Positions 1 to 64,000 are shown, counted from the stretch's first letter. The stretch is DNA of 64,000 nt from Candidatus Poribacteria bacterium (GCA_965222225.1 CBDCTK010000002.1:3104001-3168000); one strand, 5' to 3'. Numbers and translations: made by a program. The notes: a model not told the origin generated them from the sequence alone.

Positions 1-1
1 G

Positions 2-1360
2 CATGGCGTCGTCCTCGAACCCTCCCTTCCTACCGATTATGACGACAACGATCCACACGGCAATCCCGTGTCGCTTGACTTCGGTTTCATGACGTCCGTC
101 CTTTGGAACGAGGATGCGGAGAAATTCCAGATGTGGTATATGGCATGGCGTCACGCCGGCACCGGCTACGCCGAGTCGACGGACGGAATTCACTGGACAA
201 AACCGTCGATCGGCGTCGGAGTCACCGATGAAGAACCGGGGAACATCATCAAGCGCGCCCAGTCCTTTAGTTGTGTGATTGACCCGACCGTGCCGTGGGG
301 GCATCCCGAAAAGTTCAAAGCCGGATTGGAGAGCAACTTGGACGACGTGTGTCAGGCGGATCTGGCTTATTCGGCGGACGGGATACACTGGAACGACTAC
401 AACAACGACGCGCCGGTCACGGGGAGAGCCGCGGATTTTGACAACCAAATCCTGTGGGACCCCATCAAAGGCAAATACCGCCTTATGACCCGCACCGATA
501 TGGGCGCCATCGGGGGACCGAAGGAGTACCGAGCGTTTCGCATTATGTACCACCGCACGAATGACCTGATGAACGATCCCACGAACTGGGAGACGGTAGC
601 CGACCGGATTGTGGTCGACGACCCCCCGGGTGAACTCACTCCGGATGGCGTGCCCCGGCTGCAATTTCACTGGGTGACGAATTGGATCTACGAAGGGATT
701 TATTTCAACCTGATAAGCCTCTACACGGAAGATCCTCTGGGCATGGATTCCCCAACGTGCGATGAGGCAATAGATTTCTATATCGGCACCGGTCGGGACG
801 AGGTCAACTTCGATCGGAGCTGGATCTATGAGCGTAAACCCTTTATCCCGCGGGGTGGAACCGGAGCGTTCGACCTCGACCGGGTACTACAAGCCTCGGA
901 GATATTGACCGTCGGCGACGAGCACCGGATTTACTACACCGGCAGAAACGAACACCCGACTCCCGGCGTCTGCGAGAGCTGGCAGAGCAACCAGATCGGG
1001 CTGGCAACGTTGCCGTTGGACAGATTTATTTGCTTTGAGGCTGGCGACGAGTGGGGTCACGTCACAACCAAGCCGTTCAGGCTTGACGGCGACACGCTCG
1101 AAGTCAACATCGACGCATCGGAGGGCGGGTTCCTCGTCGAAATCCTTGACGCGGACAATCAGCCCTATGTGGATAGCGCGAAAAAATTGGAATTTGACTG
1201 GGATAACAACCGAATATACCGAAACGTGGACGGCTTGCGGCTACAGCCCCGCTGGAGGGGCGACCGAAATCTAGAATCGTTGGTGGGGAAAATCGTCAGG
1301 CTAAGATTCCGTCTTCGCAACGCGAAGCTGTATGCGTTCCAGATTAAATCGGAAGATTGA
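2..1360 (+). CDS. Beta-propeller glycoside-hydrolase-like protein (GH32/GH130-like), 5' truncated by the window edge
   Basis: Frame is open from position 2 (HGVVLEP...). Has SxDGIHW repeats, 'KFQMWY' and the C-terminal 'LRFRLRNAKLYAF' tail shared with three paralogues in the window. Confidence 0.7.
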   Translation, partial: HGVVLEPSLPTDYDDNDPHGNPVSLDFGFMTSVLWNEDAEKFQMWYMAWRHAGTGYAESTDGIHWTKPSIGVGVTDEEPGNIIKRAQSFSCVIDPTVPWGHPEKFKAGLESNLDDVCQADLAYSADGIHWNDYNNDAPVTGRAADFDNQILWDPIKGKYRLMTRTDMGAIGGPKEYRAFRIMYHRTNDLMNDPTNWETVADRIVVDDPPGELTPDGVPRLQFHWVTNWIYEGIYFNLISLYTEDPLGMDSPTCDEAIDFYIGTGRDEVNFDRSWIYERKPFIPRGGTGAFDLDRVLQASEILTVGDEHRIYYTGRNEHPTPGVCESWQSNQIGLATLPLDRFICFEAGDEWGHVTTKPFRLDGDTLEVNIDASEGGFLVEILDADNQPYVDSAKKLEFDWDNNRIYRNVDGLRLQPRWRGDRNLESLVGKIVRLRFRLRNAKLYAFQIKSED

Positions 1361-1405
1361 ACCCCTGCGATGTGCAGAATCTGACGCTTCCTACTGTGGG
1401 CGGGA

Positions 1406-1441
1406 ATCAAGCGAGTGAAAAGCGAGCGCGATAGAAATCCT
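1406..1441 (+). repeat. 36-nt structured dispersed element (copy A) inside a GCGGGGCAAG-type REP hairpin
   Basis: ATCAAGCGAGTGAAAAGCGAGCGCGATAGAAATCCT matches nine other copies; flanks GTGGGCGGGA / GTCTTGCCCCGCC resemble the intact hairpin at 21761-21784. Confidence 0.85.
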
Positions 1442-1585
1442 GTCTTGCCCCGCCATGCGCATACGATCACGCTCGGACAATCGCTCGCTTAATCTATCCG
1501 CACGGCTGATCGATGGAAATTCTATAAAACTTCCCAAGATATAACGCATCTACCTATGTGCAATTGCTCCCGGAAATAAAGTCAA

Positions 1586-3130
1586 ATGTTCACTCGACGA
1601 GAACTGCTGAAAACCCTTGGAGGTGCAGCTATGGCATCAGCGCTTGCGCCGTACTCTGCGGCGGCTGTTGATGAGAGGCAAGACAAACCGAATATCGTAC
1701 TAATTGTCGCGGACGACATGGGCTGGTCGGACGCGGGATGCTACGGCGGTGAAATAAACACGCCGAGTATCGACAGCCTAGCCAGCGACGGGTTGCGATT
1801 CAACCAGTTTTACGTGAATCCCGTCTGTGCCCCCTCTCGCGCGGCGTTAATGACCGGCTTGTATCCTCGCAATTACAAGGGATCGACGAGCGCGCTAACC
1901 CCGAACATGGTGACCGTGGCACAGGCATTGCGTTCCGCAGGATATCGCACCTCGATTAGCGGCAAGTGGAATTGTCAGCGCCAGAACCCGAACACTCCCT
2001 TGGCGTGGGGTTTTGAGGAGTTCTACGGTTTTCCCGATATGCCGTCGAACTATTTCAATCCGGCGCTGGAAGACATGAAATTCGGCGGTTTCCGCCCGCC
2101 GTTCGAGCATAACGGCGAAGCGATTTGGGAGTTTCCGGACGACTTTTACGTGACCGATGCGATCAATAATCATGCCGTGGACATGATTAAACGGTACAGC
2201 GAGGGTTCGGACCCGTTTTGCGCTTATGTGGCGCATTTGGCGCCGCACAATCCGCTCCAAGCCAGACCGGAAGATATTGAACGATACCGTGGCAAATTCA
2301 TGGATGGCTGGGATGCGTTGCGCCATGAACGCCATGAACGCCAACTAAAAATGGGATTGGTGGACCCGGAATGGGGTTTGCTCGATTACGGCGACAATTC
2401 CGGCACCACGCCGTGGGCGAATGCGGAACATAAGGAGTGGCAGGACTTGCGGATGGCGGTTTACGCCGCTATGATTGACTGCATGGATAGGGGTATTGGC
2501 CGCATTCTACAGGCGCTCAGGGATTGCGGCGCGGATCGCAACACAATTGTTCTGTTTTTGTCGGACAACGGCGGCGATGCGGGCAACATGAGGTGGGATA
2601 GTCCGGACATTCCCCCCGGCGGCGTTGATACGTACTGTGCGTGCGGCACCGAGTGGGGGATCATGCACAACACTCCATTGCGTGGTTCCAAAGCCGGAGT
2701 CCATGAGGGCGGCATTGCTACACCGCTCATTGTGCGTTGGCACGATGCGATTCAAACGGGCGGTGAAATCACGAACCAAGTCGGTCATGTGATGGATCTT
2801 CTGCCTACGTTCTGCGATGTCGCCGGCGTTCAGTATCCCGACGAATACAACGGAGAAGAGATTATTCCCTGTGAAGGATTGAGCCTTCTTCCTATCTTCC
2901 AAGGGCAGCAGCGCGACGCCCACGAATGGCTGTTCTGGGAGCATAACGGCAAGAAGGCTGTCCGCCACGGAGACTGGAAATTAGTTGGACGCGACGGCCC
3001 TGCGAATTGGGAATTGTACGGCCTTGAATCCGACCGTACGGAGTTGAGGAACGTGGCGGAGAAGGAGCCAGAGCGCGTGAAGTTGATGGCGCAGGCATGG
3101 TCAGACTGGGCGGATCGGACGAACGGATGA
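1586..3130 (+). CDS. Arylsulfatase (Cys-type) with Tat signal peptide
   Basis: N-terminal TRRELLK twin-arginine motif, 'PNIVLIVADDMG', CAPSR catalytic motif, GKW, 'SDNGG' and 'EGGIATP'. Confidence 0.93.
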   Translation: MFTRRELLKTLGGAAMASALAPYSAAAVDERQDKPNIVLIVADDMGWSDAGCYGGEINTPSIDSLASDGLRFNQFYVNPVCAPSRAALMTGLYPRNYKGSTSALTPNMVTVAQALRSAGYRTSISGKWNCQRQNPNTPLAWGFEEFYGFPDMPSNYFNPALEDMKFGGFRPPFEHNGEAIWEFPDDFYVTDAINNHAVDMIKRYSEGSDPFCAYVAHLAPHNPLQARPEDIERYRGKFMDGWDALRHERHERQLKMGLVDPEWGLLDYGDNSGTTPWANAEHKEWQDLRMAVYAAMIDCMDRGIGRILQALRDCGADRNTIVLFLSDNGGDAGNMRWDSPDIPPGGVDTYCACGTEWGIMHNTPLRGSKAGVHEGGIATPLIVRWHDAIQTGGEITNQVGHVMDLLPTFCDVAGVQYPDEYNGEEIIPCEGLSLLPIFQGQQRDAHEWLFWEHNGKKAVRHGDWKLVGRDGPANWELYGLESDRTELRNVAEKEPERVKLMAQAWSDWADRTNG

Positions 3131-3184
3131 GGAATTAGGTTAATCGGGAATTAGGAGGCAACAGTCAGCACTGTCGCTGATCCG

Positions 3185-3499
3185 CTACGACGGGTTATCC
3201 CTTGCTTCTATCGAAAATCTGAACCCTAATCCAGGCAAAATTTTGCCCATTGTATTGAGTTGCGGGTTTCCATTCTCGGAAAGGGCTTTATAGAGTCCTT
3301 CACGGGTTAGGTCGACACGATTAGCCAACTTGGACATGCCACCCTGCGCTTCCGCCACATCACGCACTGCGAGCAGGAATGCTTCTATATCTTCGTCTTT
3401 CTCATAATCCTCAAGCGCAACGGAAAGGTATATCTTTGCGTCCTCCGGATCTCGTAATTGCTCAATATGTAAGTCTTTGAAACGTCTATAATTGCTCAT
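3185..3499 (-). CDS. Putative addiction-module antidote protein (HI1420-like HTH)
   Basis: 'YLSVALED...FLLAVRDVAEAQGGMSKLA...REGLYKALSENGNPQL' is the typical family pattern. Confidence 0.88.
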   Translation of the reverse strand: MSNYRRFKDLHIEQLRDPEDAKIYLSVALEDYEKDEDIEAFLLAVRDVAEAQGGMSKLANRVDLTREGLYKALSENGNPQLNTMGKILPGLGFRFSIEARDNPS

Positions 3500-3543
3500 G
3501 TTCTAACTCCCTTGCCCGATGTTCCTTCTAGGCTGGAGTTTAC

Positions 3544-3574
3544 AAAGGCTGGTGAGCAGTGCCCACCCTACAAA
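3544..3574. repeat. GTAG-type REP hairpin
   Basis: AAAGGCTGGTGAGCAGTGCCCACCCTACAAA; near-identical copy at 7210-7240, variants at 5458-5485 and 28031-28095. Confidence 0.8.
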
Positions 3575-3602
3575 GCCATAGTTCTAGAGATAAAAAGGGT
3601 TT

Positions 3603-4742
3603 TTACACGAAAACGCGGGGCAACAGGGGATTGATCCGGGTGACTATCTCATAAACGACCGTATCTATTTTCTCCGCAAGTTCTTCGGCGGTTATCTGCT
3701 CCTCGCCCGCTCCCCCAAGGAGCACCACCTCATCGCCGAGGCGCGCCTCGGGAACCCCTGACACGTTGACGACGGTTTGGTTCATACATACGCGCCCCAC
3801 TACGGGACAGCGCACCCCTTGAATCAGCACTTCCGCTTTGTTTGAGAGCCCGCGGTCATACCCGTCGAAATGGCCTATCGGCAGAATTGCCAAGGTTTCC
3901 TCACGTCTTGTACGATAGGTGCCGCCATAACTCACCAATGAGCCTTTGGGCACTCGCTTGACCTGCACGATTCGAGTTTTCCACGTGAGCGCCGGTTGAA
4001 GCGAAAACTCGGGATGGCGTATTTCCATCTGTGCGCGGCAGTGGCTGGAGGGGTACAATCCGTATAGAGAGATACCGATGCGGCAGGCGTTGCCGAGGAG
4101 ATTCTCGCGCATACTGCCTGCCGAGTTATACAGATGATGCAGGGGTATGGAGATTCCGCGCTCGCTTAATTGGTCTTGCAGCGTTCTAAAACGCGATTCT
4201 TGTACCTCCGTGAAACCGCTCTCCTCATCCGCTGTCCCAAGATGCGAAAACAGCCCTTGGATGGTTATTGCGGGCGTTTTTCGGGCTACCTCGATAAATT
4301 CAAGCGCCTCGGTTTCAAGCACCCCAAACCGCCGCATACCGGTATCTACTTTGATATGAATTCGCGCGGTGCGATTCGTCTCGGCGGCGGCGGCTTGAAG
4401 CGCGCCCAGCATCTCTAGGTTATATACCGAAAGTTCAAGCCCCTTTTCTAGTGCCTCCTTGAGCAACCTTTCATCCCCGCAATCCACGTTACCCATTATC
4501 AGCAGTTTTTGATTGATTCCATTCTTCCGTAACTCCAGCCCCTCCTCAATTGACGAGATTGCCATATAGGCAACCTCGCCCTTAATCGCCTCTGCCACGC
4601 CGGACATTCCGTGACCGTACGCATTCGCCTTGATGACGGCGATAGGCGTGAATTCAGGGGGGAGAATCGCCTTTAGCTGACCGAGGTTATGTTTGAGCGC
4701 TTTTTTGGATACTTCAACTGTGGCGAGCGGCATTTGTCTCAA
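3603..4742 (-). CDS. alr: Alanine racemase (alternative ATG start at 4733)
   Basis: PLP-lysine motif AVIKANAYGHG, 'HIKVDTGMRRFG', 'VSYGGTY', 'GRVCMN' and 'YEIVT'. Confidence 0.96.
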   Translation of the reverse strand: MRQMPLATVEVSKKALKHNLGQLKAILPPEFTPIAVIKANAYGHGMSGVAEAIKGEVAYMAISSIEEGLELRKNGINQKLLIMGNVDCGDERLLKEALEKGLELSVYNLEMLGALQAAAAETNRTARIHIKVDTGMRRFGVLETEALEFIEVARKTPAITIQGLFSHLGTADEESGFTEVQESRFRTLQDQLSERGISIPLHHLYNSAGSMRENLLGNACRIGISLYGLYPSSHCRAQMEIRHPEFSLQPALTWKTRIVQVKRVPKGSLVSYGGTYRTRREETLAILPIGHFDGYDRGLSNKAEVLIQGVRCPVVGRVCMNQTVVNVSGVPEARLGDEVVLLGGAGEEQITAEELAEKIDTVVYEIVTRINPLLPRVFV

Positions 4743-4809
4743 CTAGGAGGGGATGGGTACGAGAGAACGGAGCGGGATAAAGGGAGATCAAACAAGCGGA
4801 TAGCGAGCA

Positions 4810-4845
4810 AGATTTTCTATCGCCCTCCCTGTCCGGTCGGTTGAT
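4810..4845 (-). repeat. 36-nt structured dispersed element (copy B), next to a partial copy at 4787-4808
   Basis: Reverse complement is ATCAACCGACCGGACAGGGAGGGCGATAGAAAATCT. Confidence 0.8.
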
Positions 4846-4856
4846 CCTCGCCGCTA

Positions 4857-5315
4857 CTAGTTGATCCAGTCGAGTGCAACTTTGACGACGACTTTGTGAA
4901 CGACTTCGTCCGTTCCCATCGGCGCGTGCGCGTCTTCCGGGAAGAAGATAACAAAATTGCCTGCGGGCACCGTTGTCCATCTCGACGGCGGATTTGAAAA
5001 CAACGTGGCATCGGATTCAGGCATATAGCCGTTCTCATCCGGTTCGCAGACCGCGAGATCTTCCCAAGCGATATCGTCATAGCCCGCGACCGTAAACTGT
5101 ATGTCGATAAACTGCCTGTGCGATTCAAATTTCGCCGCGGCTTTTCCCTTCCCTTTGGCTCTCATCACCATGGCATGCAACTGTTCGCCTGCGATTTCGT
5201 TTCTGCCGTCGGGGATTTCGGCGAGATCGCCGCGTTTCAGAAATTGAAAGGCGGCCTCAAAGCCGGGGTGCAGGGGAAAATAGCGGGATGCGTTCTCAAG
5301 ACTATCTAATATCAT
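4857..5315 (-). CDS. YhcH/YjgK/YiaL family protein
   Basis: 'FESHRQFIDIQF' and 'FVIFFPEDAHAP...KVVVKV' family motifs. Confidence 0.92.
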   Translation of the reverse strand: MILDSLENASRYFPLHPGFEAAFQFLKRGDLAEIPDGRNEIAGEQLHAMVMRAKGKGKAAAKFESHRQFIDIQFTVAGYDDIAWEDLAVCEPDENGYMPESDATLFSNPPSRWTTVPAGNFVIFFPEDAHAPMGTDEVVHKVVVKVALDWIN

Positions 5316-5457
5316 CTGATGCTCCTTCGGTAGTGGCGGTCACAAAATCTATGTTGTTTTCGCGGCTAACTATCCTGATTCGTTGTCGGCGATTCTACTA
5401 TCTTTCGAGATTATGGTCAATAGAAAACGGAATTCCACGACCCAAGCACCAGTTTTT

Positions 5458-5607
5458 GTAGGGTGCGCATGGCGCACCAGCCTTTCGCTCTTGGTTTCTT
5501 GTAGGAGCGAGTTGTACTCGCGATTCCTCTCTAGGTGCAATCTCCTGGTCGCGAGCTGGAGAGAGAGATCTATCGCCCTCACTATTCGTTCGGTTGATCG
5601 CTCCTAC
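5458..5607. repeat. Cluster of GTAG-type REP hairpins
   Basis: GTAGGGTGCGCATGGCGCACC at 5458, GTAGGAGCGAGTTGTACTCGCG at 5501 and an inverted ...CGCTCCTAC ending at 5607. Confidence 0.75.
5563..5598 (-). repeat. 36-nt structured dispersed element (copy C) inside a REP
   Basis: Reverse complement is ATCAACCGAACGAATAGTGAGGGCGATAGATCTCTC; it interrupts CGCGAGCTGGA...CGCTCCTAC. Confidence 0.85.
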
Positions 5608-5620
5608 ATGCTCACGGGAA

Positions 5621-7006
5621 TTATCTTATCCGGAACGCGTAGAGTTTTGCGTTGCGGAGCTGAAATCTAAGGCGAACCTTCTTGCCTCGGAGCCGATCCA
5701 AATCTCGGCTCTCCGCCCATTTCACGGGGGAGTCCGTGACCGTGGCACCAACAGGTTCACTGACGGCTTGCTGTTCGCCCGCCTCATCCAGAATTGCCAC
5801 GCGAATTTCCCCGTCATCCCTCACATCGGCGGTTATGCCGACGATTTCTCCGTCAAAGTCTAACGCCTCGGTTGTTATGAGAGCTTCGGTCCCCGCTGAG
5901 ACGGGTTCGTAGCCTGCCCAGCCATCCGGTCGGAGTGTGGCAAGCGCAAGGTATCCTTTGCGCCAGTCGAAAAAGTACCAATCGCAGGCGCCGTAATAAA
6001 TCCGAATCTCATCCCCCAAGAAAATCGGTGCGGAGGCGAAGATAGTTCCCCAGTCATACGGCATCTCCCCATAGCGTGCAGCACCTCCCGGGGTGTTCCC
6101 GATAAGCGGCACACCTTCTTGGATGCGATGCCATGTGAAGGTGTCTGGACTCCATGCCAATTCGACGTGCTGCTTCACACCGGCGGCGGAATCTTTCGGG
6201 TCTTCTGGGTACGTCATCATCCCCAACAATCCGATATAGATGCCGTGTGTCGGAAACACAATCATATCGTGAGCTTGAAGACGCGAGTTGGGGCCCACAA
6301 GAACCGTTTTATCTTCGGTCCACTTCACAAAATCGGGAGACTCCGCCCGCGTGACCAGTCGAATCCCATCCGCGTGTTGGCGCGTGATGCCCACATATTT
6401 GCCCAGACTTGGCGCCCAGAAGGCGTTGGCATGGGTGCCGTGCGCCTCAATCTCCGCAATCGGGATGGGATCATCCCAATGCAAGCCGTCCGCCGAAAAC
6501 ACCACTTCCATTTGCGGATTACCGCAATGGAACATTTTATAGCGCCTCGCCGGATCGGTCTCGCGATAGTCCTTGAAGACACCGGCACCGTGAATCTCGC
6601 GCACGAGGAGATTGTTCCGTTTGTCCCCATCAAACTCAACCAGACCGATATCGGGTTTGTCCCAACGGATGCCGTCGGTTGAGACCGCGTAGCAAAGCCC
6701 CAGTTCCCGATGGTCGGGTTTGACATCCGAGTAGTTGAGCGACTCGGGATTGCGCTTCTCCGGCGGTACACAGGTCACCCGCTCGTCAATGATGAACGGA
6801 TTGTACCAACACTTGTAGATTTCATCGTCTTCATCATAAATGACGTTGGCGTACACATTGTCGAAACGGGGTTCCCACGGTTTATCCTCGGCGAAAAGCG
6901 GGTTCTGCGGGTGCTTGGAAACTTCACCAACGGTGAGTTTTGCGTCCACGGTCTCGTCAATGATGCGAGAATCCAGCACTAGGTGCCGGGTTTGTTCGGT
7001 ACTCAT
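5621..7006 (-). CDS. Beta-propeller glycoside-hydrolase-like protein (GH32/GH130-like)
   Basis: 'YAVSTDGIRWDKP', 'YIGLL', 'LATLRPDGW' and C-terminal 'LRFQLRNAKLYAF'; AGGAG RBS upstream. Confidence 0.72.
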   Translation of the reverse strand: MSTEQTRHLVLDSRIIDETVDAKLTVGEVSKHPQNPLFAEDKPWEPRFDNVYANVIYDEDDEIYKCWYNPFIIDERVTCVPPEKRNPESLNYSDVKPDHRELGLCYAVSTDGIRWDKPDIGLVEFDGDKRNNLLVREIHGAGVFKDYRETDPARRYKMFHCGNPQMEVVFSADGLHWDDPIPIAEIEAHGTHANAFWAPSLGKYVGITRQHADGIRLVTRAESPDFVKWTEDKTVLVGPNSRLQAHDMIVFPTHGIYIGLLGMMTYPEDPKDSAAGVKQHVELAWSPDTFTWHRIQEGVPLIGNTPGGAARYGEMPYDWGTIFASAPIFLGDEIRIYYGACDWYFFDWRKGYLALATLRPDGWAGYEPVSAGTEALITTEALDFDGEIVGITADVRDDGEIRVAILDEAGEQQAVSEPVGATVTDSPVKWAESRDLDRLRGKKVRLRFQLRNAKLYAFRIR

Positions 7007-7028
7007 ATATCTTCTCCTTGATGCTGTA

Positions 7029-7093
7029 ATACCATTTTCCTATATTTGCAATGCATTAAGAGTGTCAATCAAGTCTTTCCAATGCGGGGCAAG
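7029..7093 (-). promoter_or_regulatory. 65-bp upstream module shared with 21707-21771 (extended -10-like TGGTAT(T/A)AC plus REP half)
   Basis: Ungapped alignment to 21707-21771 gives 53/65 identities by hand count; both lie just upstream of minus-strand genes. Confidence 0.6.
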
Positions 7094-7193
7094 GGGATCT
7101 CTATCGATCAACTGAGATCAAGCGAATGAATAGTGAGCGCGATAGAGATCTTATAGCGAAGGCGATAGCAAATCCTGCTCACTATCCCTTAAT
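7094..7193. repeat. Triply nested 36-nt elements (intact innermost copy D at 7117-7152)
   Basis: Outer copy halves at 7094-7106 and 7177-7193, middle copy halves at 7107-7116 and 7153-7176, inner copy ATCAAGCGAATGAATAGTGAGCGCGATAGAGATCTT. Confidence 0.78.
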
Positions 7194-7209
7194 CCCACGC
7201 CGGGGCCTC

Positions 7210-7240
7210 AAAGGCTGGTGGGCAGTGCCCACCCTACAAA
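7210..7240. repeat. GTAG-type REP hairpin
   Basis: AAAGGCTGGTGGGCAGTGCCCACCCTACAAA, stem GGTGGGC/GCCCACC. Confidence 0.8.
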
Positions 7241-7311
7241 TGTACTTTGCGGATTGAGTTTGGCAGTCGGTTACAACTAGCCCTAAACCGCGAAATCGCG
7301 CCTGTGAAGGA

Positions 7312-7980
7312 TTACCACGTAAGCATCTCTCTGGGGAGATGGGAGATTCTGTGCAGGTAGCGTAACTGCGCACCTTCTCGGGTTTTTCGGATTTTACTAA
7401 ACGCTCCATTGCGGTGAGGGAATCGGTCGGGATCGTCATTGGGCGGCAGGTCGAAAAATGCGCCAACCATCGTCGCCAGAAATCCGCCGTGGGAGACCAC
7501 CGCCACCCGCTCATCGGATTCGCCGTGGATCGTTTCCGCCTGTTGAATGAACGCGCCCGCATCGCGATATGAACGCCGGAGCATCAATTCGACGTTCTCC
7601 CATTCCGAAAATAACCACCCCTCATCCGTGACTTCCGGAGGCAGAATCACATTCGGACAAAACTCCCTCATTTGCGTTCGGGTAAGACCGGGAAGTGTAG
7701 CGCCGTATCTGCCGACACTCGCCTCCCATATACCGTCCCATTCGTGAAGTCCAACGTAGACGTGGGGCGGAAGCGTGAGAATTCGCCCAAGAATCTCGGC
7801 GGTCTGCAAGGCTCTCAGCATCGGGCTGCAGTAAAGTCGGCGAATGCCTTTTTCTCGGAGGGCTTTGCCGACACAACCCGCTTGTCCCCGACCTAGGTTT
7901 GTCAGTGCCGGATCCGGTTCGAGGGCGCCGGGCGAGGCATTGTTAACGGATTGTCCGTGGCGGACGAGGTAGAATTCCAT
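7312..7980 (-). CDS. Histidine phosphatase (phosphoglycerate mutase-like) family protein
   Basis: 'YLVRHGQS', 'SPMLRALQTA' and 'VVSHGG'. Confidence 0.92.
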   Translation of the reverse strand: MEFYLVRHGQSVNNASPGALEPDPALTNLGRGQAGCVGKALREKGIRRLYCSPMLRALQTAEILGRILTLPPHVYVGLHEWDGIWEASVGRYGATLPGLTRTQMREFCPNVILPPEVTDEGWLFSEWENVELMLRRSYRDAGAFIQQAETIHGESDERVAVVSHGGFLATMVGAFFDLPPNDDPDRFPHRNGAFSKIRKTREGAQLRYLHRISHLPREMLTW

Positions 7981-8004
7981 AGTCTTCTTCAGGCGGTCTT
8001 GAGT

Positions 8005-9096
8005 TCAATTCTCCAACCCAGCCAACTCGTTGAAGAACCGTTCCAAGTCGGGTGACTCGCGCAGCGGGAGCGCGACCTTCTGCTTTTTCCATGATGACAC
8101 GTAGCCGGCATTGGATATCTCTGTCGTCTTTCTTCCATCTTCACCGGTTATCATCGGCGCCTTTCCATTGATGATGCAGTCGCAAAAGTGCTCCATCTCC
8201 TTGAGAAAGTGGTTGGTGCGTGTTAGCGTATCATCGATGTTGTCCAGAATCTTGGGCGTCACATCTTCGACCATGCGCTCGCGCCGATACAGTTTCATGT
8301 CAAACGGCAAGGGTGACGTATAGCTCCACAGCCCTTCAACGCGCATCTGTAACGTGGCTTCCGTGCCGAAAATGGTGTACTCCTCCAGCAACGGCTTATG
8401 AAACACGAGGGAGACGGAGTGGACGCTCACCTGCCCGTCGACATGACGTAGCGTCATTACCGATTGATCGTCTACCTCTCTGCCCTTCCACCCGATAGAC
8501 ACCTCGGCGCTCACGGTTTCCACTTCCCCCAGCCACCATCGGGACAAGTCTATGGTGTGACTGCCAAATCCCAGACATGCCAGCCCCAGTGTGCGATGCT
8601 TCATGTAGGCGGCATCCGTGCCTTGGGCATAGGTGTCCCACTGGGTGCGCACTTGGGCGACATCGCCCAGCGTTCCGTCCTTAATCATCCGGTTCGCTAG
8701 TTGAAAGCACCAGTTGAACCGCTTCATGTGCGCCGGCATCAGGATAACGCCGTTTCTATCGCAGGCTTCAATCATGCGGTCACACTCATCGATTGTCCGC
8801 GCCATCGGTTTCTCGCAGAGCACGTGCTTTCCCGCTTCGGCAATCTTGACCACATGCTCCGCGTGCAGATAATGGGGTGTGGCGACAATCACGCCATCTA
8901 TGTCCGCATCAAGGAGCATTTCGTCAATATCGGTATAGATGCGCTTCGCGCCATACACATCGCGCGCTTTTTCGGCTTTTTCCTTGACGATGTCGATAGC
9001 CGCTATGAACTCGCCGTCCCCCAAGTACCTGAACATCGGGGCATACATCGCCATAGATTGTTCACAACCCAAAACTGCTATGCCTGCCTCTGTCAT
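8005..9096 (-). CDS. Gfo/Idh/MocA family oxidoreductase
   Basis: 'VATPHYLH...AGKHVLCEKPMA' and 'GSHTIDL'. Confidence 0.92.
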   Translation of the reverse strand: MTEAGIAVLGCEQSMAMYAPMFRYLGDGEFIAAIDIVKEKAEKARDVYGAKRIYTDIDEMLLDADIDGVIVATPHYLHAEHVVKIAEAGKHVLCEKPMARTIDECDRMIEACDRNGVILMPAHMKRFNWCFQLANRMIKDGTLGDVAQVRTQWDTYAQGTDAAYMKHRTLGLACLGFGSHTIDLSRWWLGEVETVSAEVSIGWKGREVDDQSVMTLRHVDGQVSVHSVSLVFHKPLLEEYTIFGTEATLQMRVEGLWSYTSPLPFDMKLYRRERMVEDVTPKILDNIDDTLTRTNHFLKEMEHFCDCIINGKAPMITGEDGRKTTEISNAGYVSSWKKQKVALPLRESPDLERFFNELAGLEN

Positions 9097-9475
9097 TTAC
9101 CTCGCCTCCCGGACGAGATGTTGAATCGCGTACCTGTTGTATTGGTTTTTTCAAGATATAGCCCCGTTTTCGTGATGCCGTAGGGCGCTTTTTCGCTTTG
9201 ATTATAACCGCTTGACAAGTCGGAGATCCACGTTAATCGGGTGTTAAGTTAAATCGGGGTAATGACACCGATTGGATAGGCATAGGATTGGAAGGGTGGA
9301 AGATTTACTTGAAGGGTTTACGTTGTGGGAGGAGGGCTCAGCGAGACGATGAGAAACAGATGATGTACCCTCCGAGCGGGAAGGGCTAAGTCCGACGCCT
9401 GCTGTTTCGGAAGTGCCGCATTTCTAGCGCTAGGCGTATTGTGTTTTCGAGTCTAAGGACAAGGTAAAGAGAAGA

Positions 9476-10239
9476 TTATCTCCGCGACGACTTCTTTATT
9501 TCTCCCCAAGTCGTAGTCAGATGTGTTTTACGATTAACGCTATGAGGCCCGCCAATGTTTGGTATGTCAGGTCCCGTGATGGCAACGTCATCAAGATGAA
9601 CAAGCATCTCACTTAACGTCTCAAATCTCACGGTACCAGGTGCTGCCGTTTCATCTTTATATTTGCTTACGCGATTGCCGTTAAAATGAAACTCAAAATT
9701 ACTCGCCTCCGCTACGATTTTTATTTGGTGCCATCGCCGTAATTTAATCACTCCTTCAAAGTGTCCTCAAAGAATAGTACCTTCTATCCCCTTGGGGGCG
9801 ATTTTGACATCAGGTGAGATGGTCACCGCAGCTACAAGATCTTTCCTAGGAAGAATCAACATCCGTTGCTCAGCCGTCACATCAAAAAGTCCCTCTCTAC
9901 TTCGAACAGAGGCACTGAAAACTGGGCTATAATTCTGCGACACTTCTTTAATTCTAACTCGACATGTTAGTGTATAAGAGTTCCAGTCTTCCGCATTTTC
10001 TGTTCTTAATTCCAAGGACACAACTTTAAAAACCCCTTCAGGTAGCTCTTTTTTTCAATCGTTGTGTCCATGACTAGATATCCATTTTTTAACGCGACAG
10101 GGAGGGCAATTCCGGGAGGGTGTTTTGAAAGATGCCACCCGTCAAGATTTCTATCATGAAAAACGTCCAAAAACGTACCGGAATGCGCTACGCTTGTAGG
10201 CGATATAGCGATTAGCAAAGCTATCAGTAACCATTTCAT
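9476..10239 (-). pseudogene. Disrupted secreted protein (lectin/DUF1080-like) with C-terminal ...HLTTTWGEIK motif
   Basis: Signal peptide MKWLLIALL at 10239; frameshift in an A7 run (10049-10055) and an in-frame TGA at 9767-9769; the three ORF pieces join into one protein. Confidence 0.75.
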
Positions 10240-10399
10240 TGGAATTCCATCCATACAAGAAACGTTGCCTTTAACGTCGTCCCTTACACTCACGAATAAA
10301 CGACGGAAATCTCGCATGAGTTCACCCTCTTCTGGATTTAACCTGCGTCAATCTATAAGCCATATTTAGGGTGGAACGAACATGGATGGAAATCTCGCT

Positions 10400-12040
10400 T
10401 CATTGACCGTCCTCAAACTGGAAGGCGTACAAGCTCGCCTGATGGAGATGGAACCGGAGTCGGCACGGCTTGTTCCACAGATTCCTCAAATCTGCATCGG
10501 CATTCCACCGCACCGTGTGCCAAATCTGATTGGGATTATCCGAACAGACGGGGACACAATCTTCAGCAGCGAATCCGGCGTACGGCTTGAAGTCGGGATC
10601 GAGAATCTCCACGCGAATGTAGCCGCCGTAACAGTCCGCATTGATATTCAGGCGATTGCCCTCGAATACAAACTGCCTAGCATAAACCTTGCCATACTCA
10701 TAGGTCGGCTTCAACTCCGCCCATCCGTCTTCCCGCAGGATAAGCGCGCCGACCGAGCGGCGCCGTCTCGGGTAGCCACCCATAACCGCTCCCAACTTCT
10801 CCCAATCCGCTTTGCCGGCTTCGAAGGCGGCTTCGGGCACCATTAACGCGGGCGGTGGATAACTGTACCATTCCTGTTTGTCAGGAATCGCCAAGTACGG
10901 AATATGGAGTTTGCCGTCGTAGACGAGCTGACCGGTAGAAGTATAGCAGACGTAGCCGTAGTCGATGCTCCCCGGATCGCGGTTGTCGACCCATGCACCG
11001 GGTCCGCCGACCCGTACCCAACGTTTGCCGTCACGGCTCGTGTATAGACCCAGCCTGACAAACGCCAGATCTCGCCAGTTCGCCCCGTCTCTGGAGCACC
11101 AGATCGGCTCAGCCATGAACTCGCCGGGGATGCCGATATATTGCCCGCCGACCTTGCGAACCGACATTTCGTGAAACTCCAGATTCGGGGGCAAGTCCGG
11201 CTCCCAATCAACCGATATCACCACCTCCTTGGGCGACCAGTTGATGAAGTCCTCGCTCTCCTGCCGCCCAATCTGCCGTTTGCGATGCAGGAAGTTCTGG
11301 TGATGCGAATACTGACTGTAAGCAACCCACTTTTCTATAGATTCATCCCAGATGATTCTAGGCTCGTGATGATGGCGGTAGGTGCTGTAATCGCTGACGG
11401 TCGTCCAGCGCAGTCCGTCCGGCGACGCCTTCACCGTGGATGTGAGGGGTTCGCCTCTCTCGCGTGCAAAGCCGTAGCGGCTGAAGAGCATCAGAAACTT
11501 CCGGTCGGGGTCGCTCTGATCGTGGTTGAGCACCACCGTTACGCCCGCGGTGTCCTGTTCCACGATGTTGGTCTCCGTGTAATTCTCGTATGGCAAACAT
11601 TTGTCGCTGAGGGGCTTTTCCCAATGGATACAGTTGGTCGATTCGGCATAGCACAACACTTGACCCGTGTTGAACGGGTCGCCGGACAGGGATTGGATGT
11701 ACCATATCTTGAATTTGCCGTCGTCCGGGTCTTGGATCGCACCGGACGGAAAAGGGTTGTAGTATCGCTCCCAGGGCAGGTCGCCGACCTCAAGAATCGG
11801 CTCTGCGGGACGGTACGGTTCGGGGAACACTCTTTCCACATCCTCAAGGTGATCGATGATAAAATTGTCCAAGAACAACTGTTTCTGCGTACCGATGTGG
11901 AGAAACGGAATCTCGTAATCGGGCATAAAGTGAGGATACTTCCTGCTTTCAATCGGGCGCCTGCCCGCCAGCGTGTCTTCGATGTTGCGCTGAATATCCA
12001 GCGGTTCGGTGAGGCTTCTTTTTTCGGGGATATCCGTCAT
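10400..12040 (-). CDS. Beta-propeller glycoside-hydrolase-like protein (GH32/GH130-like)
   Basis: 'KQLFLDNFII', 'KFKIWY', 'SPDGLRW', 'LREDGW' and C-terminal 'LRFHLHQASLYAF'. Confidence 0.72.
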   Translation of the reverse strand: MTDIPEKRSLTEPLDIQRNIEDTLAGRRPIESRKYPHFMPDYEIPFLHIGTQKQLFLDNFIIDHLEDVERVFPEPYRPAEPILEVGDLPWERYYNPFPSGAIQDPDDGKFKIWYIQSLSGDPFNTGQVLCYAESTNCIHWEKPLSDKCLPYENYTETNIVEQDTAGVTVVLNHDQSDPDRKFLMLFSRYGFARERGEPLTSTVKASPDGLRWTTVSDYSTYRHHHEPRIIWDESIEKWVAYSQYSHHQNFLHRKRQIGRQESEDFINWSPKEVVISVDWEPDLPPNLEFHEMSVRKVGGQYIGIPGEFMAEPIWCSRDGANWRDLAFVRLGLYTSRDGKRWVRVGGPGAWVDNRDPGSIDYGYVCYTSTGQLVYDGKLHIPYLAIPDKQEWYSYPPPALMVPEAAFEAGKADWEKLGAVMGGYPRRRRSVGALILREDGWAELKPTYEYGKVYARQFVFEGNRLNINADCYGGYIRVEILDPDFKPYAGFAAEDCVPVCSDNPNQIWHTVRWNADADLRNLWNKPCRLRFHLHQASLYAFQFEDGQ

Positions 12041-12150
12041 GGGGGTTTGGTTCTCCTATTGGGGGGCTTTAGAGCCTGATTGGATAACGGGTAGTAAAGT
12101 TATTTCCGATACTTTGAGGCTGGGTGTTTTCACGTTTTTGCAGTAGCCTG

Positions 12151-12229
12151 CTATGTACCTGTCGCCCCGCTGGGGCTTAGGTGCGTGAGGTATCGGCGTT
12201 CTATACACCTGTCGCCCCTCTAGGGCTAT
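12151..12229. repeat. Tandem pair of REP-like hairpins
   Basis: CTATGTACCTGTCGCCCCGCTGGGGCT and CTATACACCTGTCGCCCCTCTAGGGCT; an interrupted relative lies at 27967-28027. Confidence 0.7.
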
Positions 12230-12267
12230 TAGAAGTTGGTGGAATTCTATGGGGACTTTATCGCGTA

Positions 12268-12339
12268 GGATTTACTAACGGGATTTGCTATCGCGCTCAT
12301 TATGCATTCGCTTGATCCCTCGTTATTCACTCCGTTGAT
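12268..12339 (-). repeat. Two nested 36-nt elements (inner 12281-12316; outer 12268-12280 plus 12317-12339)
   Basis: Removing the inner 36 nt leaves GGATTTACTAACGCCCTCGTTATTCACTCCGTTGAT, itself a 36-nt copy. Confidence 0.85.
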
Positions 12340-12352
12340 AGGTTTCGTCGGC

Positions 12353-13945
12353 TCAATTCTCAGGCGGGAGGAGGCGAAAGCTGTAGAGTTTTGCGCCTTT
12401 CAGACGAAAGCGAAGGCGGCACGGTTGTTCCGCTTGATTCAAGCCGCGGTCCCCCCAGCGAACAGAATGGCGCACGTGGTCACCCCGTATAGGCGTGCAG
12501 GTTTCCGCCGAGAATCCGGGCTGCACCTGCCCGTCAGGGGACAGCACCTCGACGGCAAGGCTGCCGCCGCTCGCGTCGACGTTCACTTCGAACCTGCCAT
12601 CTGGCAGTTGCAGGGGAACGGTTTCAACCACGCCGTCATCCGCATCGAGCGAGACAAAGCCGTCCAACCGCCAACTGGCTCTACCGATGGACATCACTTT
12701 GTCCTTGAGCAGCTCGCCGTGCGTCTGCGTGCTGCCGGTGTAGTACCAGTGTATCCCGTCATCCTCCACCAAGGGTTCTTTGGCGGTGAAGAGAATCATG
12801 CCCGAATCGAATTCGCCTCCCTTCCCGCGCGGGAGAATCGGGGTTCGGTCTTCAAAATGGCGCCAGTTTACGCCGTCTCGGCTGTAGATGAGTTGCGCAT
12901 CAATCGGACCATCGACGGCTGCCTGCCCGGGCACGGTATTCACGATGTCCTCGGTGACGTATAAGACGCCCAAGAGACCGATATAGATGCTGGGGATCTC
13001 TATCGCACGAGAATTTCTATCGCCCTCGCTATTCACTCGGTTGATCCCTATTCGGTCGTTTGGTCGATAGGGAAAGCCGGACATGTTGTGAAACTCCGCG
13101 CGGATAGCGCCGTAGCGCTCCTTGCCGAGCGCGTCGTCTTCCGGATTTGGTTCCAGGATGGGCGTTATCTCCGACCACCCGCTTTCCAATCTCTTGCTCT
13201 CGCTGTATTCGATGTGACGACGCTCCCCTCCCCTCCCGACCAGCATATAAGAGAGGTAGCGGTCAGCCCTTTCATCGCATACCACATTCGTAGGTCCCTC
13301 ATTTGCGCGCTCTATCACCGGCTGTTTCAATCCCTCATCGCTCCAACGGATGCCGTCGGGCGACGTAATTAGGAAGATGTTCCGGTAGCGGCGGCAAAAA
13401 CCGATCGCTTTGTAACGCTCCCTTTCGTCCCGCGGGTCATCCTCAAGAAAAACGCTGGCGCCGTGCAAGTCCCAAACGATGTTGTTATTCGGGCTTTCGT
13501 CAAAATCGAATATCCCCAGATTCGGTTTGGTCCACGTCAGCCCATCATCGCTCTCGGCATAGCAGAGCAGGTCGCCGATGTCGCTGCCCCGGAAATGCCT
13601 TCCGTCATCGTCGGTGCGGCGTCCCATGTACCGGGTAGCGTCTCCAGCGCCGGTGCGGGGCACATATAAGCCGGGAATGCGGTGTCCGTGATCCGGATCC
13701 ATGCGAGCCATATACCACATCTGGAATTTGTTCGTCCGATTGTCGTGCAGCACGGTTCCCAAGAGATTGACCCGCTTGGTTCTCTCGGGACCGTCATTTT
13801 CCCACGGCTTGTCGGGTTCCGGTGCTATGACCGGATGCGGTGTTTTGGTCGCCGGATGGAGCGTGCGGGTGACGCCGCGCTTCGTCTCAATGAGTGCATC
13901 GTCTACAAATAATTCTGTGCCGTAACCGAGTTCGTGTGGTTTCAT
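12353..13945 (-). CDS. Beta-propeller glycoside-hydrolase-like protein carrying a 24-aa repeat-derived insertion
   Basis: 'ELFVDDALI', 'YAESDDGLTWTKP', 'WRLDGFVSL' and 'LRFRLKGAKLYSF'; extra PNDRIGINRVNSEGDRNSRAIEIP before SIYIGLL. Confidence 0.72.
   Translation of the reverse strand: MKPHELGYGTELFVDDALIETKRGVTRTLHPATKTPHPVIAPEPDKPWENDGPERTKRVNLLGTVLHDNRTNKFQMWYMARMDPDHGHRIPGLYVPRTGAGDATRYMGRRTDDDGRHFRGSDIGDLLCYAESDDGLTWTKPNLGIFDFDESPNNNIVWDLHGASVFLEDDPRDERERYKAIGFCRRYRNIFLITSPDGIRWSDEGLKQPVIERANEGPTNVVCDERADRYLSYMLVGRGGERRHIEYSESKRLESGWSEITPILEPNPEDDALGKERYGAIRAEFHNMSGFPYRPNDRIGINRVNSEGDRNSRAIEIPSIYIGLLGVLYVTEDIVNTVPGQAAVDGPIDAQLIYSRDGVNWRHFEDRTPILPRGKGGEFDSGMILFTAKEPLVEDDGIHWYYTGSTQTHGELLKDKVMSIGRASWRLDGFVSLDADDGVVETVPLQLPDGRFEVNVDASGGSLAVEVLSPDGQVQPGFSAETCTPIRGDHVRHSVRWGDRGLNQAEQPCRLRFRLKGAKLYSFRLLPPEN
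12993..13064 (-). repeat. Two nested 36-nt elements inserted in frame within a CDS
   Basis: Inner copy 13010-13045; outer copy 12993-13009 plus 13046-13064; 72 nt equals 24 codons. Confidence 0.85.
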
Positions 13946-14110
13946 ATTTTTCTGATGTTCAAGACTTAAGCACGTTGCCTTGATTATATAACGGAATTAG
14001 TAGCTTGTAGCTTTTAGACTGACGACAAACATAAAACTTGGTACCCTGTCGTAAATCTTTTCGTCACACGTAGATGTCCATAGTGACTATTCTTCTCGTA
14101 GGAGTTTGCT

Positions 14111-14965
14111 ATGGACATTTTGAATCTTATGAAAGAGTTTCCAAATCAAGAATCTTGTCTCAGATTTATAGAGGAAAAACGTTGGAAGGACGGTGTTTGC
14201 TGTATCCACTGTGGCAGTGAAAAAGTTGGACGCAAGAACAGAAACGACATTACTACTGGTTGGAATTGCTACGATTGTGAATCTAGCTTTTCGGCTACAG
14301 CAGGAACCATCTTCCATGGTACCAAGATACCTCTCCAGAAATGGTTTTTGGCTATCTCAATCCTTTCCAATGCCAAGAAAAACATATCGAGTTGTCAGCT
14401 TGCTCGTGACTTGGACATGAATCAAAAGTCCGCTTGGTATATGGCAATGCGCCTCCGTGAGAAAATGAGTGATAGTGATGAATTGCTGAAAGGGATAGTT
14501 GAAGCAGACGAAACCTATGTCGGCGGCAAACCCAGAGCAAAATCTAAGAGAGGTAGAGGCACAAATAAATCTCCCGTCATCGGCGTAGTCGAGAGAGGCG
14601 GTCGGGTGGTTGCTAAATTCATGAAGGTTCTATCTGGTGAAAATATCAGAGAATTCATCCTTAGCAATGTCTCACCCGATGAGTCTATTCTTATGACTGA
14701 TGAATTTCGCTCTTACAATAGTCTGGACGAAGATATCGAAAGACATGTTATCCATCACCAAGAGAGATATGTTTCTGAGGACGGCGTAACTCACACCAAT
14801 ACCATCGAGTCGGTTTGGGCTTGTGTCAAGAGGTCATTCTACGGAACGCATCATCACTACAGCAAGAAGTGGCTGCCACTGTATATCATGGAGTCTTGCT
14901 GGAAATATAATCGCAGAAAAGATGATGAGATTTTCATAAGATTTTTTGATGAATGCTTCACCTGA
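14111..14965 (+). CDS. IS1595-family (ISXO2-like) transposase
   Basis: Zn ribbon CxxC..CxxC, HTH, 'VEADETYVGG', 'TDEFRSY' and 'HTNTIES'. Confidence 0.95.
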   Translation: MDILNLMKEFPNQESCLRFIEEKRWKDGVCCIHCGSEKVGRKNRNDITTGWNCYDCESSFSATAGTIFHGTKIPLQKWFLAISILSNAKKNISSCQLARDLDMNQKSAWYMAMRLREKMSDSDELLKGIVEADETYVGGKPRAKSKRGRGTNKSPVIGVVERGGRVVAKFMKVLSGENIREFILSNVSPDESILMTDEFRSYNSLDEDIERHVIHHQERYVSEDGVTHTNTIESVWACVKRSFYGTHHHYSKKWLPLYIMESCWKYNRRKDDEIFIRFFDECFT

Positions 14966-14983
14966 GCCACATGAATTGTTTGG

Positions 14984-15106
14984 CTATCGGTATATTCTGT
15001 CAACGACAGCATCATGGTATGATGTAAATCCCATAGTGTTGGAAATTAAAATCCCGCAGATAACCCGCAATGCTCCCGCGAGCATGTACAAACGCTTGGT
15101 CAACAT
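14984..15106 (-). CDS. 40-aa putative passenger ORF inside IS1595 copy 1
   Basis: GGAGG RBS upstream of the ATG; MLTKRLYMLAGALRVICGILISNTMGFTSYHDAVVDRIYR; open in both IS copies. Confidence 0.35.
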   Translation of the reverse strand: MLTKRLYMLAGALRVICGILISNTMGFTSYHDAVVDRIYR

Positions 15107-15240
15107 GATATGCCTCCATTTCTCTCTTATAGAGATGTATTTTAGTGTGAATCAAGATTCCGAACACTGTCTAAAGTTATTGTACATTAAGAAAAGAAAA
15201 GCAAGCAAATCAACCAAAAAGCAGTTAACTACTAAGTCCC

Positions 15241-15487
15241 ATTCTTTATAGTAGTAGCCGATGAAAGGGCCCGCGTCAGGGTTCTGCAACCATCTGAGTC
15301 TCCGGGCGACTTCGAGCGCATCAGGCGGTATCCACCCGAAAGCGGCGTCCGCGTCTACGATTTCACGCTTGGCGTCTTCATCGGTCTCCGCCATAACAAT
15401 ACGATATTGCGACAGAGTTTCCTTCATACGTGCCGCCCAATCGCGCTTCATCTCGTCCAGTGGTGGCATCATCACAAACTTTAACAA
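15241..15487 (-). pseudogene. N-terminal fragment of a D-2-hydroxyacid dehydrogenase-like gene truncated by the IS
   Basis: 'REIVDADAAFG...LRWLQNPDAG' then reads into the IS end; the rest of the gene is absent on the far side of the IS. Confidence 0.75.
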
Positions 15488-15792
15488 TGTTCTTCTCCTA
15501 GGGTTGCGGTATTGTTAGAGCCTGGTTGAAAATTCATTCAAGCGGGAATACGGCGTACGGTGCCGTCTGATCCAGATCGCTTGAAGCGCCCGGGCTCATC
15601 ATGTATTCCTTGAACTGCGAATCGAGCCAAGATTAATAATCTGAAAAATATGTGACGTTGGTAGGTGAAGTTGCTACTAGCACATCCACCTCACACCTGC
15701 GCATAAACTCTATTGCTCGATTGCTGTTGAAAAGCATGAGATGATTCCTTTGGGTAGAATTATCTTGTCAAGCGCTTATCGCTTCCCTGTGC

Positions 15793-16758
15793 CTAGACCT
15801 GAGGGATCGAGACGTTATCAAGCTCTTCCCGCACGTCATCGGGGAGCGACCATCCAACGGCACCAATGATATCCGGAATCTCATCGGTGCTGTCGCAGCC
15901 TACAATTGTAGTTGTGATTTCCGAATGCGAAAGAATCCATGCTAACGCCAATTGTGCGGGTGTCTTGTCCAATTCGGAGGCACGCATTTTGAGGACATTT
16001 ATGATTTTACCGGGCGTTCCCTGCACCGCGGCATCGAACTCTGACACCTTCCGCTCCGCCCATAGCGATCCGCGTGGTGGCGGTTTGCCCGGAGAATAGA
16101 CGCCACCGAGAAGACCAACTGCCAACGGGCTGTATGCCATGACACCCAGCCCAGTGTCCCGTACGAGCCCGAACATTTCGCGCTCGAGCGCCCGATTCAA
16201 CAGGCTGTACGGATTCTGAACGCAGATATATGGGGTTGCGTTGATTGCATCGGCAATCCATAGTGCATTGCAGACTTGCCAAGCGGCGTAGTTGCAACAG
16301 CCAATGTAAAGGACTTTGCCGGAGCGAACCAAATCGTCTAATGCGCGAATAGTCTCAGCGAGCGGCGTGGATTCATCGAAATTGTGCACGAGGTAAACGT
16401 CAATATGGTCCGTGTTCAGTCGTATGAGCGATTGTTCGACTTCGCGCAGGATGTGGTATCGAGACAGTCCTCGGTCGTTCGGGCCGGGCCCGGTGGTACT
16501 CCAGACTTTCGAGGTGATGACCACATCGTCCCGTTTTCCACGGAGCGCCCTGCCAAGAATCATTTCCGACTGTCCAGAGTTGTCATGCGCATCTGTGAGG
16601 CAGTAGCTGTTCGCACAATCTATGAGGTTAATCCCCAGATCGATGGCGTGTTCAATGATTCTCTGTCCAGATGCGACATCAGATACTCCCCTGAATCCGA
16701 GGCCGAGAGCCACTCGACTGATTTTGAGCCCTGCTGTTCCGAAATTGACGTATTCCAT
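15793..16758 (-). CDS. Aldo/keto reductase
   Basis: 'GINLIDCANSY', 'SLIRLNTDHIDVYLVH', 'GKVLYIG' and 'AYSPLAVGLL'. Confidence 0.93.
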   Translation of the reverse strand: MEYVNFGTAGLKISRVALGLGFRGVSDVASGQRIIEHAIDLGINLIDCANSYCLTDAHDNSGQSEMILGRALRGKRDDVVITSKVWSTTGPGPNDRGLSRYHILREVEQSLIRLNTDHIDVYLVHNFDESTPLAETIRALDDLVRSGKVLYIGCCNYAAWQVCNALWIADAINATPYICVQNPYSLLNRALEREMFGLVRDTGLGVMAYSPLAVGLLGGVYSPGKPPPRGSLWAERKVSEFDAAVQGTPGKIINVLKMRASELDKTPAQLALAWILSHSEITTTIVGCDSTDEIPDIIGAVGWSLPDDVREELDNVSIPQV

Positions 16759-16828
16759 TACGCTCCTCTCGTTTCCTTTGACCTCAATAGCGAAATGCCG
16801 CGAATGCGATGTCTTCCTATTTCAGTTG

Positions 16829-17886
16829 TCAGCGTAAACCCCCGTAGAACTCACTGTCGCGCCGGCAAAACAAGTCGAGGAAATTCCTGGGGTAGGGATG
16901 GGGTGGTTCACTGACCTCTCTCAATTCATTCACTTCATCGTCAGAAAGCTGAAGACGTAGCGATTCCAAAAGGTTTGAATACTGCTCTAGCCGGGATCCT
17001 CCCAAGAGAACGACATCAGAGGTGCCTGCCTGAATCATCCAGCGTGTGGCAACATTCGGAATTGTGTTGTCATAGCGCTCGGCGATGCGGGCAAGTACAT
17101 CCAACGTTGCCCAATTCCTCTCAATGGCAAGGTTCTCCCAGGAGGAACTTTCGCTCGGCTTCATCTGCTCGAACCGGCTGCCTGGAACTGGCTCTTCGAC
17201 ACCTCTGCGGTATCGACCTGTAAGAAAGCCCTGAGCCATCCCCATGCGATGGTAGATACCTTGGCATCCCGGCACGCCGGGATGATGGAGTGCTCAGCAC
17301 CCCTGTCTGCAAGGTTGTACCAGATCTGGTTGGAGATGGGAGCGGTTAAGTTTGTAAATCTGGCAATGGTGCTCGCCTTCATAACATGCCAACCATCCCA
17401 GTTGCTAACGCCTATGTAGCGAATCTTCCCTGCCCTGACAAAGTCATCCAACACCCGCAGCGTTTCTTCCAAGGGCGTGTAGAAATCCCACGCATGGCAC
17501 TGATAAAGATCGATATAATCTGTATTCAAGCGATTGAGACTATTCTCGATTTCTTTGGTAAGATAGGTACGAGAAAGTCCAACGCTGCTTGGCCGAACTT
17601 CATCTTCCATTAACCAATACCCTTTGGTCGCAATAACAAATTTTTCCCGCTTGCCTGCGACCATTTTTCCCACGGTCATTTCTGAAGTTCCGGCCATGGC
17701 GGTATTGGTTCCTCTAAACCCGCCGCCATACAGATTCGACGTGTCTATCAGATTGCCGCCTGCCTCCTGATACATGTCCACGATTCCCTGCGAGGTTTTT
17801 TCATCAAGCGTGGTGCCGAAGGGAATCGCCCCTAACCCAAGGCGCGCTACTTGCAATCCTGAGTTGCCTAAAAAGCAATACTCCAT
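16829..17886 (-). pseudogene. Aldo/keto reductase split by a frameshift near 17240
   Basis: The N-part (IDTSNLY, YIDLYQCH, GKIRYIGVSN) changes frame at 'TIAWG' and continues as 'MAQGFLTGRY'. A sequencing error cannot be excluded. Confidence 0.85.
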
Positions 17887-18506
17887 TTCGTGTCTCCTTA
17901 TCAAGCAGAGGGCTTGTGAACTTGGTAAGGTCTTGTTTCAGCAGTTAGCAACCTGACAAAACACGAACAAGCTACTGGCTGGCACTGAGAATCCTGTGTA
18001 CATTCGTGGAGGTGCATTCACAGGGTGCATCGGGTAAAACGGAGACCCATTTTATCCCTTTTTCGCCGTTTCGTCAACAATAATCCCCCGTTTCTTCGGC
18101 TTCGTCGTTGACCTGATTCTGTGCTTCGTCAAAGCAAGATATAGCGAAGTGAGCCGCATAGGGCGGGTCCTCGCTCTTCCTCAATTATCGTGGGAATGTG
18201 GCCCCGGTTACAGAGCGCACAACGTTACGGGTAGGTCGCACTATTGCGCGTTGCTCTGACCCGTTTGCGACATTGGCCACTTTTGGACTCACGGCGATGA
18301 GTATTCGGATGCCGTAGGTAAGAAGCGAAGGAAGTCTGTATTCGGTGTAATCCCGATGGCTTCGTCGCCGCGCCACGTGATACGGAAATCAATGCCGTTG
18401 GTACATTCGTCAACCGTCTGAACCGGGAGATCGTACAGAATTTAGATATGCCCAAGCGGATCTGGCGCCGACACAATCAGGAAGGGGCGGATCCACAACA
18501 GGTTGT

Positions 18507-18597
18507 GCGGCCGACCATGCACCGTACTCTTCAGGCAATAGCCGCTACTGTCCCACCCACTACGGGTAACGTATAGCACATCCTGGATAAAACGTCT
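18507..18597 (-). pseudogene. Degenerate IS5-family transposase N-terminal remnant
   Basis: Reads 'RRFIQDVLYVTRSG' then, after a frameshift, 'GQ*RLLPEEYGAW', resembling the IS5 'GCQWRxLPxxYGxW' motif. Confidence 0.5.
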
Positions 18598-18997
18598 TGA
18601 GTGGTTTTATTGCTAAAAACATATGGTATAGGACTTACGCGTTTTTGACTCTTGAAGCGAATGCAATTTTCGGAAGAAATCGAGTTTTCAAGAAAAAAGG
18701 GGACGCTATAACAGTCATTATCCATTCCCTTAATCGGTTTCGAGGCACAAGTCCCATAAGCATTATCTACTTAAAGAGTATGCCACTTAGATTGCTTACC
18801 TTGACCCGCAGTGTAGTTTTCACTCACAGGCGTATCTGATAGCGCCCCTACCTAGGCAACGCTAGACAGGGAAACGAATCCTTGGTTCGCGAGCTTGTAA
18901 ATCTCTTGATTCCTGTTTCAGTAGTCAACGACTTGGCAGAATTTGAATAACTCACGCGCCCGCTCCGAAAAACCCTCGTATGTTTTAGGTGGTACTT

Positions 18998-19621
18998 TCA
19001 TTTGGTGCCCGATGTCAATCCAAGACAGCCCATAGCCGACGGAAAATCGACCCGCGTCAGCACCTTGTCGTACAGGTTCTGCAAGTCGGGATTAGCGATG
19101 TATTGAGTAGAAGGGAGCATTTCAACGCTGCTATTCTCCTCGGAAGTATCCACGAGCGGAAACTTGATGCCCAGTATCGGACACGTATCAAGACCGACAT
19201 GCGGAATCTCGCCGGGCAGCGGCGTGTCTCGGTGCCAGTGCTGGTACTCACTCCCCGGGTAAGGGTTGTTTGAATGAAAGCATTTGATGTAGAACTCCTC
19301 TTTTCCCCAATAGCGCTTGAGAAACTTGAGAATAACGGGATTTTCATAAACCTCGGGGTCGGAGAACGGGGACACCCACGGAATCGTCATCGTCTAGCGG
19401 TTGACATTCTGTTGGCGGCCGAAGCCTGTTCCCAGGCCGCCCCATTCTCTGTCAGCGATGCCGGTTTCCCGCTTCCTGATATGTTCAAGCATCGGCAGAA
19501 ACGCTGCCCGGATCCGATCCGCCGTGCTGACTGAAAAGACGTCCTCCAATACGGCGTATCCGTTAATCCTGAATTCGGCAATACTTAAGTCGAAGTCTAC
19601 GTCTTCACATCGTGCAGTCAT
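18998..19621 (-). pseudogene. PhyH-family dioxygenase pseudogene
   Basis: 'NGYAVLEDVF' N-part, in-frame TAG at 19394-19396, then 'QHWHRD...PLVDTSEEN'; C-terminus is truncated. Confidence 0.8.
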
Positions 19622-19889
19622 TGATTCCTCCGGTGTCGACTGGATTGTTCAGATTATCGCAACAGTTTTGCTCATCAATCTATGGCACTCAAATTGGTTG
19701 AGAAATTCATCGAATTGTCAAATCCAACCGTGCGATCTGTCCCTGATAAATCGGGCATCATAAACCCGCGCGCCGGACATGCAATGAAAAGGGCGGAAAT
19801 CGGCGATTTGATAATCGAAACTCTCCTCGACAAACCGAACTGGGTAAGTTCTAAACTTAATACCAAACTGCCTTATCCACAATATTGCG

Positions 19890-20888
19890 CAACGCGCGAC
19901 GGACGACTGGCGACACATCACGCAGTCGGATGACATTGGTCCGGTCGATATTGTCACGCCAAACAACGCCAATGCGGAGATTGCCATCGACGCGGCTCGG
20001 CACCGCAAGCATGTCTACTGCGAAAAGCCACTCGCCAACAACGCGGCTTCTGCGCGTCAAATGTATGAGGCAGCCCGTTCGGCCGGTTGCGTCCACGCGG
20101 TGTCGTTTGTGTACCGGCTGTGGCCTGACGTGGCGTTTGCGAAGCGGCTCATCCATGAGGGCAGAATCGGGAGGGTGCTTCAGTCTCAAGCCCGGTTTCT
20201 GCACGAGTTCCCCCTGGACCCGCGAACTCCGCTGACACGGAGGCTGGACGCGGAGAGGGCCGGCAGCGGCAGCATCGGCGACATCGGGTCTCATGTGATC
20301 GACGTAGCACGGTACCTAGTGGGCGAGATCGTGCGCGTCTGTGCTAGGATGCGGACATTTATCGATCAGCGTCTAGTTCCGTCTGGCTTGGGCGCCGCAC
20401 GGCAACGTGGTTTCGGGACGGAGGTCAGAGCAGAGTCATCCGAGTGTGGCGCAGTGCGGGTCGATGATGCGACCTTACTGATGGTCGAGTTCGAAGACGG
20501 CACGGTGAGTACTATTGAAACCAACTGGATGGCGGCGGGCCATAACAACGAACTGAGCTTTGAGATCAGCGGTGAGCACGGTGCGATTCGGTTCAATTGG
20601 GATCATTGCACTGACCTGCTCGTTCGGCTGGCGGACGACCCTTCCGAACTGGCCGGTTTCCGGACGATCCCGATTGGCCCGAAGCATCCGGAGGCAGCGC
20701 CCTATGGGTCCATACCGGGCTTCGGGATGCCGCAAAGGGATGCTTTTTGTATCACGGTGCACGAAGTCCTTGACGCGATTGCGAACAATCGGCCGGCGCG
20801 CCTAGATTTTTTCGATGAGCTGCGCGCGTGTGAGGTGATTAACGCGGCAAAATGCTCGTCGGAGTCGGGGTCGTGGCAAAGCGTCTAG
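19890..20888 (+). pseudogene. Gfo/Idh/MocA oxidoreductase lacking its N-terminus
   Basis: Frame upstream of ATG 20061 encodes 'ATDDWR..DIVTPN..KHVYCEKPLA' but has no start or GxG motif; 'GSIGDIGSHVID' lies downstream. Confidence 0.75.
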
Positions 20889-21161
20889 GTCAAGAGACCG
20901 ACGGCATTCGGAGCCGCAAACAATCGGATGAAGCCGACATGTTTCGCTAGTCTTTCCTTAGTCGTCGCTCGCCACCTTGGCACGCTATACTTTCTCGGGC
21001 GGATTCTGTGCCGTTGCCGCACGCGGAATTAAGAGCCCGTTTGAATAATTCAAATCGATCGCCGAGAGCTGCCATTTTATGAGCAAATGCCTTCAATATC
21101 GGACGATTTTGCCTCCAAGATGGTAGAAAATAACCCTTCCACTTACTTGTCAAACAGGATC

Positions 21162-21674
21162 TTAAGCGTCACTCCAGTCAAATTGATGTGCCTCTTGCGA
21201 CCCAGTGCTGAATTCGTTAAGCTCAAGCAGGTTGCCATCTGGATCATAGAAAAAGAGCACATGCCACTCACCTTCTCCGCTGAAATGAACGGGTGGGGAG
21301 ACAAACTCCACGCCCGCTGCGTTCAACCGTTCGTACGTGGCCTGAACATCCTCGACGCCGAAACAGATATGCGCGCTCGGCACATGGTTGAGGGGATATC
21401 GCTCCACAGGACTAGGGGGATTGAGCCACTGGATAAGATCGAAGGTGAAGCCCGGACCATCGTTTCGGGTGTGACCGTGGATACCTCCCGGCGCCCGCAG
21501 CCGGTATTCGCGCATGTGGACCTTGGGCATGGCAGTCATTTCAGAGATTGGACCGTCTATGTGCTCCTCGGGAGACACGACCTCCAATCCTAGCAGGTCA
21601 CGATAGAAATGCAATGATTTTTCTAAATCGCTCACCATAACGGCGACGTGATCAATTTTAATAGAGGTACTCAT
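21162..21674 (-). CDS. VOC/glyoxalase family protein
   Basis: 'IDHVAVMVSDLEKSLHFYRDLLG', 'HICFGVEDV' and 'FYDPDGNLLEL'. Confidence 0.93.
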   Translation of the reverse strand: MSTSIKIDHVAVMVSDLEKSLHFYRDLLGLEVVSPEEHIDGPISEMTAMPKVHMREYRLRAPGGIHGHTRNDGPGFTFDLIQWLNPPSPVERYPLNHVPSAHICFGVEDVQATYERLNAAGVEFVSPPVHFSGEGEWHVLFFYDPDGNLLELNEFSTGSQEAHQFDWSDA

Positions 21675-21706
21675 CGCGTAACTCCTTTCTCGACAGACTC
21701 ATTGTT

Positions 21707-21784
21707 ATACCATTTCTCTATATTGGCAGTGCATTAGTAGCGTTAATCAAATCTTATCAGTGCGGGGCAAGATGCCCCGCCTAC
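21707..21784. repeat. 65-bp upstream module (homologue of 7029-7093) ending in an intact REP hairpin
   Basis: TGCGGGGCAAGATGCCCCGCCTAC at 21761-21784; alignment to 7029-7093. Confidence 0.7.
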
Positions 21785-21994
21785 GGGCTTGGTGTGCGGG
21801 GTATGGTTGGTATCGATCTTTTCATAATAGTATAATTGGGGAACATTATATGCACTATTATTCAAGCGAAATGGTATTAGTATCTCTCGCTATCATCCAA
21901 CGTAGGAAAACCCCATTCACTTGTTTGCATGCCATGTTTCAGCCGCTGCATTCCAAGGGAACGCCAGTTCCAATAACCGCGTGCGTACAATCCC

Positions 21995-22978
21995 TCAATC
22001 CACGCGGTACAGCGGCTCTAATCCAGCGGCTATCCGATCCACATTCTCTGCCGCCGCCTGTGCCCGTTTCCGCGACGTACCATCGGTGTTACCGGAGACA
22101 TGAGGTGTTGCAATTACATTTGGCAAGCTGAAAATCCGCGATGTCAAATCTGGCGGCTCCTGGCTGAAAGCATCCAACCCGGCGCCACCAATCTGCCCTT
22201 CCGCCAACGCCTTTTCCAGCGCGGCTTCGTCCACCAATGCTCCGCGAGCGACATTGATCAAAAACGCTGTCGATTTCATTAAACCCAGGCGGCGTGCATT
22301 GATAGTGTGTCGTGTCTCGTCGTTGAGATGCAGATGCAACGACACGATATCCGACTCGGCGAGGACTTTATCCAACACCTCTGGTTTCCCAACAAACTCT
22401 AGGCCAAACTCGTGCACCTCATCTTCCCCGACATCGCGGATATCAATAGCGGAAATCCTGATGCCAAATGGCCTTGCTCGATGCGCCAACTCCATCCCGC
22501 TGGCGCCAAAACCGACAATGCCCAATTTTAATCCCTGAAGTTCCAGCCCTGTGGGCCTATACATCTCCCCCGCTTTAAGATTCGTCTGCGTCATAGGATA
22601 CTCTCGCGCAAGCATCAGAATGAACATCATCGAACATTCTGCCAGTGCCACAGCGCTGAAAGGTCCTGGACAATTCGCCACGGGAATCTTCTTGGACCGC
22701 CAGTAATCCATATCGAAATGGTCAAGCCCCGTGCCAAGAATCTGCCATAGACGAACCTTTCCTGCGGCTAAATCTGCCATTTCTCTAGTCCCCGCGGAAC
22801 CGCCGTGGTCAATCACCACATCAACCTCTTCAAACCACGGCGCGATGGGTTGGTCATAGTCCAAGATATGCAGATTGTGGCGGCTACCGATGGCAGCCAC
22901 TACATCCTCGCCCCAAGGTTTAAACATTAACGGGGTGAGGGGATGGGGTAAAAACAAAACAGTCAATTTTTCAGGCAT
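21995..22978 (-). CDS. D-isomer-specific 2-hydroxyacid dehydrogenase
   Basis: 'GIVGFGASG', 'LINVARGALVDE', 'GAGLDAF..EP' and 'ATPHVSG'. Confidence 0.93.
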   Translation of the reverse strand: MPEKLTVLFLPHPLTPLMFKPWGEDVVAAIGSRHNLHILDYDQPIAPWFEEVDVVIDHGGSAGTREMADLAAGKVRLWQILGTGLDHFDMDYWRSKKIPVANCPGPFSAVALAECSMMFILMLAREYPMTQTNLKAGEMYRPTGLELQGLKLGIVGFGASGMELAHRARPFGIRISAIDIRDVGEDEVHEFGLEFVGKPEVLDKVLAESDIVSLHLHLNDETRHTINARRLGLMKSTAFLINVARGALVDEAALEKALAEGQIGGAGLDAFSQEPPDLTSRIFSLPNVIATPHVSGNTDGTSRKRAQAAAENVDRIAAGLEPLYRVD

Positions 22979-23117
22979 TATTACCTCGTCGCTAATCTGC
23001 GATAAAGGCGGCTAAGGGATAACACTTTCCCCGCAACAACAACTCAGATTGCCGTATGCATAAGCTGACGGGTGCAGATAACACTTTTCCATTTAGGGAA
23101 ACCCCGCCTGATGCGAG

Positions 23118-23350
23118 TTATTCTCGGGGTTTCTCGTGTAGGAGGGGCATCGTAATCATCCATACATCACCCAAGACGTTTCTTGCCATATCGTAGAGCC
23201 TGAAGACATTGCGTGAGTGACTGCCATCGGGACTTAATCCTTTACAGGTATGGTTGGCATCGTCACGCGAAATATCATCTCCATGCAGATAGTGCTGGGC
23301 GGCCAGTTTTCTACGCGCAGCCTTTTCCAACTTCGCTTCGGTGCGGAATT
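23118..23350 (-). pseudogene. Decayed formylglycine-generating enzyme (SUMF1) domain fragment
   Basis: 'TEAKLEKAARR...DDAN...NVFRLYDMARNV' resembles the FGE motifs TEAEWEKAARG and NGYGLYDMAGNV. Confidence 0.65.
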
Positions 23351-23407
23351 GTTTCATTACCCATATCGACGTTAAACTCATTGGCACGCCATTTGTCGAT
23401 CGAGGCG

Positions 23408-24154
23408 CTACTTCGTGGTGTACCCGCCATCGACAACCATAACTGAGCCGGTTACATATGACGACTCATCACTCGCCAAGAACAGTGCGGCATACGCGAC
23501 TTCAATCGGTTCAGCAAAACGTTCCAATAGGTTCGCCTTTCGATACGGTGCAAGGTGTTCCTCGGGGATGTTTGCTGCCATGGGTGTGTTCATCGATCCG
23601 GGGCAGATTGCGTTGACCCGGACGTTCTCTTGGGCGTGATCGCATGCCATGCATCTAACAAGCCCGATGACACCGTGCTTGGAGGCATTGTAAGATGCTT
23701 GGTTCGGTTGGCCGACCAGCCCCGAGATTGAGGAGATACAGATAATACTCCCACTGCCTTGCCGGCACATCTGCGGTATGACAGCCTTGGAACAGAGAAA
23801 AGTTCCCTTGAGGTTTACCCCTAGAACATAGTCCCACTCCGCCTCAGTCGTGTCAGGCACGTTCTTTTCGACTTGGACGCCCGCATTGTTGACCAAGACA
23901 TTGACACCGCCATAAGCATCGACAGCGTCGCCAATCAAGAGGGTAGCGTCGTCCGGGTTCGAGACATCTCCCCGAACAAAAATCGCCTCGCCCCCTTGCT
24001 CGCGAACTTGACTGACCGTTTCTCGCCCCGCCATCTCATTGATGTCAAAAATGACTACCCTGGCACCTTCACGGCTAAACAGTAGCGCCATCTCCTGGCC
24101 CAGCCCCATACCTGATCCCGTAATGACGGCAATCTTGTCTTTCAGTCGTGCCAT
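23408..24154 (-). CDS. Short-chain dehydrogenase/reductase
   Basis: TGSGMGLG, NNAG, YNASK and 'VDGG'; AGGAGG RBS. Confidence 0.95.
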   Translation of the reverse strand: MARLKDKIAVITGSGMGLGQEMALLFSREGARVVIFDINEMAGRETVSQVREQGGEAIFVRGDVSNPDDATLLIGDAVDAYGGVNVLVNNAGVQVEKNVPDTTEAEWDYVLGVNLKGTFLCSKAVIPQMCRQGSGSIICISSISGLVGQPNQASYNASKHGVIGLVRCMACDHAQENVRVNAICPGSMNTPMAANIPEEHLAPYRKANLLERFAEPIEVAYAALFLASDESSYVTGSVMVVDGGYTTK

Positions 24155-24220
24155 TGGCAACTACCTCCTTAACGTAGCTGTGGCTTTGTTGAAATTTTCC
24201 TCGGCTGAGTTATTGTCCCG

Positions 24221-25015
24221 CTAACGTGGCGGGACTTCTTGGGCCACGTGATTTACCCCTTTGAAATTAAAACATCCCGGTGCGAACTCCCGCATACGAT
24301 GTATCCACGCTTCACGCTTGGGGTTCCCTCTGGAATTCGCTACCCAAGATGTGTAGTCGACCGCGTTGCCGATAAGCTGTTTCCGGCAGGCTTCTTCCGC
24401 TTCCGGTGTCTTGGGGTTATTGTAGTAGCAGAGGACGCACATGCGGCGGTCAATTGAACCACCCCAACTGGCATGCCAGCAGCGGAGGTCGAAAGCGACA
24501 ACATCGCCCGGCCTCGATTCACACACATAGGCTGGAACCTCGGGAATGCTTAACCCGCATCGGTCCAGATTCCGCCGAAGTTCGTTGTGGAGGGGCTGTC
24601 TATGCGACCCTGGAATCACCCGAAGCGCGCCGCCTTCTGCACCCATTGGCTGCAAATAGTAGGCGAATTTGACGCCGTAGTGATGCTGCACACTACCCGT
24701 GTCGGGATGCCAGCCCGTGTCCCCCACATATCGGTTAATATTGGAAATAGTAGCCAAGACGTCTTCGCCGTAGAGTTGCTCGGCTATTTCGCAGAATCGC
24801 GGGTCTTCCAGCAACGAGGAAAAGAAGGGGGTGCGCGGTCCCATCGTCAACAGGCGATGCCTACGCGTTCCATCAAATGGTGCATGACAAAACTCGGACT
24901 CCATTGCACCCTCGAATTCAGCGTTGATAGTCCGCAGTTCGTCCGGACCGAACAACTCCCGGAAGATCAGAAATCCGAAAGTTTGAAACTGAATGAGTTG
25001 TTGTTCCGTGAGCAT
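24221..25015 (-). CDS. PhyH-family Fe(II)/2-oxoglutarate dioxygenase
   Basis: 'FQTFGFL', WHPD, 'LRVIPGSH' and 'PGDVVAFD...WHAS'. Confidence 0.9.
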   Translation of the reverse strand: MLTEQQLIQFQTFGFLIFRELFGPDELRTINAEFEGAMESEFCHAPFDGTRRHRLLTMGPRTPFFSSLLEDPRFCEIAEQLYGEDVLATISNINRYVGDTGWHPDTGSVQHHYGVKFAYYLQPMGAEGGALRVIPGSHRQPLHNELRRNLDRCGLSIPEVPAYVCESRPGDVVAFDLRCWHASWGGSIDRRMCVLCYYNNPKTPEAEEACRKQLIGNAVDYTSWVANSRGNPKREAWIHRMREFAPGCFNFKGVNHVAQEVPPR

Positions 25016-25154
25016 GATGTTCCTCCTCTTTCACACAAGTTTTTTATTCGGCGAACAGCGGTTGACGGTTAGGGAATGCCTGCACTCCCTCCGCTAGCGA
25101 GTACAAACACGACACATCGTGTTTCTAATGCTGGCCTTTCAGGTTTGAAGGGGA

Positions 25155-25904
25155 TCAAAGGAGCCCAGGGGCCAGCTCTCGCATCTGATTTATCCAGCGT
25201 TGGCGTTTTGGATGAGCTTCGGAATTCGCAACCCAAGGTGTGTAGTCAATCTCATTAAGGACAAGCCGTTCCCGGGTAGCTTCTTTCGCTTCTGGCGTCT
25301 TGGGATTGTTGTAGTAAACCATGACACACATGCGACGGTCGTTCGAGCCTCCGCAACTGGCATGCCAGCAGCGGAGGTCGAAGGCAACTACATCGCCCGG
25401 CTCGGATTTGCACACGTAGGCCGGCACGTCGGGGATGCTCAACTCGGACTTGTCCAGATTCCGCCGCAGCTCATCGTGAAGAGGCTGCTTATGCGACCCT
25501 GGAATCACCCGAAGCGCGCCGCTTTCTGCACCAATCGGTTCCAGATAGTATGCGAATTTTACACCGTACTGATTCTGCACACTTCCCGTATCGGGATGCC
25601 AGCCCGTGTCCCCAACATAACGGTTGATATCAGAAGCAATTCCGAAGACGTCTTCGCCGTAGAGCTGCTCGGCTACTCCACAGAATCGCGAGTCTTCCAG
25701 CAACGAGGTGAAGAAGGGAGTCTGTGGTCCCATTGTCACCAGCCAATGCCGACGCGTTCCATCGAACGGGTCATCCTGAAACGCAGCTTCCATCGTTTCC
25801 ATGAACTCAACGTTGATGGTTTCGAGTTCGTCTGGACTAAACAAACTCCGTAAGGTCACGAATCCGAAGGTTTGAAAGTGAATGAATTGCTGTTCCGTGA
25901 GCAT
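25155..25904 (-). CDS. PhyH-family dioxygenase, tandem paralogue of 24221-25015
   Basis: Same motifs and long stretches identical to the neighbouring gene. Confidence 0.9.
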   Translation of the reverse strand: MLTEQQFIHFQTFGFVTLRSLFSPDELETINVEFMETMEAAFQDDPFDGTRRHWLVTMGPQTPFFTSLLEDSRFCGVAEQLYGEDVFGIASDINRYVGDTGWHPDTGSVQNQYGVKFAYYLEPIGAESGALRVIPGSHKQPLHDELRRNLDKSELSIPDVPAYVCKSEPGDVVAFDLRCWHASCGGSNDRRMCVMVYYNNPKTPEAKEATRERLVLNEIDYTPWVANSEAHPKRQRWINQMRELAPGLL

Positions 25905-26514
25905 GATGTTCCCCCTTATCCACAGAATTGCCCGAGCCTATTTACACCACAGAATCCCGGTAGGCATTGCAATTCTCTTTTCTAAAAATCTGGTCTTGAC
26001 AAGATCATAAGTACCAAGACATGATTAAATCAATATTTGGACTTCCGAAGTCTTGGCGTGCGCCTATAAAAATGATCGTGTCCATGTACCGCAAGTATTC
26101 CAATATGACGGCAGGAGACCAATACTGGATGAACGATTGGTTATATATTACTATACTGTGAAACGATTTATCAAGAGAAATTAGTTAATCGGCGGTTACA
26201 CTACCGGATCACAGTCCGGCTAGCGTTGCAATCAATTGTTCGCTGCATCATTGAATAGCAGGGCGATATGCGGCTTTGGAAAAGTCTTGAAAAGTGTTAC
26301 GGTAATATATCAAGCCTAAATTGATCTCGATTTCGAACTTGCCTCCGGTATATTGGATATGGGCCAATCTGTGCCCCAGGTCAATTCATACTAGCCCCGG
26401 GGGGCGAATTCAGTGATAGAAAGAGTTTAGGGCATATTGACCTTTCGTCCCTGCCCACTTTCTTCCGTGCTCCTTTATTAAGTTTTGAAAGGCAGAAATT
26501 ACTCATTACGCTTT

Positions 26515-27690
26515 CTAACCCCAACTAGCAATAAAGTCTTCGACATCGAAATTGGATGGCATCTCGTAAAAACAGTATTTCATCGGGCCCGACTGAAAGC
26601 CGGGAACATACTGCTCTGTATCTAATTGCAGTTTTGCATCCAGCGGTACAAATCGGGCCCAGAGTGCTTCGAGTTCTTCAGAAGAGAAGTATTGGGCAAT
26701 TTGCTTATATCTTTTCAGATCGCCTCCATAACTTGTTGGTTCAAATCGCATCTTGTATGCTAATTTGGATAACAGTATGACGCACACGATACGTCTGTTC
26801 TCACCGGGATGGAGCGCAGCGAGTCCGACGCGGAAAGCGTCAGCGTCCTTGTTGATGATTGCTTTGAACACTGATACAACGCAATGACACTCTTGGTGGA
26901 ACACCGTTTCAAACCGTTCAAACATCTTCCGTATCGAAAGTGAGAGGTGTTTGGTGAAGTCTAAATCCCAATAGAAATGCGGAACATGGGGATAAACCAA
27001 TCCACCAAAGGGGCGGTAGCCCAAGTGAATCGTTCGCCGTAACTTCGTATTATAGTTGCTGCCCCAGTGGAGGATGGTATTCGTATAGGCAACACCATCG
27101 CCCGCTTTCAATTCTACCGGGACACTATTCGGTAGTGGCAGCTTCGGATCTTCTAGCAGTTGACGATCTTCCGGTCCAGTATTGGGACGACGATGGCTAC
27201 CCGGAACCACCCAAAGCACATCATCATCGTAAAGCGGGATGTTCCACTGTATCAGTCCCGGAGCATTTTCTAGCAGGTCCATCTGCAAGCCGGTCAAGGG
27301 CGCCTGATCAATGGGATGTATATCACGGTGCCAGTTTGCCGGACCATGATCGCGCACGGGGCTACACATCAAGAACAGCGCCGTAACTGCTGCGTCGGAG
27401 GCACACATTAGTTGGCGGCTAACGCCCATTGTATTTTGGTGCAAGCAAAACTCGACAGTGTTGTCGGTGGTTTCATCAACGACGGTATCGAACCACAACC
27501 GTGGTTGAGCGGAGGTTTCCCATACGCCGCCCGGCGGGTCATCAGGATTGCGCTCACGCTCCCAAATTGCCTTCTGTCGTTCAACAAGCACTTCAAAGCT
27601 ATATCGCAGCGGGTTTAATTGTTCCGGCGGGACACACTCCCGTATAATCAGATAGCCATCGTCAATTAATTGTCCACGATTGACTTTCAT
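26515..27690 (-). CDS. PhyH-family dioxygenase with C-terminal extension
   Basis: 'DDGYLII', WHRD, 'VVPGSHRR' and 'LKAGDG...LHWG'. Confidence 0.87.
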   Translation of the reverse strand: MKVNRGQLIDDGYLIIRECVPPEQLNPLRYSFEVLVERQKAIWERERNPDDPPGGVWETSAQPRLWFDTVVDETTDNTVEFCLHQNTMGVSRQLMCASDAAVTALFLMCSPVRDHGPANWHRDIHPIDQAPLTGLQMDLLENAPGLIQWNIPLYDDDVLWVVPGSHRRPNTGPEDRQLLEDPKLPLPNSVPVELKAGDGVAYTNTILHWGSNYNTKLRRTIHLGYRPFGGLVYPHVPHFYWDLDFTKHLSLSIRKMFERFETVFHQECHCVVSVFKAIINKDADAFRVGLAALHPGENRRIVCVILLSKLAYKMRFEPTSYGGDLKRYKQIAQYFSSEELEALWARFVPLDAKLQLDTEQYVPGFQSGPMKYCFYEMPSNFDVEDFIASWG

Positions 27691-27978
27691 GGTTGGTTCC
27701 TTTCGTTAACCGTAATGTCGCTGTCCAGTTCTTCCCCATTCCACTAAATCTGTTTCGCGGACACTGACTTCCAGCTTGCTCCACCCGGTAAAGCTCCGGA
27801 GCAGGCCAGACTCAAAGGCCGTTCCAAACCAAGGTTCAGGGGTCGACAGGTAGAACGCAAAAGCACCTAATGAGGTGTGGATGCTTAAGAACCTGTTTGA
27901 ATAATCGGTGGCAAAGCCATTTTTGGTCATTTGTAGAAAGTTTTTTCATGTTTTCATTGTTGGCTGCTACATACCTGT

Positions 27979-28014
27979 GGGATCCCTATCGCACTCGTTA
28001 TCCACTCGCTTGAT
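27979..28014 (-). repeat. 36-nt structured dispersed element (copy G)
   Basis: Reverse complement is ATCAAGCGAGTGGATAACGAGTGCGATAGGGATCCC; removal restores TACCTGT^CGC as in the REP at 12151. Confidence 0.87.
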
Positions 28015-28046
28015 CGCTGCTGGCGCTTTCAAAGGCTGGTGCGCAG

Positions 28047-28082
28047 GGGATCTCTATCGCAGTCATTATTCATTCCTTTGAT
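28047..28082 (-). repeat. 36-nt structured dispersed element (copy H) in a REP loop
   Basis: Reverse complement is ATCAAAGGAATGAATAATGACTGCGATAGAGATCCC; flanked by GGCTGGTGCGCAG and CGCACCCTAC. Confidence 0.87.
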
Positions 28083-28209
28083 CGCACCCTACAAACTATG
28101 TCATCGTCCGCGGCGGTTAGAAACCAGCAATCTTTACGCTTCCATTGCCATATTGCCTCACATAATGTCACATAATGTCACAATTTTTTAATTTATCTTA
28201 TCGCGATAA

Positions 28210-29096
28210 GATCCTGTTTGAAAAAGAAGAAAGTTGTCTGAAGGGTTGATGATTACGTTTACTCATTGGAGCAGTTAATTCTGAACCAATGAAAGGAGTA
28301 AACATCAACCGCACGAGTTATCCCAGTGATTTGACCGATACACAGTGGGAGAAACTGTTACCATTTCTGCCAACACCTCAACCCTTAGGCAGACCTCTCA
28401 AGTGGGAGATGTGTTTAATCATCAACGCCATCTTTTATGTCGTCAAGTCCGGTTGTCAGTGGCGAATGCTACCCCATGATATGCCACCGTGGCAAACCGT
28501 CTACTACCGTTTCAGAAAGTGGAAAGCCGACGATACATGGCTCTTGATTCATCAGGCACTTCACGAACAAACACGTTGCGATGCTGGCAAAGAACCATCA
28601 CCGACAGCAGCTATCATCGACAGCCAATCCGTTAAGACGACGGAATTAGCGGCGACTAGAGGATTTGATGGTCACAAGAGAGTCAAAGGACGCAAACGAC
28701 ATCTAGTAACTGATACGATAGGTGTTCCATTGATAGTCAAAGTCACTGACGCCAATGTCAGTGACAATCAGATAGCTATTGAATTACTAACAGAAGTGTT
28801 TAGCTGGTACATAACAATTCAGTTGGTGTGTGCCGATGCTGCCTATCGCGGAGAATTGGAAGACTGGTTATATCTTGCTCATCAGTGTCAACTGGAGATT
28901 GCATCTACGCTAGGGCAGCAGGGATTTGAAGTTGTCCCGTTACGATGGATTGTTGAGCGCACATTTTCTTGGCTTGGTTGGTTTCGTCGATTGATTTTGG
29001 ATTATGAACGCTATCCTAAGACTGCTGAGACTATGGTGTACATCGCTTCCATTTACTTGATGCGAAACCGAATCAAATGACTTTTCAAACAGGCTC
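28210..29096 (+). mobile_element. IS5-family (IS1031-like) insertion sequence, 887 bp, TAA target duplication
   Basis: Inverted repeats GATCCTGTTTGAAAA / TTTTCAAACAGGCTC; TAA at 28207-28209 and 29097-29099. Confidence 0.92.
28289..29080 (+). CDS. IS5-family transposase
   Basis: 'YPSDLTDTQW', 'GCQWRMLPHD', 'IIDSQSVKT', 'GRKRH', 'ADAAY' and 'RWIVERTFSW'. Confidence 0.96.
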   Translation: MKGVNINRTSYPSDLTDTQWEKLLPFLPTPQPLGRPLKWEMCLIINAIFYVVKSGCQWRMLPHDMPPWQTVYYRFRKWKADDTWLLIHQALHEQTRCDAGKEPSPTAAIIDSQSVKTTELAATRGFDGHKRVKGRKRHLVTDTIGVPLIVKVTDANVSDNQIAIELLTEVFSWYITIQLVCADAAYRGELEDWLYLAHQCQLEIASTLGQQGFEVVPLRWIVERTFSWLGWFRRLILDYERYPKTAETMVYIASIYLMRNRIK

Positions 29097-29818
29097 TAAG
29101 ACGTACAAGGTAATAGAAAACAAAACTGTCCTACCACATCGGGCCCTGCACATTGACCTCGCCAAGCGAACTCTGGACTGACACCCGCGGGCTTGTACCC
29201 CGTGCAAAAACGAGAAAACCTAAATTGTGTATCGGCCCAATTTCTCTGAAGATGCACTTATTGCGCACAAGTGCCTGGATTCCCAAATCCATTGTGCTGA
29301 GATTTACCACTGCATCGCTAATGTTGGCGATGACAATTTGCGAGAATGCTTCTGCTAACGGCGGCTTGGGACGTTCAAACGCGACCTTGATTTCAAAGTA
29401 ACTTATAGACGTTTTCCCTTTATAGGGCTCGAATAACAGTTCTAATCGTGTTGAAGATGCATTCAGATTTGAGTGGAGCACGCCATCAATTCGTGTAGGC
29501 GCGGGGAAATGTCTCACAGATTTCACGTTTGACCGAGGACCGGGCTGATGATGCCCGATATAACCGCCCTGGAACTAATATATACTCGTATAAACTCGCA
29601 GACATACGATACTGATTGTTCGTTGTGTTCGCGCCGGTTCACTGCCAGAGCCGGTTGTGGTAGACGGATGCCGTCTCTTTCTTCCCGCCACTGGAATCTA
29701 TTGTAGATGGGCGTCTCGGCGCTCAACCCACGTTTTGTGCGTTGGATGAAAGGCATAATCTACATTGCGCCATTTTCCGGCGTGCCATCGTGAGCAACCA
29801 CGTAATAGTTCATCTACT

Positions 29819-31018
29819 TTACTGCAACGACGGGCCCTGTTCACGGTAAGTCGGCGGCTTTGGCGTCAGCCATTCCACGATGGCGTCTTTCACGGTGAAG
29901 GCGAAGAAGTGATTGCCTCTGGGGTTGTAATGGCCGATGTAATAACGGTCGACATATTCCTCCGGAGAGCAGTGGAAATGTTTGAAATCTTCGACATGTG
30001 CCTGGAGAGAATCGAAGAAGCGAAACTCCTTTTCGTTCAGGTAATTGATCAATATCTGGTCAAAGCGTTGGCGTTCTTGACAGGCGTGAATAACGTCCGG
30101 CGCCGGATAGCTCAATAGAACCATGAACTCCTTTGCATCTGCTGCTGCGAAAGCCCGAGCCTTGTCTACAATATACATACTTGAATGCAATGCACACGTT
30201 TGAAGTAAACTGCGTGCAGTTGCGGAGGTGGCTTCTGGTGAACTGAAGTCCGTGGATATCTCCAACGCATCAGCATTCGTTTGCAATACTTCAAGGTTGA
30301 GGTCAGTTGCCCCCTGTTGTGCAAGGCGAGCTTGAACGTCAAAGTCATCTTTGAAAGTTTGATAGATGTGCTCGCTGTCGCAGAGGTAGTAAAGCGACTC
30401 GGGCGTCGGATAGGGGTTTTCACATTCTTCAAATTTCGCAGTCTCCGGATTCAAACGTACATGCGCCCACGGGTTGGCGTTAAACAAAAATGCCGTGGTT
30501 TCTGATAAGGCGCTCCTTTGAAAAAGCTGTGAGCTTCCTGGCAAATGAAGCATTCGCCACTTGTAGATGCTTCGAAAATGATCGTCTGAAAAAATGTTGA
30601 GCACGAGGTATTTGGCTGACGCATTGGTCTTTTCCTCCCGACGCATCCGTCTGTAGGCTTGATAGACTCCGTGGCCGCCGACCCCAAAATTGCGAATCGG
30701 TTCGCCAAGGTGGGCGGCGAGATACTCTTGCCAGGTTTCGCCATCACTGACCTGATCGCATTGTGTAAAACTATCTCCATACGTGTTTATCCGACAGGGC
30801 TGATCCGCGAAGTTTAAGGTCAACCGCTCACCGAATACGCCATAGCGAGATATGGTGTGGCTTTCGTCGATACCGTCCTTAAGCACAGAGTTCTTACAAA
30901 TATACCCCAACTCCGGGTCAAAAGCATTGCAGTTGTGGGCACCAGCATCGAGAAACCTGTCGATGTGTTCCCGTGTCAATGTTGATGCTTCTAAAAATTC
31001 GCGTGTTGTGATGCTCAT
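29819..31018 (-). CDS. Conserved hypothetical protein with SGNH-hydrolase-like motifs
   Basis: 'YGDSFT', 'NFGVGGHG' and C-terminal 'GHYNPRGN'. Confidence 0.65.
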   Translation of the reverse strand: MSITTREFLEASTLTREHIDRFLDAGAHNCNAFDPELGYICKNSVLKDGIDESHTISRYGVFGERLTLNFADQPCRINTYGDSFTQCDQVSDGETWQEYLAAHLGEPIRNFGVGGHGVYQAYRRMRREEKTNASAKYLVLNIFSDDHFRSIYKWRMLHLPGSSQLFQRSALSETTAFLFNANPWAHVRLNPETAKFEECENPYPTPESLYYLCDSEHIYQTFKDDFDVQARLAQQGATDLNLEVLQTNADALEISTDFSSPEATSATARSLLQTCALHSSMYIVDKARAFAAADAKEFMVLLSYPAPDVIHACQERQRFDQILINYLNEKEFRFFDSLQAHVEDFKHFHCSPEEYVDRYYIGHYNPRGNHFFAFTVKDAIVEWLTPKPPTYREQGPSLQ

Positions 31019-31499
31019 ATTCGTTATTTTCCCTTCAGGCCAAAGCGATCTCAATAAAGTAGCGAATGACAAACGGATAGACCAACTCGGATGCTCAATG
31101 CCCTGTCCGGATTCTCGCTACTTCCGAGGCCAATTTCCCGTATTCCCCACGAACGGCTTCTGACTTATACCTCGATCTTAACATCAAGGCTGATAGCTCA
31201 AGTCGCCCCAAAGACGACTAAAACCACCTCTTCTGTGGGCTTTCAACCTACGTGGACTATGATGCTGAACTTCAACTCAAGGCGGAAATGGCGTCATCAT
31301 GGGCATTTGTGCCCAAGTGTCTACCTCCTGAACAAACCAGGGGCTGGATATTTTAAGCGAAACCAAATCGGTCACCGGGTCACTCGGTCAGACTCTTTTG
31401 TGACTCTGTTCACCAGACGAGAATGCCCCCGAAATGAAATGGTCTTGCGACATCTTGACGAGAAAAAACTCCTCTAGACGCGGGATCCGAGACTGGTAC

Positions 31500-31790
31500 G
31501 GCAGATTATCCACTAGTCTTCAAGCCTTCGTGTAAAATTGCCGGTTCTTCGCTAGGGAAGACCGGTAGTTGTTCACCATCTGAGTACAGAATACTTCCAC
31601 AGCCTCGGGCGTGTCGAGATTGGCGTGATAAACCAGTTCCATCATGCGACGACGGGTACCGCAGCGAAAGACGCGCGCTAGAGTTGCAACTTGGAGACTT
31701 GGGTATGCTCTGGCCCGGACTCAAAGACGTACGCCGGTTGTTTTTCGTGGAACTCCAAAGACCGGTTTGGTATCTGCTGTTATGTTGTTT
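31500..31790 (-). pseudogene. C-terminal remnant of a PhyH-family gene
   Basis: Shifted frames read 'PAYVFESGP..L*RASF' and 'RRRMMELVYHANLDTPEA', matching the C-termini of 24221 and 25155. Confidence 0.5.
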
Positions 31791-31794
31791 TGGA

Positions 31795-32186
31795 TCCGCT
31801 GGGAAGCTTAGGAAGCGGTAGCTCGGGAACCGGGGACTGAGCCGCCCATATCGAAAAGAACTGGGCACCCATCTCGGCAGCCAGATCTATGCTCTGCCTC
31901 GCCTACTCGATTCCCCTTCTGCGCGCCTCCTCATTAGTGCTGGCAATGTCCCGAACCTCTCGACTATGGTTATAGGCCCGGGCGCCCAATAACTCCGGCA
32001 CGTCCAGTCCAACTGTTTCTAGGATGGGGCGCAGAACGTTCGCATCCATTTCTTCGGATTGCCGTGCAGGTCGGCGGCGTTAAACCCGGCGTCCTTGATG
32101 GTTTGTAACGTGTCACGCGAATTTTCAAGGACATCGCAGCCGAGGAATGCGAAGATATCGAATACGACGGTGTACTTGAAACTCAT
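31795..32186 (-). pseudogene. Sugar-phosphate isomerase/epimerase (TIM barrel) 5' fragment with a frameshift and a stop
   Basis: GGAGAG RBS; 'MSFKY...IKDAGF' then a shifted frame 'EEARRRGIE*ARQSIDLAAEMGA'. Confidence 0.7.
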
Positions 32187-32270
32187 TACACTCTCCCCAT
32201 GTTTCTGGCTGGTACCTGAATAATTTTGACAACTTGATACAAGCTAAGGCCTCACATCGGCCCTGACGCT

Positions 32271-33047
32271 TCATCCACTAAACAGGTGTTCAACCGAAGC
32301 CAATTGAACGCGGGCCGCATCTACGATTAAGTTGTAATCGGTGGCGTAGCATAGAAATGTAAATCCCTGCGCAATCCGCTGGCGCACTTCCTCAGGCGTT
32401 CCGCAATGGTACCCAATAGCGACTCCGTTCTTTCGGCCGGCAGCCAATGCTCGCTCAAGCGCGGCCTCGTTCTCCGGAAGCGGATCCGGCTGCATCGGGT
32501 CCACTCCCAAGGACAAGCTCAGGTCAAATCGGCCTCCGTAAAGTACGTCAACACCGGGCACAGCCGTGATCGCTTCCACGTTTTCCACAGCCTCCTTGGT
32601 CTCTAGTATTAACGCCACGAGGATGTTGTCATTCGCACGTCTGAAATAGTCCTCGTTATCGAGTGTGTACTGCGACGCTCGCAGCGCTCCAAAGCTGCGC
32701 GTACCATCTGGGGGGTAGCGCGTGGCATTGACAATGGCCTGCGCTTGGTCGGCTGTCTTCACCATTGGGACGAGAATCCCCATGGCCCCCGTGTCCAACG
32801 CCCGCTGAATGAAGACCGGTTCGGACGATGGGACGCGCACAATGGGAATTGTCTCGGTACCGTTCATGGCCATGAGCATGTGTTGAACCTGCGCGGAGTC
32901 CAGCGCGTTGTGTTCCATTTCAATAGACAACCAATGGTATCCCACGCGTGCCAGAAGCTCAGCGACGGTAGGACTTCCCAATCCCATAGTGCAACCAATG
33001 GTCGGGTGACCAGCATGCAATCTCTCGCGCACCCAGTTCGTTCTCAT
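32271..33047 (-). CDS. HpcH/HpaI aldolase family protein
   Basis: 'IEMEHN', 'RALDTGAMGILVPMV', 'RYPPDGTR', 'LETKEAVEN' and 'DLSLSLG'. Confidence 0.93.
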   Translation of the reverse strand: MRTNWVRERLHAGHPTIGCTMGLGSPTVAELLARVGYHWLSIEMEHNALDSAQVQHMLMAMNGTETIPIVRVPSSEPVFIQRALDTGAMGILVPMVKTADQAQAIVNATRYPPDGTRSFGALRASQYTLDNEDYFRRANDNILVALILETKEAVENVEAITAVPGVDVLYGGRFDLSLSLGVDPMQPDPLPENEAALERALAAGRKNGVAIGYHCGTPEEVRQRIAQGFTFLCYATDYNLIVDAARVQLASVEHLFSG

Positions 33048-33612
33048 GTTAGCGTTCCTCCTCAGATTTGCCTCGGGTTACTGCTTCTCAGCACCTACAG
33101 CCCGGACGGAGCCACGCCACGAAAATGAGTGACGGGCATAAATTAACTCGCAGACAGGTAAGCCACTGGTTGAACCGGTGGACAGGTAAAGGTTTGAGCC
33201 ACAGAATAAATAGTTGTTAAAATACCTTCTTAGCTTGACGGATAGATAACATCGAAAACTAAAGCGGAGAAGTGGATATTTTCTGCGAGTTGAGCACATC
33301 CGAGACCAAATTGTAAATCCTATGTGGTGTTTATACCTGAGAGTCGGCAGTGTACTATCATGTAACCCGCAGCAAACTCAGTGGCGGCTGCATGCGCTGT
33401 CTTGTGTGAACGTATTGAGAGCGGGGGAGAAAGCCGCCGCTGAGCACCGGGGCTCATCCCGTTTGCACCGCCGTTTCTGGGTGCTTGGCATTTTGGGTGG
33501 AAATCTTGTTTTCATGCCGGTTTATCACGCATTTAGGAATAGGATGTCATAGTAGTGATAGAACATCGAAGTGATATGCAACAACTCCAAGTTCTGTCTC
33601 GCGATACCTGTG

Positions 33613-35559
33613 TTACAGAATCCCAAATTTGTAGGTTGGCGTTTGAATGACGATGCTGAGCGCGCTCCAAAAACTTCCTACCACAAACTCGCCCAATATT
33701 AAACCCAAGAAAAATGGAACTGCTTTCCGATGTGATTGCAATCCTCCATATTTAAGAATTATCCATTTTGCCAAGAAGCTTATCACAAGACAGAACCAGA
33801 TGAAGTCTACTCCGTAATTAATGGAGATGGCATAACCTGCTGGATGAAATGGCCACCAGAGAAAGCGCATCCGCATGGCCATCAGTATCAAGGTGAAAAA
33901 GAATCCTAAAGCCATGAGGAGAACCGCCCTATAGTCTGTTCCCGAGGGATAAGACAACTGTTGATGCAAAGTACCGAAACTCTCCCAACCCGCGTAACTC
34001 ATTTGCACACCAAATTTGTAGGCCAGATGCAAAAAACTCGCGAAGCATGTGGGGATGGCAATGAGGGTTGCAAGTACCATTGCCGTCACGAGAATCGGCA
34101 TGCGTATGTTTGCTCTTTCACCTATCTTCAGGTTTTCCAAGTACTCCGGCATGGGATGACTCGAATAGGTACGGTTAAAAAACTGGAACAATGCAATGGC
34201 GGTCAGATTGAAGGGGCCTAATCGACGCGGGCCAAAGATATTAAACATGATTGGGCGTGCACTCACTCCCCATAGGTTGTGAAAGGGAGGTCCTACCTCG
34301 GCGCGTACTCGCGACAACGCAAGGAAGATCGCGTAGTCTATCGCGAAAAACAGGAGAATGACCCAAATCGACATTCCCATAGAGTAGCAAAACACAAATA
34401 TGAACAGCATTGCCGCTATCATTCCACCAAACGCCCACTTGTATTCCAACCCTTCAGCCCGGTCCTGTTCTGACCGAGGATGAAAGGTTTGCCGGAACAC
34501 TTTTGCAAAATGTCGCCGCGTGACCCAAACCGTTATAAGGGCAAAACCCAACCATGCACCTTGCGCCTGTTCATCGAAAATTGGCATGCCTGTCGTGCCA
34601 GTATTAAGAGCATAACCAAAAACTGCTGCCAATACCTGTATCGCCTTTCTAAAGAGAAAGAAAAACCAGAGGGAAAAAGATAGATCCAGGGGAAGGAAGA
34701 AACTCATGCCAACGAGAAAGGGAGAAAACGCCACCGCAGTCCATCCAATGGCATTCCATGGCTTATCTGTAAAAAAATGCCCTATTGGCGTCAATTTAAC
34801 GTGCAAGTATGGCACCCTAGGGAAGAAAAAGTTAAGGCCGTTCAACAAATCAATTCCGGCAGCGATGCTAAATCCAACCCACAGTAACTTCGCCGTGAAG
34901 ATTCCAGATTCTTTATTCGTAATTGCCAGCGGTAGTTGAACGATAGGATAGGCGAGTTTTTCATTTTCTGTCCACTGCTTTCGGACAATAATACATAGAC
35001 ATAGCATAACTAAAAGCAACGCCAGAATGAAAAGTGACCACCAGAACACCGGCACCAACCATGTGGACAAATGCGCGCGAGTGAAAAAGGCAGAATTGCC
35101 CTCGTAGTATCCGTGCAAAACCGTTTTATTTCTGATAGAAAGCCAAGTGGGAACATAAGGATGAATTGTCTGCGCCCACTCGTTTTCGGGCATCGCAAAC
35201 CAGAAGGCGTGAGGCATGAGCTGGACGAGAAGGGGCAAAAACTGACGGGCAGCGATTACAGATACCGCGCAAAGCATGCTGTAAATCGTCAGCAGTTCCC
35301 CTCGATTCAGCGCCTCGGACGGGATAAACCTTTGAAGTAATAGATTGATGAAGAGGACGACGCATAAACTGAAAACTGCGTTGAAAAACAGCGTTGCAGC
35401 GGTCGGATGTCCCGAGAACCATATACACTCTATTAGTATAATCCAGTAACAGTTGAGAGGTACCAAAACAAGCCCAATAGCGACAGCACGCCATCTAATT
35501 GCCCGAAATTCCGTTGGCATGGGGTGTTGCGGAAGGGATGCGGGTACATGATGGTCCAT
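33613..35559 (-). CDS. Polytopic membrane protein, DUF6785/DUF6784-like (putative transporter)
   Basis: Many hydrophobic segments; 'RKQWTENEKLAYPI', 'RVRAEVG', 'WWPFHPAGY' and 'PFFLGLILGE'; two paralogues in the window. Confidence 0.75.
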   Translation of the reverse strand: MDHHVPASLPQHPMPTEFRAIRWRAVAIGLVLVPLNCYWIILIECIWFSGHPTAATLFFNAVFSLCVVLFINLLLQRFIPSEALNRGELLTIYSMLCAVSVIAARQFLPLLVQLMPHAFWFAMPENEWAQTIHPYVPTWLSIRNKTVLHGYYEGNSAFFTRAHLSTWLVPVFWWSLFILALLLVMLCLCIIVRKQWTENEKLAYPIVQLPLAITNKESGIFTAKLLWVGFSIAAGIDLLNGLNFFFPRVPYLHVKLTPIGHFFTDKPWNAIGWTAVAFSPFLVGMSFFLPLDLSFSLWFFFLFRKAIQVLAAVFGYALNTGTTGMPIFDEQAQGAWLGFALITVWVTRRHFAKVFRQTFHPRSEQDRAEGLEYKWAFGGMIAAMLFIFVFCYSMGMSIWVILLFFAIDYAIFLALSRVRAEVGPPFHNLWGVSARPIMFNIFGPRRLGPFNLTAIALFQFFNRTYSSHPMPEYLENLKIGERANIRMPILVTAMVLATLIAIPTCFASFLHLAYKFGVQMSYAGWESFGTLHQQLSYPSGTDYRAVLLMALGFFFTLILMAMRMRFLWWPFHPAGYAISINYGVDFIWFCLVISFLAKWIILKYGGLQSHRKAVPFFLGLILGEFVVGSFWSALSIVIQTPTYKFGIL

Positions 35560-35880
35560 TTATTTATCCATTGACTTCACTAGTCTTGCACTCAGGTTGA
35601 GTCGTTCTCGTACATCCTCCTCGGCCTCACAATTAATACCGGTACATAGGCCGTCAGGTGCAACCTCTCAGCGCAGTGGTTCAATCTCCCAGGTCATACG
35701 TATACAAGTGCGCTTGCCCTTACTTTGGACGTGATTGAGAAGCGGAATCCACTGCATTATACCTTCTGTAACCCCCGCCCCCGATACCCATTGGATAGCA
35801 TCCCAATGGGGGCACTTTACCACTTCTATAAACTGAACTAAACAGTTGCTCCGAATTTAATGCCGCCCCGCATGGTAGAG

Positions 35881-35913
35881 AAAAAAAAGCCAGGAGGTCA
35901 AAAACCCCCTGGC
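35881..35913 (-). terminator. Rho-independent terminator after the LamG genes
   Basis: Minus strand GCCAGGGGGT-TTTTG-ACCTCCTGGC followed by T8. Confidence 0.8.
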
Positions 35914-35946
35914 CAAATAAACTCATGCAGATTGGCTGTGGTGAGG

Positions 35947-36762
35947 CTATCTTGATGCCTTTATTGCTCCCCAGGTGATAGCTAACTTATCCGCAGGTGC
36001 TACAGCAAGTCCCGATGCCCGATAGTTCCGTCGGATTTCCGCGTCACTGAGGGCGCGATCATAAATGGCGACTTCGTCGATGAGGCCGTCGTGAAACCTA
36101 AGTTTATCATGAAATCGAACCCCCAACCCGAGGATTGAGTCGTTGTCAGGAGTATATTTTCCTACGGGTGCGGTTTTCGGTGAGATGCGTTTACTTTCCC
36201 CGTTAACATATATCAGTGGATCGTTCTTGTCGCTAGAGGAATCGTAAACCATCGCCGCATGAAACCATTCTTCAATTTCATATTCGCCGGCGCGCGTATG
36301 CCAGGCGCCGTTCGTGCTATCAAAGTCAGCGTGGATATATAAAACATTGCCGCCGCCTTCCTTGCGATGCATCAATGTCCACTGGTTTTTGTCGCCGATT
36401 CTGCCTTGATCATTCTGCCCCAACGATTCTGAAAATAGCCAGGCCATAAATGTACCACCGCCATCAAAAATATTGGCTAGACTGTTTCTCTTTCCGCAAT
36501 TGACGCCATCTTGTGCCCCATCAAAGTTCAGGGCTTCACCGACTCTTCCCGGGCTTGGTTCTGGATCCCCTACTTCCGTGCAATCGTTAGGTCCAACAAC
36601 GTCCCTGATTCTTTTGCCCTTGATGGTATTGGCATCCAAAGACCAGTAGCTTACCAGTCCGTCTTCAACCAAAAATTGGGCATCTGCTTGATTCTTATAC
36701 CCGGCCAAAGTGATTATCATTGTCAGGACAAAAAGCCTCGCGAGATTCCTTCTAAAATCCAT
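35947..36762 (-). CDS. Secreted LamG/concanavalin A-like protein with C-terminal AVAPADKLAITWGAIK motif
   Basis: Signal peptide, 'GLVSYWSLD', 'GEALNFDG', 'WFHAAMVYD' and 'GLIDEVAIYDRALS'. Confidence 0.9.
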   Translation of the reverse strand: MDFRRNLARLFVLTMIITLAGYKNQADAQFLVEDGLVSYWSLDANTIKGKRIRDVVGPNDCTEVGDPEPSPGRVGEALNFDGAQDGVNCGKRNSLANIFDGGGTFMAWLFSESLGQNDQGRIGDKNQWTLMHRKEGGGNVLYIHADFDSTNGAWHTRAGEYEIEEWFHAAMVYDSSSDKNDPLIYVNGESKRISPKTAPVGKYTPDNDSILGLGVRFHDKLRFHDGLIDEVAIYDRALSDAEIRRNYRASGLAVAPADKLAITWGAIKASR

Positions 36763-36842
36763 TCCTTATCTCCTCGTGTCGTTCTAATAACCATTGCCTT
36801 ATCTCCTCGTGTCGTTTGGGCAATCTGCGTATGGTAGTGAGG

Positions 36843-37658
36843 CTATCTTGATGACTTTATTGCTCCCCAGGTGATAGCTAACGCATCCGCAGGGGCCACA
36901 GCAAGCCCCTCTGCCCGATAGTTCTCTCGGATTTCCGCGTCACTGAGGGCGCGATTATAAATGGCGACTTCGTCGATGAGGCCGTCGTGAAACCTCATTT
37001 TATCATGAAAACTCATCGCCAACCCGAAGATTGAGTCATTGTCAGGTGTATATTTTCCTACGGGGGCGGTTTTCGCTACTATGCGTTTACTTTCCCCGTT
37101 AACATATATCATTGGATCGTTCTTGACGCTAGAGGAATCGTAAACCATCGCCGCATGAAACCATTCTTCCAATTCATATTCGCCAGGGTGCGTATGCCAG
37201 GCACCGTTGGTGGCATCAAAGTCAGCATGGATATATAGTACGTTGCCGCGGCCTTCCTTGCGAAGCATCAGTGTCCATTGATTTTTGTCGCCGATTCTGC
37301 CTTCATCGTTCTGCCCCAACGATCTTGCAAATACCCAGGCCATAAATGTACCACCGCCATCAAAAATATTGGCTAGAGTGTTTCTGTTTCCGCAATTGGC
37401 GCCAGCTTTTCCCCCATCAAAGTTCAGGGCTTCACCGACTTTTCCCGGGCCTGGCTCTGGAGCCCTTACTCCCGTGCAATCGTTAGGTCCAGCAACGTCC
37501 CTGATTCTATTCCCGTTGATGGTATCGGCATCCAAAGACCAGTAGCTTACCAGTCCGTCTTGAACCAAAAATTGGGCATCTGCTTGATTCTTATACCCGG
37601 CCAAAGTGATTATCATTGTCAGGACAAAAAGCCTCGCGAGATTCCTTCTAAAATCCAT
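36843..37658 (-). CDS. Secreted LamG-like protein, tandem duplicate
   Basis: Same length as 35947-36762 (271 aa) with identical first 32 residues. Confidence 0.9.
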   Translation of the reverse strand: MDFRRNLARLFVLTMIITLAGYKNQADAQFLVQDGLVSYWSLDADTINGNRIRDVAGPNDCTGVRAPEPGPGKVGEALNFDGGKAGANCGNRNTLANIFDGGGTFMAWVFARSLGQNDEGRIGDKNQWTLMLRKEGRGNVLYIHADFDATNGAWHTHPGEYELEEWFHAAMVYDSSSVKNDPMIYVNGESKRIVAKTAPVGKYTPDNDSIFGLAMSFHDKMRFHDGLIDEVAIYNRALSDAEIRENYRAEGLAVAPADALAITWGAIKSSR

Positions 37659-37854
37659 TCCTTATCTCCTCGTGTCGTTTGGGCAATCAGAGTTCGGAGT
37701 CAAGGGCGATGAGAAACACCACCGGAAGTTTGAGTTTAAGTGGACAGTATAATTCATTTGGAAAAATCAAACTTTAGCTTTCGGACAATCGCGATAGCAA
37801 AAGTTGATATTATCCCAAAATGCTTTTGTGCTTGTAGGTAACCGTGCAATACAC

Positions 37855-38106
37855 CCCATAAGGATCAAGTTAAGCGTTTTAGGGTGCAAGTCACGCGGTT
37901 TTAATGACTTAAACTGTTAATCTCCATTTAGACTTGGCGAGGGAAAATCAACTCATTCATTAACAGGTCTACCGCGGAAGATGACTCATGGCGCTCGTTT
38001 CCGTAGGGGCGGTCCCGGTGCGGTTGGAAACCGCACCTACCGAAGGGGTTTGCGACGGAAAACCCCATCAATACTATACGAACTTCCTTAACTTGATCCC
38101 TATGGG
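37855..38106. mobile_element. MITE-like element with 20-bp inverted repeats, flanked by 18-bp direct repeats
   Basis: CCCATAAGGATCAAGTTAAG / CTTAACTTGATCCCTATGGG (19/20 match); AACCGTGCAATACACCCC at 37840-37857 and 38108-38125; internal REP GGTGCGGTTGGAAACCGCACCTAC. Confidence 0.72.
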
Positions 38107-38524
38107 CAACCGTGCAATACACCCCTGAGAAAGAATCGCACTAATATTGGCAAATAGTTCTTCAAGGAAGTTGCACTGCGACTGCATTCGAGCACTCTTG
38201 AGCAGTGGTTCGTGTCCCCAATTACGCAAAATTCACGCCGAAACCCTGTCGTGAACGATGTTTAGACGTTCCAAATGGCAATCGAAAAGGAGCAACTGGG
38301 CAGGGGTGGAAGGGGGAAACTCCCGTGCGATGACTGAATTGACCAATAAAGGAACAGCGATTGAATAACTTCTGCATCCCCTACCTTCTCTAAACTCATC
38401 CGTCTAGAGGAGGTAGGGGAAAATGCCCCGACATTGCTTTGCTTGGTCTCCAATCCGAACTCCCACTCGCTGCCGCACTTCAAACACGCTTGGTGTCTAC
38501 GTGGAAGCGGCTTGCGTCAATCAG

Positions 38525-38552
38525 GGGCCAGGGGATCAAAACCCCCTGGCCC
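38525..38552 (-). terminator. Hairpin downstream of the third LamG gene (homologue of the 35881 terminator, no poly-T)
   Basis: GGGCCAGGGG-ATCAAAAC-CCCCTGGCCC. Confidence 0.45.
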
Positions 38553-38583
38553 AAGAATGTAATGCGGATCGACAGTGTTGAGG

Positions 38584-39420
38584 CTATCTTCTTGCAGTCT
38601 TTACTGCTGCCCAAGTGATTGCCAGCTTATCCGCAGGGGCCACGGCAGTTGATCCCTCTAATCCCGCATAGTTCTGTCGCACTTCCGCCTCACTGAGGGC
38701 GCGATCATAAATGGCGACTTCGTCAATGATGCCGTCGAAGAACCTTTTCAAGTCATGAAAACGAATCCCAATCCCGAAAACCGACTCGGTGTCGTCCACA
38801 TATTCTCCTTCGGGTACGACTTTCACTGTTATCTCTTGACTTACCCCATTAATAAATACCATCGGATCGTTCTGGTCGCTAGAGGAATCGTAAACCATTG
38901 CCCCATGATACCATTCGTTAAATGCAAATGTGCCAACGGGCGAACGCCAAGCACCGTTGGTAGTGGTGAATGCAGCATGAACATATAAAATGTTGCCACG
39001 GCCTTCGAACCGATGCATCAATGTCCACTGGTCCTTGTCACCCAGTCTGCCTTGATCGTTCTGGCCCATACTCCGTGGATATGCCCATGCCATGAATGTA
39101 CCGCCACCATCAAAAATATTCGCCAGACTTGCATCGTTTCCGCACGTGACGCCATCTTCTATCCCATCATAGAGCAGGGCTTCACCGACCTTTCCTTCGA
39201 CTACCTCTAAGGCGCCTACCTGGCCGCATTGGTTAACTCCAACCAGGTCGTCGACCTTTCTGCCCTGAGTGTCCTTCTCATCAAAAGACCAATAGCTTAC
39301 TAGACCGTCTTTAACCAGGAAATCGGGCACTTGGGCATTGGCGGGATTCGTATGCCAGGCGAAAGTATTGATCATTGTCAGGACAACGAGCGTCGCGATA
39401 TTTCTTTTCGGGCTAAGCAT
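38584..39420 (-). CDS. Secreted LamG-like protein, third paralogue
   Basis: Same motifs; ends AVAPADKLAITWAAVK. Confidence 0.9.
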   Translation of the reverse strand: MLSPKRNIATLVVLTMINTFAWHTNPANAQVPDFLVKDGLVSYWSFDEKDTQGRKVDDLVGVNQCGQVGALEVVEGKVGEALLYDGIEDGVTCGNDASLANIFDGGGTFMAWAYPRSMGQNDQGRLGDKDQWTLMHRFEGRGNILYVHAAFTTTNGAWRSPVGTFAFNEWYHGAMVYDSSSDQNDPMVFINGVSQEITVKVVPEGEYVDDTESVFGIGIRFHDLKRFFDGIIDEVAIYDRALSEAEVRQNYAGLEGSTAVAPADKLAITWAAVKTARR

Positions 39421-39569
39421 TGCTTACCTCCTGTGCCGTTTAGGCAATCATTCGAATTTGACCGCTCTCGCGGCCATGAATAGGAACCGAGATCTGCGTT
39501 CCCTACATTTGCTGAGCAAAACCGCTTTTATCAAGGTGGAAATTCGGGTTAATTTAACAAAATCGTTGC

Positions 39570-39598
39570 ATTATAACAGTCTTCGAGAAAAAATGCAA
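39570..39598 (-). promoter_or_regulatory. Sigma70-type promoter for the LamG gene at 39420
   Basis: Minus strand TTGCAT-17 nt-TATAAT with an extended TG. Confidence 0.6.
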
Positions 39599-39846
39599 GT
39601 AAATTTCGATGCAATTTAGAGCCTGATTGAAACGTAGGTCGCTAGACAATTTTTTGTCCCGGTCGGGACAAAATCATTTGATCTTGAAGAAGTCTACCCT
39701 CAAATGGACATTCTCAACGAATTGATTCACTGTTGAATCAACCCAAGATTGACCTAGCTCCGTACGTTTCTGGTTCCAAATCGAGAATTGGTGTCATCAA
39801 TGTAGACACCGATTTACCCCACTTCTAGGGAGATATTCTCGATCAT

Positions 39847-40599
39847 TTACTCATCCCCGTTTTCCACAGTGCGTGCAAGCAACTCTTGCAATCTTGGCGG
39901 GAACGCCTCATAAACCTCGCGCTTGACGAGCGGCCAAATGCGTCGAGGCCGGTGGACGAATTTCGGCGTATAGAAGGCGTTCGCGAACACTCGATGTTGA
40001 TCGGTGGTGGTGTTAGCACTGATGGCGTGCCACAATCCGTTATGGTAAATAAAGAGTGAGCCGCGCTCCCCAACAACAGAGACCTCGGAGGCGTAGGAGG
40101 CGCGTGTTGGGCCACGCTGCGTGTGGTGACTAAACGGGACGATGCGGGTTGCGCCGTTTTCAACGGTGCCATCGCTAAGCATCCAGAACGCTTGTAACCC
40201 GCCCCATGGCGGCGTCGGAGAACTTACCGAGGTCCACGTCCAAGCAGCTGCAAGTAGCGGCCAATCGGGGTGTAATGCGCCGGCTTCGGTGCCGGGTTTT
40301 GCCCACCTCACCGCAACATTATTAGCTAGGGTAAAACCTTCCCCAAGGACGGTCTCGGCGATTTCCATGATAATTGGGTGAATACATAATGGGGCAAGCT
40401 CCGGCACGACGTTGAGCGCACACTCAAGACTGATGTACTGTTCACCCCCTCCGGTAGCGTGTCCGCGACGCACGTTTCGCGCCTCTATTCTCTCGCGGCA
40501 GATGTGTTCAAGGCGTTTTGCCTCCCCGGCCTCCAACACCCGCGGAAAGAGGCAATAACCCTCTTCGGATAAACGAACCTTCACAGCCTCAATATCCAT
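39847..40599 (-). CDS. PhyH-family dioxygenase
   Basis: 'EEGYCLF', LHPD, 'NGATRIVPFSH' and 'LWH'; start placed at MDIEAVK because a promoter overlaps the longer ORF start. Confidence 0.88.
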   Translation of the reverse strand: MDIEAVKVRLSEEGYCLFPRVLEAGEAKRLEHICRERIEARNVRRGHATGGGEQYISLECALNVVPELAPLCIHPIIMEIAETVLGEGFTLANNVAVRWAKPGTEAGALHPDWPLLAAAWTWTSVSSPTPPWGGLQAFWMLSDGTVENGATRIVPFSHHTQRGPTRASYASEVSVVGERGSLFIYHNGLWHAISANTTTDQHRVFANAFYTPKFVHRPRRIWPLVKREVYEAFPPRLQELLARTVENGDE

Positions 40600-40684
40600 G
40601 AATCTGTCCTTCCCGGCAACTGAGAAAATCAAATCTTGATGTTGGCTATTATCCTTGCTATAGTGGCATTCATTAATCAACGGC

Positions 40685-40715
40685 ATTATAGCACTCTGTT
40701 CTAATCGCTTGTCAA
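40685..40715 (-). promoter_or_regulatory. Sigma70-type promoter with extended -10
   Basis: Minus strand TTGACA-19 nt-TATAAT with TG directly upstream (TGCTATAAT). Confidence 0.55.
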
Positions 40716-41270
40716 GTCCAAAACACTGGATGGTCCATGGTGTAACGAAGAGTTGACAAATTTCCTTATTGTGCGTTTGGATGCTTTCATTTTGTCCCCA
40801 AGTCCATACTCAAGTCCATACGTAAGAAGGAAACCTGAGCCCGATAGGCGTCTATAACTTCCGCCTGAATACCGCACATCCGGAGATTCCTATTGACCTG
40901 AAGACGAAAAACAGGTAGAATGCGCGAACGCTGCCAATAGATTCTTCATTTCAAACGTTCTGGAATCAAACCATAGAGATTCTTCGCTCAAGCCTTGAGA
41001 ACAAACACAACGTGCGATCCATTTGGGTCATTCCTACAAACGATATGAGGTCTAGAAAGGCGACTTTCACAAGAAATCGGACATTACCTGTTCACGCTAC
41101 CTTTCTCTTTGGGAACTCCCTGAACCAAAGCCTCTCCACAAGAGGAATAATCTTGAAATGTGCCCATACCCTCTGAGGCCCACCCCAGAGCCCGGTGAGG
41201 TCGGACATGCTCGCGACCGCCGCGGATCGTGTCCACACCTTCAACGAAACAGTTACACGGAGACTAACCC

Positions 41271-43244
41271 ATGATTAGAAGGCTTCATCCCGATTTTCAC
41301 ATTCCTGAGTATGTAACGAGTGTGGCTTCGGAGTTTGATGGCGATGATTTTGCCGATTCGCTGGTTGATGCACACATAGATTCGGTCGTCATATTCGCCA
41401 AGTGTATGTACGGATTGGGATATTGGAACACGACGACTGGTAAGCGTCACCCCGGGTTAGGTGAGGCGGATTTCTTCGGCGAAGCCACGGAGGCGTGCCG
41501 TCGTCGCGGTATTGAGGTGCTGGCTTATTTTTACCCTCTTATCGAAGCTGCGCTTGATGACGACGATAAATGGCAACAACGAGATCAAGAGGGAAAACCG
41601 TGTCGATTTCAGTGTCCGAATTCGGAATATACGGAAGCATTTCTACTACCCCAGATGAGGGAAGTGACTCGGAATTATCCGATTTCGGGTTGGCATGTGG
41701 ACGGAATTGTCTTGACCTCTGGTGGCTGTTGGTGCGATCGATGTCGCACGCTCATGGAGGATGAAGGAACGGACGCGAATGTACCCGAAGCGGTGCAGGA
41801 ATTTTCTCGGCGTACGATTGCCAGACTCGCCCAACGAATGACTGAAGCGGTGCGCCCGGAACGTGACGGGCTTATCCTCAGCTACAACAATCTTGTAAAG
41901 ATAGGTTGCTATCCGCAAGTTCAGTGGTCCGATGTCGTAGACATAGAAGTTTATAACGTCTTACAAGGCTTGAACTTCAACTTCAGTAGGGACGTGCTGT
42001 ACCACGAGGACATCGGTGCGATGAGAGCTTCTGTGTTTAGTCGACACATTCGCACAATTGGGCGCGACTTCGCTGTCACAACGTGCTGTCGGACACGCGG
42101 CGTTGCGGTGTACGGATCGGTATCCACTGCCGAAGAGTTACGCTATAGCGCGGGACTAGGGCTGGCATTAGGAGGATACTGCCAATTCATAAATGAAATG
42201 CTTCCCGAAGGAAAGATGGAGCCTCCACTTCTCACCCGCGTAAAAGATGCGTACCAGTTCGTCAAAGAAAGAGAACGCTGGTGCATCGGGGCAAAGCCGG
42301 TATGTCATACCGCGGTTTTGGGCGCCACCGAACCGGGAACGGGCGAGGCAGCCTGCGTCCAAGGATCGCTTTCTGGGCTTATGGGGGCGGCACGTCTCAT
42401 GAAAGCGTCTCACCTGCCGTTTGATGTCGTAGATGAGAATGCGGATCTTTCCCCCTACAAGCTAGTGATACTACCGGAAACAGAGGTGACCGATCCCGAT
42501 GCGCTCGCTCGGTTACGCGAATACGTGCGAAACGGAGGCGTTTTACTGGCAACGGGAGACGCCACAATCGGAGAGGATGGGCAACTAGGGCTGTCGGATG
42601 TCTTCGGCGTGACATGTCAGGGAAAAGGTGATGACATCTCCTATTTTCAACTCGGCACACGCCTTTCTGCGAATCTGATAGATATGATTCGAGTGGTGCG
42701 GGGGGAATGGTTGCGCGTTAAGCCGGCCGCCGGTGTTGAACGGTTGGCGGAAATTGTGCGGCCTCGACTTGCGGACGCAGGTTTGCCGATTGGCCATGGG
42801 AAACCCCCTGAAAAGGAGGATTCGGGTTGGCCCGCACTTGTTCGAACTCAATTTGGGGATGGATGGGCAGCGTATTCTCCGGCGCCAATCTTCGCGGACT
42901 TCGACGAAGCACCCGATGAGGAACAACGGTGCTTCCTAAACAATATCGTGGAGTTGGTCGCCCCGAGCAGTGAGAGACCCATGCTCATTCCGGATTTGTC
43001 CCCCTCCGCCGAGATTTCATTGATGACGTTAGATGGAATGTGGGTTCTTCACATCCTAAGGGGAGGGGAGACAGCGCCACCCGAATTGAGAGATTTGGCA
43101 GTAACGCTGCGGCCCGATTTTGAGCCAAGCCGCGTCTATCTTGCTCCAGAGCAAGAGCCTATCCCCTTCCATTTCGAGGATTCAACACTACAGTTGACGC
43201 TGCCCCGCGCGGGAAGTCACACAATCGTGGTGTTAGAACCCTGA
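41271..43244 (+). CDS. Putative glycoside hydrolase (GHL6/alpha-fucosidase-like barrel plus beta-galactosidase trimerisation-like domain)
   Basis: 'HPDFH', 'VIFAKC..G..YWNT..G.RHPGL', 'CWCDRC' and 'YKLVILPE...YVRNGGVLLATG'. Confidence 0.75.
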   Translation: MIRRLHPDFHIPEYVTSVASEFDGDDFADSLVDAHIDSVVIFAKCMYGLGYWNTTTGKRHPGLGEADFFGEATEACRRRGIEVLAYFYPLIEAALDDDDKWQQRDQEGKPCRFQCPNSEYTEAFLLPQMREVTRNYPISGWHVDGIVLTSGGCWCDRCRTLMEDEGTDANVPEAVQEFSRRTIARLAQRMTEAVRPERDGLILSYNNLVKIGCYPQVQWSDVVDIEVYNVLQGLNFNFSRDVLYHEDIGAMRASVFSRHIRTIGRDFAVTTCCRTRGVAVYGSVSTAEELRYSAGLGLALGGYCQFINEMLPEGKMEPPLLTRVKDAYQFVKERERWCIGAKPVCHTAVLGATEPGTGEAACVQGSLSGLMGAARLMKASHLPFDVVDENADLSPYKLVILPETEVTDPDALARLREYVRNGGVLLATGDATIGEDGQLGLSDVFGVTCQGKGDDISYFQLGTRLSANLIDMIRVVRGEWLRVKPAAGVERLAEIVRPRLADAGLPIGHGKPPEKEDSGWPALVRTQFGDGWAAYSPAPIFADFDEAPDEEQRCFLNNIVELVAPSSERPMLIPDLSPSAEISLMTLDGMWVLHILRGGETAPPELRDLAVTLRPDFEPSRVYLAPEQEPIPFHFEDSTLQLTLPRAGSHTIVVLEP

Positions 43245-43409
43245 GATTTTCAGTCATTCACGGATTGAGTTAGAGAGCTAAGCGTGCGAGAACAACCAAC
43301 TTTGACCCTCCACGTCAAGCATGTAGTTGAACACGGAAAGCGCTTTGCGTTCTATAGGATTTCTTGGTAATTGCTTTAATCTGTTCGTTGCGAGGAGGTT
43401 TTCGATTCT

Positions 43410-44177
43410 ATGGCTGAAGTTGACATAGATCTTGAATTGTATCATCGCCAGGGCTTCTTGGCGGGGTTCCAAATCTTTGAGGAGGATGAATGCCCGCGGT
43501 TATTGGAGCTATATTGGCGGTTACGCAAGCTATTGCCGTCCGGTATGTCGACGCAAGAGATGGACTGGTGGCATGCCACGGATAGAGAATTGTGGGAACT
43601 TTGCAAGCATCCCAAAATCTTAGATTATGTTGAATCAATTTTGGGACCGGATTTCTTCCTATGGGGCACCCAATTCTTTAGCAAGGAACCCGGAGACGCC
43701 AACACAACCCCCTGGCACCAAGACGCCTTTTATTGGCCGCTGTCACCGCACAATGCCGTCACGGTGTGGCTCGCTTTTGCCGATAGCGATGAAGGAAACG
43801 GAGCAATGATGGTCGTACCGGGGTCGCATCGCGCCGGTAAATTGAAGTATCGTAAGACGACACGGGACTCGGATGTTCTCGACATGGTGTTAGAACATGG
43901 CGAGTTCCACGAAGCGGAAGCAGTTCCGCTTATTTTGAAGGCGGGCCAAATCAGCTTGCACGATGACAACATCATCCATGGCTCCGCACCGAATCATTCC
44001 GACCGGCTGCGCTGCGGTCTCACTATGCGATATTCTGCCGGCGAGGTGCGTGGCGACCTGTCGGTATGGCCATTCTTCAAGGCATTTTGGGTGCGCGGCG
44101 TGGACCGGTGGGGACACAATCCGGTTGGTGTGCCGCCGAAGGGAGAAATGACGCACTACATCCAAGTTGCCGGTTAA
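43410..44177 (+). CDS. PhyH-family dioxygenase
   Basis: 'FFSKEPG...PWHQD', 'NGAMMVVPGSH' and 'IHGSAPNHSDRLRCG'. Confidence 0.93.
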   Translation: MAEVDIDLELYHRQGFLAGFQIFEEDECPRLLELYWRLRKLLPSGMSTQEMDWWHATDRELWELCKHPKILDYVESILGPDFFLWGTQFFSKEPGDANTTPWHQDAFYWPLSPHNAVTVWLAFADSDEGNGAMMVVPGSHRAGKLKYRKTTRDSDVLDMVLEHGEFHEAEAVPLILKAGQISLHDDNIIHGSAPNHSDRLRCGLTMRYSAGEVRGDLSVWPFFKAFWVRGVDRWGHNPVGVPPKGEMTHYIQVAG

Positions 44178-44285
44178 CCGCATTGTACACGTAGGATTTA
44201 GCAACGGGAAACTACTATTTTCTTCGTCCGACCTTACATCTGGTAAGAAACTTTTCTCACCAATTTCAAGTCAGGAGGGTTAATC

Positions 44286-45287
44286 ATGATAAGACGCAGT
44301 TGTCCGAGTACACCATCTCATACTACAGAAAACCGCCTTGCCTTTGTTCTGATTCTAGCCTTGGCATTGATGAGTATCGAGCAGGGCGTCCAGGCACAGA
44401 TTGCCTTTTCGTCGGATCGCGGCGGAGATGTCGACATCTATGTGATGGATGAGGATGGAAAGAACGTGGTGCAACTCACCAATCACCCGCGAGTCGACTC
44501 TAGTCCAGCTTGGTCTCCAGATGGCAGACGAATCGCGTTTAGTTCGTTGCGGGATGAACCACCGAATACTCATGGAAACTCGGAAATCTATATCATGGAT
44601 GCGGATGGTGGCAATCCCATGCGGTTGACTCAGGAACCCCAAATCGATACACTGCCCGCCTGGTCACCGGACGGAAAACGGATTGCATTTGCCTCCAACC
44701 GACATGGAACTGGCGACATATATTTGATGAACGCTGCCGGCGGGAATGTGACGCGTCTTACCCATGATGATACGAATGGTGTTTCATACGATTGGGCTCC
44801 TGCATGGTCGCCAAACGGACGGTTCATTGCCTTTGAATCCACCCGCGGCGGTCGCGGATCCGATATTTGGTTGATGAAGCCCGATGGAACTAAACCTATC
44901 CAATTAAGCAAACACGCTGGCCATGATACTTCGCCCGCATGGTCACCGGACGGAATACAGATTGCGTTTGCCTCTCGAGATGGGAAGAACTTCACTTGGG
45001 AAATCCATCGCATAGATGTAGATGGTGGCGGCATAAAGAATCTGACGAACAATTTAGCAAATGACAAATACCCCGCATGGTCACCGGGTGGAGAGATGAT
45101 TGCTTTTAGCTCTGATCGGGATGGAGATTCTGACATTTACGTGATGAACCCCGATGGTGAGGATGTGTTTAGGCTTACAGATCATCCGGCATACGACTTT
45201 ACTCCATCTTGGTTCCCCGGTACGTTAGCGGTTTCGCCGCGAGGAAAGTTGCCAACTCAATGGGCGGCTATCAAGAGCAAACGGTAG
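44286..45287 (+). CDS. Secreted TolB-like beta-propeller (PD40 repeats) with C-terminal AVSPRGKLPTQWAAIK motif
   Basis: Five 'PAWSPxG..IAF' repeats and a hydrophobic signal peptide. Confidence 0.9.
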   Translation: MIRRSCPSTPSHTTENRLAFVLILALALMSIEQGVQAQIAFSSDRGGDVDIYVMDEDGKNVVQLTNHPRVDSSPAWSPDGRRIAFSSLRDEPPNTHGNSEIYIMDADGGNPMRLTQEPQIDTLPAWSPDGKRIAFASNRHGTGDIYLMNAAGGNVTRLTHDDTNGVSYDWAPAWSPNGRFIAFESTRGGRGSDIWLMKPDGTKPIQLSKHAGHDTSPAWSPDGIQIAFASRDGKNFTWEIHRIDVDGGGIKNLTNNLANDKYPAWSPGGEMIAFSSDRDGDSDIYVMNPDGEDVFRLTDHPAYDFTPSWFPGTLAVSPRGKLPTQWAAIKSKR

Positions 45288-45485
45288 AAGTACATCGCGT
45301 GGTATGCCTATCAACGTGGTTCAATCAAGCAGTGGGCGATGGACTTTACTGCTATCAAGGAATATGCCCCGGATTCTTGAGTAGGAATTGCCTAAAAACG
45401 GACGCTGCAATCTGCAATACCTCGGAGAGTTAGCCACAATTAGCGCCTTTATTGGTCGTGAAGGAAATTGTAGATTGCATCAAGT

Positions 45486-47441
45486 TTGAGGGTTTTCGCG
45501 CGTATGCCCGATAACAAGCCTAAGAGAGAAGTAGGTGTCACCGGAAGAGCTGTCTGTATTGCCTTAGTCCTAATTCCACTTAATTGTTATTGGTGTATAC
45601 GGCAGGGGGAAATATCGTCCAATACCCCTACAACGCTTTCCCTCATATTCACCGCCGTATTTTCGCTTTTCTTTCTGACGATAATCAACACGTTCGTTCT
45701 CCGGCGGTTCTTCACCCGATTCGCTCTATCGCAAGGCGAATTTTTGACAATCTACATCATGATATGTTTGGCTTCAATCATGAGTGGATTTGATACAACT
45801 CAGGTTTTTTCCGCCGTCATCGGCCATGCGTTTTGGTTCTCTACGCCAGAAAACGAGTGGAAGCAGCTACTGGGCCCATATCTTCCGAGTTGGCTCGCAG
45901 TGTCGGACATGAAGGCACTTGAGGGATATTACGTAGGGGGCTCAAGTTTTTATCAACCCTCGTTTATCAAGAAATGGTTCAAACCGGTCCTGTTTTGGTC
46001 GACATTCTTGGTCGCCATTGCGTGGGTGGCGCTATGTTTTAACACCCTTTTGAGGAAACAATGGGTAGAAAGAGAGAAACTCGCATATCCCATCATCCAA
46101 ATCCCGCTTGCTGTAACCACGGGCAGCGGTTTACTCACATTATTCAGAAGTAAGCTCTTTTGGATTGCTTTCATAGTCGCAGGAAGTCTTGATACGCTAA
46201 ACTCTTTGCATGCGCTCTTCCCCAGCATCCCCGGAATCCCAAATCGCGGATTAACAATCCACCAATTTTTCACCGAAAAACCTTGGAGCGCCGTAGGCAT
46301 TCTCAGAGTTGAACTGATGCCATTCAGCATCGGTATGGCTTTCTTTTTGCCTTTGGATCTATCCTTTTCCGTCTGGTTTTTATTCCTATTTCAGAAGATA
46401 TTGAAGGTGGCGTTCAGCGCGCTGGGAATCAGGCCAAGTCAATTTTATATCGGGTTCTATGAAGAATTATTGCCGTATCATAGCCAGCAAACATCGGGCG
46501 GGTATTTTGCGCTGGGGGTCTTGGCGTTACTGAAAAGCCGGCGGCACCTGTTACGGGTGTGCAAGTCAATCTTCGGAGTGAAAGGCGGCGACGAGGATGC
46601 TTCGGAGCCGATGGGTTATAGGACGGCATTCTTGGGAATGCTCCTTGGATTCGCTTTCTTGGCTGTTTTCTGTCTCAAAGCCGGAATTACTTTATGGGTC
46701 ATCGCCCTGTTTTTTCTCTTCTTTTTCGTGATGTCCATCGGGATTGCGAGAATGCGGGCAGAACTAGGACCACCTTCGCACGATGTGTGGTCAGCCTCCG
46801 CCGACCAGATGATAATGTCCGCCTTCGGGTCAAGGCGTGTCGGTTCGCCTAACATCGCAATGTTCACGTTATTTTACGGTATCACGCGCTCCCAAAGAAA
46901 TGAGCCCATGCCCCATCAGTTGGAAGGCTTCAAGATGGCGGAGAGGACGGGCATTAGCGGCAAGCGATTGGTATATGCGATGATGCTGTCCAGTGTTCTT
47001 GGCGCGATATTGGGGTTCTGGATTATTCTTGATAGATCGTATAAACACGGCAATGACTTCTGGTTTGCGGGCGAGATATTCGCCAAGACTCAGCGGTGGA
47101 TGCACCATCCGACTGACACCAAACTTGACGAAACGGTGGCGATGGTTTTCGGCTTCGGCTTCACCATGTTTCTAGCCGCGATGCGTCGCTTTCTCTGGTG
47201 GCCCATTCATCCGATTTCTTACCCCTTGATTCTGCTCGACTATACGGTGCGCATGATGTGGATTAATTTTATCATCGCCTGGTTCGTTAAGTGGATAGCG
47301 CTAAAATATGGCGGATTGAAAGTTTATCGAAACCTGATCCCGTTCTTTTCAGGTTTACTGCTGGGGGAATTTATCATTGGAGGCGGATGGAGTTTAATAG
47401 GTATGATTTTCAATGTACCCGTGTATGCCTTCTGGCATTGA
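45486..47441 (+). CDS. DUF6785/DUF6784-like polytopic membrane protein
   Basis: 'RKQWVEREKLAYPI', 'RMRAELG', 'WWPIHP' and 'PFFSGLLLGE'. Confidence 0.75.
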   Translation: MRVFARMPDNKPKREVGVTGRAVCIALVLIPLNCYWCIRQGEISSNTPTTLSLIFTAVFSLFFLTIINTFVLRRFFTRFALSQGEFLTIYIMICLASIMSGFDTTQVFSAVIGHAFWFSTPENEWKQLLGPYLPSWLAVSDMKALEGYYVGGSSFYQPSFIKKWFKPVLFWSTFLVAIAWVALCFNTLLRKQWVEREKLAYPIIQIPLAVTTGSGLLTLFRSKLFWIAFIVAGSLDTLNSLHALFPSIPGIPNRGLTIHQFFTEKPWSAVGILRVELMPFSIGMAFFLPLDLSFSVWFLFLFQKILKVAFSALGIRPSQFYIGFYEELLPYHSQQTSGGYFALGVLALLKSRRHLLRVCKSIFGVKGGDEDASEPMGYRTAFLGMLLGFAFLAVFCLKAGITLWVIALFFLFFFVMSIGIARMRAELGPPSHDVWSASADQMIMSAFGSRRVGSPNIAMFTLFYGITRSQRNEPMPHQLEGFKMAERTGISGKRLVYAMMLSSVLGAILGFWIILDRSYKHGNDFWFAGEIFAKTQRWMHHPTDTKLDETVAMVFGFGFTMFLAAMRRFLWWPIHPISYPLILLDYTVRMMWINFIIAWFVKWIALKYGGLKVYRNLIPFFSGLLLGEFIIGGGWSLIGMIFNVPVYAFWH

Positions 47442-47613
47442 TTGGTGACAAACTTGACCGAGATGCCGTCGCAAGTCAAATCCACGGCAAGAGAAAGGTT
47501 TTCCGAGTTTTTTCATTTCGCCTTGATTCCACATTGATACGACTATTCCACTGTCTCGACCCCAACACCCAAATTCGGCGCACTATAGCCCCATGTTTTA
47601 GCGGAGAATTAAA

Positions 47614-49398
47614 GTGGTAAAAATATACTCAAGATGGGTTGGGAGAAAGATTAACCGGTTGCATGTAGCAATACTCGCGCTGGTTTTGACTTCCCTCATC
47701 TTGAGAATACCCATTCTCCTTCTAAGGTGCTTCTGTCCAGATGAATTTCAGCATCTGCACGCCATCCGATCCGTTGTTCATGGAATGGTTCCGTACCGTG
47801 ACTTTTTTGAACATCACACCCCATTTCTCTATTACTTTCTTGCTCCCGTTTATGCTATCGTAGGTGATAACATTAGTATGTTATTCTATAGCCGAGCCAT
47901 TATGCTCCTATTTACAGGCGGCATCATCTACCTCGTTTATAAACTCGGCAAAATGGTCTACGGGGCAGATACAGGTTGGATAGGCGCGTTATTTGTTGCC
48001 TACAACATGATGTTTATGGACAAAACCATCGAGACGCGACCGGACTTGCCCGGCATGGTTTTTTGGCTTCTTACCCTAATCTTTTTCATTGAGGGAATAA
48101 AGTGCAAACAGCGCAAATACTATCTCCTCACCGGTGGGTGTATTGCGTTAGCCATTCTGTGCACGCCGAAGATGTTGTTTGGGGGCATTGGGCTATTTCT
48201 TGCCACAATGTGGCTTCTTATTGACAAGCGTGCGGGGAACACGCTAAAGGAATCGGGCAGTGCTATTGCTTGGATGGCTTTGGGTGTCGCCATTCCTACG
48301 GGGGTAACATGTATCTATTTTGGGATAAATCAGGGCTTGGATGATTTTGTCTACAGGAATTTCACCATGAACCTTGGCTGGCGGCATAGAAACTCTCTAA
48401 GCGCCACTTGGTCGTATTGGTTGTATAATGTTGCACGAAACCCCTTCTTCTCGGTATTTAGCCTCACCGGCTTGGCAATTGCTTCATACCGTTTGAAATC
48501 CAAAAATGACATCATAAAGGGGGCATTTGTCCCCGTGATCGCAACCTACGCACTCATCGGAGCCCTTTTCCTGATTCCCGAAGCCTATGGACAGTATTTT
48601 GTGTTCTTTCTCATCCTCCTTGCTATTTTTTCCGGGTTGACTGTCTCGACGATAATGAACCGTGTTTCCCTATCAGGGCTTAAGGAGATGCTGAGAACAA
48701 GAAAATTCGATTTCGTTGTCTACGGTTTGATAGGCATAGCGACGACTGTTGCACTGGGTTACGCGCTCGTCGACAGCAAGCCCAAACTTCCCTTTTTGTC
48801 CAGTCCCGGTGGCAATAATCTTTGTTCTCATGCTTGTTTCCCTGCAGCCGGCCAGCTGCCGTATTCAGGTCTTATCTATCTTGCTGTCTGGACGTGCCTT
48901 CTGGTTGGTGCATTATGGGTCTTCCTCCATAAACGGCAGTACGCCGCCGATTCGACCTCAAAACGGCGGGTGGCGACATTCCTACTTCTGCTTGGGATCT
49001 TTATGTATCCTCTGAGTGAAGTCGCATCACAGGTGAAGCGCACGAACGCATTAACGCTGAAGGAGATCCAGTTTGTCCTAGACAACACTTCGGAAGACGA
49101 TTATGTCATTGACGGCTTTCACGGATCTGGCGTCTTTAGACACCATACTTACTATTACCATTTCGTGCATGTCGGGGTTCGCATGATGATGACGGAAAAA
49201 GAACTCTCCACAGATATCGTGTCGGCGATGCGTGAGAAGCTGCCAAAAATTGTGGTATATGACGGCGACCTACAAAGCACGTCGGAAGCTGTCAAACAGT
49301 ATGTCAAGGAACACTATGAACCGACAGGCGTTGGCGACCTCCACATCCTGAAAGAGACCGAGTTAGAGCCAAGGAAGAGTTCACCAATAGAAGATTAG
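47614..49398 (+). CDS. GT-C fold membrane glycosyltransferase (PMT/ArnT-like)
   Basis: 'PDEFQH...G.VPYRDFFEHHTP' loop after the first TM segment, 'ETRPD' and many TM segments. Confidence 0.78.
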   Translation: MVKIYSRWVGRKINRLHVAILALVLTSLILRIPILLLRCFCPDEFQHLHAIRSVVHGMVPYRDFFEHHTPFLYYFLAPVYAIVGDNISMLFYSRAIMLLFTGGIIYLVYKLGKMVYGADTGWIGALFVAYNMMFMDKTIETRPDLPGMVFWLLTLIFFIEGIKCKQRKYYLLTGGCIALAILCTPKMLFGGIGLFLATMWLLIDKRAGNTLKESGSAIAWMALGVAIPTGVTCIYFGINQGLDDFVYRNFTMNLGWRHRNSLSATWSYWLYNVARNPFFSVFSLTGLAIASYRLKSKNDIIKGAFVPVIATYALIGALFLIPEAYGQYFVFFLILLAIFSGLTVSTIMNRVSLSGLKEMLRTRKFDFVVYGLIGIATTVALGYALVDSKPKLPFLSSPGGNNLCSHACFPAAGQLPYSGLIYLAVWTCLLVGALWVFLHKRQYAADSTSKRRVATFLLLLGIFMYPLSEVASQVKRTNALTLKEIQFVLDNTSEDDYVIDGFHGSGVFRHHTYYYHFVHVGVRMMMTEKELSTDIVSAMREKLPKIVVYDGDLQSTSEAVKQYVKEHYEPTGVGDLHILKETELEPRKSSPIED

Positions 49399-49413
49399 AG
49401 TAGATAAAGGACT

Positions 49414-51318
49414 TTGGAAAAAGGCAAAATTCGTACTCACGTTTTTCTAATCGCGATTCCCCTGATTGTTGCCAATTCCTCTTGGCTCAATGCCAACTGG
49501 GGCGCCGGAGGATACATCACGGGGCAGAGTTTTCCGACGATTGTGAGCCTTTATTTCAATGCAATTTTCGCCCTTACCGTGCTCATCGGTGTCAATTTTT
49601 GCCTTCGCCAATTCTCGGCGCGTCTGGCGTTCAGCAACGCGGAACTGTTGGCGCTATACACCATGCTCGTCGTCGCATCGGCAGTAGCGGGACACGATAC
49701 CCTCCAGATTTTATGGCCTATGGTCACCTACCCTATCTGGTTCAATACCCCCGAGAACGAATGGGCAATTTTTCATCCGTACATACCGGATTGGTTGACG
49801 ATTAAGGACAAAAGTAGCCTCACCTCCTTCTATCAAGGTGAGTCAAGTCTCCACATCGGAGAACACTTCGCTCTATGGTTCCCGCCGATATTATGGTGGT
49901 CTGTTTTCTTTATCATTCTCACGCTGGCGATGCTTTTCATCGTCGTGCTGGTAAGAGCACAATGGATAAGACACGAGAAACTTTCATATCCCATCATCAG
50001 GATGCCGATGGCAATGACGGCGGAAGAAGGGAGGTTTTTCAAGAACAGGCTGATGTGGATTGGTTTCTGCATCGCCGGTGTAATCAACCTTGTTAACGGT
50101 CTGCATTTCCTCTTTCCCAGAGTTCCCGGACTCGGAGGCTCGTGGTACGACATCGGAGCCCTGTTTGATATGAAACCGTTTTCCGCTATCGGGACAACAC
50201 CGATTGCTGTCTTTCCCTTTACTGTCGGCTTGAGTTTCTTCATTCCGGTCGATCTCTCGTTTTCGATCTGGTTCTTCTACCTGTTCCGCAAGCTAACACG
50301 CATTGTCGGAGACGCAGTAGGCCTAACCCGCATCCCCGAGTTTCCCTACACCGAAGATCAATCCACCGGTGCCTGGGTTGGTTTGGCGCTGGTAGTTGGG
50401 TGGATGGGCAGGAAATATTTTCTTGAGCAACTCAAAACAGCAGGTCGAACCGGAAAACCGTTAGGAGACGAACCAATCTCCGCTCGAACCGCCCTCATTG
50501 GGCTCCTATTTGCGGGGATTTTCTTAATCGGCTTCTGCTGGATAGCCAATGTGTCGCTGTTGCCAATCCTTGCCTATTTTTTCCTATTCTTTGCGCTTGG
50601 GTTCGCAATTACGCGCGTGCGCGCCGAGGCTGGCCCCCCATCTCATCATGTTTTTACACAACCTACGACAATATTAACGACGTTCTTTGGTCCGCGATGG
50701 GTCGGCACCTCGGGACTAACGCTTTTCAGCTTTTTTCGCGGATTCAACCGCTCTTATCGAAATCACCCGATGCCGAGCCTGCTAGAAGGATTCGCCATCT
50801 CCGCCCATCGGAACATTAAGAGTAGCACACTGTTCTGGGCAATCGCCCTTGCGGTGATTGTCGGAACATTGTCATCCGCTTGGTCGTATTATGCCCAAGC
50901 CTATACCTACGGCGGAGCGCTCTATGGCGAGCAAAATCAATGCCGCTGGTACTATGATGAGCTGGCTCAATGGGTCTCCAATCCATCGCCGCCGGATGCA
51001 AAAGGCATTGCCGCCGCCTTAACAGGTGGCGGGTTTACCGCGCTGCTCATGGCGCTTCGATATCGGTTCTTTTGGTGGCCCTTTCACCCAGCGGGGTACG
51101 CGCTATCGTTGGGCGAGTGGAACATGAATTGGTACTGGTTCTCTATCTTCATTGGTTGGGGGTTAAAGCTGATTGTCCTCAAGTTTAGAGGGATTCAAAC
51201 ACATAGGCAAGCGCTCCCGTTCTTTATGGGGTTGATTTTGGGAGAGTTCATCATGGGTGCCGCGTGGACGCTATTGGGCATCTCCATACAGCAGCCGATG
51301 TACCGGTTTATGCCCTAG
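49414..51318 (+). CDS. DUF6785/DUF6784-like polytopic membrane protein
   Basis: 'QWIRHEKLSYPI', 'RVRAEAG', 'WWPFHPAGY' and 'PFFMGLILGE'. Confidence 0.75.
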   Translation: MEKGKIRTHVFLIAIPLIVANSSWLNANWGAGGYITGQSFPTIVSLYFNAIFALTVLIGVNFCLRQFSARLAFSNAELLALYTMLVVASAVAGHDTLQILWPMVTYPIWFNTPENEWAIFHPYIPDWLTIKDKSSLTSFYQGESSLHIGEHFALWFPPILWWSVFFIILTLAMLFIVVLVRAQWIRHEKLSYPIIRMPMAMTAEEGRFFKNRLMWIGFCIAGVINLVNGLHFLFPRVPGLGGSWYDIGALFDMKPFSAIGTTPIAVFPFTVGLSFFIPVDLSFSIWFFYLFRKLTRIVGDAVGLTRIPEFPYTEDQSTGAWVGLALVVGWMGRKYFLEQLKTAGRTGKPLGDEPISARTALIGLLFAGIFLIGFCWIANVSLLPILAYFFLFFALGFAITRVRAEAGPPSHHVFTQPTTILTTFFGPRWVGTSGLTLFSFFRGFNRSYRNHPMPSLLEGFAISAHRNIKSSTLFWAIALAVIVGTLSSAWSYYAQAYTYGGALYGEQNQCRWYYDELAQWVSNPSPPDAKGIAAALTGGGFTALLMALRYRFFWWPFHPAGYALSLGEWNMNWYWFSIFIGWGLKLIVLKFRGIQTHRQALPFFMGLILGEFIMGAAWTLLGISIQQPMYRFMP

Positions 51319-51527
51319 ACTATAGTAGGGAAAGACAGGTATGCATAGGAAAATATTGAGAAGAACGCTTGATAAAACCAAACGAATCTCTTAGGGACTT
51401 AGTAGTTAACTGCTTTTTGGTCGATTTGCTTGCTTTTCTCTTCTTAATGTACAATCATTTTAGACAGTGTTCGGAATCTTGATTCACACTAAAATACATC
51501 TCTATAAGAGAGAAATGGAGGCATATC

Positions 51528-51650
51528 ATGTTGACCAAGCGTTTGTACATGCTCGCGGGAGCATTGCGGGTTATCTGCGGGATTTTAATTTCCAACACTA
51601 TGGGATTTTCAGCACACCATGATGTTGTCGTTGACAGAATATACCGATAG
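51528..51650 (+). CDS. 40-aa putative passenger ORF inside IS1595 copy 2
   Basis: GGAGG RBS; MLTKRLYMLAGALRVICGILISNTMGFSAHHDVVVDRIYR. Confidence 0.35.
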   Translation: MLTKRLYMLAGALRVICGILISNTMGFSAHHDVVVDRIYR

Positions 51651-51668
51651 CCAAACAATTCATGTGGC

Positions 51669-52523
51669 TCAGGTGAAGCATTCATCAAAAAATCTTATGA
51701 AAATCTCATCATCTTTTCTGCGATTATATTTCCAGCAAGACTCCATGATATACAGTGGCAGCCACTTCTTGCTGTAGTGATGATGCGTTCCGTAGAATGA
51801 CCTCTTGACACAAGCCCAAAACGACTCGATGGTGTTGGTGTGAGTTACGCCGTCCTCAGAAACATATCTCTCTTGGTGATGGATAACATGTCTTTCGATA
51901 TCTTCGTCCAGACTATTGTAAGAGCGAAATTCATCAGTCATAAGAATAGACTCATCGGGTGAGACATTGCTAAGGATGAATTCTCTGATATTTTCACCAG
52001 ATAGAACCTTCATGAATTTAGCAACCACCCGACCGCCTCTCTCGACTACGCCGATGACGGGAGATTTATTTGTGCCTCTACCTCTCTTAGATTTTGCTCT
52101 GGGTTTGCCGCCGACATAGGTTTCGTCCGCTTCAACTATCCCTTTCAGCAATTCATCACTATCACTCATTTTCTCACGGAGGCGCATTGCCATATACCAA
52201 GCGGACTTTTGATTCATGTCCAAGTCACGAGCAAGCTGACAACTCGATATGCTTTTCTTGGCATTGGAAAGAATTGAGATAGCCAAAAACCATTTCTGGA
52301 GAGGTATCTTGGTACCATGGAAGATGGTTCCTGCTGTAGCCGAAAAGCTAGATTCACAATCGTAGCAATTCCAACCAGTAGTAATGTCGTTTTTGTTCTT
52401 GCGTCCAACTTTTTCACTGCCACAGTGGATACAGCAAACACCGTCCTTCCAACGTTTTTCCTCTATAAATCTGAGACAAGATTCTTGATTTGGAAACTCT
52501 TTCATAAGATTCAAAATGTCCAT
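51669..52523 (-). CDS. IS1595-family transposase
   Basis: Differs from 14111-14965 at three residues seen by eye (R/K, N/S, V/F). Confidence 0.95.
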   Translation of the reverse strand: MDILNLMKEFPNQESCLRFIEEKRWKDGVCCIHCGSEKVGRKNKNDITTGWNCYDCESSFSATAGTIFHGTKIPLQKWFLAISILSNAKKSISSCQLARDLDMNQKSAWYMAMRLREKMSDSDELLKGIVEADETYVGGKPRAKSKRGRGTNKSPVIGVVERGGRVVAKFMKVLSGENIREFILSNVSPDESILMTDEFRSYNSLDEDIERHVIHHQERYVSEDGVTHTNTIESFWACVKRSFYGTHHHYSKKWLPLYIMESCWKYNRRKDDEIFIRFFDECFT

Positions 52524-52694
52524 AGCAAACTCCTACGAGAAGAATAGTCACTATGGACATCTACGTGTGACGAAAAGATTTACGACAGGGTACCAAGTTT
52601 TATGTTTGTCGTCAGTCTAAAAGCTACAAGCTACTAATTCCGATCTCTTATACTGTTTACAGTGAATCGGCAAGAATGAACGCAAGATACCATA

Positions 52695-53528
52695 ATGGGC
52701 GAAGTGATGAACCAAACGACTGAGATAGGCGGCTTAACGGATGCGCAGCGAGGTTTCTACGAGACTTTTGGCTATGTGGTCTTGAAAGGGGTATTTGCGA
52801 CGACAGAGCTCGAAAGCATCCGACGCGAGTTTGACAATATGCTGGCAGACCAATACTCGCACACTCCCTACGACGGCTCGGCCCGCCATTGGACGCCGAT
52901 GATGGATGAGAATACCCCCTTTCTTGCCAACATGATGGAAGATAGCCGCTTTCTTTCTGTTGCCCAACAGCTTTACGGAGACGACGTGCTCGGTGTCATA
53001 GTTGATGGAAATCGGTACACCGGCGACACACGCTGGCACCGTGACACGGCTACCGTTCATCAATACGGCGTGAAGTTTGCGTTTTATTTTCAGACCGTAG
53101 ATGCGGACACGGGCGCCCTGCGCGTTATCCCGGGCACGCACCGTCTGCCAAATGACGATGAGTTTGCTCAAGGCGTACGTTCTATGCTTGGGGAGTCCGT
53201 CCCGGCTACCGCGCTCGCTTCTGAACCGGGAGACGTAGTTGCGTTCGATCTTCGAATGTGGCACGCGTCCCTTGGTGGCAGTGACGATCGCCAAATGTGT
53301 ACCGTTGTCTACTACGCGAACCCCAAAAATGCCGAAGAATTTAAAGCGCTTCGAAACCAAGGAGCGCGAAATGTCGAGGCAGGAATCAAGTCGTTCAAAC
53401 CCAGGCGACCGTATATTTACTCGAAAAGATGGGTCTCCAATCCCCACGGCAACCCGGTCCGTCAATATTGGATAGATCGCCTAACAGAAGTAGGTTACTT
53501 CAATGCACCGGGTGTTGTACAGGCATAA
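52695..53528 (+). CDS. PhyH-family dioxygenase (same subfamily as 24221 and 25155)
   Basis: WHRD, 'YGVKFAFY', 'GALRVIPGTH' and 'EPGDVVAFDLRMWHAS'. Confidence 0.9.
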   Translation: MGEVMNQTTEIGGLTDAQRGFYETFGYVVLKGVFATTELESIRREFDNMLADQYSHTPYDGSARHWTPMMDENTPFLANMMEDSRFLSVAQQLYGDDVLGVIVDGNRYTGDTRWHRDTATVHQYGVKFAFYFQTVDADTGALRVIPGTHRLPNDDEFAQGVRSMLGESVPATALASEPGDVVAFDLRMWHASLGGSDDRQMCTVVYYANPKNAEEFKALRNQGARNVEAGIKSFKPRRPYIYSKRWVSNPHGNPVRQYWIDRLTEVGYFNAPGVVQA

Positions 53529-53564
53529 CAATCGCAAATTGAGCGTTTGAGGAGGCGCCCTAAA

Positions 53565-54422
53565 ATGGCACAACAAGAGTCCAGCCACAACTCATCAGAC
53601 AAAGCAGCTGTTACGGAAGTGTCCCGACCCACCCAGGCAGAACGCTTTTTCTTCGACAACAACGGTTATCTCATTGTGGAAGACTTTCTGAAGGAAGACC
53701 ACATTAATGCGCTTACAGAAACGCTGTTCCGTGTTGTCGCTTGTCGACGTGAACAACAGGAAAATGGAATCCCTCATACGGGCATTACAAGTATTAGCGG
53801 CGAGCGCAGTGCGCGCGTCGTGTACATCTTGGATGATGATCCGCTTTTTCTTGAGATGATGGATTGGCCTCCAATTATGCCTTACGTGACCGGCCTGCTC
53901 AATGAACGTCCCCACCATCACTCCTCCGATGCGTTTGTAGAATATGGCAGCGATCAAGGCGGACGAGGGATGGGTTGGCACATTGATGGCCATGACAACG
54001 GTTACCGTGACCTCGGCACACCTATTCCGCTCCTCCAACTCAAGATCGGCTACTATTTGAACGACATGACAAGCCCCGGACAAGGCAATGTCTCCGTCGT
54101 TCCCGGGAGTCACAAGGCGTCATACAGCCCCGACGCGGAGGATGTGAAGCGACCGGATCTGTTCCCCGGCGCCGTCCAAATCTGCGCTCCGCCCGGTGCG
54201 GCTATCCTTTTTCACAACGCACTGTGGCACTCGGCGGGACCATTTTCCAATCCCGATGGCTGTCGATTACTTCTGTACTACGCCTATGAACAACCGTGGA
54301 TGGTCGGTTCCCACCAGCACTGGGGATATCCTAAGGATTTCTACAACAATCGACTTGCTCCAGAGCAACGTAAACTGTTTCACGGTTTTCTGTTTGACCC
54401 GCCCGAGGAACGTTGGGGTTAA
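53565..54422 (+). CDS. PhyH-family dioxygenase
   Basis: 'FDNNGYL', WHID, 'VVPGSHK' and 'LWHS'; GAGGAGG RBS before ATG 53565. Confidence 0.9.
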   Translation: MAQQESSHNSSDKAAVTEVSRPTQAERFFFDNNGYLIVEDFLKEDHINALTETLFRVVACRREQQENGIPHTGITSISGERSARVVYILDDDPLFLEMMDWPPIMPYVTGLLNERPHHHSSDAFVEYGSDQGGRGMGWHIDGHDNGYRDLGTPIPLLQLKIGYYLNDMTSPGQGNVSVVPGSHKASYSPDAEDVKRPDLFPGAVQICAPPGAAILFHNALWHSAGPFSNPDGCRLLLYYAYEQPWMVGSHQHWGYPKDFYNNRLAPEQRKLFHGFLFDPPEERWG

Positions 54423-54581
54423 TGCCGCGTTTCACAGAAGATCGCGGAATCTGAAACTCCGGTGAATCTGCCATGTGGAGGATTCCTCAAGCTTTTGCAA
54501 CACCTCAAGTCGAAAATACTCCACGTGTAGCGGAATTCGGAATGGGAAGAACGGATAATTCATTTATGGAAGGTATCGGTT

Positions 54582-55241
54582 ATGGCTAAAAACATTATTG
54601 ATTTGACTCATCCTTTTGATGACTCAACGCCCCCGTTTCCCGGCAATCCGCCGGTTGAAGTAGGCATACTCGCGGCAATTCCCGATAACCATCCCGCTGG
54701 CAAGCCGGGATACGTGAACTCCTGCACGTTTAAGACCTGTGTCCACACGGGAACGCACATGGATGCCCCTTTTCATTTCTATAGGAACCATCCCACTATC
54801 GATCGGATTCCCCTAGACCGGTGCATGGGACGCGCGCTGCTTATTGATTTGTCTGATATAGCGCCCAATGCGGAAATCACACCCGCAGATCTTCACCCGT
54901 ATCAGGAACAGATTAGTGAAATTCGCAGAGTAGTTCTCAACACCGGTTGGGCAATCCACTGGACGAAGGAGATGTTCTTTACCGATTTTCCGGTTATAAC
55001 GACGGAAGCCGCCCAATTCCTCGTGGACTGCGGCACCGAGCTTATAGGCATTGACACTCCGTCCATTGATAAAGCGCCTAACGAATCCCATTTCATCGTA
55101 CTTGGCAACGATACCCTAATCATCGAAAATCTGACGAACCTCGATCTCATTGAAGAGGATGTGTTTCATCTCATTGCACTACCATTGAAAATCACGGGCA
55201 GGGACGGATCGCCGGTACGAGTTGCAGCGGTCTTGGAGTAG
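54582..55241 (+). CDS. Cyclase family metal hydrolase (kynurenine formamidase-like)
   Basis: HTGTHMDAPFHF, 'GIDTPSID', 'IENLTNL' and 'DGSPVR'. Confidence 0.92.
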   Translation: MAKNIIDLTHPFDDSTPPFPGNPPVEVGILAAIPDNHPAGKPGYVNSCTFKTCVHTGTHMDAPFHFYRNHPTIDRIPLDRCMGRALLIDLSDIAPNAEITPADLHPYQEQISEIRRVVLNTGWAIHWTKEMFFTDFPVITTEAAQFLVDCGTELIGIDTPSIDKAPNESHFIVLGNDTLIIENLTNLDLIEEDVFHLIALPLKITGRDGSPVRVAAVLE

Positions 55242-55373
55242 GTAGAAACTCGGTAAGACAACATGGTGCGAAGTGGATACTTTTGGGATTCACACGGAAA
55301 TCCTGACCAAGGGAACTAGACCTGTTTTCAACCCATTGATTGGCTAACTACTGTAGTTTAGGGAGGCGTTTTT

Positions 55374-56228
55374 ATGTTCAAGGCTTTACAGCCCGGCGCC
55401 ATCGGCATCCGGGCAGGCATGCAGGAATGCCTACGGTTGGCAAAAAATGCTGGTTTCGAAGGTATGGACCTAGCGATTAGCGAGGCTAACGACCTCGCAC
55501 AGGCAAATTCCGTGGATTACGTCAAGGATCTCTGGTCTGCGTCCGGATTGAAGATCGGGGGATGGGGACTTCCGGTAGATTGGCGCGGTAGCGATGCGGA
55601 ATACAACGAAGATCTTCGAAAACTTCCGCGACTGGCAAGACTTGCCGCAGACCTTGGGTGTTTTCGCTCAACAACCTGGATTCTTCCCTCTGGCGAAATA
55701 CCGTTTAAGGAGAACTGGGATTTTCACGTCAAACGCCTACGGCCGGCGATGGAGATTTTGAAGGAGTATGGACATCGGTTCGGCTTAGAGTTTGTGGCAC
55801 CGGCAACCAGGCGAAAGGATGGGGAGTTCCTTTTCCTTCACACAATGGATGCAGTGCTCGGGCTTGCCGCCGCAATCGGCACCGGCAACGTTGGTTTACT
55901 GTTCGACGCGTGGCATTGGTATACTAGTCACGCCACGCTTGATGACGTTAGGAAACTCGGCAAAGGTGATGTCGTGTACGTCCACATCAACGACGCCCCT
56001 GCAGGTATCGATCGAGACGATCAACTCGATCTTGTCCGATGCCTCCCCGGCGAGACCGGTGTGATTCCAGTCGCAGAGTTACTCCAAATCCTGGACGATA
56101 TCGGTTACGACGGGCCCGTAGTGCCGGAGCCGTTGAGCGAGAAAGTCTATGCAATGGAGTCTCAGGACGCCGCCAACGCCACCGCGCGATCACTGGATAA
56201 GGTGTGGCAGCTGGCGGGATTTGAATAG
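55374..56228 (+). CDS. Sugar-phosphate isomerase/epimerase (AP endonuclease 2 TIM barrel)
   Basis: 'GLEF', 'LLFDAWHW', 'VHIND', 'RCLPGETG' and 'GYDGPVVPE'. Confidence 0.9.
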   Translation: MFKALQPGAIGIRAGMQECLRLAKNAGFEGMDLAISEANDLAQANSVDYVKDLWSASGLKIGGWGLPVDWRGSDAEYNEDLRKLPRLARLAADLGCFRSTTWILPSGEIPFKENWDFHVKRLRPAMEILKEYGHRFGLEFVAPATRRKDGEFLFLHTMDAVLGLAAAIGTGNVGLLFDAWHWYTSHATLDDVRKLGKGDVVYVHINDAPAGIDRDDQLDLVRCLPGETGVIPVAELLQILDDIGYDGPVVPEPLSEKVYAMESQDAANATARSLDKVWQLAGFE

Positions 56229-56248
56229 GCGAAAGAATTCTGGCTACC

Positions 56249-58274
56249 ATGAACTACGAACAATGGAATCAAGCCATCATCTCGTACTTCTTTGAAGAGT
56301 GCAACCCGGGTGAGATTGTCTTTCTGCAAACAGATGATGAAACACTGGCTGAAATCGCTGAATTGTCCAATTTTAACATAGAGAATCCTGCGGATAGTTT
56401 AAAACAAGCCGTCAGAGGCAAATTCATTTGTAACGGGAGTCGGGTCAATCTGTGGGATAGCGTTCCGGAAAGTTTTTGGAAAATCCGTCTGCCCCAAGAA
56501 GCGCCTCAAGTTGCCTTCCTCGCTTTATCAGTCCTTGCCGCATCGCAGATGAGTTCTACAGAATAGTATTTCACATACAAATTACTATGCACGATTAAAT
56601 GAACTCTTGTTTGACCTACTCATTCAAAGACGCCCGAAGGGACTAGAGACCGCCTATTTTAAGGAATGCTGGATAAAGCTTCAACGATGGGCAGAAAATC
56701 GACATCATGTCAATCTCTATCTGACCGAAGGTTCATCAAACCGTAAGTATGTTTGGTACCCGATTTCACAATGTCTAATTAGCGAACACGATCGACAGAG
56801 GATTTACCGTTTCTTTTCCAAGCATAATCTTACGCCGTTCTCAGAGCCACGTGATAATGAATTATATACTCAACTACACTATTGGACATCATCGCCTCAG
56901 GGATCTTCAAAAATAGGTCGCTACCTCACCAACCAATATTACAAGGAATCCATTCTCAGCCAGGTTAAATCAATTCTGAAACATTGGGATGGTCAAGTCC
57001 CGCCAGATGAAACACCTATTGGTACAAAACACAGAAAGGCACCAATCAGCGTTCAGTTCTGCTTTGGGCACATTTCTGATACCGTGGAAGTTCGTTACTG
57101 GTTCCCAAGACGTGGGAAGGACAACATAACCTGCAAAGCCAACCCTCTAGGCATTCAAATACTACAAACATTTGACTCGGAAAAATGGTTTAGGCCTGTT
57201 GTTGATGAGAAAAGCGCGTTTTGGAATTTGCAGAATCGCTGGGAAGTGACCACCGATGAAACTAAACCAATAATTTACTCCCTGCATCCCTCCGACGTCT
57301 GGGTTTTCCGAGAAGATCCAGAACGTGACGATGGTTGGCTTTTTCAGCGGAACATGCAACTGTACGAGGACCACTTGATAGTGTTCCGCGAGAAACTCGT
57401 TGAGCACGTTCTCCATTGTCTAAAACAGACTTGCGCGCTGAGCGATGACAAACCAAATCGCATCCATGATGGCTGGCTCTATATGCGAGCCAAACCGATC
57501 AGACTTCAACCTTTTTCTACGAGGGAACTCTGGCGACTTTCTGTGATTTCTAGTAAACAGATTCGGCTTATTGGCGGATTGTCAGTTCAAGACCAGCACC
57601 GACGCAGAGCATATCTCAGTATTTGCCTTCCTGATATTTTCGTTCCTAATCTCGGACTTTCAAGTGAAGTGCCTTTGAAAATTGACGCGCACGCCTACCC
57701 CGTTGGTGAAAATAGGCTCGTAAGGTTCGAAAACCCGTTGTCACCTCGAGTTTATCAACTTTCCTATGGGACACAATCAAGGGCGCTATGGGTCATAGGA
57801 CCGGAACGCGACATTGAATACGAAAGCCAAACTCTAATGGCAAACTTATCTCATGATAGGATAGCGATTCCGATGTATTCTGTAGAGAAGATTTCAGAGA
57901 GATCGAAGAAATTCGGAGTGTGGATTGCAGGTGCCAAATTCTTTGGGAAAAACGTTCCAGAACTTACATGGGACGATGTGCAGACCGAACCCCAAATTAA
58001 AGAAGATAATGGCTTATTGCCTAAATCTCCTGCTGAGCTTATTTCAGCAGTCGTAAAGGCAGCAATCGAACTGAGGAAGGACAAGGCTTCGATAAAAGAG
58101 TGGTTAGATCAAGTAATCGAACATCTAGATCAGGATATCGCGTTACGAGCTCTTGTTGAAAAGAAATTGTGGCACTATCGTGAAACGGCTTTGTCATCTG
58201 CAAATCTCCGCAGCCGAGAAGGTAGGTATCCATGGAAGCGAAACCGTACCCAGAAAAAAAACGGAGACATTTAA
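56249..58274 (+). pseudogene. Druantia-associated protein (DruB / DruH-N-terminal-like), frameshifted near 56560
   Basis: ORF1 'MNYEQWNQAI..YFF...FLALSVLAA' continues in a shifted frame as 'NYYARLNELLF...PISQCL'; first gene of the helicase operon. Confidence 0.55.
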
Positions 58275-60160
58275 TAGACCGGGGCAATGAAGACTTTATT
58301 GCGTTCTTGGAACAAGTAGAGGCAACAAAAGAAGGACAGCGGGCTCTAAAAAGTCTACTTCCAACCAAGGTGAAAGGATTCCGACCTGGGCATGCACCAT
58401 TAAAAAGAAAAGTCCCAATATTGACAATTGAGTTGAAAAAGGAAGGTGAACTTTCCAACTCCTCCTCCCTGATTTGGGCCTCCTTCAAAAACGCATGGAC
58501 CGCATGGGTTAGGTCGCACGATGAACTGAATCCAATCTTGCTTGAATTGGACAATGCAGCGGATTTCGACGAGAAACACGAGTGTACAGCACTTCCGAAC
58601 AGCGAAATTGATATGCAGTGTTTCAAACACCTGCTGGAAGCAAGTGAAAACTATTTGGTTGATAAGGAGACGATTGAACGCTTTTACGATTACGGCTATT
58701 TCCTTCCTTCTGAAGAAATCGAAGCTATCATCAAACAAGCACGCCCCCGAGCAGAAATCGAACGACAGCGACGAATAGTGGCACTTCCTGCACTCGTTGA
58801 CCAGCTATTTGAAGATATTAACTCTCTCAATTCGAAGCTTTCTGCAATTGAGTCCGCCGACATAACGACAAAGACACTCAACCAGCGAACAGCAGAAGTG
58901 ATTGACTCTTTCGAACGTCAACTTTCCGATACAAAGGCAAACTTCAATAAAAGCGTTGGGCAGTTAAAGCAATCAATCAATTCCCGACTTTCCAAGGTAG
59001 AAGATTCGGTAAAGTCTCTTGAAACCCAACTGGCGGATGGCCAATTTGTCGAAAGTGTGAGGCAGGAAATCGCACAGCTTGGTCAGACTATCGAAGAAAG
59101 TGTCCACTCACTTCGGACCCGGCAAGATGGATTGGACAAGAAATTCGCTGAAATCGAGACAGATCGAGAAGAACAACATCGAATGACCAACGCACCAAGA
59201 ATTGCCAATCAAGCCGTGCGGATTGGAGAACGTTATAACTCCCAACTAAGAGAAGACAATGAACATTACTTAGATGAGATTGATTACTTGTGGAATTTTG
59301 CAGGTTGTCTAAGAAGATTTGGCGTAACGAACTCCGGCGAGACGGGAGATGAAATGGCGGCGGCCATCCACATTGCCTTGAAGACCTTTCCTGCACTTGC
59401 AGTCAACGACACGCGAATATTCAAGGTATGGCAACTGATGTGTGGCAATCACTTGCACGTTACGGAAATCGGTGTAGAAATGGGGTGGCTTGGTCTTCAA
59501 GATTGGTTCCCTGAACTTTTTTATCAAGAGTGTTTTGGGGAACAATTAAGGCGGATGGACCTCGACATCTCAATTAGGAGAATGCTTGAAATTGGAGATA
59601 TGCCGTGGGCAATTCATATGAGTAATTGTGACCGGTCATTTCCAGAAAGTTACCTTCCAAGATTTCTCGACTGGATTGGGGAGTTATCCGACGGTGAGAT
59701 CAGGATTTTCCTCACACGTTCTTCTGGGGTGAATCGCTGTGGGACGACTCAAGATGTTTATGCTCGAGTGGCACGTCTTCTTGCACCTGAGAAGCTAGAG
59801 CCAATTGAAGCAAGGAACTTACAACCTCGCGACATCCTTACGTGGCATGAGTGGACATCGTGGTGCCAACCGAATGATGCTGTCAGTCAAGTTGAATTTC
59901 TGAATCAACTTCAAGAAGCAATTGAAAATGCCGGTACTCAAATTCCGCTGTCGCTTCTTTGTGAAATCCAACGTTATGTTCAACTTTCACATGGTATTTT
60001 GTCATCGTCTAAAGCTCTTGATTGGGCATTAACCTTACGTCTCCTGCCGTGGATTGTATACCACCGCGAGCTGATTGATACCGCGCAGAATTTGATCCAT
60101 CGGGAAAATCGGGAATTGACACACTTCCAAGATGGATTACTACAAGCACGAGAGAAATGA
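58232..60160 (+). CDS. Coiled-coil protein with a degenerate McrB/AAA+-like C-terminal region (DruC-like position)
   Basis: Heptad-rich central region; 'VEMGWLGLQDW' and 'IHMSNCDRSFPESYLPRFL'; overlaps the upstream gene. Confidence 0.5.
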   Translation: MEAKPYPEKKRRHLIDRGNEDFIAFLEQVEATKEGQRALKSLLPTKVKGFRPGHAPLKRKVPILTIELKKEGELSNSSSLIWASFKNAWTAWVRSHDELNPILLELDNAADFDEKHECTALPNSEIDMQCFKHLLEASENYLVDKETIERFYDYGYFLPSEEIEAIIKQARPRAEIERQRRIVALPALVDQLFEDINSLNSKLSAIESADITTKTLNQRTAEVIDSFERQLSDTKANFNKSVGQLKQSINSRLSKVEDSVKSLETQLADGQFVESVRQEIAQLGQTIEESVHSLRTRQDGLDKKFAEIETDREEQHRMTNAPRIANQAVRIGERYNSQLREDNEHYLDEIDYLWNFAGCLRRFGVTNSGETGDEMAAAIHIALKTFPALAVNDTRIFKVWQLMCGNHLHVTEIGVEMGWLGLQDWFPELFYQECFGEQLRRMDLDISIRRMLEIGDMPWAIHMSNCDRSFPESYLPRFLDWIGELSDGEIRIFLTRSSGVNRCGTTQDVYARVARLLAPEKLEPIEARNLQPRDILTWHEWTSWCQPNDAVSQVEFLNQLQEAIENAGTQIPLSLLCEIQRYVQLSHGILSSSKALDWALTLRLLPWIVYHRELIDTAQNLIHRENRELTHFQDGLLQAREK

Positions 60161-60169
60161 ATATCCTCG

Positions 60170-61060
60170 ATGGGTACAAACATTCTTGATGGGCTCCTAT
60201 ACTACCTATCGCACTTGGGACGGTTAAGTTTGGAAAAATTCAAAGATGCGGCCAAGAATCTCACTGAAGGACAGCCCCGGTTTAAAGATTCCACATACCT
60301 GAACACACTCGCACGACTAGGCCATCTTGATTATGACCCAATGAAACTAGACCGTCGTATTGTTATTGCGCCTTCCGTTCTCGTTGAAACAGCCGTGAAG
60401 GATCGGTATGTTTTCGTTGGAAGTCGAACTCCCGATTTTCTTGAAGAAATTGAAAGGTGCATTTCCGAAGCAGGCGGAAAATTGGAAAGGATTTCAGAAC
60501 AATATGCTCCAACCTCAATTGTGTTAAGCGAGTTGTCAGAAACTTCATTCGCGGAAATCGAGAGTTTGGGCATTCACATCAGTTGCGCATTTTCGGCGAG
60601 ACTTTCAAGCATACTACCATCTCCAGAACGCACCAGTTTTTTGAAAGATGAAGTTCTGCTTCCCGATTCAATCAACAGATTCAATATCAGAACCTTGGAG
60701 TACGAATCTGATAACTACTCATTGCGTAGCGACGGGCTTTACGAAATCCCTAAATTTGGCCGGAATGTCTACGTCTTGAAATCTGGCACCGACCAACGCA
60801 TTGTCCCACGCGACTGGGGAGAGTGGCTGTTTCTTAATAGCCGCAGTAGAACGGTAGGATTAATCTCGTATGAACGCCAATCTCAAACCTGGTGCGTCAA
60901 TAGGAAGTTGCATGTACCACTAACATTGGATCGGTGTGCAACGCTCTGTTCAGGATTCCCTCCACAATTGAGAGACGATTTGTTTTGCTATGCGGACGTG
61001 CCAGCCGGCATAGCATACCGTTTGACTAAAGCGCTTTATCAGAATTGGGAGGTGGTTTGA
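60170..61060 (+). CDS. Druantia-associated protein (DruD / DruH-C-terminal-like)
   Basis: 'LARLGHLDY...IAPSVLV...VGSRT' and 'RCATLCSGFPP...YADVP'; its stop overlaps the helicase start (TGATG). Confidence 0.5.
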   Translation: MGTNILDGLLYYLSHLGRLSLEKFKDAAKNLTEGQPRFKDSTYLNTLARLGHLDYDPMKLDRRIVIAPSVLVETAVKDRYVFVGSRTPDFLEEIERCISEAGGKLERISEQYAPTSIVLSELSETSFAEIESLGIHISCAFSARLSSILPSPERTSFLKDEVLLPDSINRFNIRTLEYESDNYSLRSDGLYEIPKFGRNVYVLKSGTDQRIVPRDWGEWLFLNSRSRTVGLISYERQSQTWCVNRKLHVPLTLDRCATLCSGFPPQLRDDLFCYADVPAGIAYRLTKALYQNWEVV

Positions 61061-64000
61061 TGTCAGACCCGTTTGAAACGTATGATTTGCTCTGTGACTC
61101 CTATATTCGCTACATCCAGACGATTTTGGGCTTTAACAACAATAAGCTAGAAGAGGAACGTGACAAACTACTGCGGGAAAACGGGCTGCTTTTTCAAGCT
61201 CCACGTTTTGAACCTATCATGCCTTATCCCTCTTCGGGGCAACCGCTCTCGCAGTTATGCAACCATCTAGGCCTGGTCGCTGACATAGGTGATTTTCTCG
61301 CTCAGGGTGGAGATGACGGGCTTTCACCGAAAGACCGTCCACTCTATGAACACCAAGCCTCGGCTTTTGAATCGTCAGTGATTGACGGAAAGGATGTCGT
61401 TGTTACAACAGGCACAGGTTCCGGAAAGACAGAATGCTTTTTGCTACCGATTTTCAGTTATCTCATCAAAGAATCAACAAACTGGAACAGCCGTGGTCTA
61501 CGGAATGCAAATCATCCTTGGTGGCAAAGCCTTGAACGCAGAACAAGTGAGTATGTTCCACGGCGTCAAGGAGAAAACCGGCCTGCAGCCCTTCGCGCGC
61601 TAATATTGTATCCACTCAACGCGCTTGTTGAGGACCAACTTATGCGTCTACGGCGCGCTTGCGATAGTCCTGAAGCACGCCGCTGGCTCGATCGCCATCG
61701 GGGCGAGAATCGGTTTTACTTTGGTCGTTATACCAGTTTGACGCCGGTTTCAGGTCACAAAACTAGTAGAAACCTATCGAGACTCCAACGCCAACTGGAT
61801 CGGGCACACATGCAGGCTACAAAAGTACATGATTCCGAGGAAAAGCGCTTTTTCTTCCCGTCCACTGAGGTTGACACGGCTGAGATGTGGTCGCGTTGGG
61901 ACATGCAAAAATACCCGCCTGACATCTTGATTACGAACTATTCAATGCTGAACATCATGCTCATTCGCGACTTAGAAGAGCCGATGTTTGAAAACATCAA
62001 AAAATGGCTTGAACAACAGGACAGTCTTTTCCATCTTGTTGTTGATGAACTGCACTCATACCGTGGCACTGCAGGATCAGAGGTTGCCTATCTTCTTCGC
62101 ACCCTATTTGACCGCCTCGGCCTCGATCCCGATTCACCGAAGCTTCGAATCATCGCGTCAAGTGCTTCACTTGAAGATGATGAAGGACAAGGAGAAGAAG
62201 CACGAAAGTATCTTCGTCAATTCTTTGCCCGAAGAAAAGACTTTAGAATCATCGGTTCGCCGCTCCATCCCGATCGAAGTGTCGAACTTCAGAAATGTCT
62301 TAAACACACCGCACAATTCGAGAAGTTTGAGCGAGACAAAGATTCTACTCAGTTGGATAAGATTCTGAGCGAACTTGATATAAAATCTGCTGTGGCACAA
62401 CTTTGCCATCACAATGGGAAGTTGCACGCTTCAACGCTGGAAGAAATGGCAGAAAAAGCAAACGAAGCTACCTCGACACTGGTAACTGAACCTACCGTCC
62501 GCGGTCTTATTCGCTATCTAATCGAACAAAAAGATGTGACGACAAGTCAAGCCTTATTACCACTCCGCGTACACTACTTCTTCAAGAATTTTGAGGGATT
62601 GTGGGCATGCAGCAACCCGAATTGTCAAGGTGAAGGAAACCAGGCTCTTATTGGAACAATGTTTGCAAATCGGCGTGTTTTGTGTGATGAATGCGGTTCA
62701 CGAGTGCTAGAGTTGCTAATCTGCCAAACCTGCGGAGATTTATTCCATGGCGGCTACAAACAGTCAATTTCGGAGATTTCACCTGGCTGGTACCTAAGTG
62801 GTGATTCTCAAGAATTAGAGGGATTGCCTGAAAAAGGGATTAGAAATCGAAACTACGGAACGTACGCCATTTTTTGGCGGAGCAACGGGCGAACTCCCGA
62901 TTCACTTGAGTGGACGCAAGATAAGATCAAAAGACGATGGACACCGGCACAATTCTCTCCTTCCGAGGGAACGCTTATGCCCAATTCATATGACTACAAT
63001 GGCTACTTCTACAAAATTGACCGCCCGGATGAGTCATGTTCAGAGATTCCCAAGTATTGTCCATATTGCGGCGATGCATGGGCTTTCTCAGGGGAAAGGA
63101 TCATTGTTAACGGGAAAGAGCAGGTGTATTCCCCAATTCGTCATATGGGAACAGGTTTAGAAAAAGTAATCCAGATTCTCATCCAAACCCTGCAGACTAC
63201 TGTAAAATCGCAATCCAAACGAAAGACCATTATTTTCTCCGATAGCCGACAGGATGCGGCAAAACATGCCGTTGGAATTCAGTGGTCACATTATCAGGAC
63301 ATGATTCGGCTAATTGCGGTCAAGGCTATGCGAAAACATAGCGATAATAAAGATTTGAAAACCATTCGTGATTTTCAAAGAAAAAGGCTCGATTTTCGCG
63401 TTGTTCAAAAGGCAATTCGTAACTTGCGCGAAAAATTCCCAGATAAACGACAATTTCTTGATTCTCTTGAGGATGCTTTCGCTGACGAAGAGTCTCTGAC
63501 ATCAGATCAAGAAGGTCAACTTGCAGCACTAGAAAGCAATTATCCCTTCACGGCACTTCAGAAGGCGTGTTTTGATGAGTTCATCAATTTAGGCATGAAT
63601 CCCGGGGGGCATGGAAAGAATGTCGAAAATATTGACGAAGGACGTAACTGGGAGGCCCTCTGTGATTGGGAAAGCAATCCGGTAGCGCTGCGCCCAACAA
63701 GATTGCTTGAACGCCACCATGAACGCCTAATTATGAGAATAGAGTCTGAATTTAAGAGAATAATTACCGAACGGATTCTGTTTGCACGAAAGGACATGGG
63801 GCTGGAAGGACTTGGGCTCGCTTGGTGCGAACCCAGTATTGAAACTGGCATGTGGCCAATCGAAAAGATTAATCCCGTTGAAATGATGGCAGCAGTCACG
63901 CGAATTCTCGGCGAACGAAGATACACCGAGATATACCGTCCTTATGATGAACAACCGAGCATGCCAAAGTTTCTTGAGGATTACCTCGCGGGCTCTGCAG
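61060..64000 (+). CDS. Large DEAD/DEAH-box helicase, DruE-like, 3' truncated by the window edge (absent from the ORF track)
   Basis: ATG at 61060 and open to the end: TGTGSGKTECF, YPLNALVEDQ, PPDILITNYSML, DELH, SSAS, CxxC clusters and FSDSRQDAA. Confidence 0.88.
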   Translation, partial: MSDPFETYDLLCDSYIRYIQTILGFNNNKLEEERDKLLRENGLLFQAPRFEPIMPYPSSGQPLSQLCNHLGLVADIGDFLAQGGDDGLSPKDRPLYEHQASAFESSVIDGKDVVVTTGTGSGKTECFLLPIFSYLIKESTNWNSRGLRNANHPWWQSLERRTSEYVPRRQGENRPAALRALILYPLNALVEDQLMRLRRACDSPEARRWLDRHRGENRFYFGRYTSLTPVSGHKTSRNLSRLQRQLDRAHMQATKVHDSEEKRFFFPSTEVDTAEMWSRWDMQKYPPDILITNYSMLNIMLIRDLEEPMFENIKKWLEQQDSLFHLVVDELHSYRGTAGSEVAYLLRTLFDRLGLDPDSPKLRIIASSASLEDDEGQGEEARKYLRQFFARRKDFRIIGSPLHPDRSVELQKCLKHTAQFEKFERDKDSTQLDKILSELDIKSAVAQLCHHNGKLHASTLEEMAEKANEATSTLVTEPTVRGLIRYLIEQKDVTTSQALLPLRVHYFFKNFEGLWACSNPNCQGEGNQALIGTMFANRRVLCDECGSRVLELLICQTCGDLFHGGYKQSISEISPGWYLSGDSQELEGLPEKGIRNRNYGTYAIFWRSNGRTPDSLEWTQDKIKRRWTPAQFSPSEGTLMPNSYDYNGYFYKIDRPDESCSEIPKYCPYCGDAWAFSGERIIVNGKEQVYSPIRHMGTGLEKVIQILIQTLQTTVKSQSKRKTIIFSDSRQDAAKHAVGIQWSHYQDMIRLIAVKAMRKHSDNKDLKTIRDFQRKRLDFRVVQKAIRNLREKFPDKRQFLDSLEDAFADEESLTSDQEGQLAALESNYPFTALQKACFDEFINLGMNPGGHGKNVENIDEGRNWEALCDWESNPVALRPTRLLERHHERLIMRIESEFKRIITERILFARKDMGLEGLGLAWCEPSIETGMWPIEKINPVEMMAAVTRILGERRYTEIYRPYDEQPSMPKFLEDYLAGSA

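Follow-up and report, generated by a model that had tools for sequence, protein, structure and literature searches.

A 36-Nucleotide Imperfect Hairpin That Behaves as a Minimal Mobile Element in a Candidatus Poribacteria Genome

A 36-base hairpin dispersed through the genome of a Candidatus Poribacteria sponge symbiont acts like a mobile element, and as such ranks among the smallest known. It is best read as non-autonomous mobile DNA, comprising one small imperfect hairpin and a 7–8-nt tail, and it has been inserted many times into intergenic DNA, the GTAG strand of REP (repetitive extragenic palindrome) hairpins, its own copies and, rarely, in frame into genes. The account of its movement that we favor, at a probability of about one half, is that resident Y1 (HUH-type) transposases mobilize this non-autonomous single-hairpin element in the form of single-stranded DNA.

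Definition and Distribution of the Element

A pattern blind to structure (up to three mismatches) returned 1007 copies from the MAG, compared to none for the same pattern reversed. The consensus of these genome copies, G|ATCAA-NN-GA-NN-G-RAT-A-NN-GA-NN-GCGATAG followed by the tail ARATCYY, defines a refined element of 36 nt, or 37 nt where the tail has eight nucleotides instead of the usual seven, with 21 scaffold positions that are very strongly conserved across the ~1000 copies. Genic copies are rare: 25 of 1004 copies lie within an open frame that extends 60 codons or more to either side, compared to 1110 of 2000 random 36-mers.

Of 121 Poribacteria genomes, 15 gave matches to the element, among them all eight of genus g1 and all four of genus g3, with none in the 32 genomes of g4 or the 45 of g6. 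In a scan of contigs, all of the matches listed (80) were to Poribacteria, and a literature search found no paper on such a repeat in this group. The sequence-only reading had not recognized the repeat as a cyanobacterial short dispersed repeat or a Rickettsia palindromic element. There was no Rfam match at the gathering score across the whole window (the entire 64,000-nt stretch of DNA analyzed), and none on the copies at E-values up to 1 in positions 1–30000.

Copies in the Window

The window contains eight intact and at least four interrupted copies of the element. The ten copies originally claimed are all present, as eight intact copies and two outer copies split by nested ones, and the two loci called nested (12268–12339 and 12992–13065) had been read correctly, with the inner copy splitting the outer at each. 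Beyond these ten, positions 7093–7196 hold a three-level nest that adds two further interrupted copies. Matches to the 29-nt core with up to two mismatches start at 1406, 4817, 5570, 7117, 12288, 13017, 27986 and 28054, while 100 shuffles gave no matches. The copies are as follows:

1406..1441, plus strand: intact intergenic copy, the only one of the eight intact copies preceded by A instead of G
4810..4845, minus strand: intact copy interrupting a GTAG-tagged REP hairpin (GTAGGGGCGAG...CTCGCCCC) within its loop
5563..5598, minus strand: intact copy within a REP-D-type hairpin (GTAGGAGCG|...)
7117..7152, plus strand: innermost copy of the three-level nest
7107..7175 (as 7107–7116 and 7153–7175), plus strand: middle copy of the nest, split by the innermost copy
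7093..7196 (as 7093–7106 and 7176–7196), minus strand: outermost copy of the nest, degenerate, on the strand opposite to the middle copy
12281..12316, minus strand: inner copy, sitting after G23 of the outer copy
12268..12339, minus strand: outer copy, as 12317–12339 (positions 1–23) and 12268–12280 (position 24 to the end)
13010..13045, minus strand: inner copy within the coding sequence of ORF 12353–13945 (minus strand)
12992..13065 (as 13047–13065 and 12992–13008), minus strand: outer copy, in frame in ORF 12353–13945 (minus strand)
27979..28014, minus strand: intact copy
28047..28082, minus strand: intact copy, 68 nt from the copy at 27979..28014 and directly oriented with respect to it; its variant (ATCAAAGGAATGAATAATGACTGCGATAG) is the commonest

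Empty Sites, Nesting, and Junctions

Empty orthologous sites, which the sequence-only reading had proposed to look for in relatives, exist both at loci of the window and in a further placement of copies. The intergenic region orthologous to the 1406..1441 site carries no copy in G019 (140 nt vs. 225 nt). The REP hairpin occupied at 4810..4845 is uninterrupted in G103 and G010, and filled in G031 and G000 with different stem variants. The region of the 7093–7196 nest, where the middle copy (7107..7175) entered the outermost 3′ of CTATCG, has no copies in G010, G115 and G019 and one minus-strand copy in G103 and G031. The nested pair at 12992..13065 lengthens ORF 12353–13945 by 72 nt (24 codons) without shifting its frame, and the orthologs of this ORF carry no insert in G103, G115 and G019, one 36-nt copy in G031 (+12 a.a.) and two in G000 (+24 a.a.), with the open frame kept in all five genomes compared. 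Single 36-nt gains are visible at orthologous sites, and in the further placement, where 265 copies were tried and 36 sites placed, G000 lacked a copy carried by another Poribacteria genome at 20 of the 36.

Nesting is common, with 191 of the 1007 copies lying inside another copy of the element, having entered after G23 in the same (64) or the opposite (30) orientation, after G19/A20 (33) or after G12 (23). Copies also interrupt four GTAG-REP families, invariably on the GTAG strand (48 of 48), as well as a further repeat, REP-A, and removing a copy in silico restores sequence present elsewhere in the genome (for REP-C, 57 empty and 15 filled).

The left junction is exact (G|A), with G as the preceding base in 900 of the 1007 copies and S at position −1, and the element lands 3′ of a G, usually within CG or GG. 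This preceding G is part of the target and not of the element; the GTAGG seen upstream of some copies is host REP sequence. The right junction is ragged, with 1–3 target nucleotides missing, and there is no target duplication.

A reading without mobility, in which the copies form CRISPR-like arrays or plain tandem or segmental duplications, would draw on the close neighbors: among 270 pairs less than 200 nt apart, 214 are direct and 56 inverted, with the direct pairs spaced 36–100 nt apart and one 38-nt tandem array present. We nevertheless regard it as extremely improbable, as stems differ between adjacent units, 597 of 768 clusters are single copies, and the empty sites match the element ends exactly. 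A CRISPR array was rejected on these differing stems, on the irregular spacing (36–190 nt) and on the "spacers", which are other repeats.

Structure and Covariation of the Hairpin

The hairpin was originally proposed from compensating changes at four variable pairs (6:22, 7:21, 10:18 and 11:17), of which 39 of 40 were counted as intact by hand; this count is reproduced, with the eight intact copies paired at 32 of 32 cells and the two outer ones at 7 of 8. Across the 1007 genome copies, chosen irrespective of pairing, the four pairs are 94–96% paired, compared to an expected 49–79%, and carry 0.42–1.17 bits of mutual information, with all other pairs of variable positions at 0.21 bits or less. 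A set of 137 distinct copies taken from other genomes of Poribacteria had 98.5% of its cells paired, versus 80.1% after shuffling (0 of 500 shuffles as high), a figure that is biased because the alignment was fitted to the structure. The ATCAA strand had been named as the folded one and this too holds: at pair 6:22, G:T is far above A:C (251 vs. 8), and therefore folding into the covarying hairpin is open to the ATCAA strand alone. At pair 11:17, the genome copies show T:G 139 times and C:A 19 times.

With RNA energy parameters, the proposed fold was the minimum in four of five copies, at a stability not above that of shuffled sequence (z −0.77 to +0.76), and with DNA energy parameters it was never returned (z +0.8 to +1.4). 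The fold is thus predicted to be weak, and the proposed G.A pairs are a candidate feature of this predicted hairpin. Covariation, empty sites and a known-family match, the three grounds on which the sequence-only reading had said it might fall, have all been examined, and it was not refuted.

The conservation of the 21 scaffold positions, the 94–96% pairing in ~1000 copies, and the presence of the family throughout two genera (8 of 8 genomes in one, 4 of 4 in g3) could also point to a host-functional motif, for example a DNA site bound by a protein, or a structured RNA element, with each copy under selection and mobility incidental. This is, in our estimation, very unlikely. Copies show no orientation preference with respect to genes, sit within other repeats, their own copies and a coding sequence, and range in exact-pattern number from 281 to 768 within one genus, and one site in unique DNA holds different variants of the element in three genomes. 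Furthermore, pairs are broken in 4–6% of cases per pair, approximately the rate of change at conserved positions, which fits neutral decay after insertion.

Strand Bias and Replication

Taking one copy per 2-kb neighborhood (547 loci), copy orientation was strongly associated with GC skew (odds ratio 6.5, p = 2e-19). Regions of negative skew hold 174 plus and 47 minus copies and those of positive skew 78 plus and 136 minus copies, the folding strand lying on the C-rich strand in 310 of the 435 loci with clear skew, and the bias is still present among 247 copies with unique flanks. Relative to co-directional genes, 309 copies are sense and 278 antisense, and orientation correlates with the gene-strand fraction at a Spearman coefficient of −0.10; it is thus local GC skew that orientation tracks, and not transcription. 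The bias is shared by the resident REPs associated with RAYTs (REP-associated tyrosine transposases), at 51/10 and 10/35 for REP-C and 47/14 and 23/36 for REP-D. Positive GC skew was taken to mark the leading strand, a convention assumed for the phylum and supported by a gene-strand correlation of +0.44.

The folding strand lies on the C-rich strand, whose sequence is that of the nascent lagging strand, opposite to IS608, as would be expected if a non-RAYT enzyme inserted a free 36-nt hairpin DNA into that strand in a polar, rolling-circle-like or ligation-type manner. Such an enzyme would also suit the loss of target bases at insertion, the lack of a cognate transposase among the five Y1 loci of the genome, and the position of the hairpin 9 nt before the 3′ end, which the terminator ends of IS91 and Helitrons resemble. 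If true, this would be a new mobilization mechanism, perhaps common to the cyanobacterial SDRs. We consider it improbable, as no candidate gene was found, a Y2_Tnp search giving no matches in this genome but being silent in control genomes too and hence uninformative, and the RAYT-linked REPs of the genome share the bias, which can therefore be explained without a special mechanism.

Candidate Enzymes and Mechanism

The sequence-only reading had inferred recognition by an enzyme acting in trans and proposed to look for a co-distributed HUH/RAYT transposase or reverse transcriptase gene. The genome contains five Y1_Tnp loci, none of them a dedicated partner of the element. Each intact type lies within its own REPtron, and at none of the five loci was a Y1 gene found flanked by native ATCAA copies. 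In all genera examined, REP-A repeats flank the 157-aa IS200-like Y1 gene, and the ATCAA copies beside this gene are secondary insertions that interrupt its REP-A repeats; the other Y1 genes have GTAG REPs of their own as flanks. The 157-aa gene family is present in 76 of the 121 Poribacteria genomes, among them genomes of g4 and g6, two genera without the element, and was not found in two of the four g3 genomes, which carry 113–121 exact-pattern copies; the 247-aa RAYT-like gene occurs in 3 of 121. For reverse transcriptase, the genome gave one weak RVT_1 match (27.5 bits), in a 670-aa ORF without link to the element.

Under the favored Y1 reading, the element would move as single-stranded DNA, with one or more resident Y1 (HUH) tyrosine transposases of RAYT or IS200 type cutting and joining it in trans. 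These enzymes may be bound to REP or ATCAA hairpins in their folded state, nicking G|N steps close by, with the conserved unpaired A4A5, G8A9, G12, A14–A16, G19A20, G23C24 and A28G29 as a putative protein-recognition scaffold; of the four free base pairs, pairing alone would be required. Strand specificity, the 48 of 48 entries on the GTAG strand, the absence of target duplication, and landing 3′ of a short motif, as in IS200/IS605, argue for this reading, as do the mobility seen in nesting and empty sites, the skew-linked orientation shared with the resident REPs, the five Y1_Tnp loci, and the single weak reverse-transcriptase match. The E. coli RAYT, as described in a portion of PMC3333891, recognizes the REP with its 5′ GTAG tag and cleaves single-stranded DNA only. 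Against it are the lack of a dedicated Y1 gene, the poor co-distribution of the 157-aa and 247-aa gene families, and a hairpin that is not predicted to be stable. Moreover, IS608-type HUH strand transfer loses no target bases, whereas insertion here costs the target 1–3 and leaves a ragged right end. The active strand of IS608 and ISDra2 lies on the lagging-strand template (PMC5027513), whereas the folding strand here, on the C-rich strand, is opposite to IS608, on the leading-strand template under the assumed skew convention.

The exact left junction, the variable right junction and tail length, and the loss of 1–3 target nucleotides are also what retro-insertion would give, with the ATCAA strand being a cDNA copied from an antisense RNA and primed by the 3′-OH of a G at a nick in the target. 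Target-primed synthesis typically gives this exact-then-ragged polarity, and RNA intermediates were reportedly suspected for the Nostoc SDRs by Elhai et al. in 2008. Nevertheless, the lone RVT_1 match is unconnected to the element, orientation is unrelated to transcription, and GTAG-strand entry together with GC-skew tracking points to the replication fork and REP-binding enzymes, leaving retro-insertion unlikely.

More tentatively, and as a doubtful though conceivable reading, the element, and by analogy the cyanobacterial SDRs, may move by an undescribed polar mechanism: a free 36-nt folded strand would be joined by its 5′ end to a G 3′-OH, in the nascent lagging strand or in fork-extruded hairpins, with the host resolving the far end imprecisely and without an element-specific transposase. 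If so, the protein-recognized scaffold of tandem G.A pairs would be the element's only "gene", and the element would represent a new class of minimal mobile DNA.

Comparison with Known Systems

The closest known systems are the Nostoc SDRs and REPs. The small dispersed repeats (SDRs) SDR1–8 of Nostoc punctiforme and its relatives, reportedly described by Elhai et al. in 2008, are said to be dispersed repeats of 21–27 nt. Both SDRs and the element are very short dispersed hairpins kept by compensatory changes, self-nesting and nested in other repeats, both are confined to a coherent clade, and both are without a known enzyme; the SDR hallmarks of nested self-insertion, compensatory hairpin changes and clade restriction (here 15 of 121 genomes) are all found in the element. 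They differ in host (Poribacteria vs. Nostocales) and length (36–37 nt vs. 21–27 nt), the comparison being by description. We know of no Nostoc SDR with G.A-interrupted 2-bp helices, exact-left and ragged-right junctions with 1–3 nt lost, GC-skew bias, or in-frame genic copies.

Rickettsia palindromic elements are ~100–150 nt long and often genic. Like the element, they are palindromic and can sit in frame with the reading frame open, as outlined in a section of PMC3733652; the element differs in its 36-nt unit and in its rarity within genes, as long open frames span just 25 of its 1004 copies.

With IS200/IS605, as portrayed in PMC5027513 and PMC3333891, the element shares strand-specific behavior, a connection with replication, a hairpin located ~9–10 nt upstream of the right end, and landing 3′ of a short motif that is not duplicated. 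It differs from them in having a single hairpin where they have two subterminal hairpins, a target motif of only ~2 nt (SG), loss of target bases, and its active-looking strand on the opposite replication strand, not the lagging-strand template, under the assumed skew convention.

REPs and REPINs, as set out together with their RAYT transposases by Bertels and Rainey 2011 (PMC3116915), Ton-Hoang et al. 2012 (PMC3333891) and Di Nocera et al. 2013 (PMC3733652), resemble the element in being 20–40-nt imperfect palindromes in hundreds of copies, extragenic and strand-specific, with non-complementary stem bases that matter and occasional copies in ORFs. The element, at 36–37 nt and 1007 mostly extragenic copies, agrees with the short-palindrome definition of a REP. 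Assignment to the GTAG/CGTC super-family, as delimited in part of PMC3733652, was rejected because neither tag is present at either end of the consensus. The element is not a REPtron (a RAYT gene with its REPs on either side), as no RAYT gene is flanked by native inverted copies, nor a REPIN (an inverted REP doublet that replicates as one long hairpin), as neighbors are mostly direct (214 vs. 56), 597 of 768 clusters are singlets, and single units are the mobile entity. Its trait set differs from those of REP, REPIN and REPtron. The element coexists with several classical REPtrons and shares the replication-strand bias of their REPs but, unlike the REPs themselves, uses REPs as targets.

Copy number, consensus and distribution

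The dispersed repeat proposed in the sequence-only reading, termed here the ATCAA element after its proposed folding strand, was recovered by its core pattern at eight places in the window (≤2 mismatches), and 0/100 shuffles contained a match. The two nested loci have the structure first assigned to them, and the locus at 7093-7196 is a three-level nest of copies. Using a structure-blind pattern (N at every variable position, ≤3 mismatches), we found 1007 copies, 547 on the plus and 460 on the minus strand, in the two contigs of the genome (5.70 Mb), and the reversed pattern gave 0 matches. The position matrix yields the element ATCAA-NN-GA-NN-G-RAT-A-NN-GA-NN-GCGATAG followed by the tail ARATCYY, with one additional base ahead of the tail in ~168 of the 1007 copies.

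When genomes were scanned one per species, all of the at least 80 matches listed belonged to Candidatus Poribacteria metagenome-assembled genomes (MAGs). Within this phylum, an exact 30-nt pattern was present in 15/121 genomes, a covariance-model scan returned the identical set of 15, and the reversed exact pattern scored 0 in every one of the 121. The ATCAA element marks a clade within the Poribacteria, distributed as follows:

Window's genus: 8/8 genomes positive, 281-768 exact-pattern matches each
Genus g3: 4/4 genomes positive, 113-128 exact-pattern matches
Three further Poribacteria genomes: 1-2 exact-pattern copies
Genus g4: 0/32 genomes; genus g6: 0/45 genomes (exact 30-nt pattern)

The element makes up ~0.6% of the genomes carrying it, and short-read assemblies break at every copy. 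Public Logan contigs stop at copies in the window (4840/4817, 5598/5575, 7150, and 13045/13019); none of those listed contains a clean 36-nt skip joint, and one contig from a related strain joins 1365 to 1590 via ~33 nt vs. 225. We looked for phage carriage among viral contigs, where the pattern had no match. No Rfam family matches the copies, and literature searches on Poribacteria repeats and REPs yielded no description of such an element.

Covariation and the folding strand

The covarying hairpin first seen in the window is upheld across the genome. In the 1007 copies, the four proposed pairs are intact far more often than column composition would give, and the mutual information of all remaining variable-position pairs is at most 0.21 bits.

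Table. Pairing of the variable stem positions in 1007 copies (pair; paired; expected from column composition; mutual information)
6:22; 94%; 53%; 0.77 bits
7:21; 94%; 55%; 0.95 bits
10:18; 96%; 49%; 1.17 bits
11:17; 96%; 79%; 0.42 bits

Covariation also held in a second alignment, built by structure. A covariance model made from the eight window copies gave 211 matches in 638,669 nt of other Poribacteria genomes, and the best 150 of these (137 distinct) had 98.5% of cells paired vs. 80.1 ± 0.8% in shuffles, with changes on both sides in 203 cells vs. 33.6 ± 6.4 (0/500 shuffles as high); sliding the partner positions lowered pairing to 14-48%. Since this 137-copy alignment was fitted to the structure, the unbiased evidence is the structure-blind set of 1007. 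The wobble pairs in that set are asymmetric, with G:T vs. A:C at 251 vs. 8 for pair 6:22 and T:G vs. C:A at 139 vs. 19 for pair 11:17; therefore, only the ATCAA strand can fold, as had been proposed.

The element consists of a 21-position conserved scaffold and four free base pairs. Fully paired copies number 837/1007 and span 94 distinct four-pair combinations, with the four pairs assorting near-independently, which is unusual among transposable-element subfamilies. The helices are just 2 bp each, with the invariant G8A9/G19A20 between them. Folding with RNA parameters returned the proposed structure as the minimum in 4/5 copies (−4.3 to −6.1 kcal/mol), at a stability no greater than that of shuffles; folding with DNA parameters did not predict it, and the complementary strand did not return it. 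Given this weak thermodynamic prediction, the fold rests on covariation and would probably depend on a protein partner or on non-canonical G.A pairing.

Guide-like pairing of the stem with its target was not detected (stem-flank mutual information ≤0.06 bits vs. a null maximum of 0.03), and a tail-flank value of 0.22 is due to tail-length variants. We also noted that the start of the element forms a GATC site (G0-A1-T2-C3) in ~90% of copies in this genome, and that a G at tail position 31, found in 466/1007 copies, makes a second GATC possible in the tail. Pairing between these sites could draw the element ends together; covariation lent no support to such pairing.

Insertion sites and mobility

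The ATCAA element is shown here to be strand-specific mobile DNA of 36-37 nt. Its targets include copies of itself and other repeats; resident repeats (REPs) noted in the window are:

12151-12176 (-), 12201-12226 (-): REP-A (GCCCCAGCGGGGCGACAGGTGTATAG), also at extracted loci L108 and L109-L127, often as several tandem copies beside a 157-aa IS200-like Y1 (HUH-type) transposase gene
3547-3571 (-), 5458-5482 (+), 7213-7237 (-), 5531-5554 (+), 21762-21784 (-): GTAG-tagged families REP-C (GTAGGGTGCGCACTGCGCACCAGCC), REP-D and REP-G

Copies lying inside another copy account for 191/1007; the commonest entry point in the host element lies behind G23 (64 co-oriented, 30 opposite), followed by G19/A20 (33) and G12 (23). 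When a copy is deleted from the sequence and its flanks are fused, the result is often a sequence found elsewhere in the genome. The uninterrupted REP-C sequence CACTGCG-C-ACCAGCC, for example, occurs 57 times alongside 15 filled sites, and across four GTAG-REP families 48/48 insertions are on the GTAG strand.

Empty orthologous sites, looked for as a sign of insertion, were found in related genomes. The minus-strand ORF at 12353-13945, whose protein has no Pfam family, carries no insert in three relatives, one 36-nt copy in a fourth, G031 (+12 aa), and a nested pair in the genome analyzed here (+24 aa), and its reading frame is open in 5/5 genomes compared; insertion therein lengthens the protein by 12-codon blocks. 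At 4810-4845, the REP hairpin is uninterrupted in two relatives (G103 and G010). Among 265 copies surveyed from other genomes' loci, 36 could be placed in this genome by both flanks, with the copy absent here at 20, both genomes filled at 11, and more copies here at 4. Several of the 11 both-filled sites have repeat-rich flanks and may be paralogous, leaving few secure pairs in which to compare compensatory changes. At C2:4113957 (contig coordinates), a site in unique DNA, three genomes carry three different stem variants, which suggests repeated hits at hot spots. The element is strongly extragenic: 25/1004 copies lie within a reading frame that stays open for ≥60 codons to either side, vs. 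1110/2000 random 36-mers.

The left junction is exact (target-G|A1), with a G ahead of 900/1007 copies, and C or G occupies position −1 for 864/1007 copies (201/247 in unique context). The right junction is ragged, and the target is not duplicated. At REP-C sites, the single C gives way to 36 nt at 14 sites and to 37 nt at one, and the last base is T at 10/15 filled sites, whereas it is C in 57/59 empty ones. In insertions at G23 of other copies, 20 end in T and then GATAG, so C24 is gone. Two target bases have been lost from REP-A and likewise from a second REP-C site; one unique site has lost three.

A subfamily with the tail TCTTGTAGG recreates a preferred target. At C2:1578265-1578700 lies a tandem array of 38-nt units, each the 29-nt core plus TCTTGTAGG, in which adjacent units have different covarying stems; the recreated target may explain this array as serial insertions.

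Orientation and replication strand

Relative to flanking co-directional genes, for which gene calls were crude, the copies showed no preference (309 sense, 278 antisense). Their orientation is instead associated with GC skew, computed over ±25 kb with elements masked: 327 plus and 102 minus copies lie in negative skew, and 124 plus and 264 minus in positive skew. The association holds with one copy per 2-kb neighborhood (174/47 in negative and 78/136 in positive skew; odds ratio 6.5, p = 2e-19) and for the 247 copies whose flanking sequence is unique (71/22 in negative and 35/63 in positive skew). The folding strand thus lies on the C-rich strand. Orientation does not track the fraction of genes per strand (rho −0.10), whereas skew does (rho +0.44). 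The GTAG strand of the resident REP families, including REP-C, REP-D, and REP-G, has the same skew bias. Element orientation follows the local skew sign along contig C2, where skew in 100-kb bins changes sign many times rather than defining two replichores; these changes could reflect many inversions or assembly joins.

Candidate enzymes and mechanism

The genome has five Y1_Tnp matches. The best is the 157-aa protein, which resembles the ISDra2 transposase and scores above the cut-off of the NCBIfam IS200 model (65.8 bits vs. 55) and below that of the REP-tyrosine-transposase model (30.6 bits vs. 80). Its gene, with inverted flanking ATCAA copies, was considered as a REPtron, i.e., a REP-associated tyrosine transposase (RAYT) gene flanked by its REPs; those copies proved to be insertions into REP-A. 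REP-A flanks relatives of this gene in inverted orientation in 76/121 Poribacteria genomes, and the two together resemble a REPtron whose repeat is not of the GTAG type. The other Y1 genes each lie between their own GTAG REPs, and REP-C, REP-D, and REP-G each have their own RAYT gene in relatives. A 247-aa RAYT-like gene at C2:2563965-2564705 (-) (locus L002) has no flanking repeats, is 99% identical in G019, and is fragmentary in G115.

The sequence-only reading had envisaged an enzyme acting in trans, and had named a co-distributed HUH/RAYT or reverse-transcriptase gene as something to look for. The 157-aa gene, present in 76/121 genomes, does not track the element, and the 247-aa gene occurs in only 3/121. 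Native ATCAA copies do not consistently flank any Y1 locus of this genome or five relatives, so we find no dedicated partner. The single-hit genomes G078, G061, and G001 were inspected for a master locus adjacent to a gene for an enzyme, and none was seen. A Y2_Tnp search had no match in the genome, but the control genomes were silent too, so this absence carries no weight.

We give roughly even odds to movement of the ATCAA element as single-stranded DNA, in trans, by the resident Y1 enzymes. These would sit on the folded hairpins and nick G|N steps nearby; comparable nicking by the E. coli RAYT, at C|T in the surroundings of the REP that it binds, is described in PMC3333891. In IS608 and ISDra2, the active strand is on the lagging-strand template, the opposite of the folding strand here (PMC5027513). 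This opposite strand, the lost target bases, and the missing co-distribution leave room for other mechanisms. Retro-insertion would be one, and we consider it unlikely; the sole RVT_1 match is weak (27.5 bits), a 670-aa ORF at C2:4499560-4501572 (L187 514-2526, minus strand) that may be a defense-type reverse transcriptase. An insertion mechanism not yet described, to which the same three observations give room, is comparably improbable beside movement by Y1 enzymes.

Relation to known small repeats

The element overlaps with REPs, yet lacks the GTAG/CGTC tag, and is neither part of a REPtron nor a REP doublet hairpin (REPIN). Its behavior matches that reportedly described in 2008 for the small dispersed repeats (SDRs) of Nostoc, and it provides a second, independent tiny-element system in a different phylum. 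Since those SDRs, the movement of elements only a few dozen bases long has, to our knowledge, been an open question. The ATCAA element offers testable features: a defined folding strand, an exact 5′ junction after G, a ragged 3′ junction, strict GTAG-strand choice in REPs, and replication-biased orientation.

Other features of the window

A sub-threshold fluoride riboswitch match at 17353-17421 (+) (18.1 bits vs. a gathering score of 34, E 0.92) is probably due to chance. The ~1.2-kb segment at 13991-15211 recurs with 90-99% identity at several sites in each of the genomes or across them (G019, G103, and G010), has a contig depth 5-10x higher in public runs, and is probably an insertion sequence.
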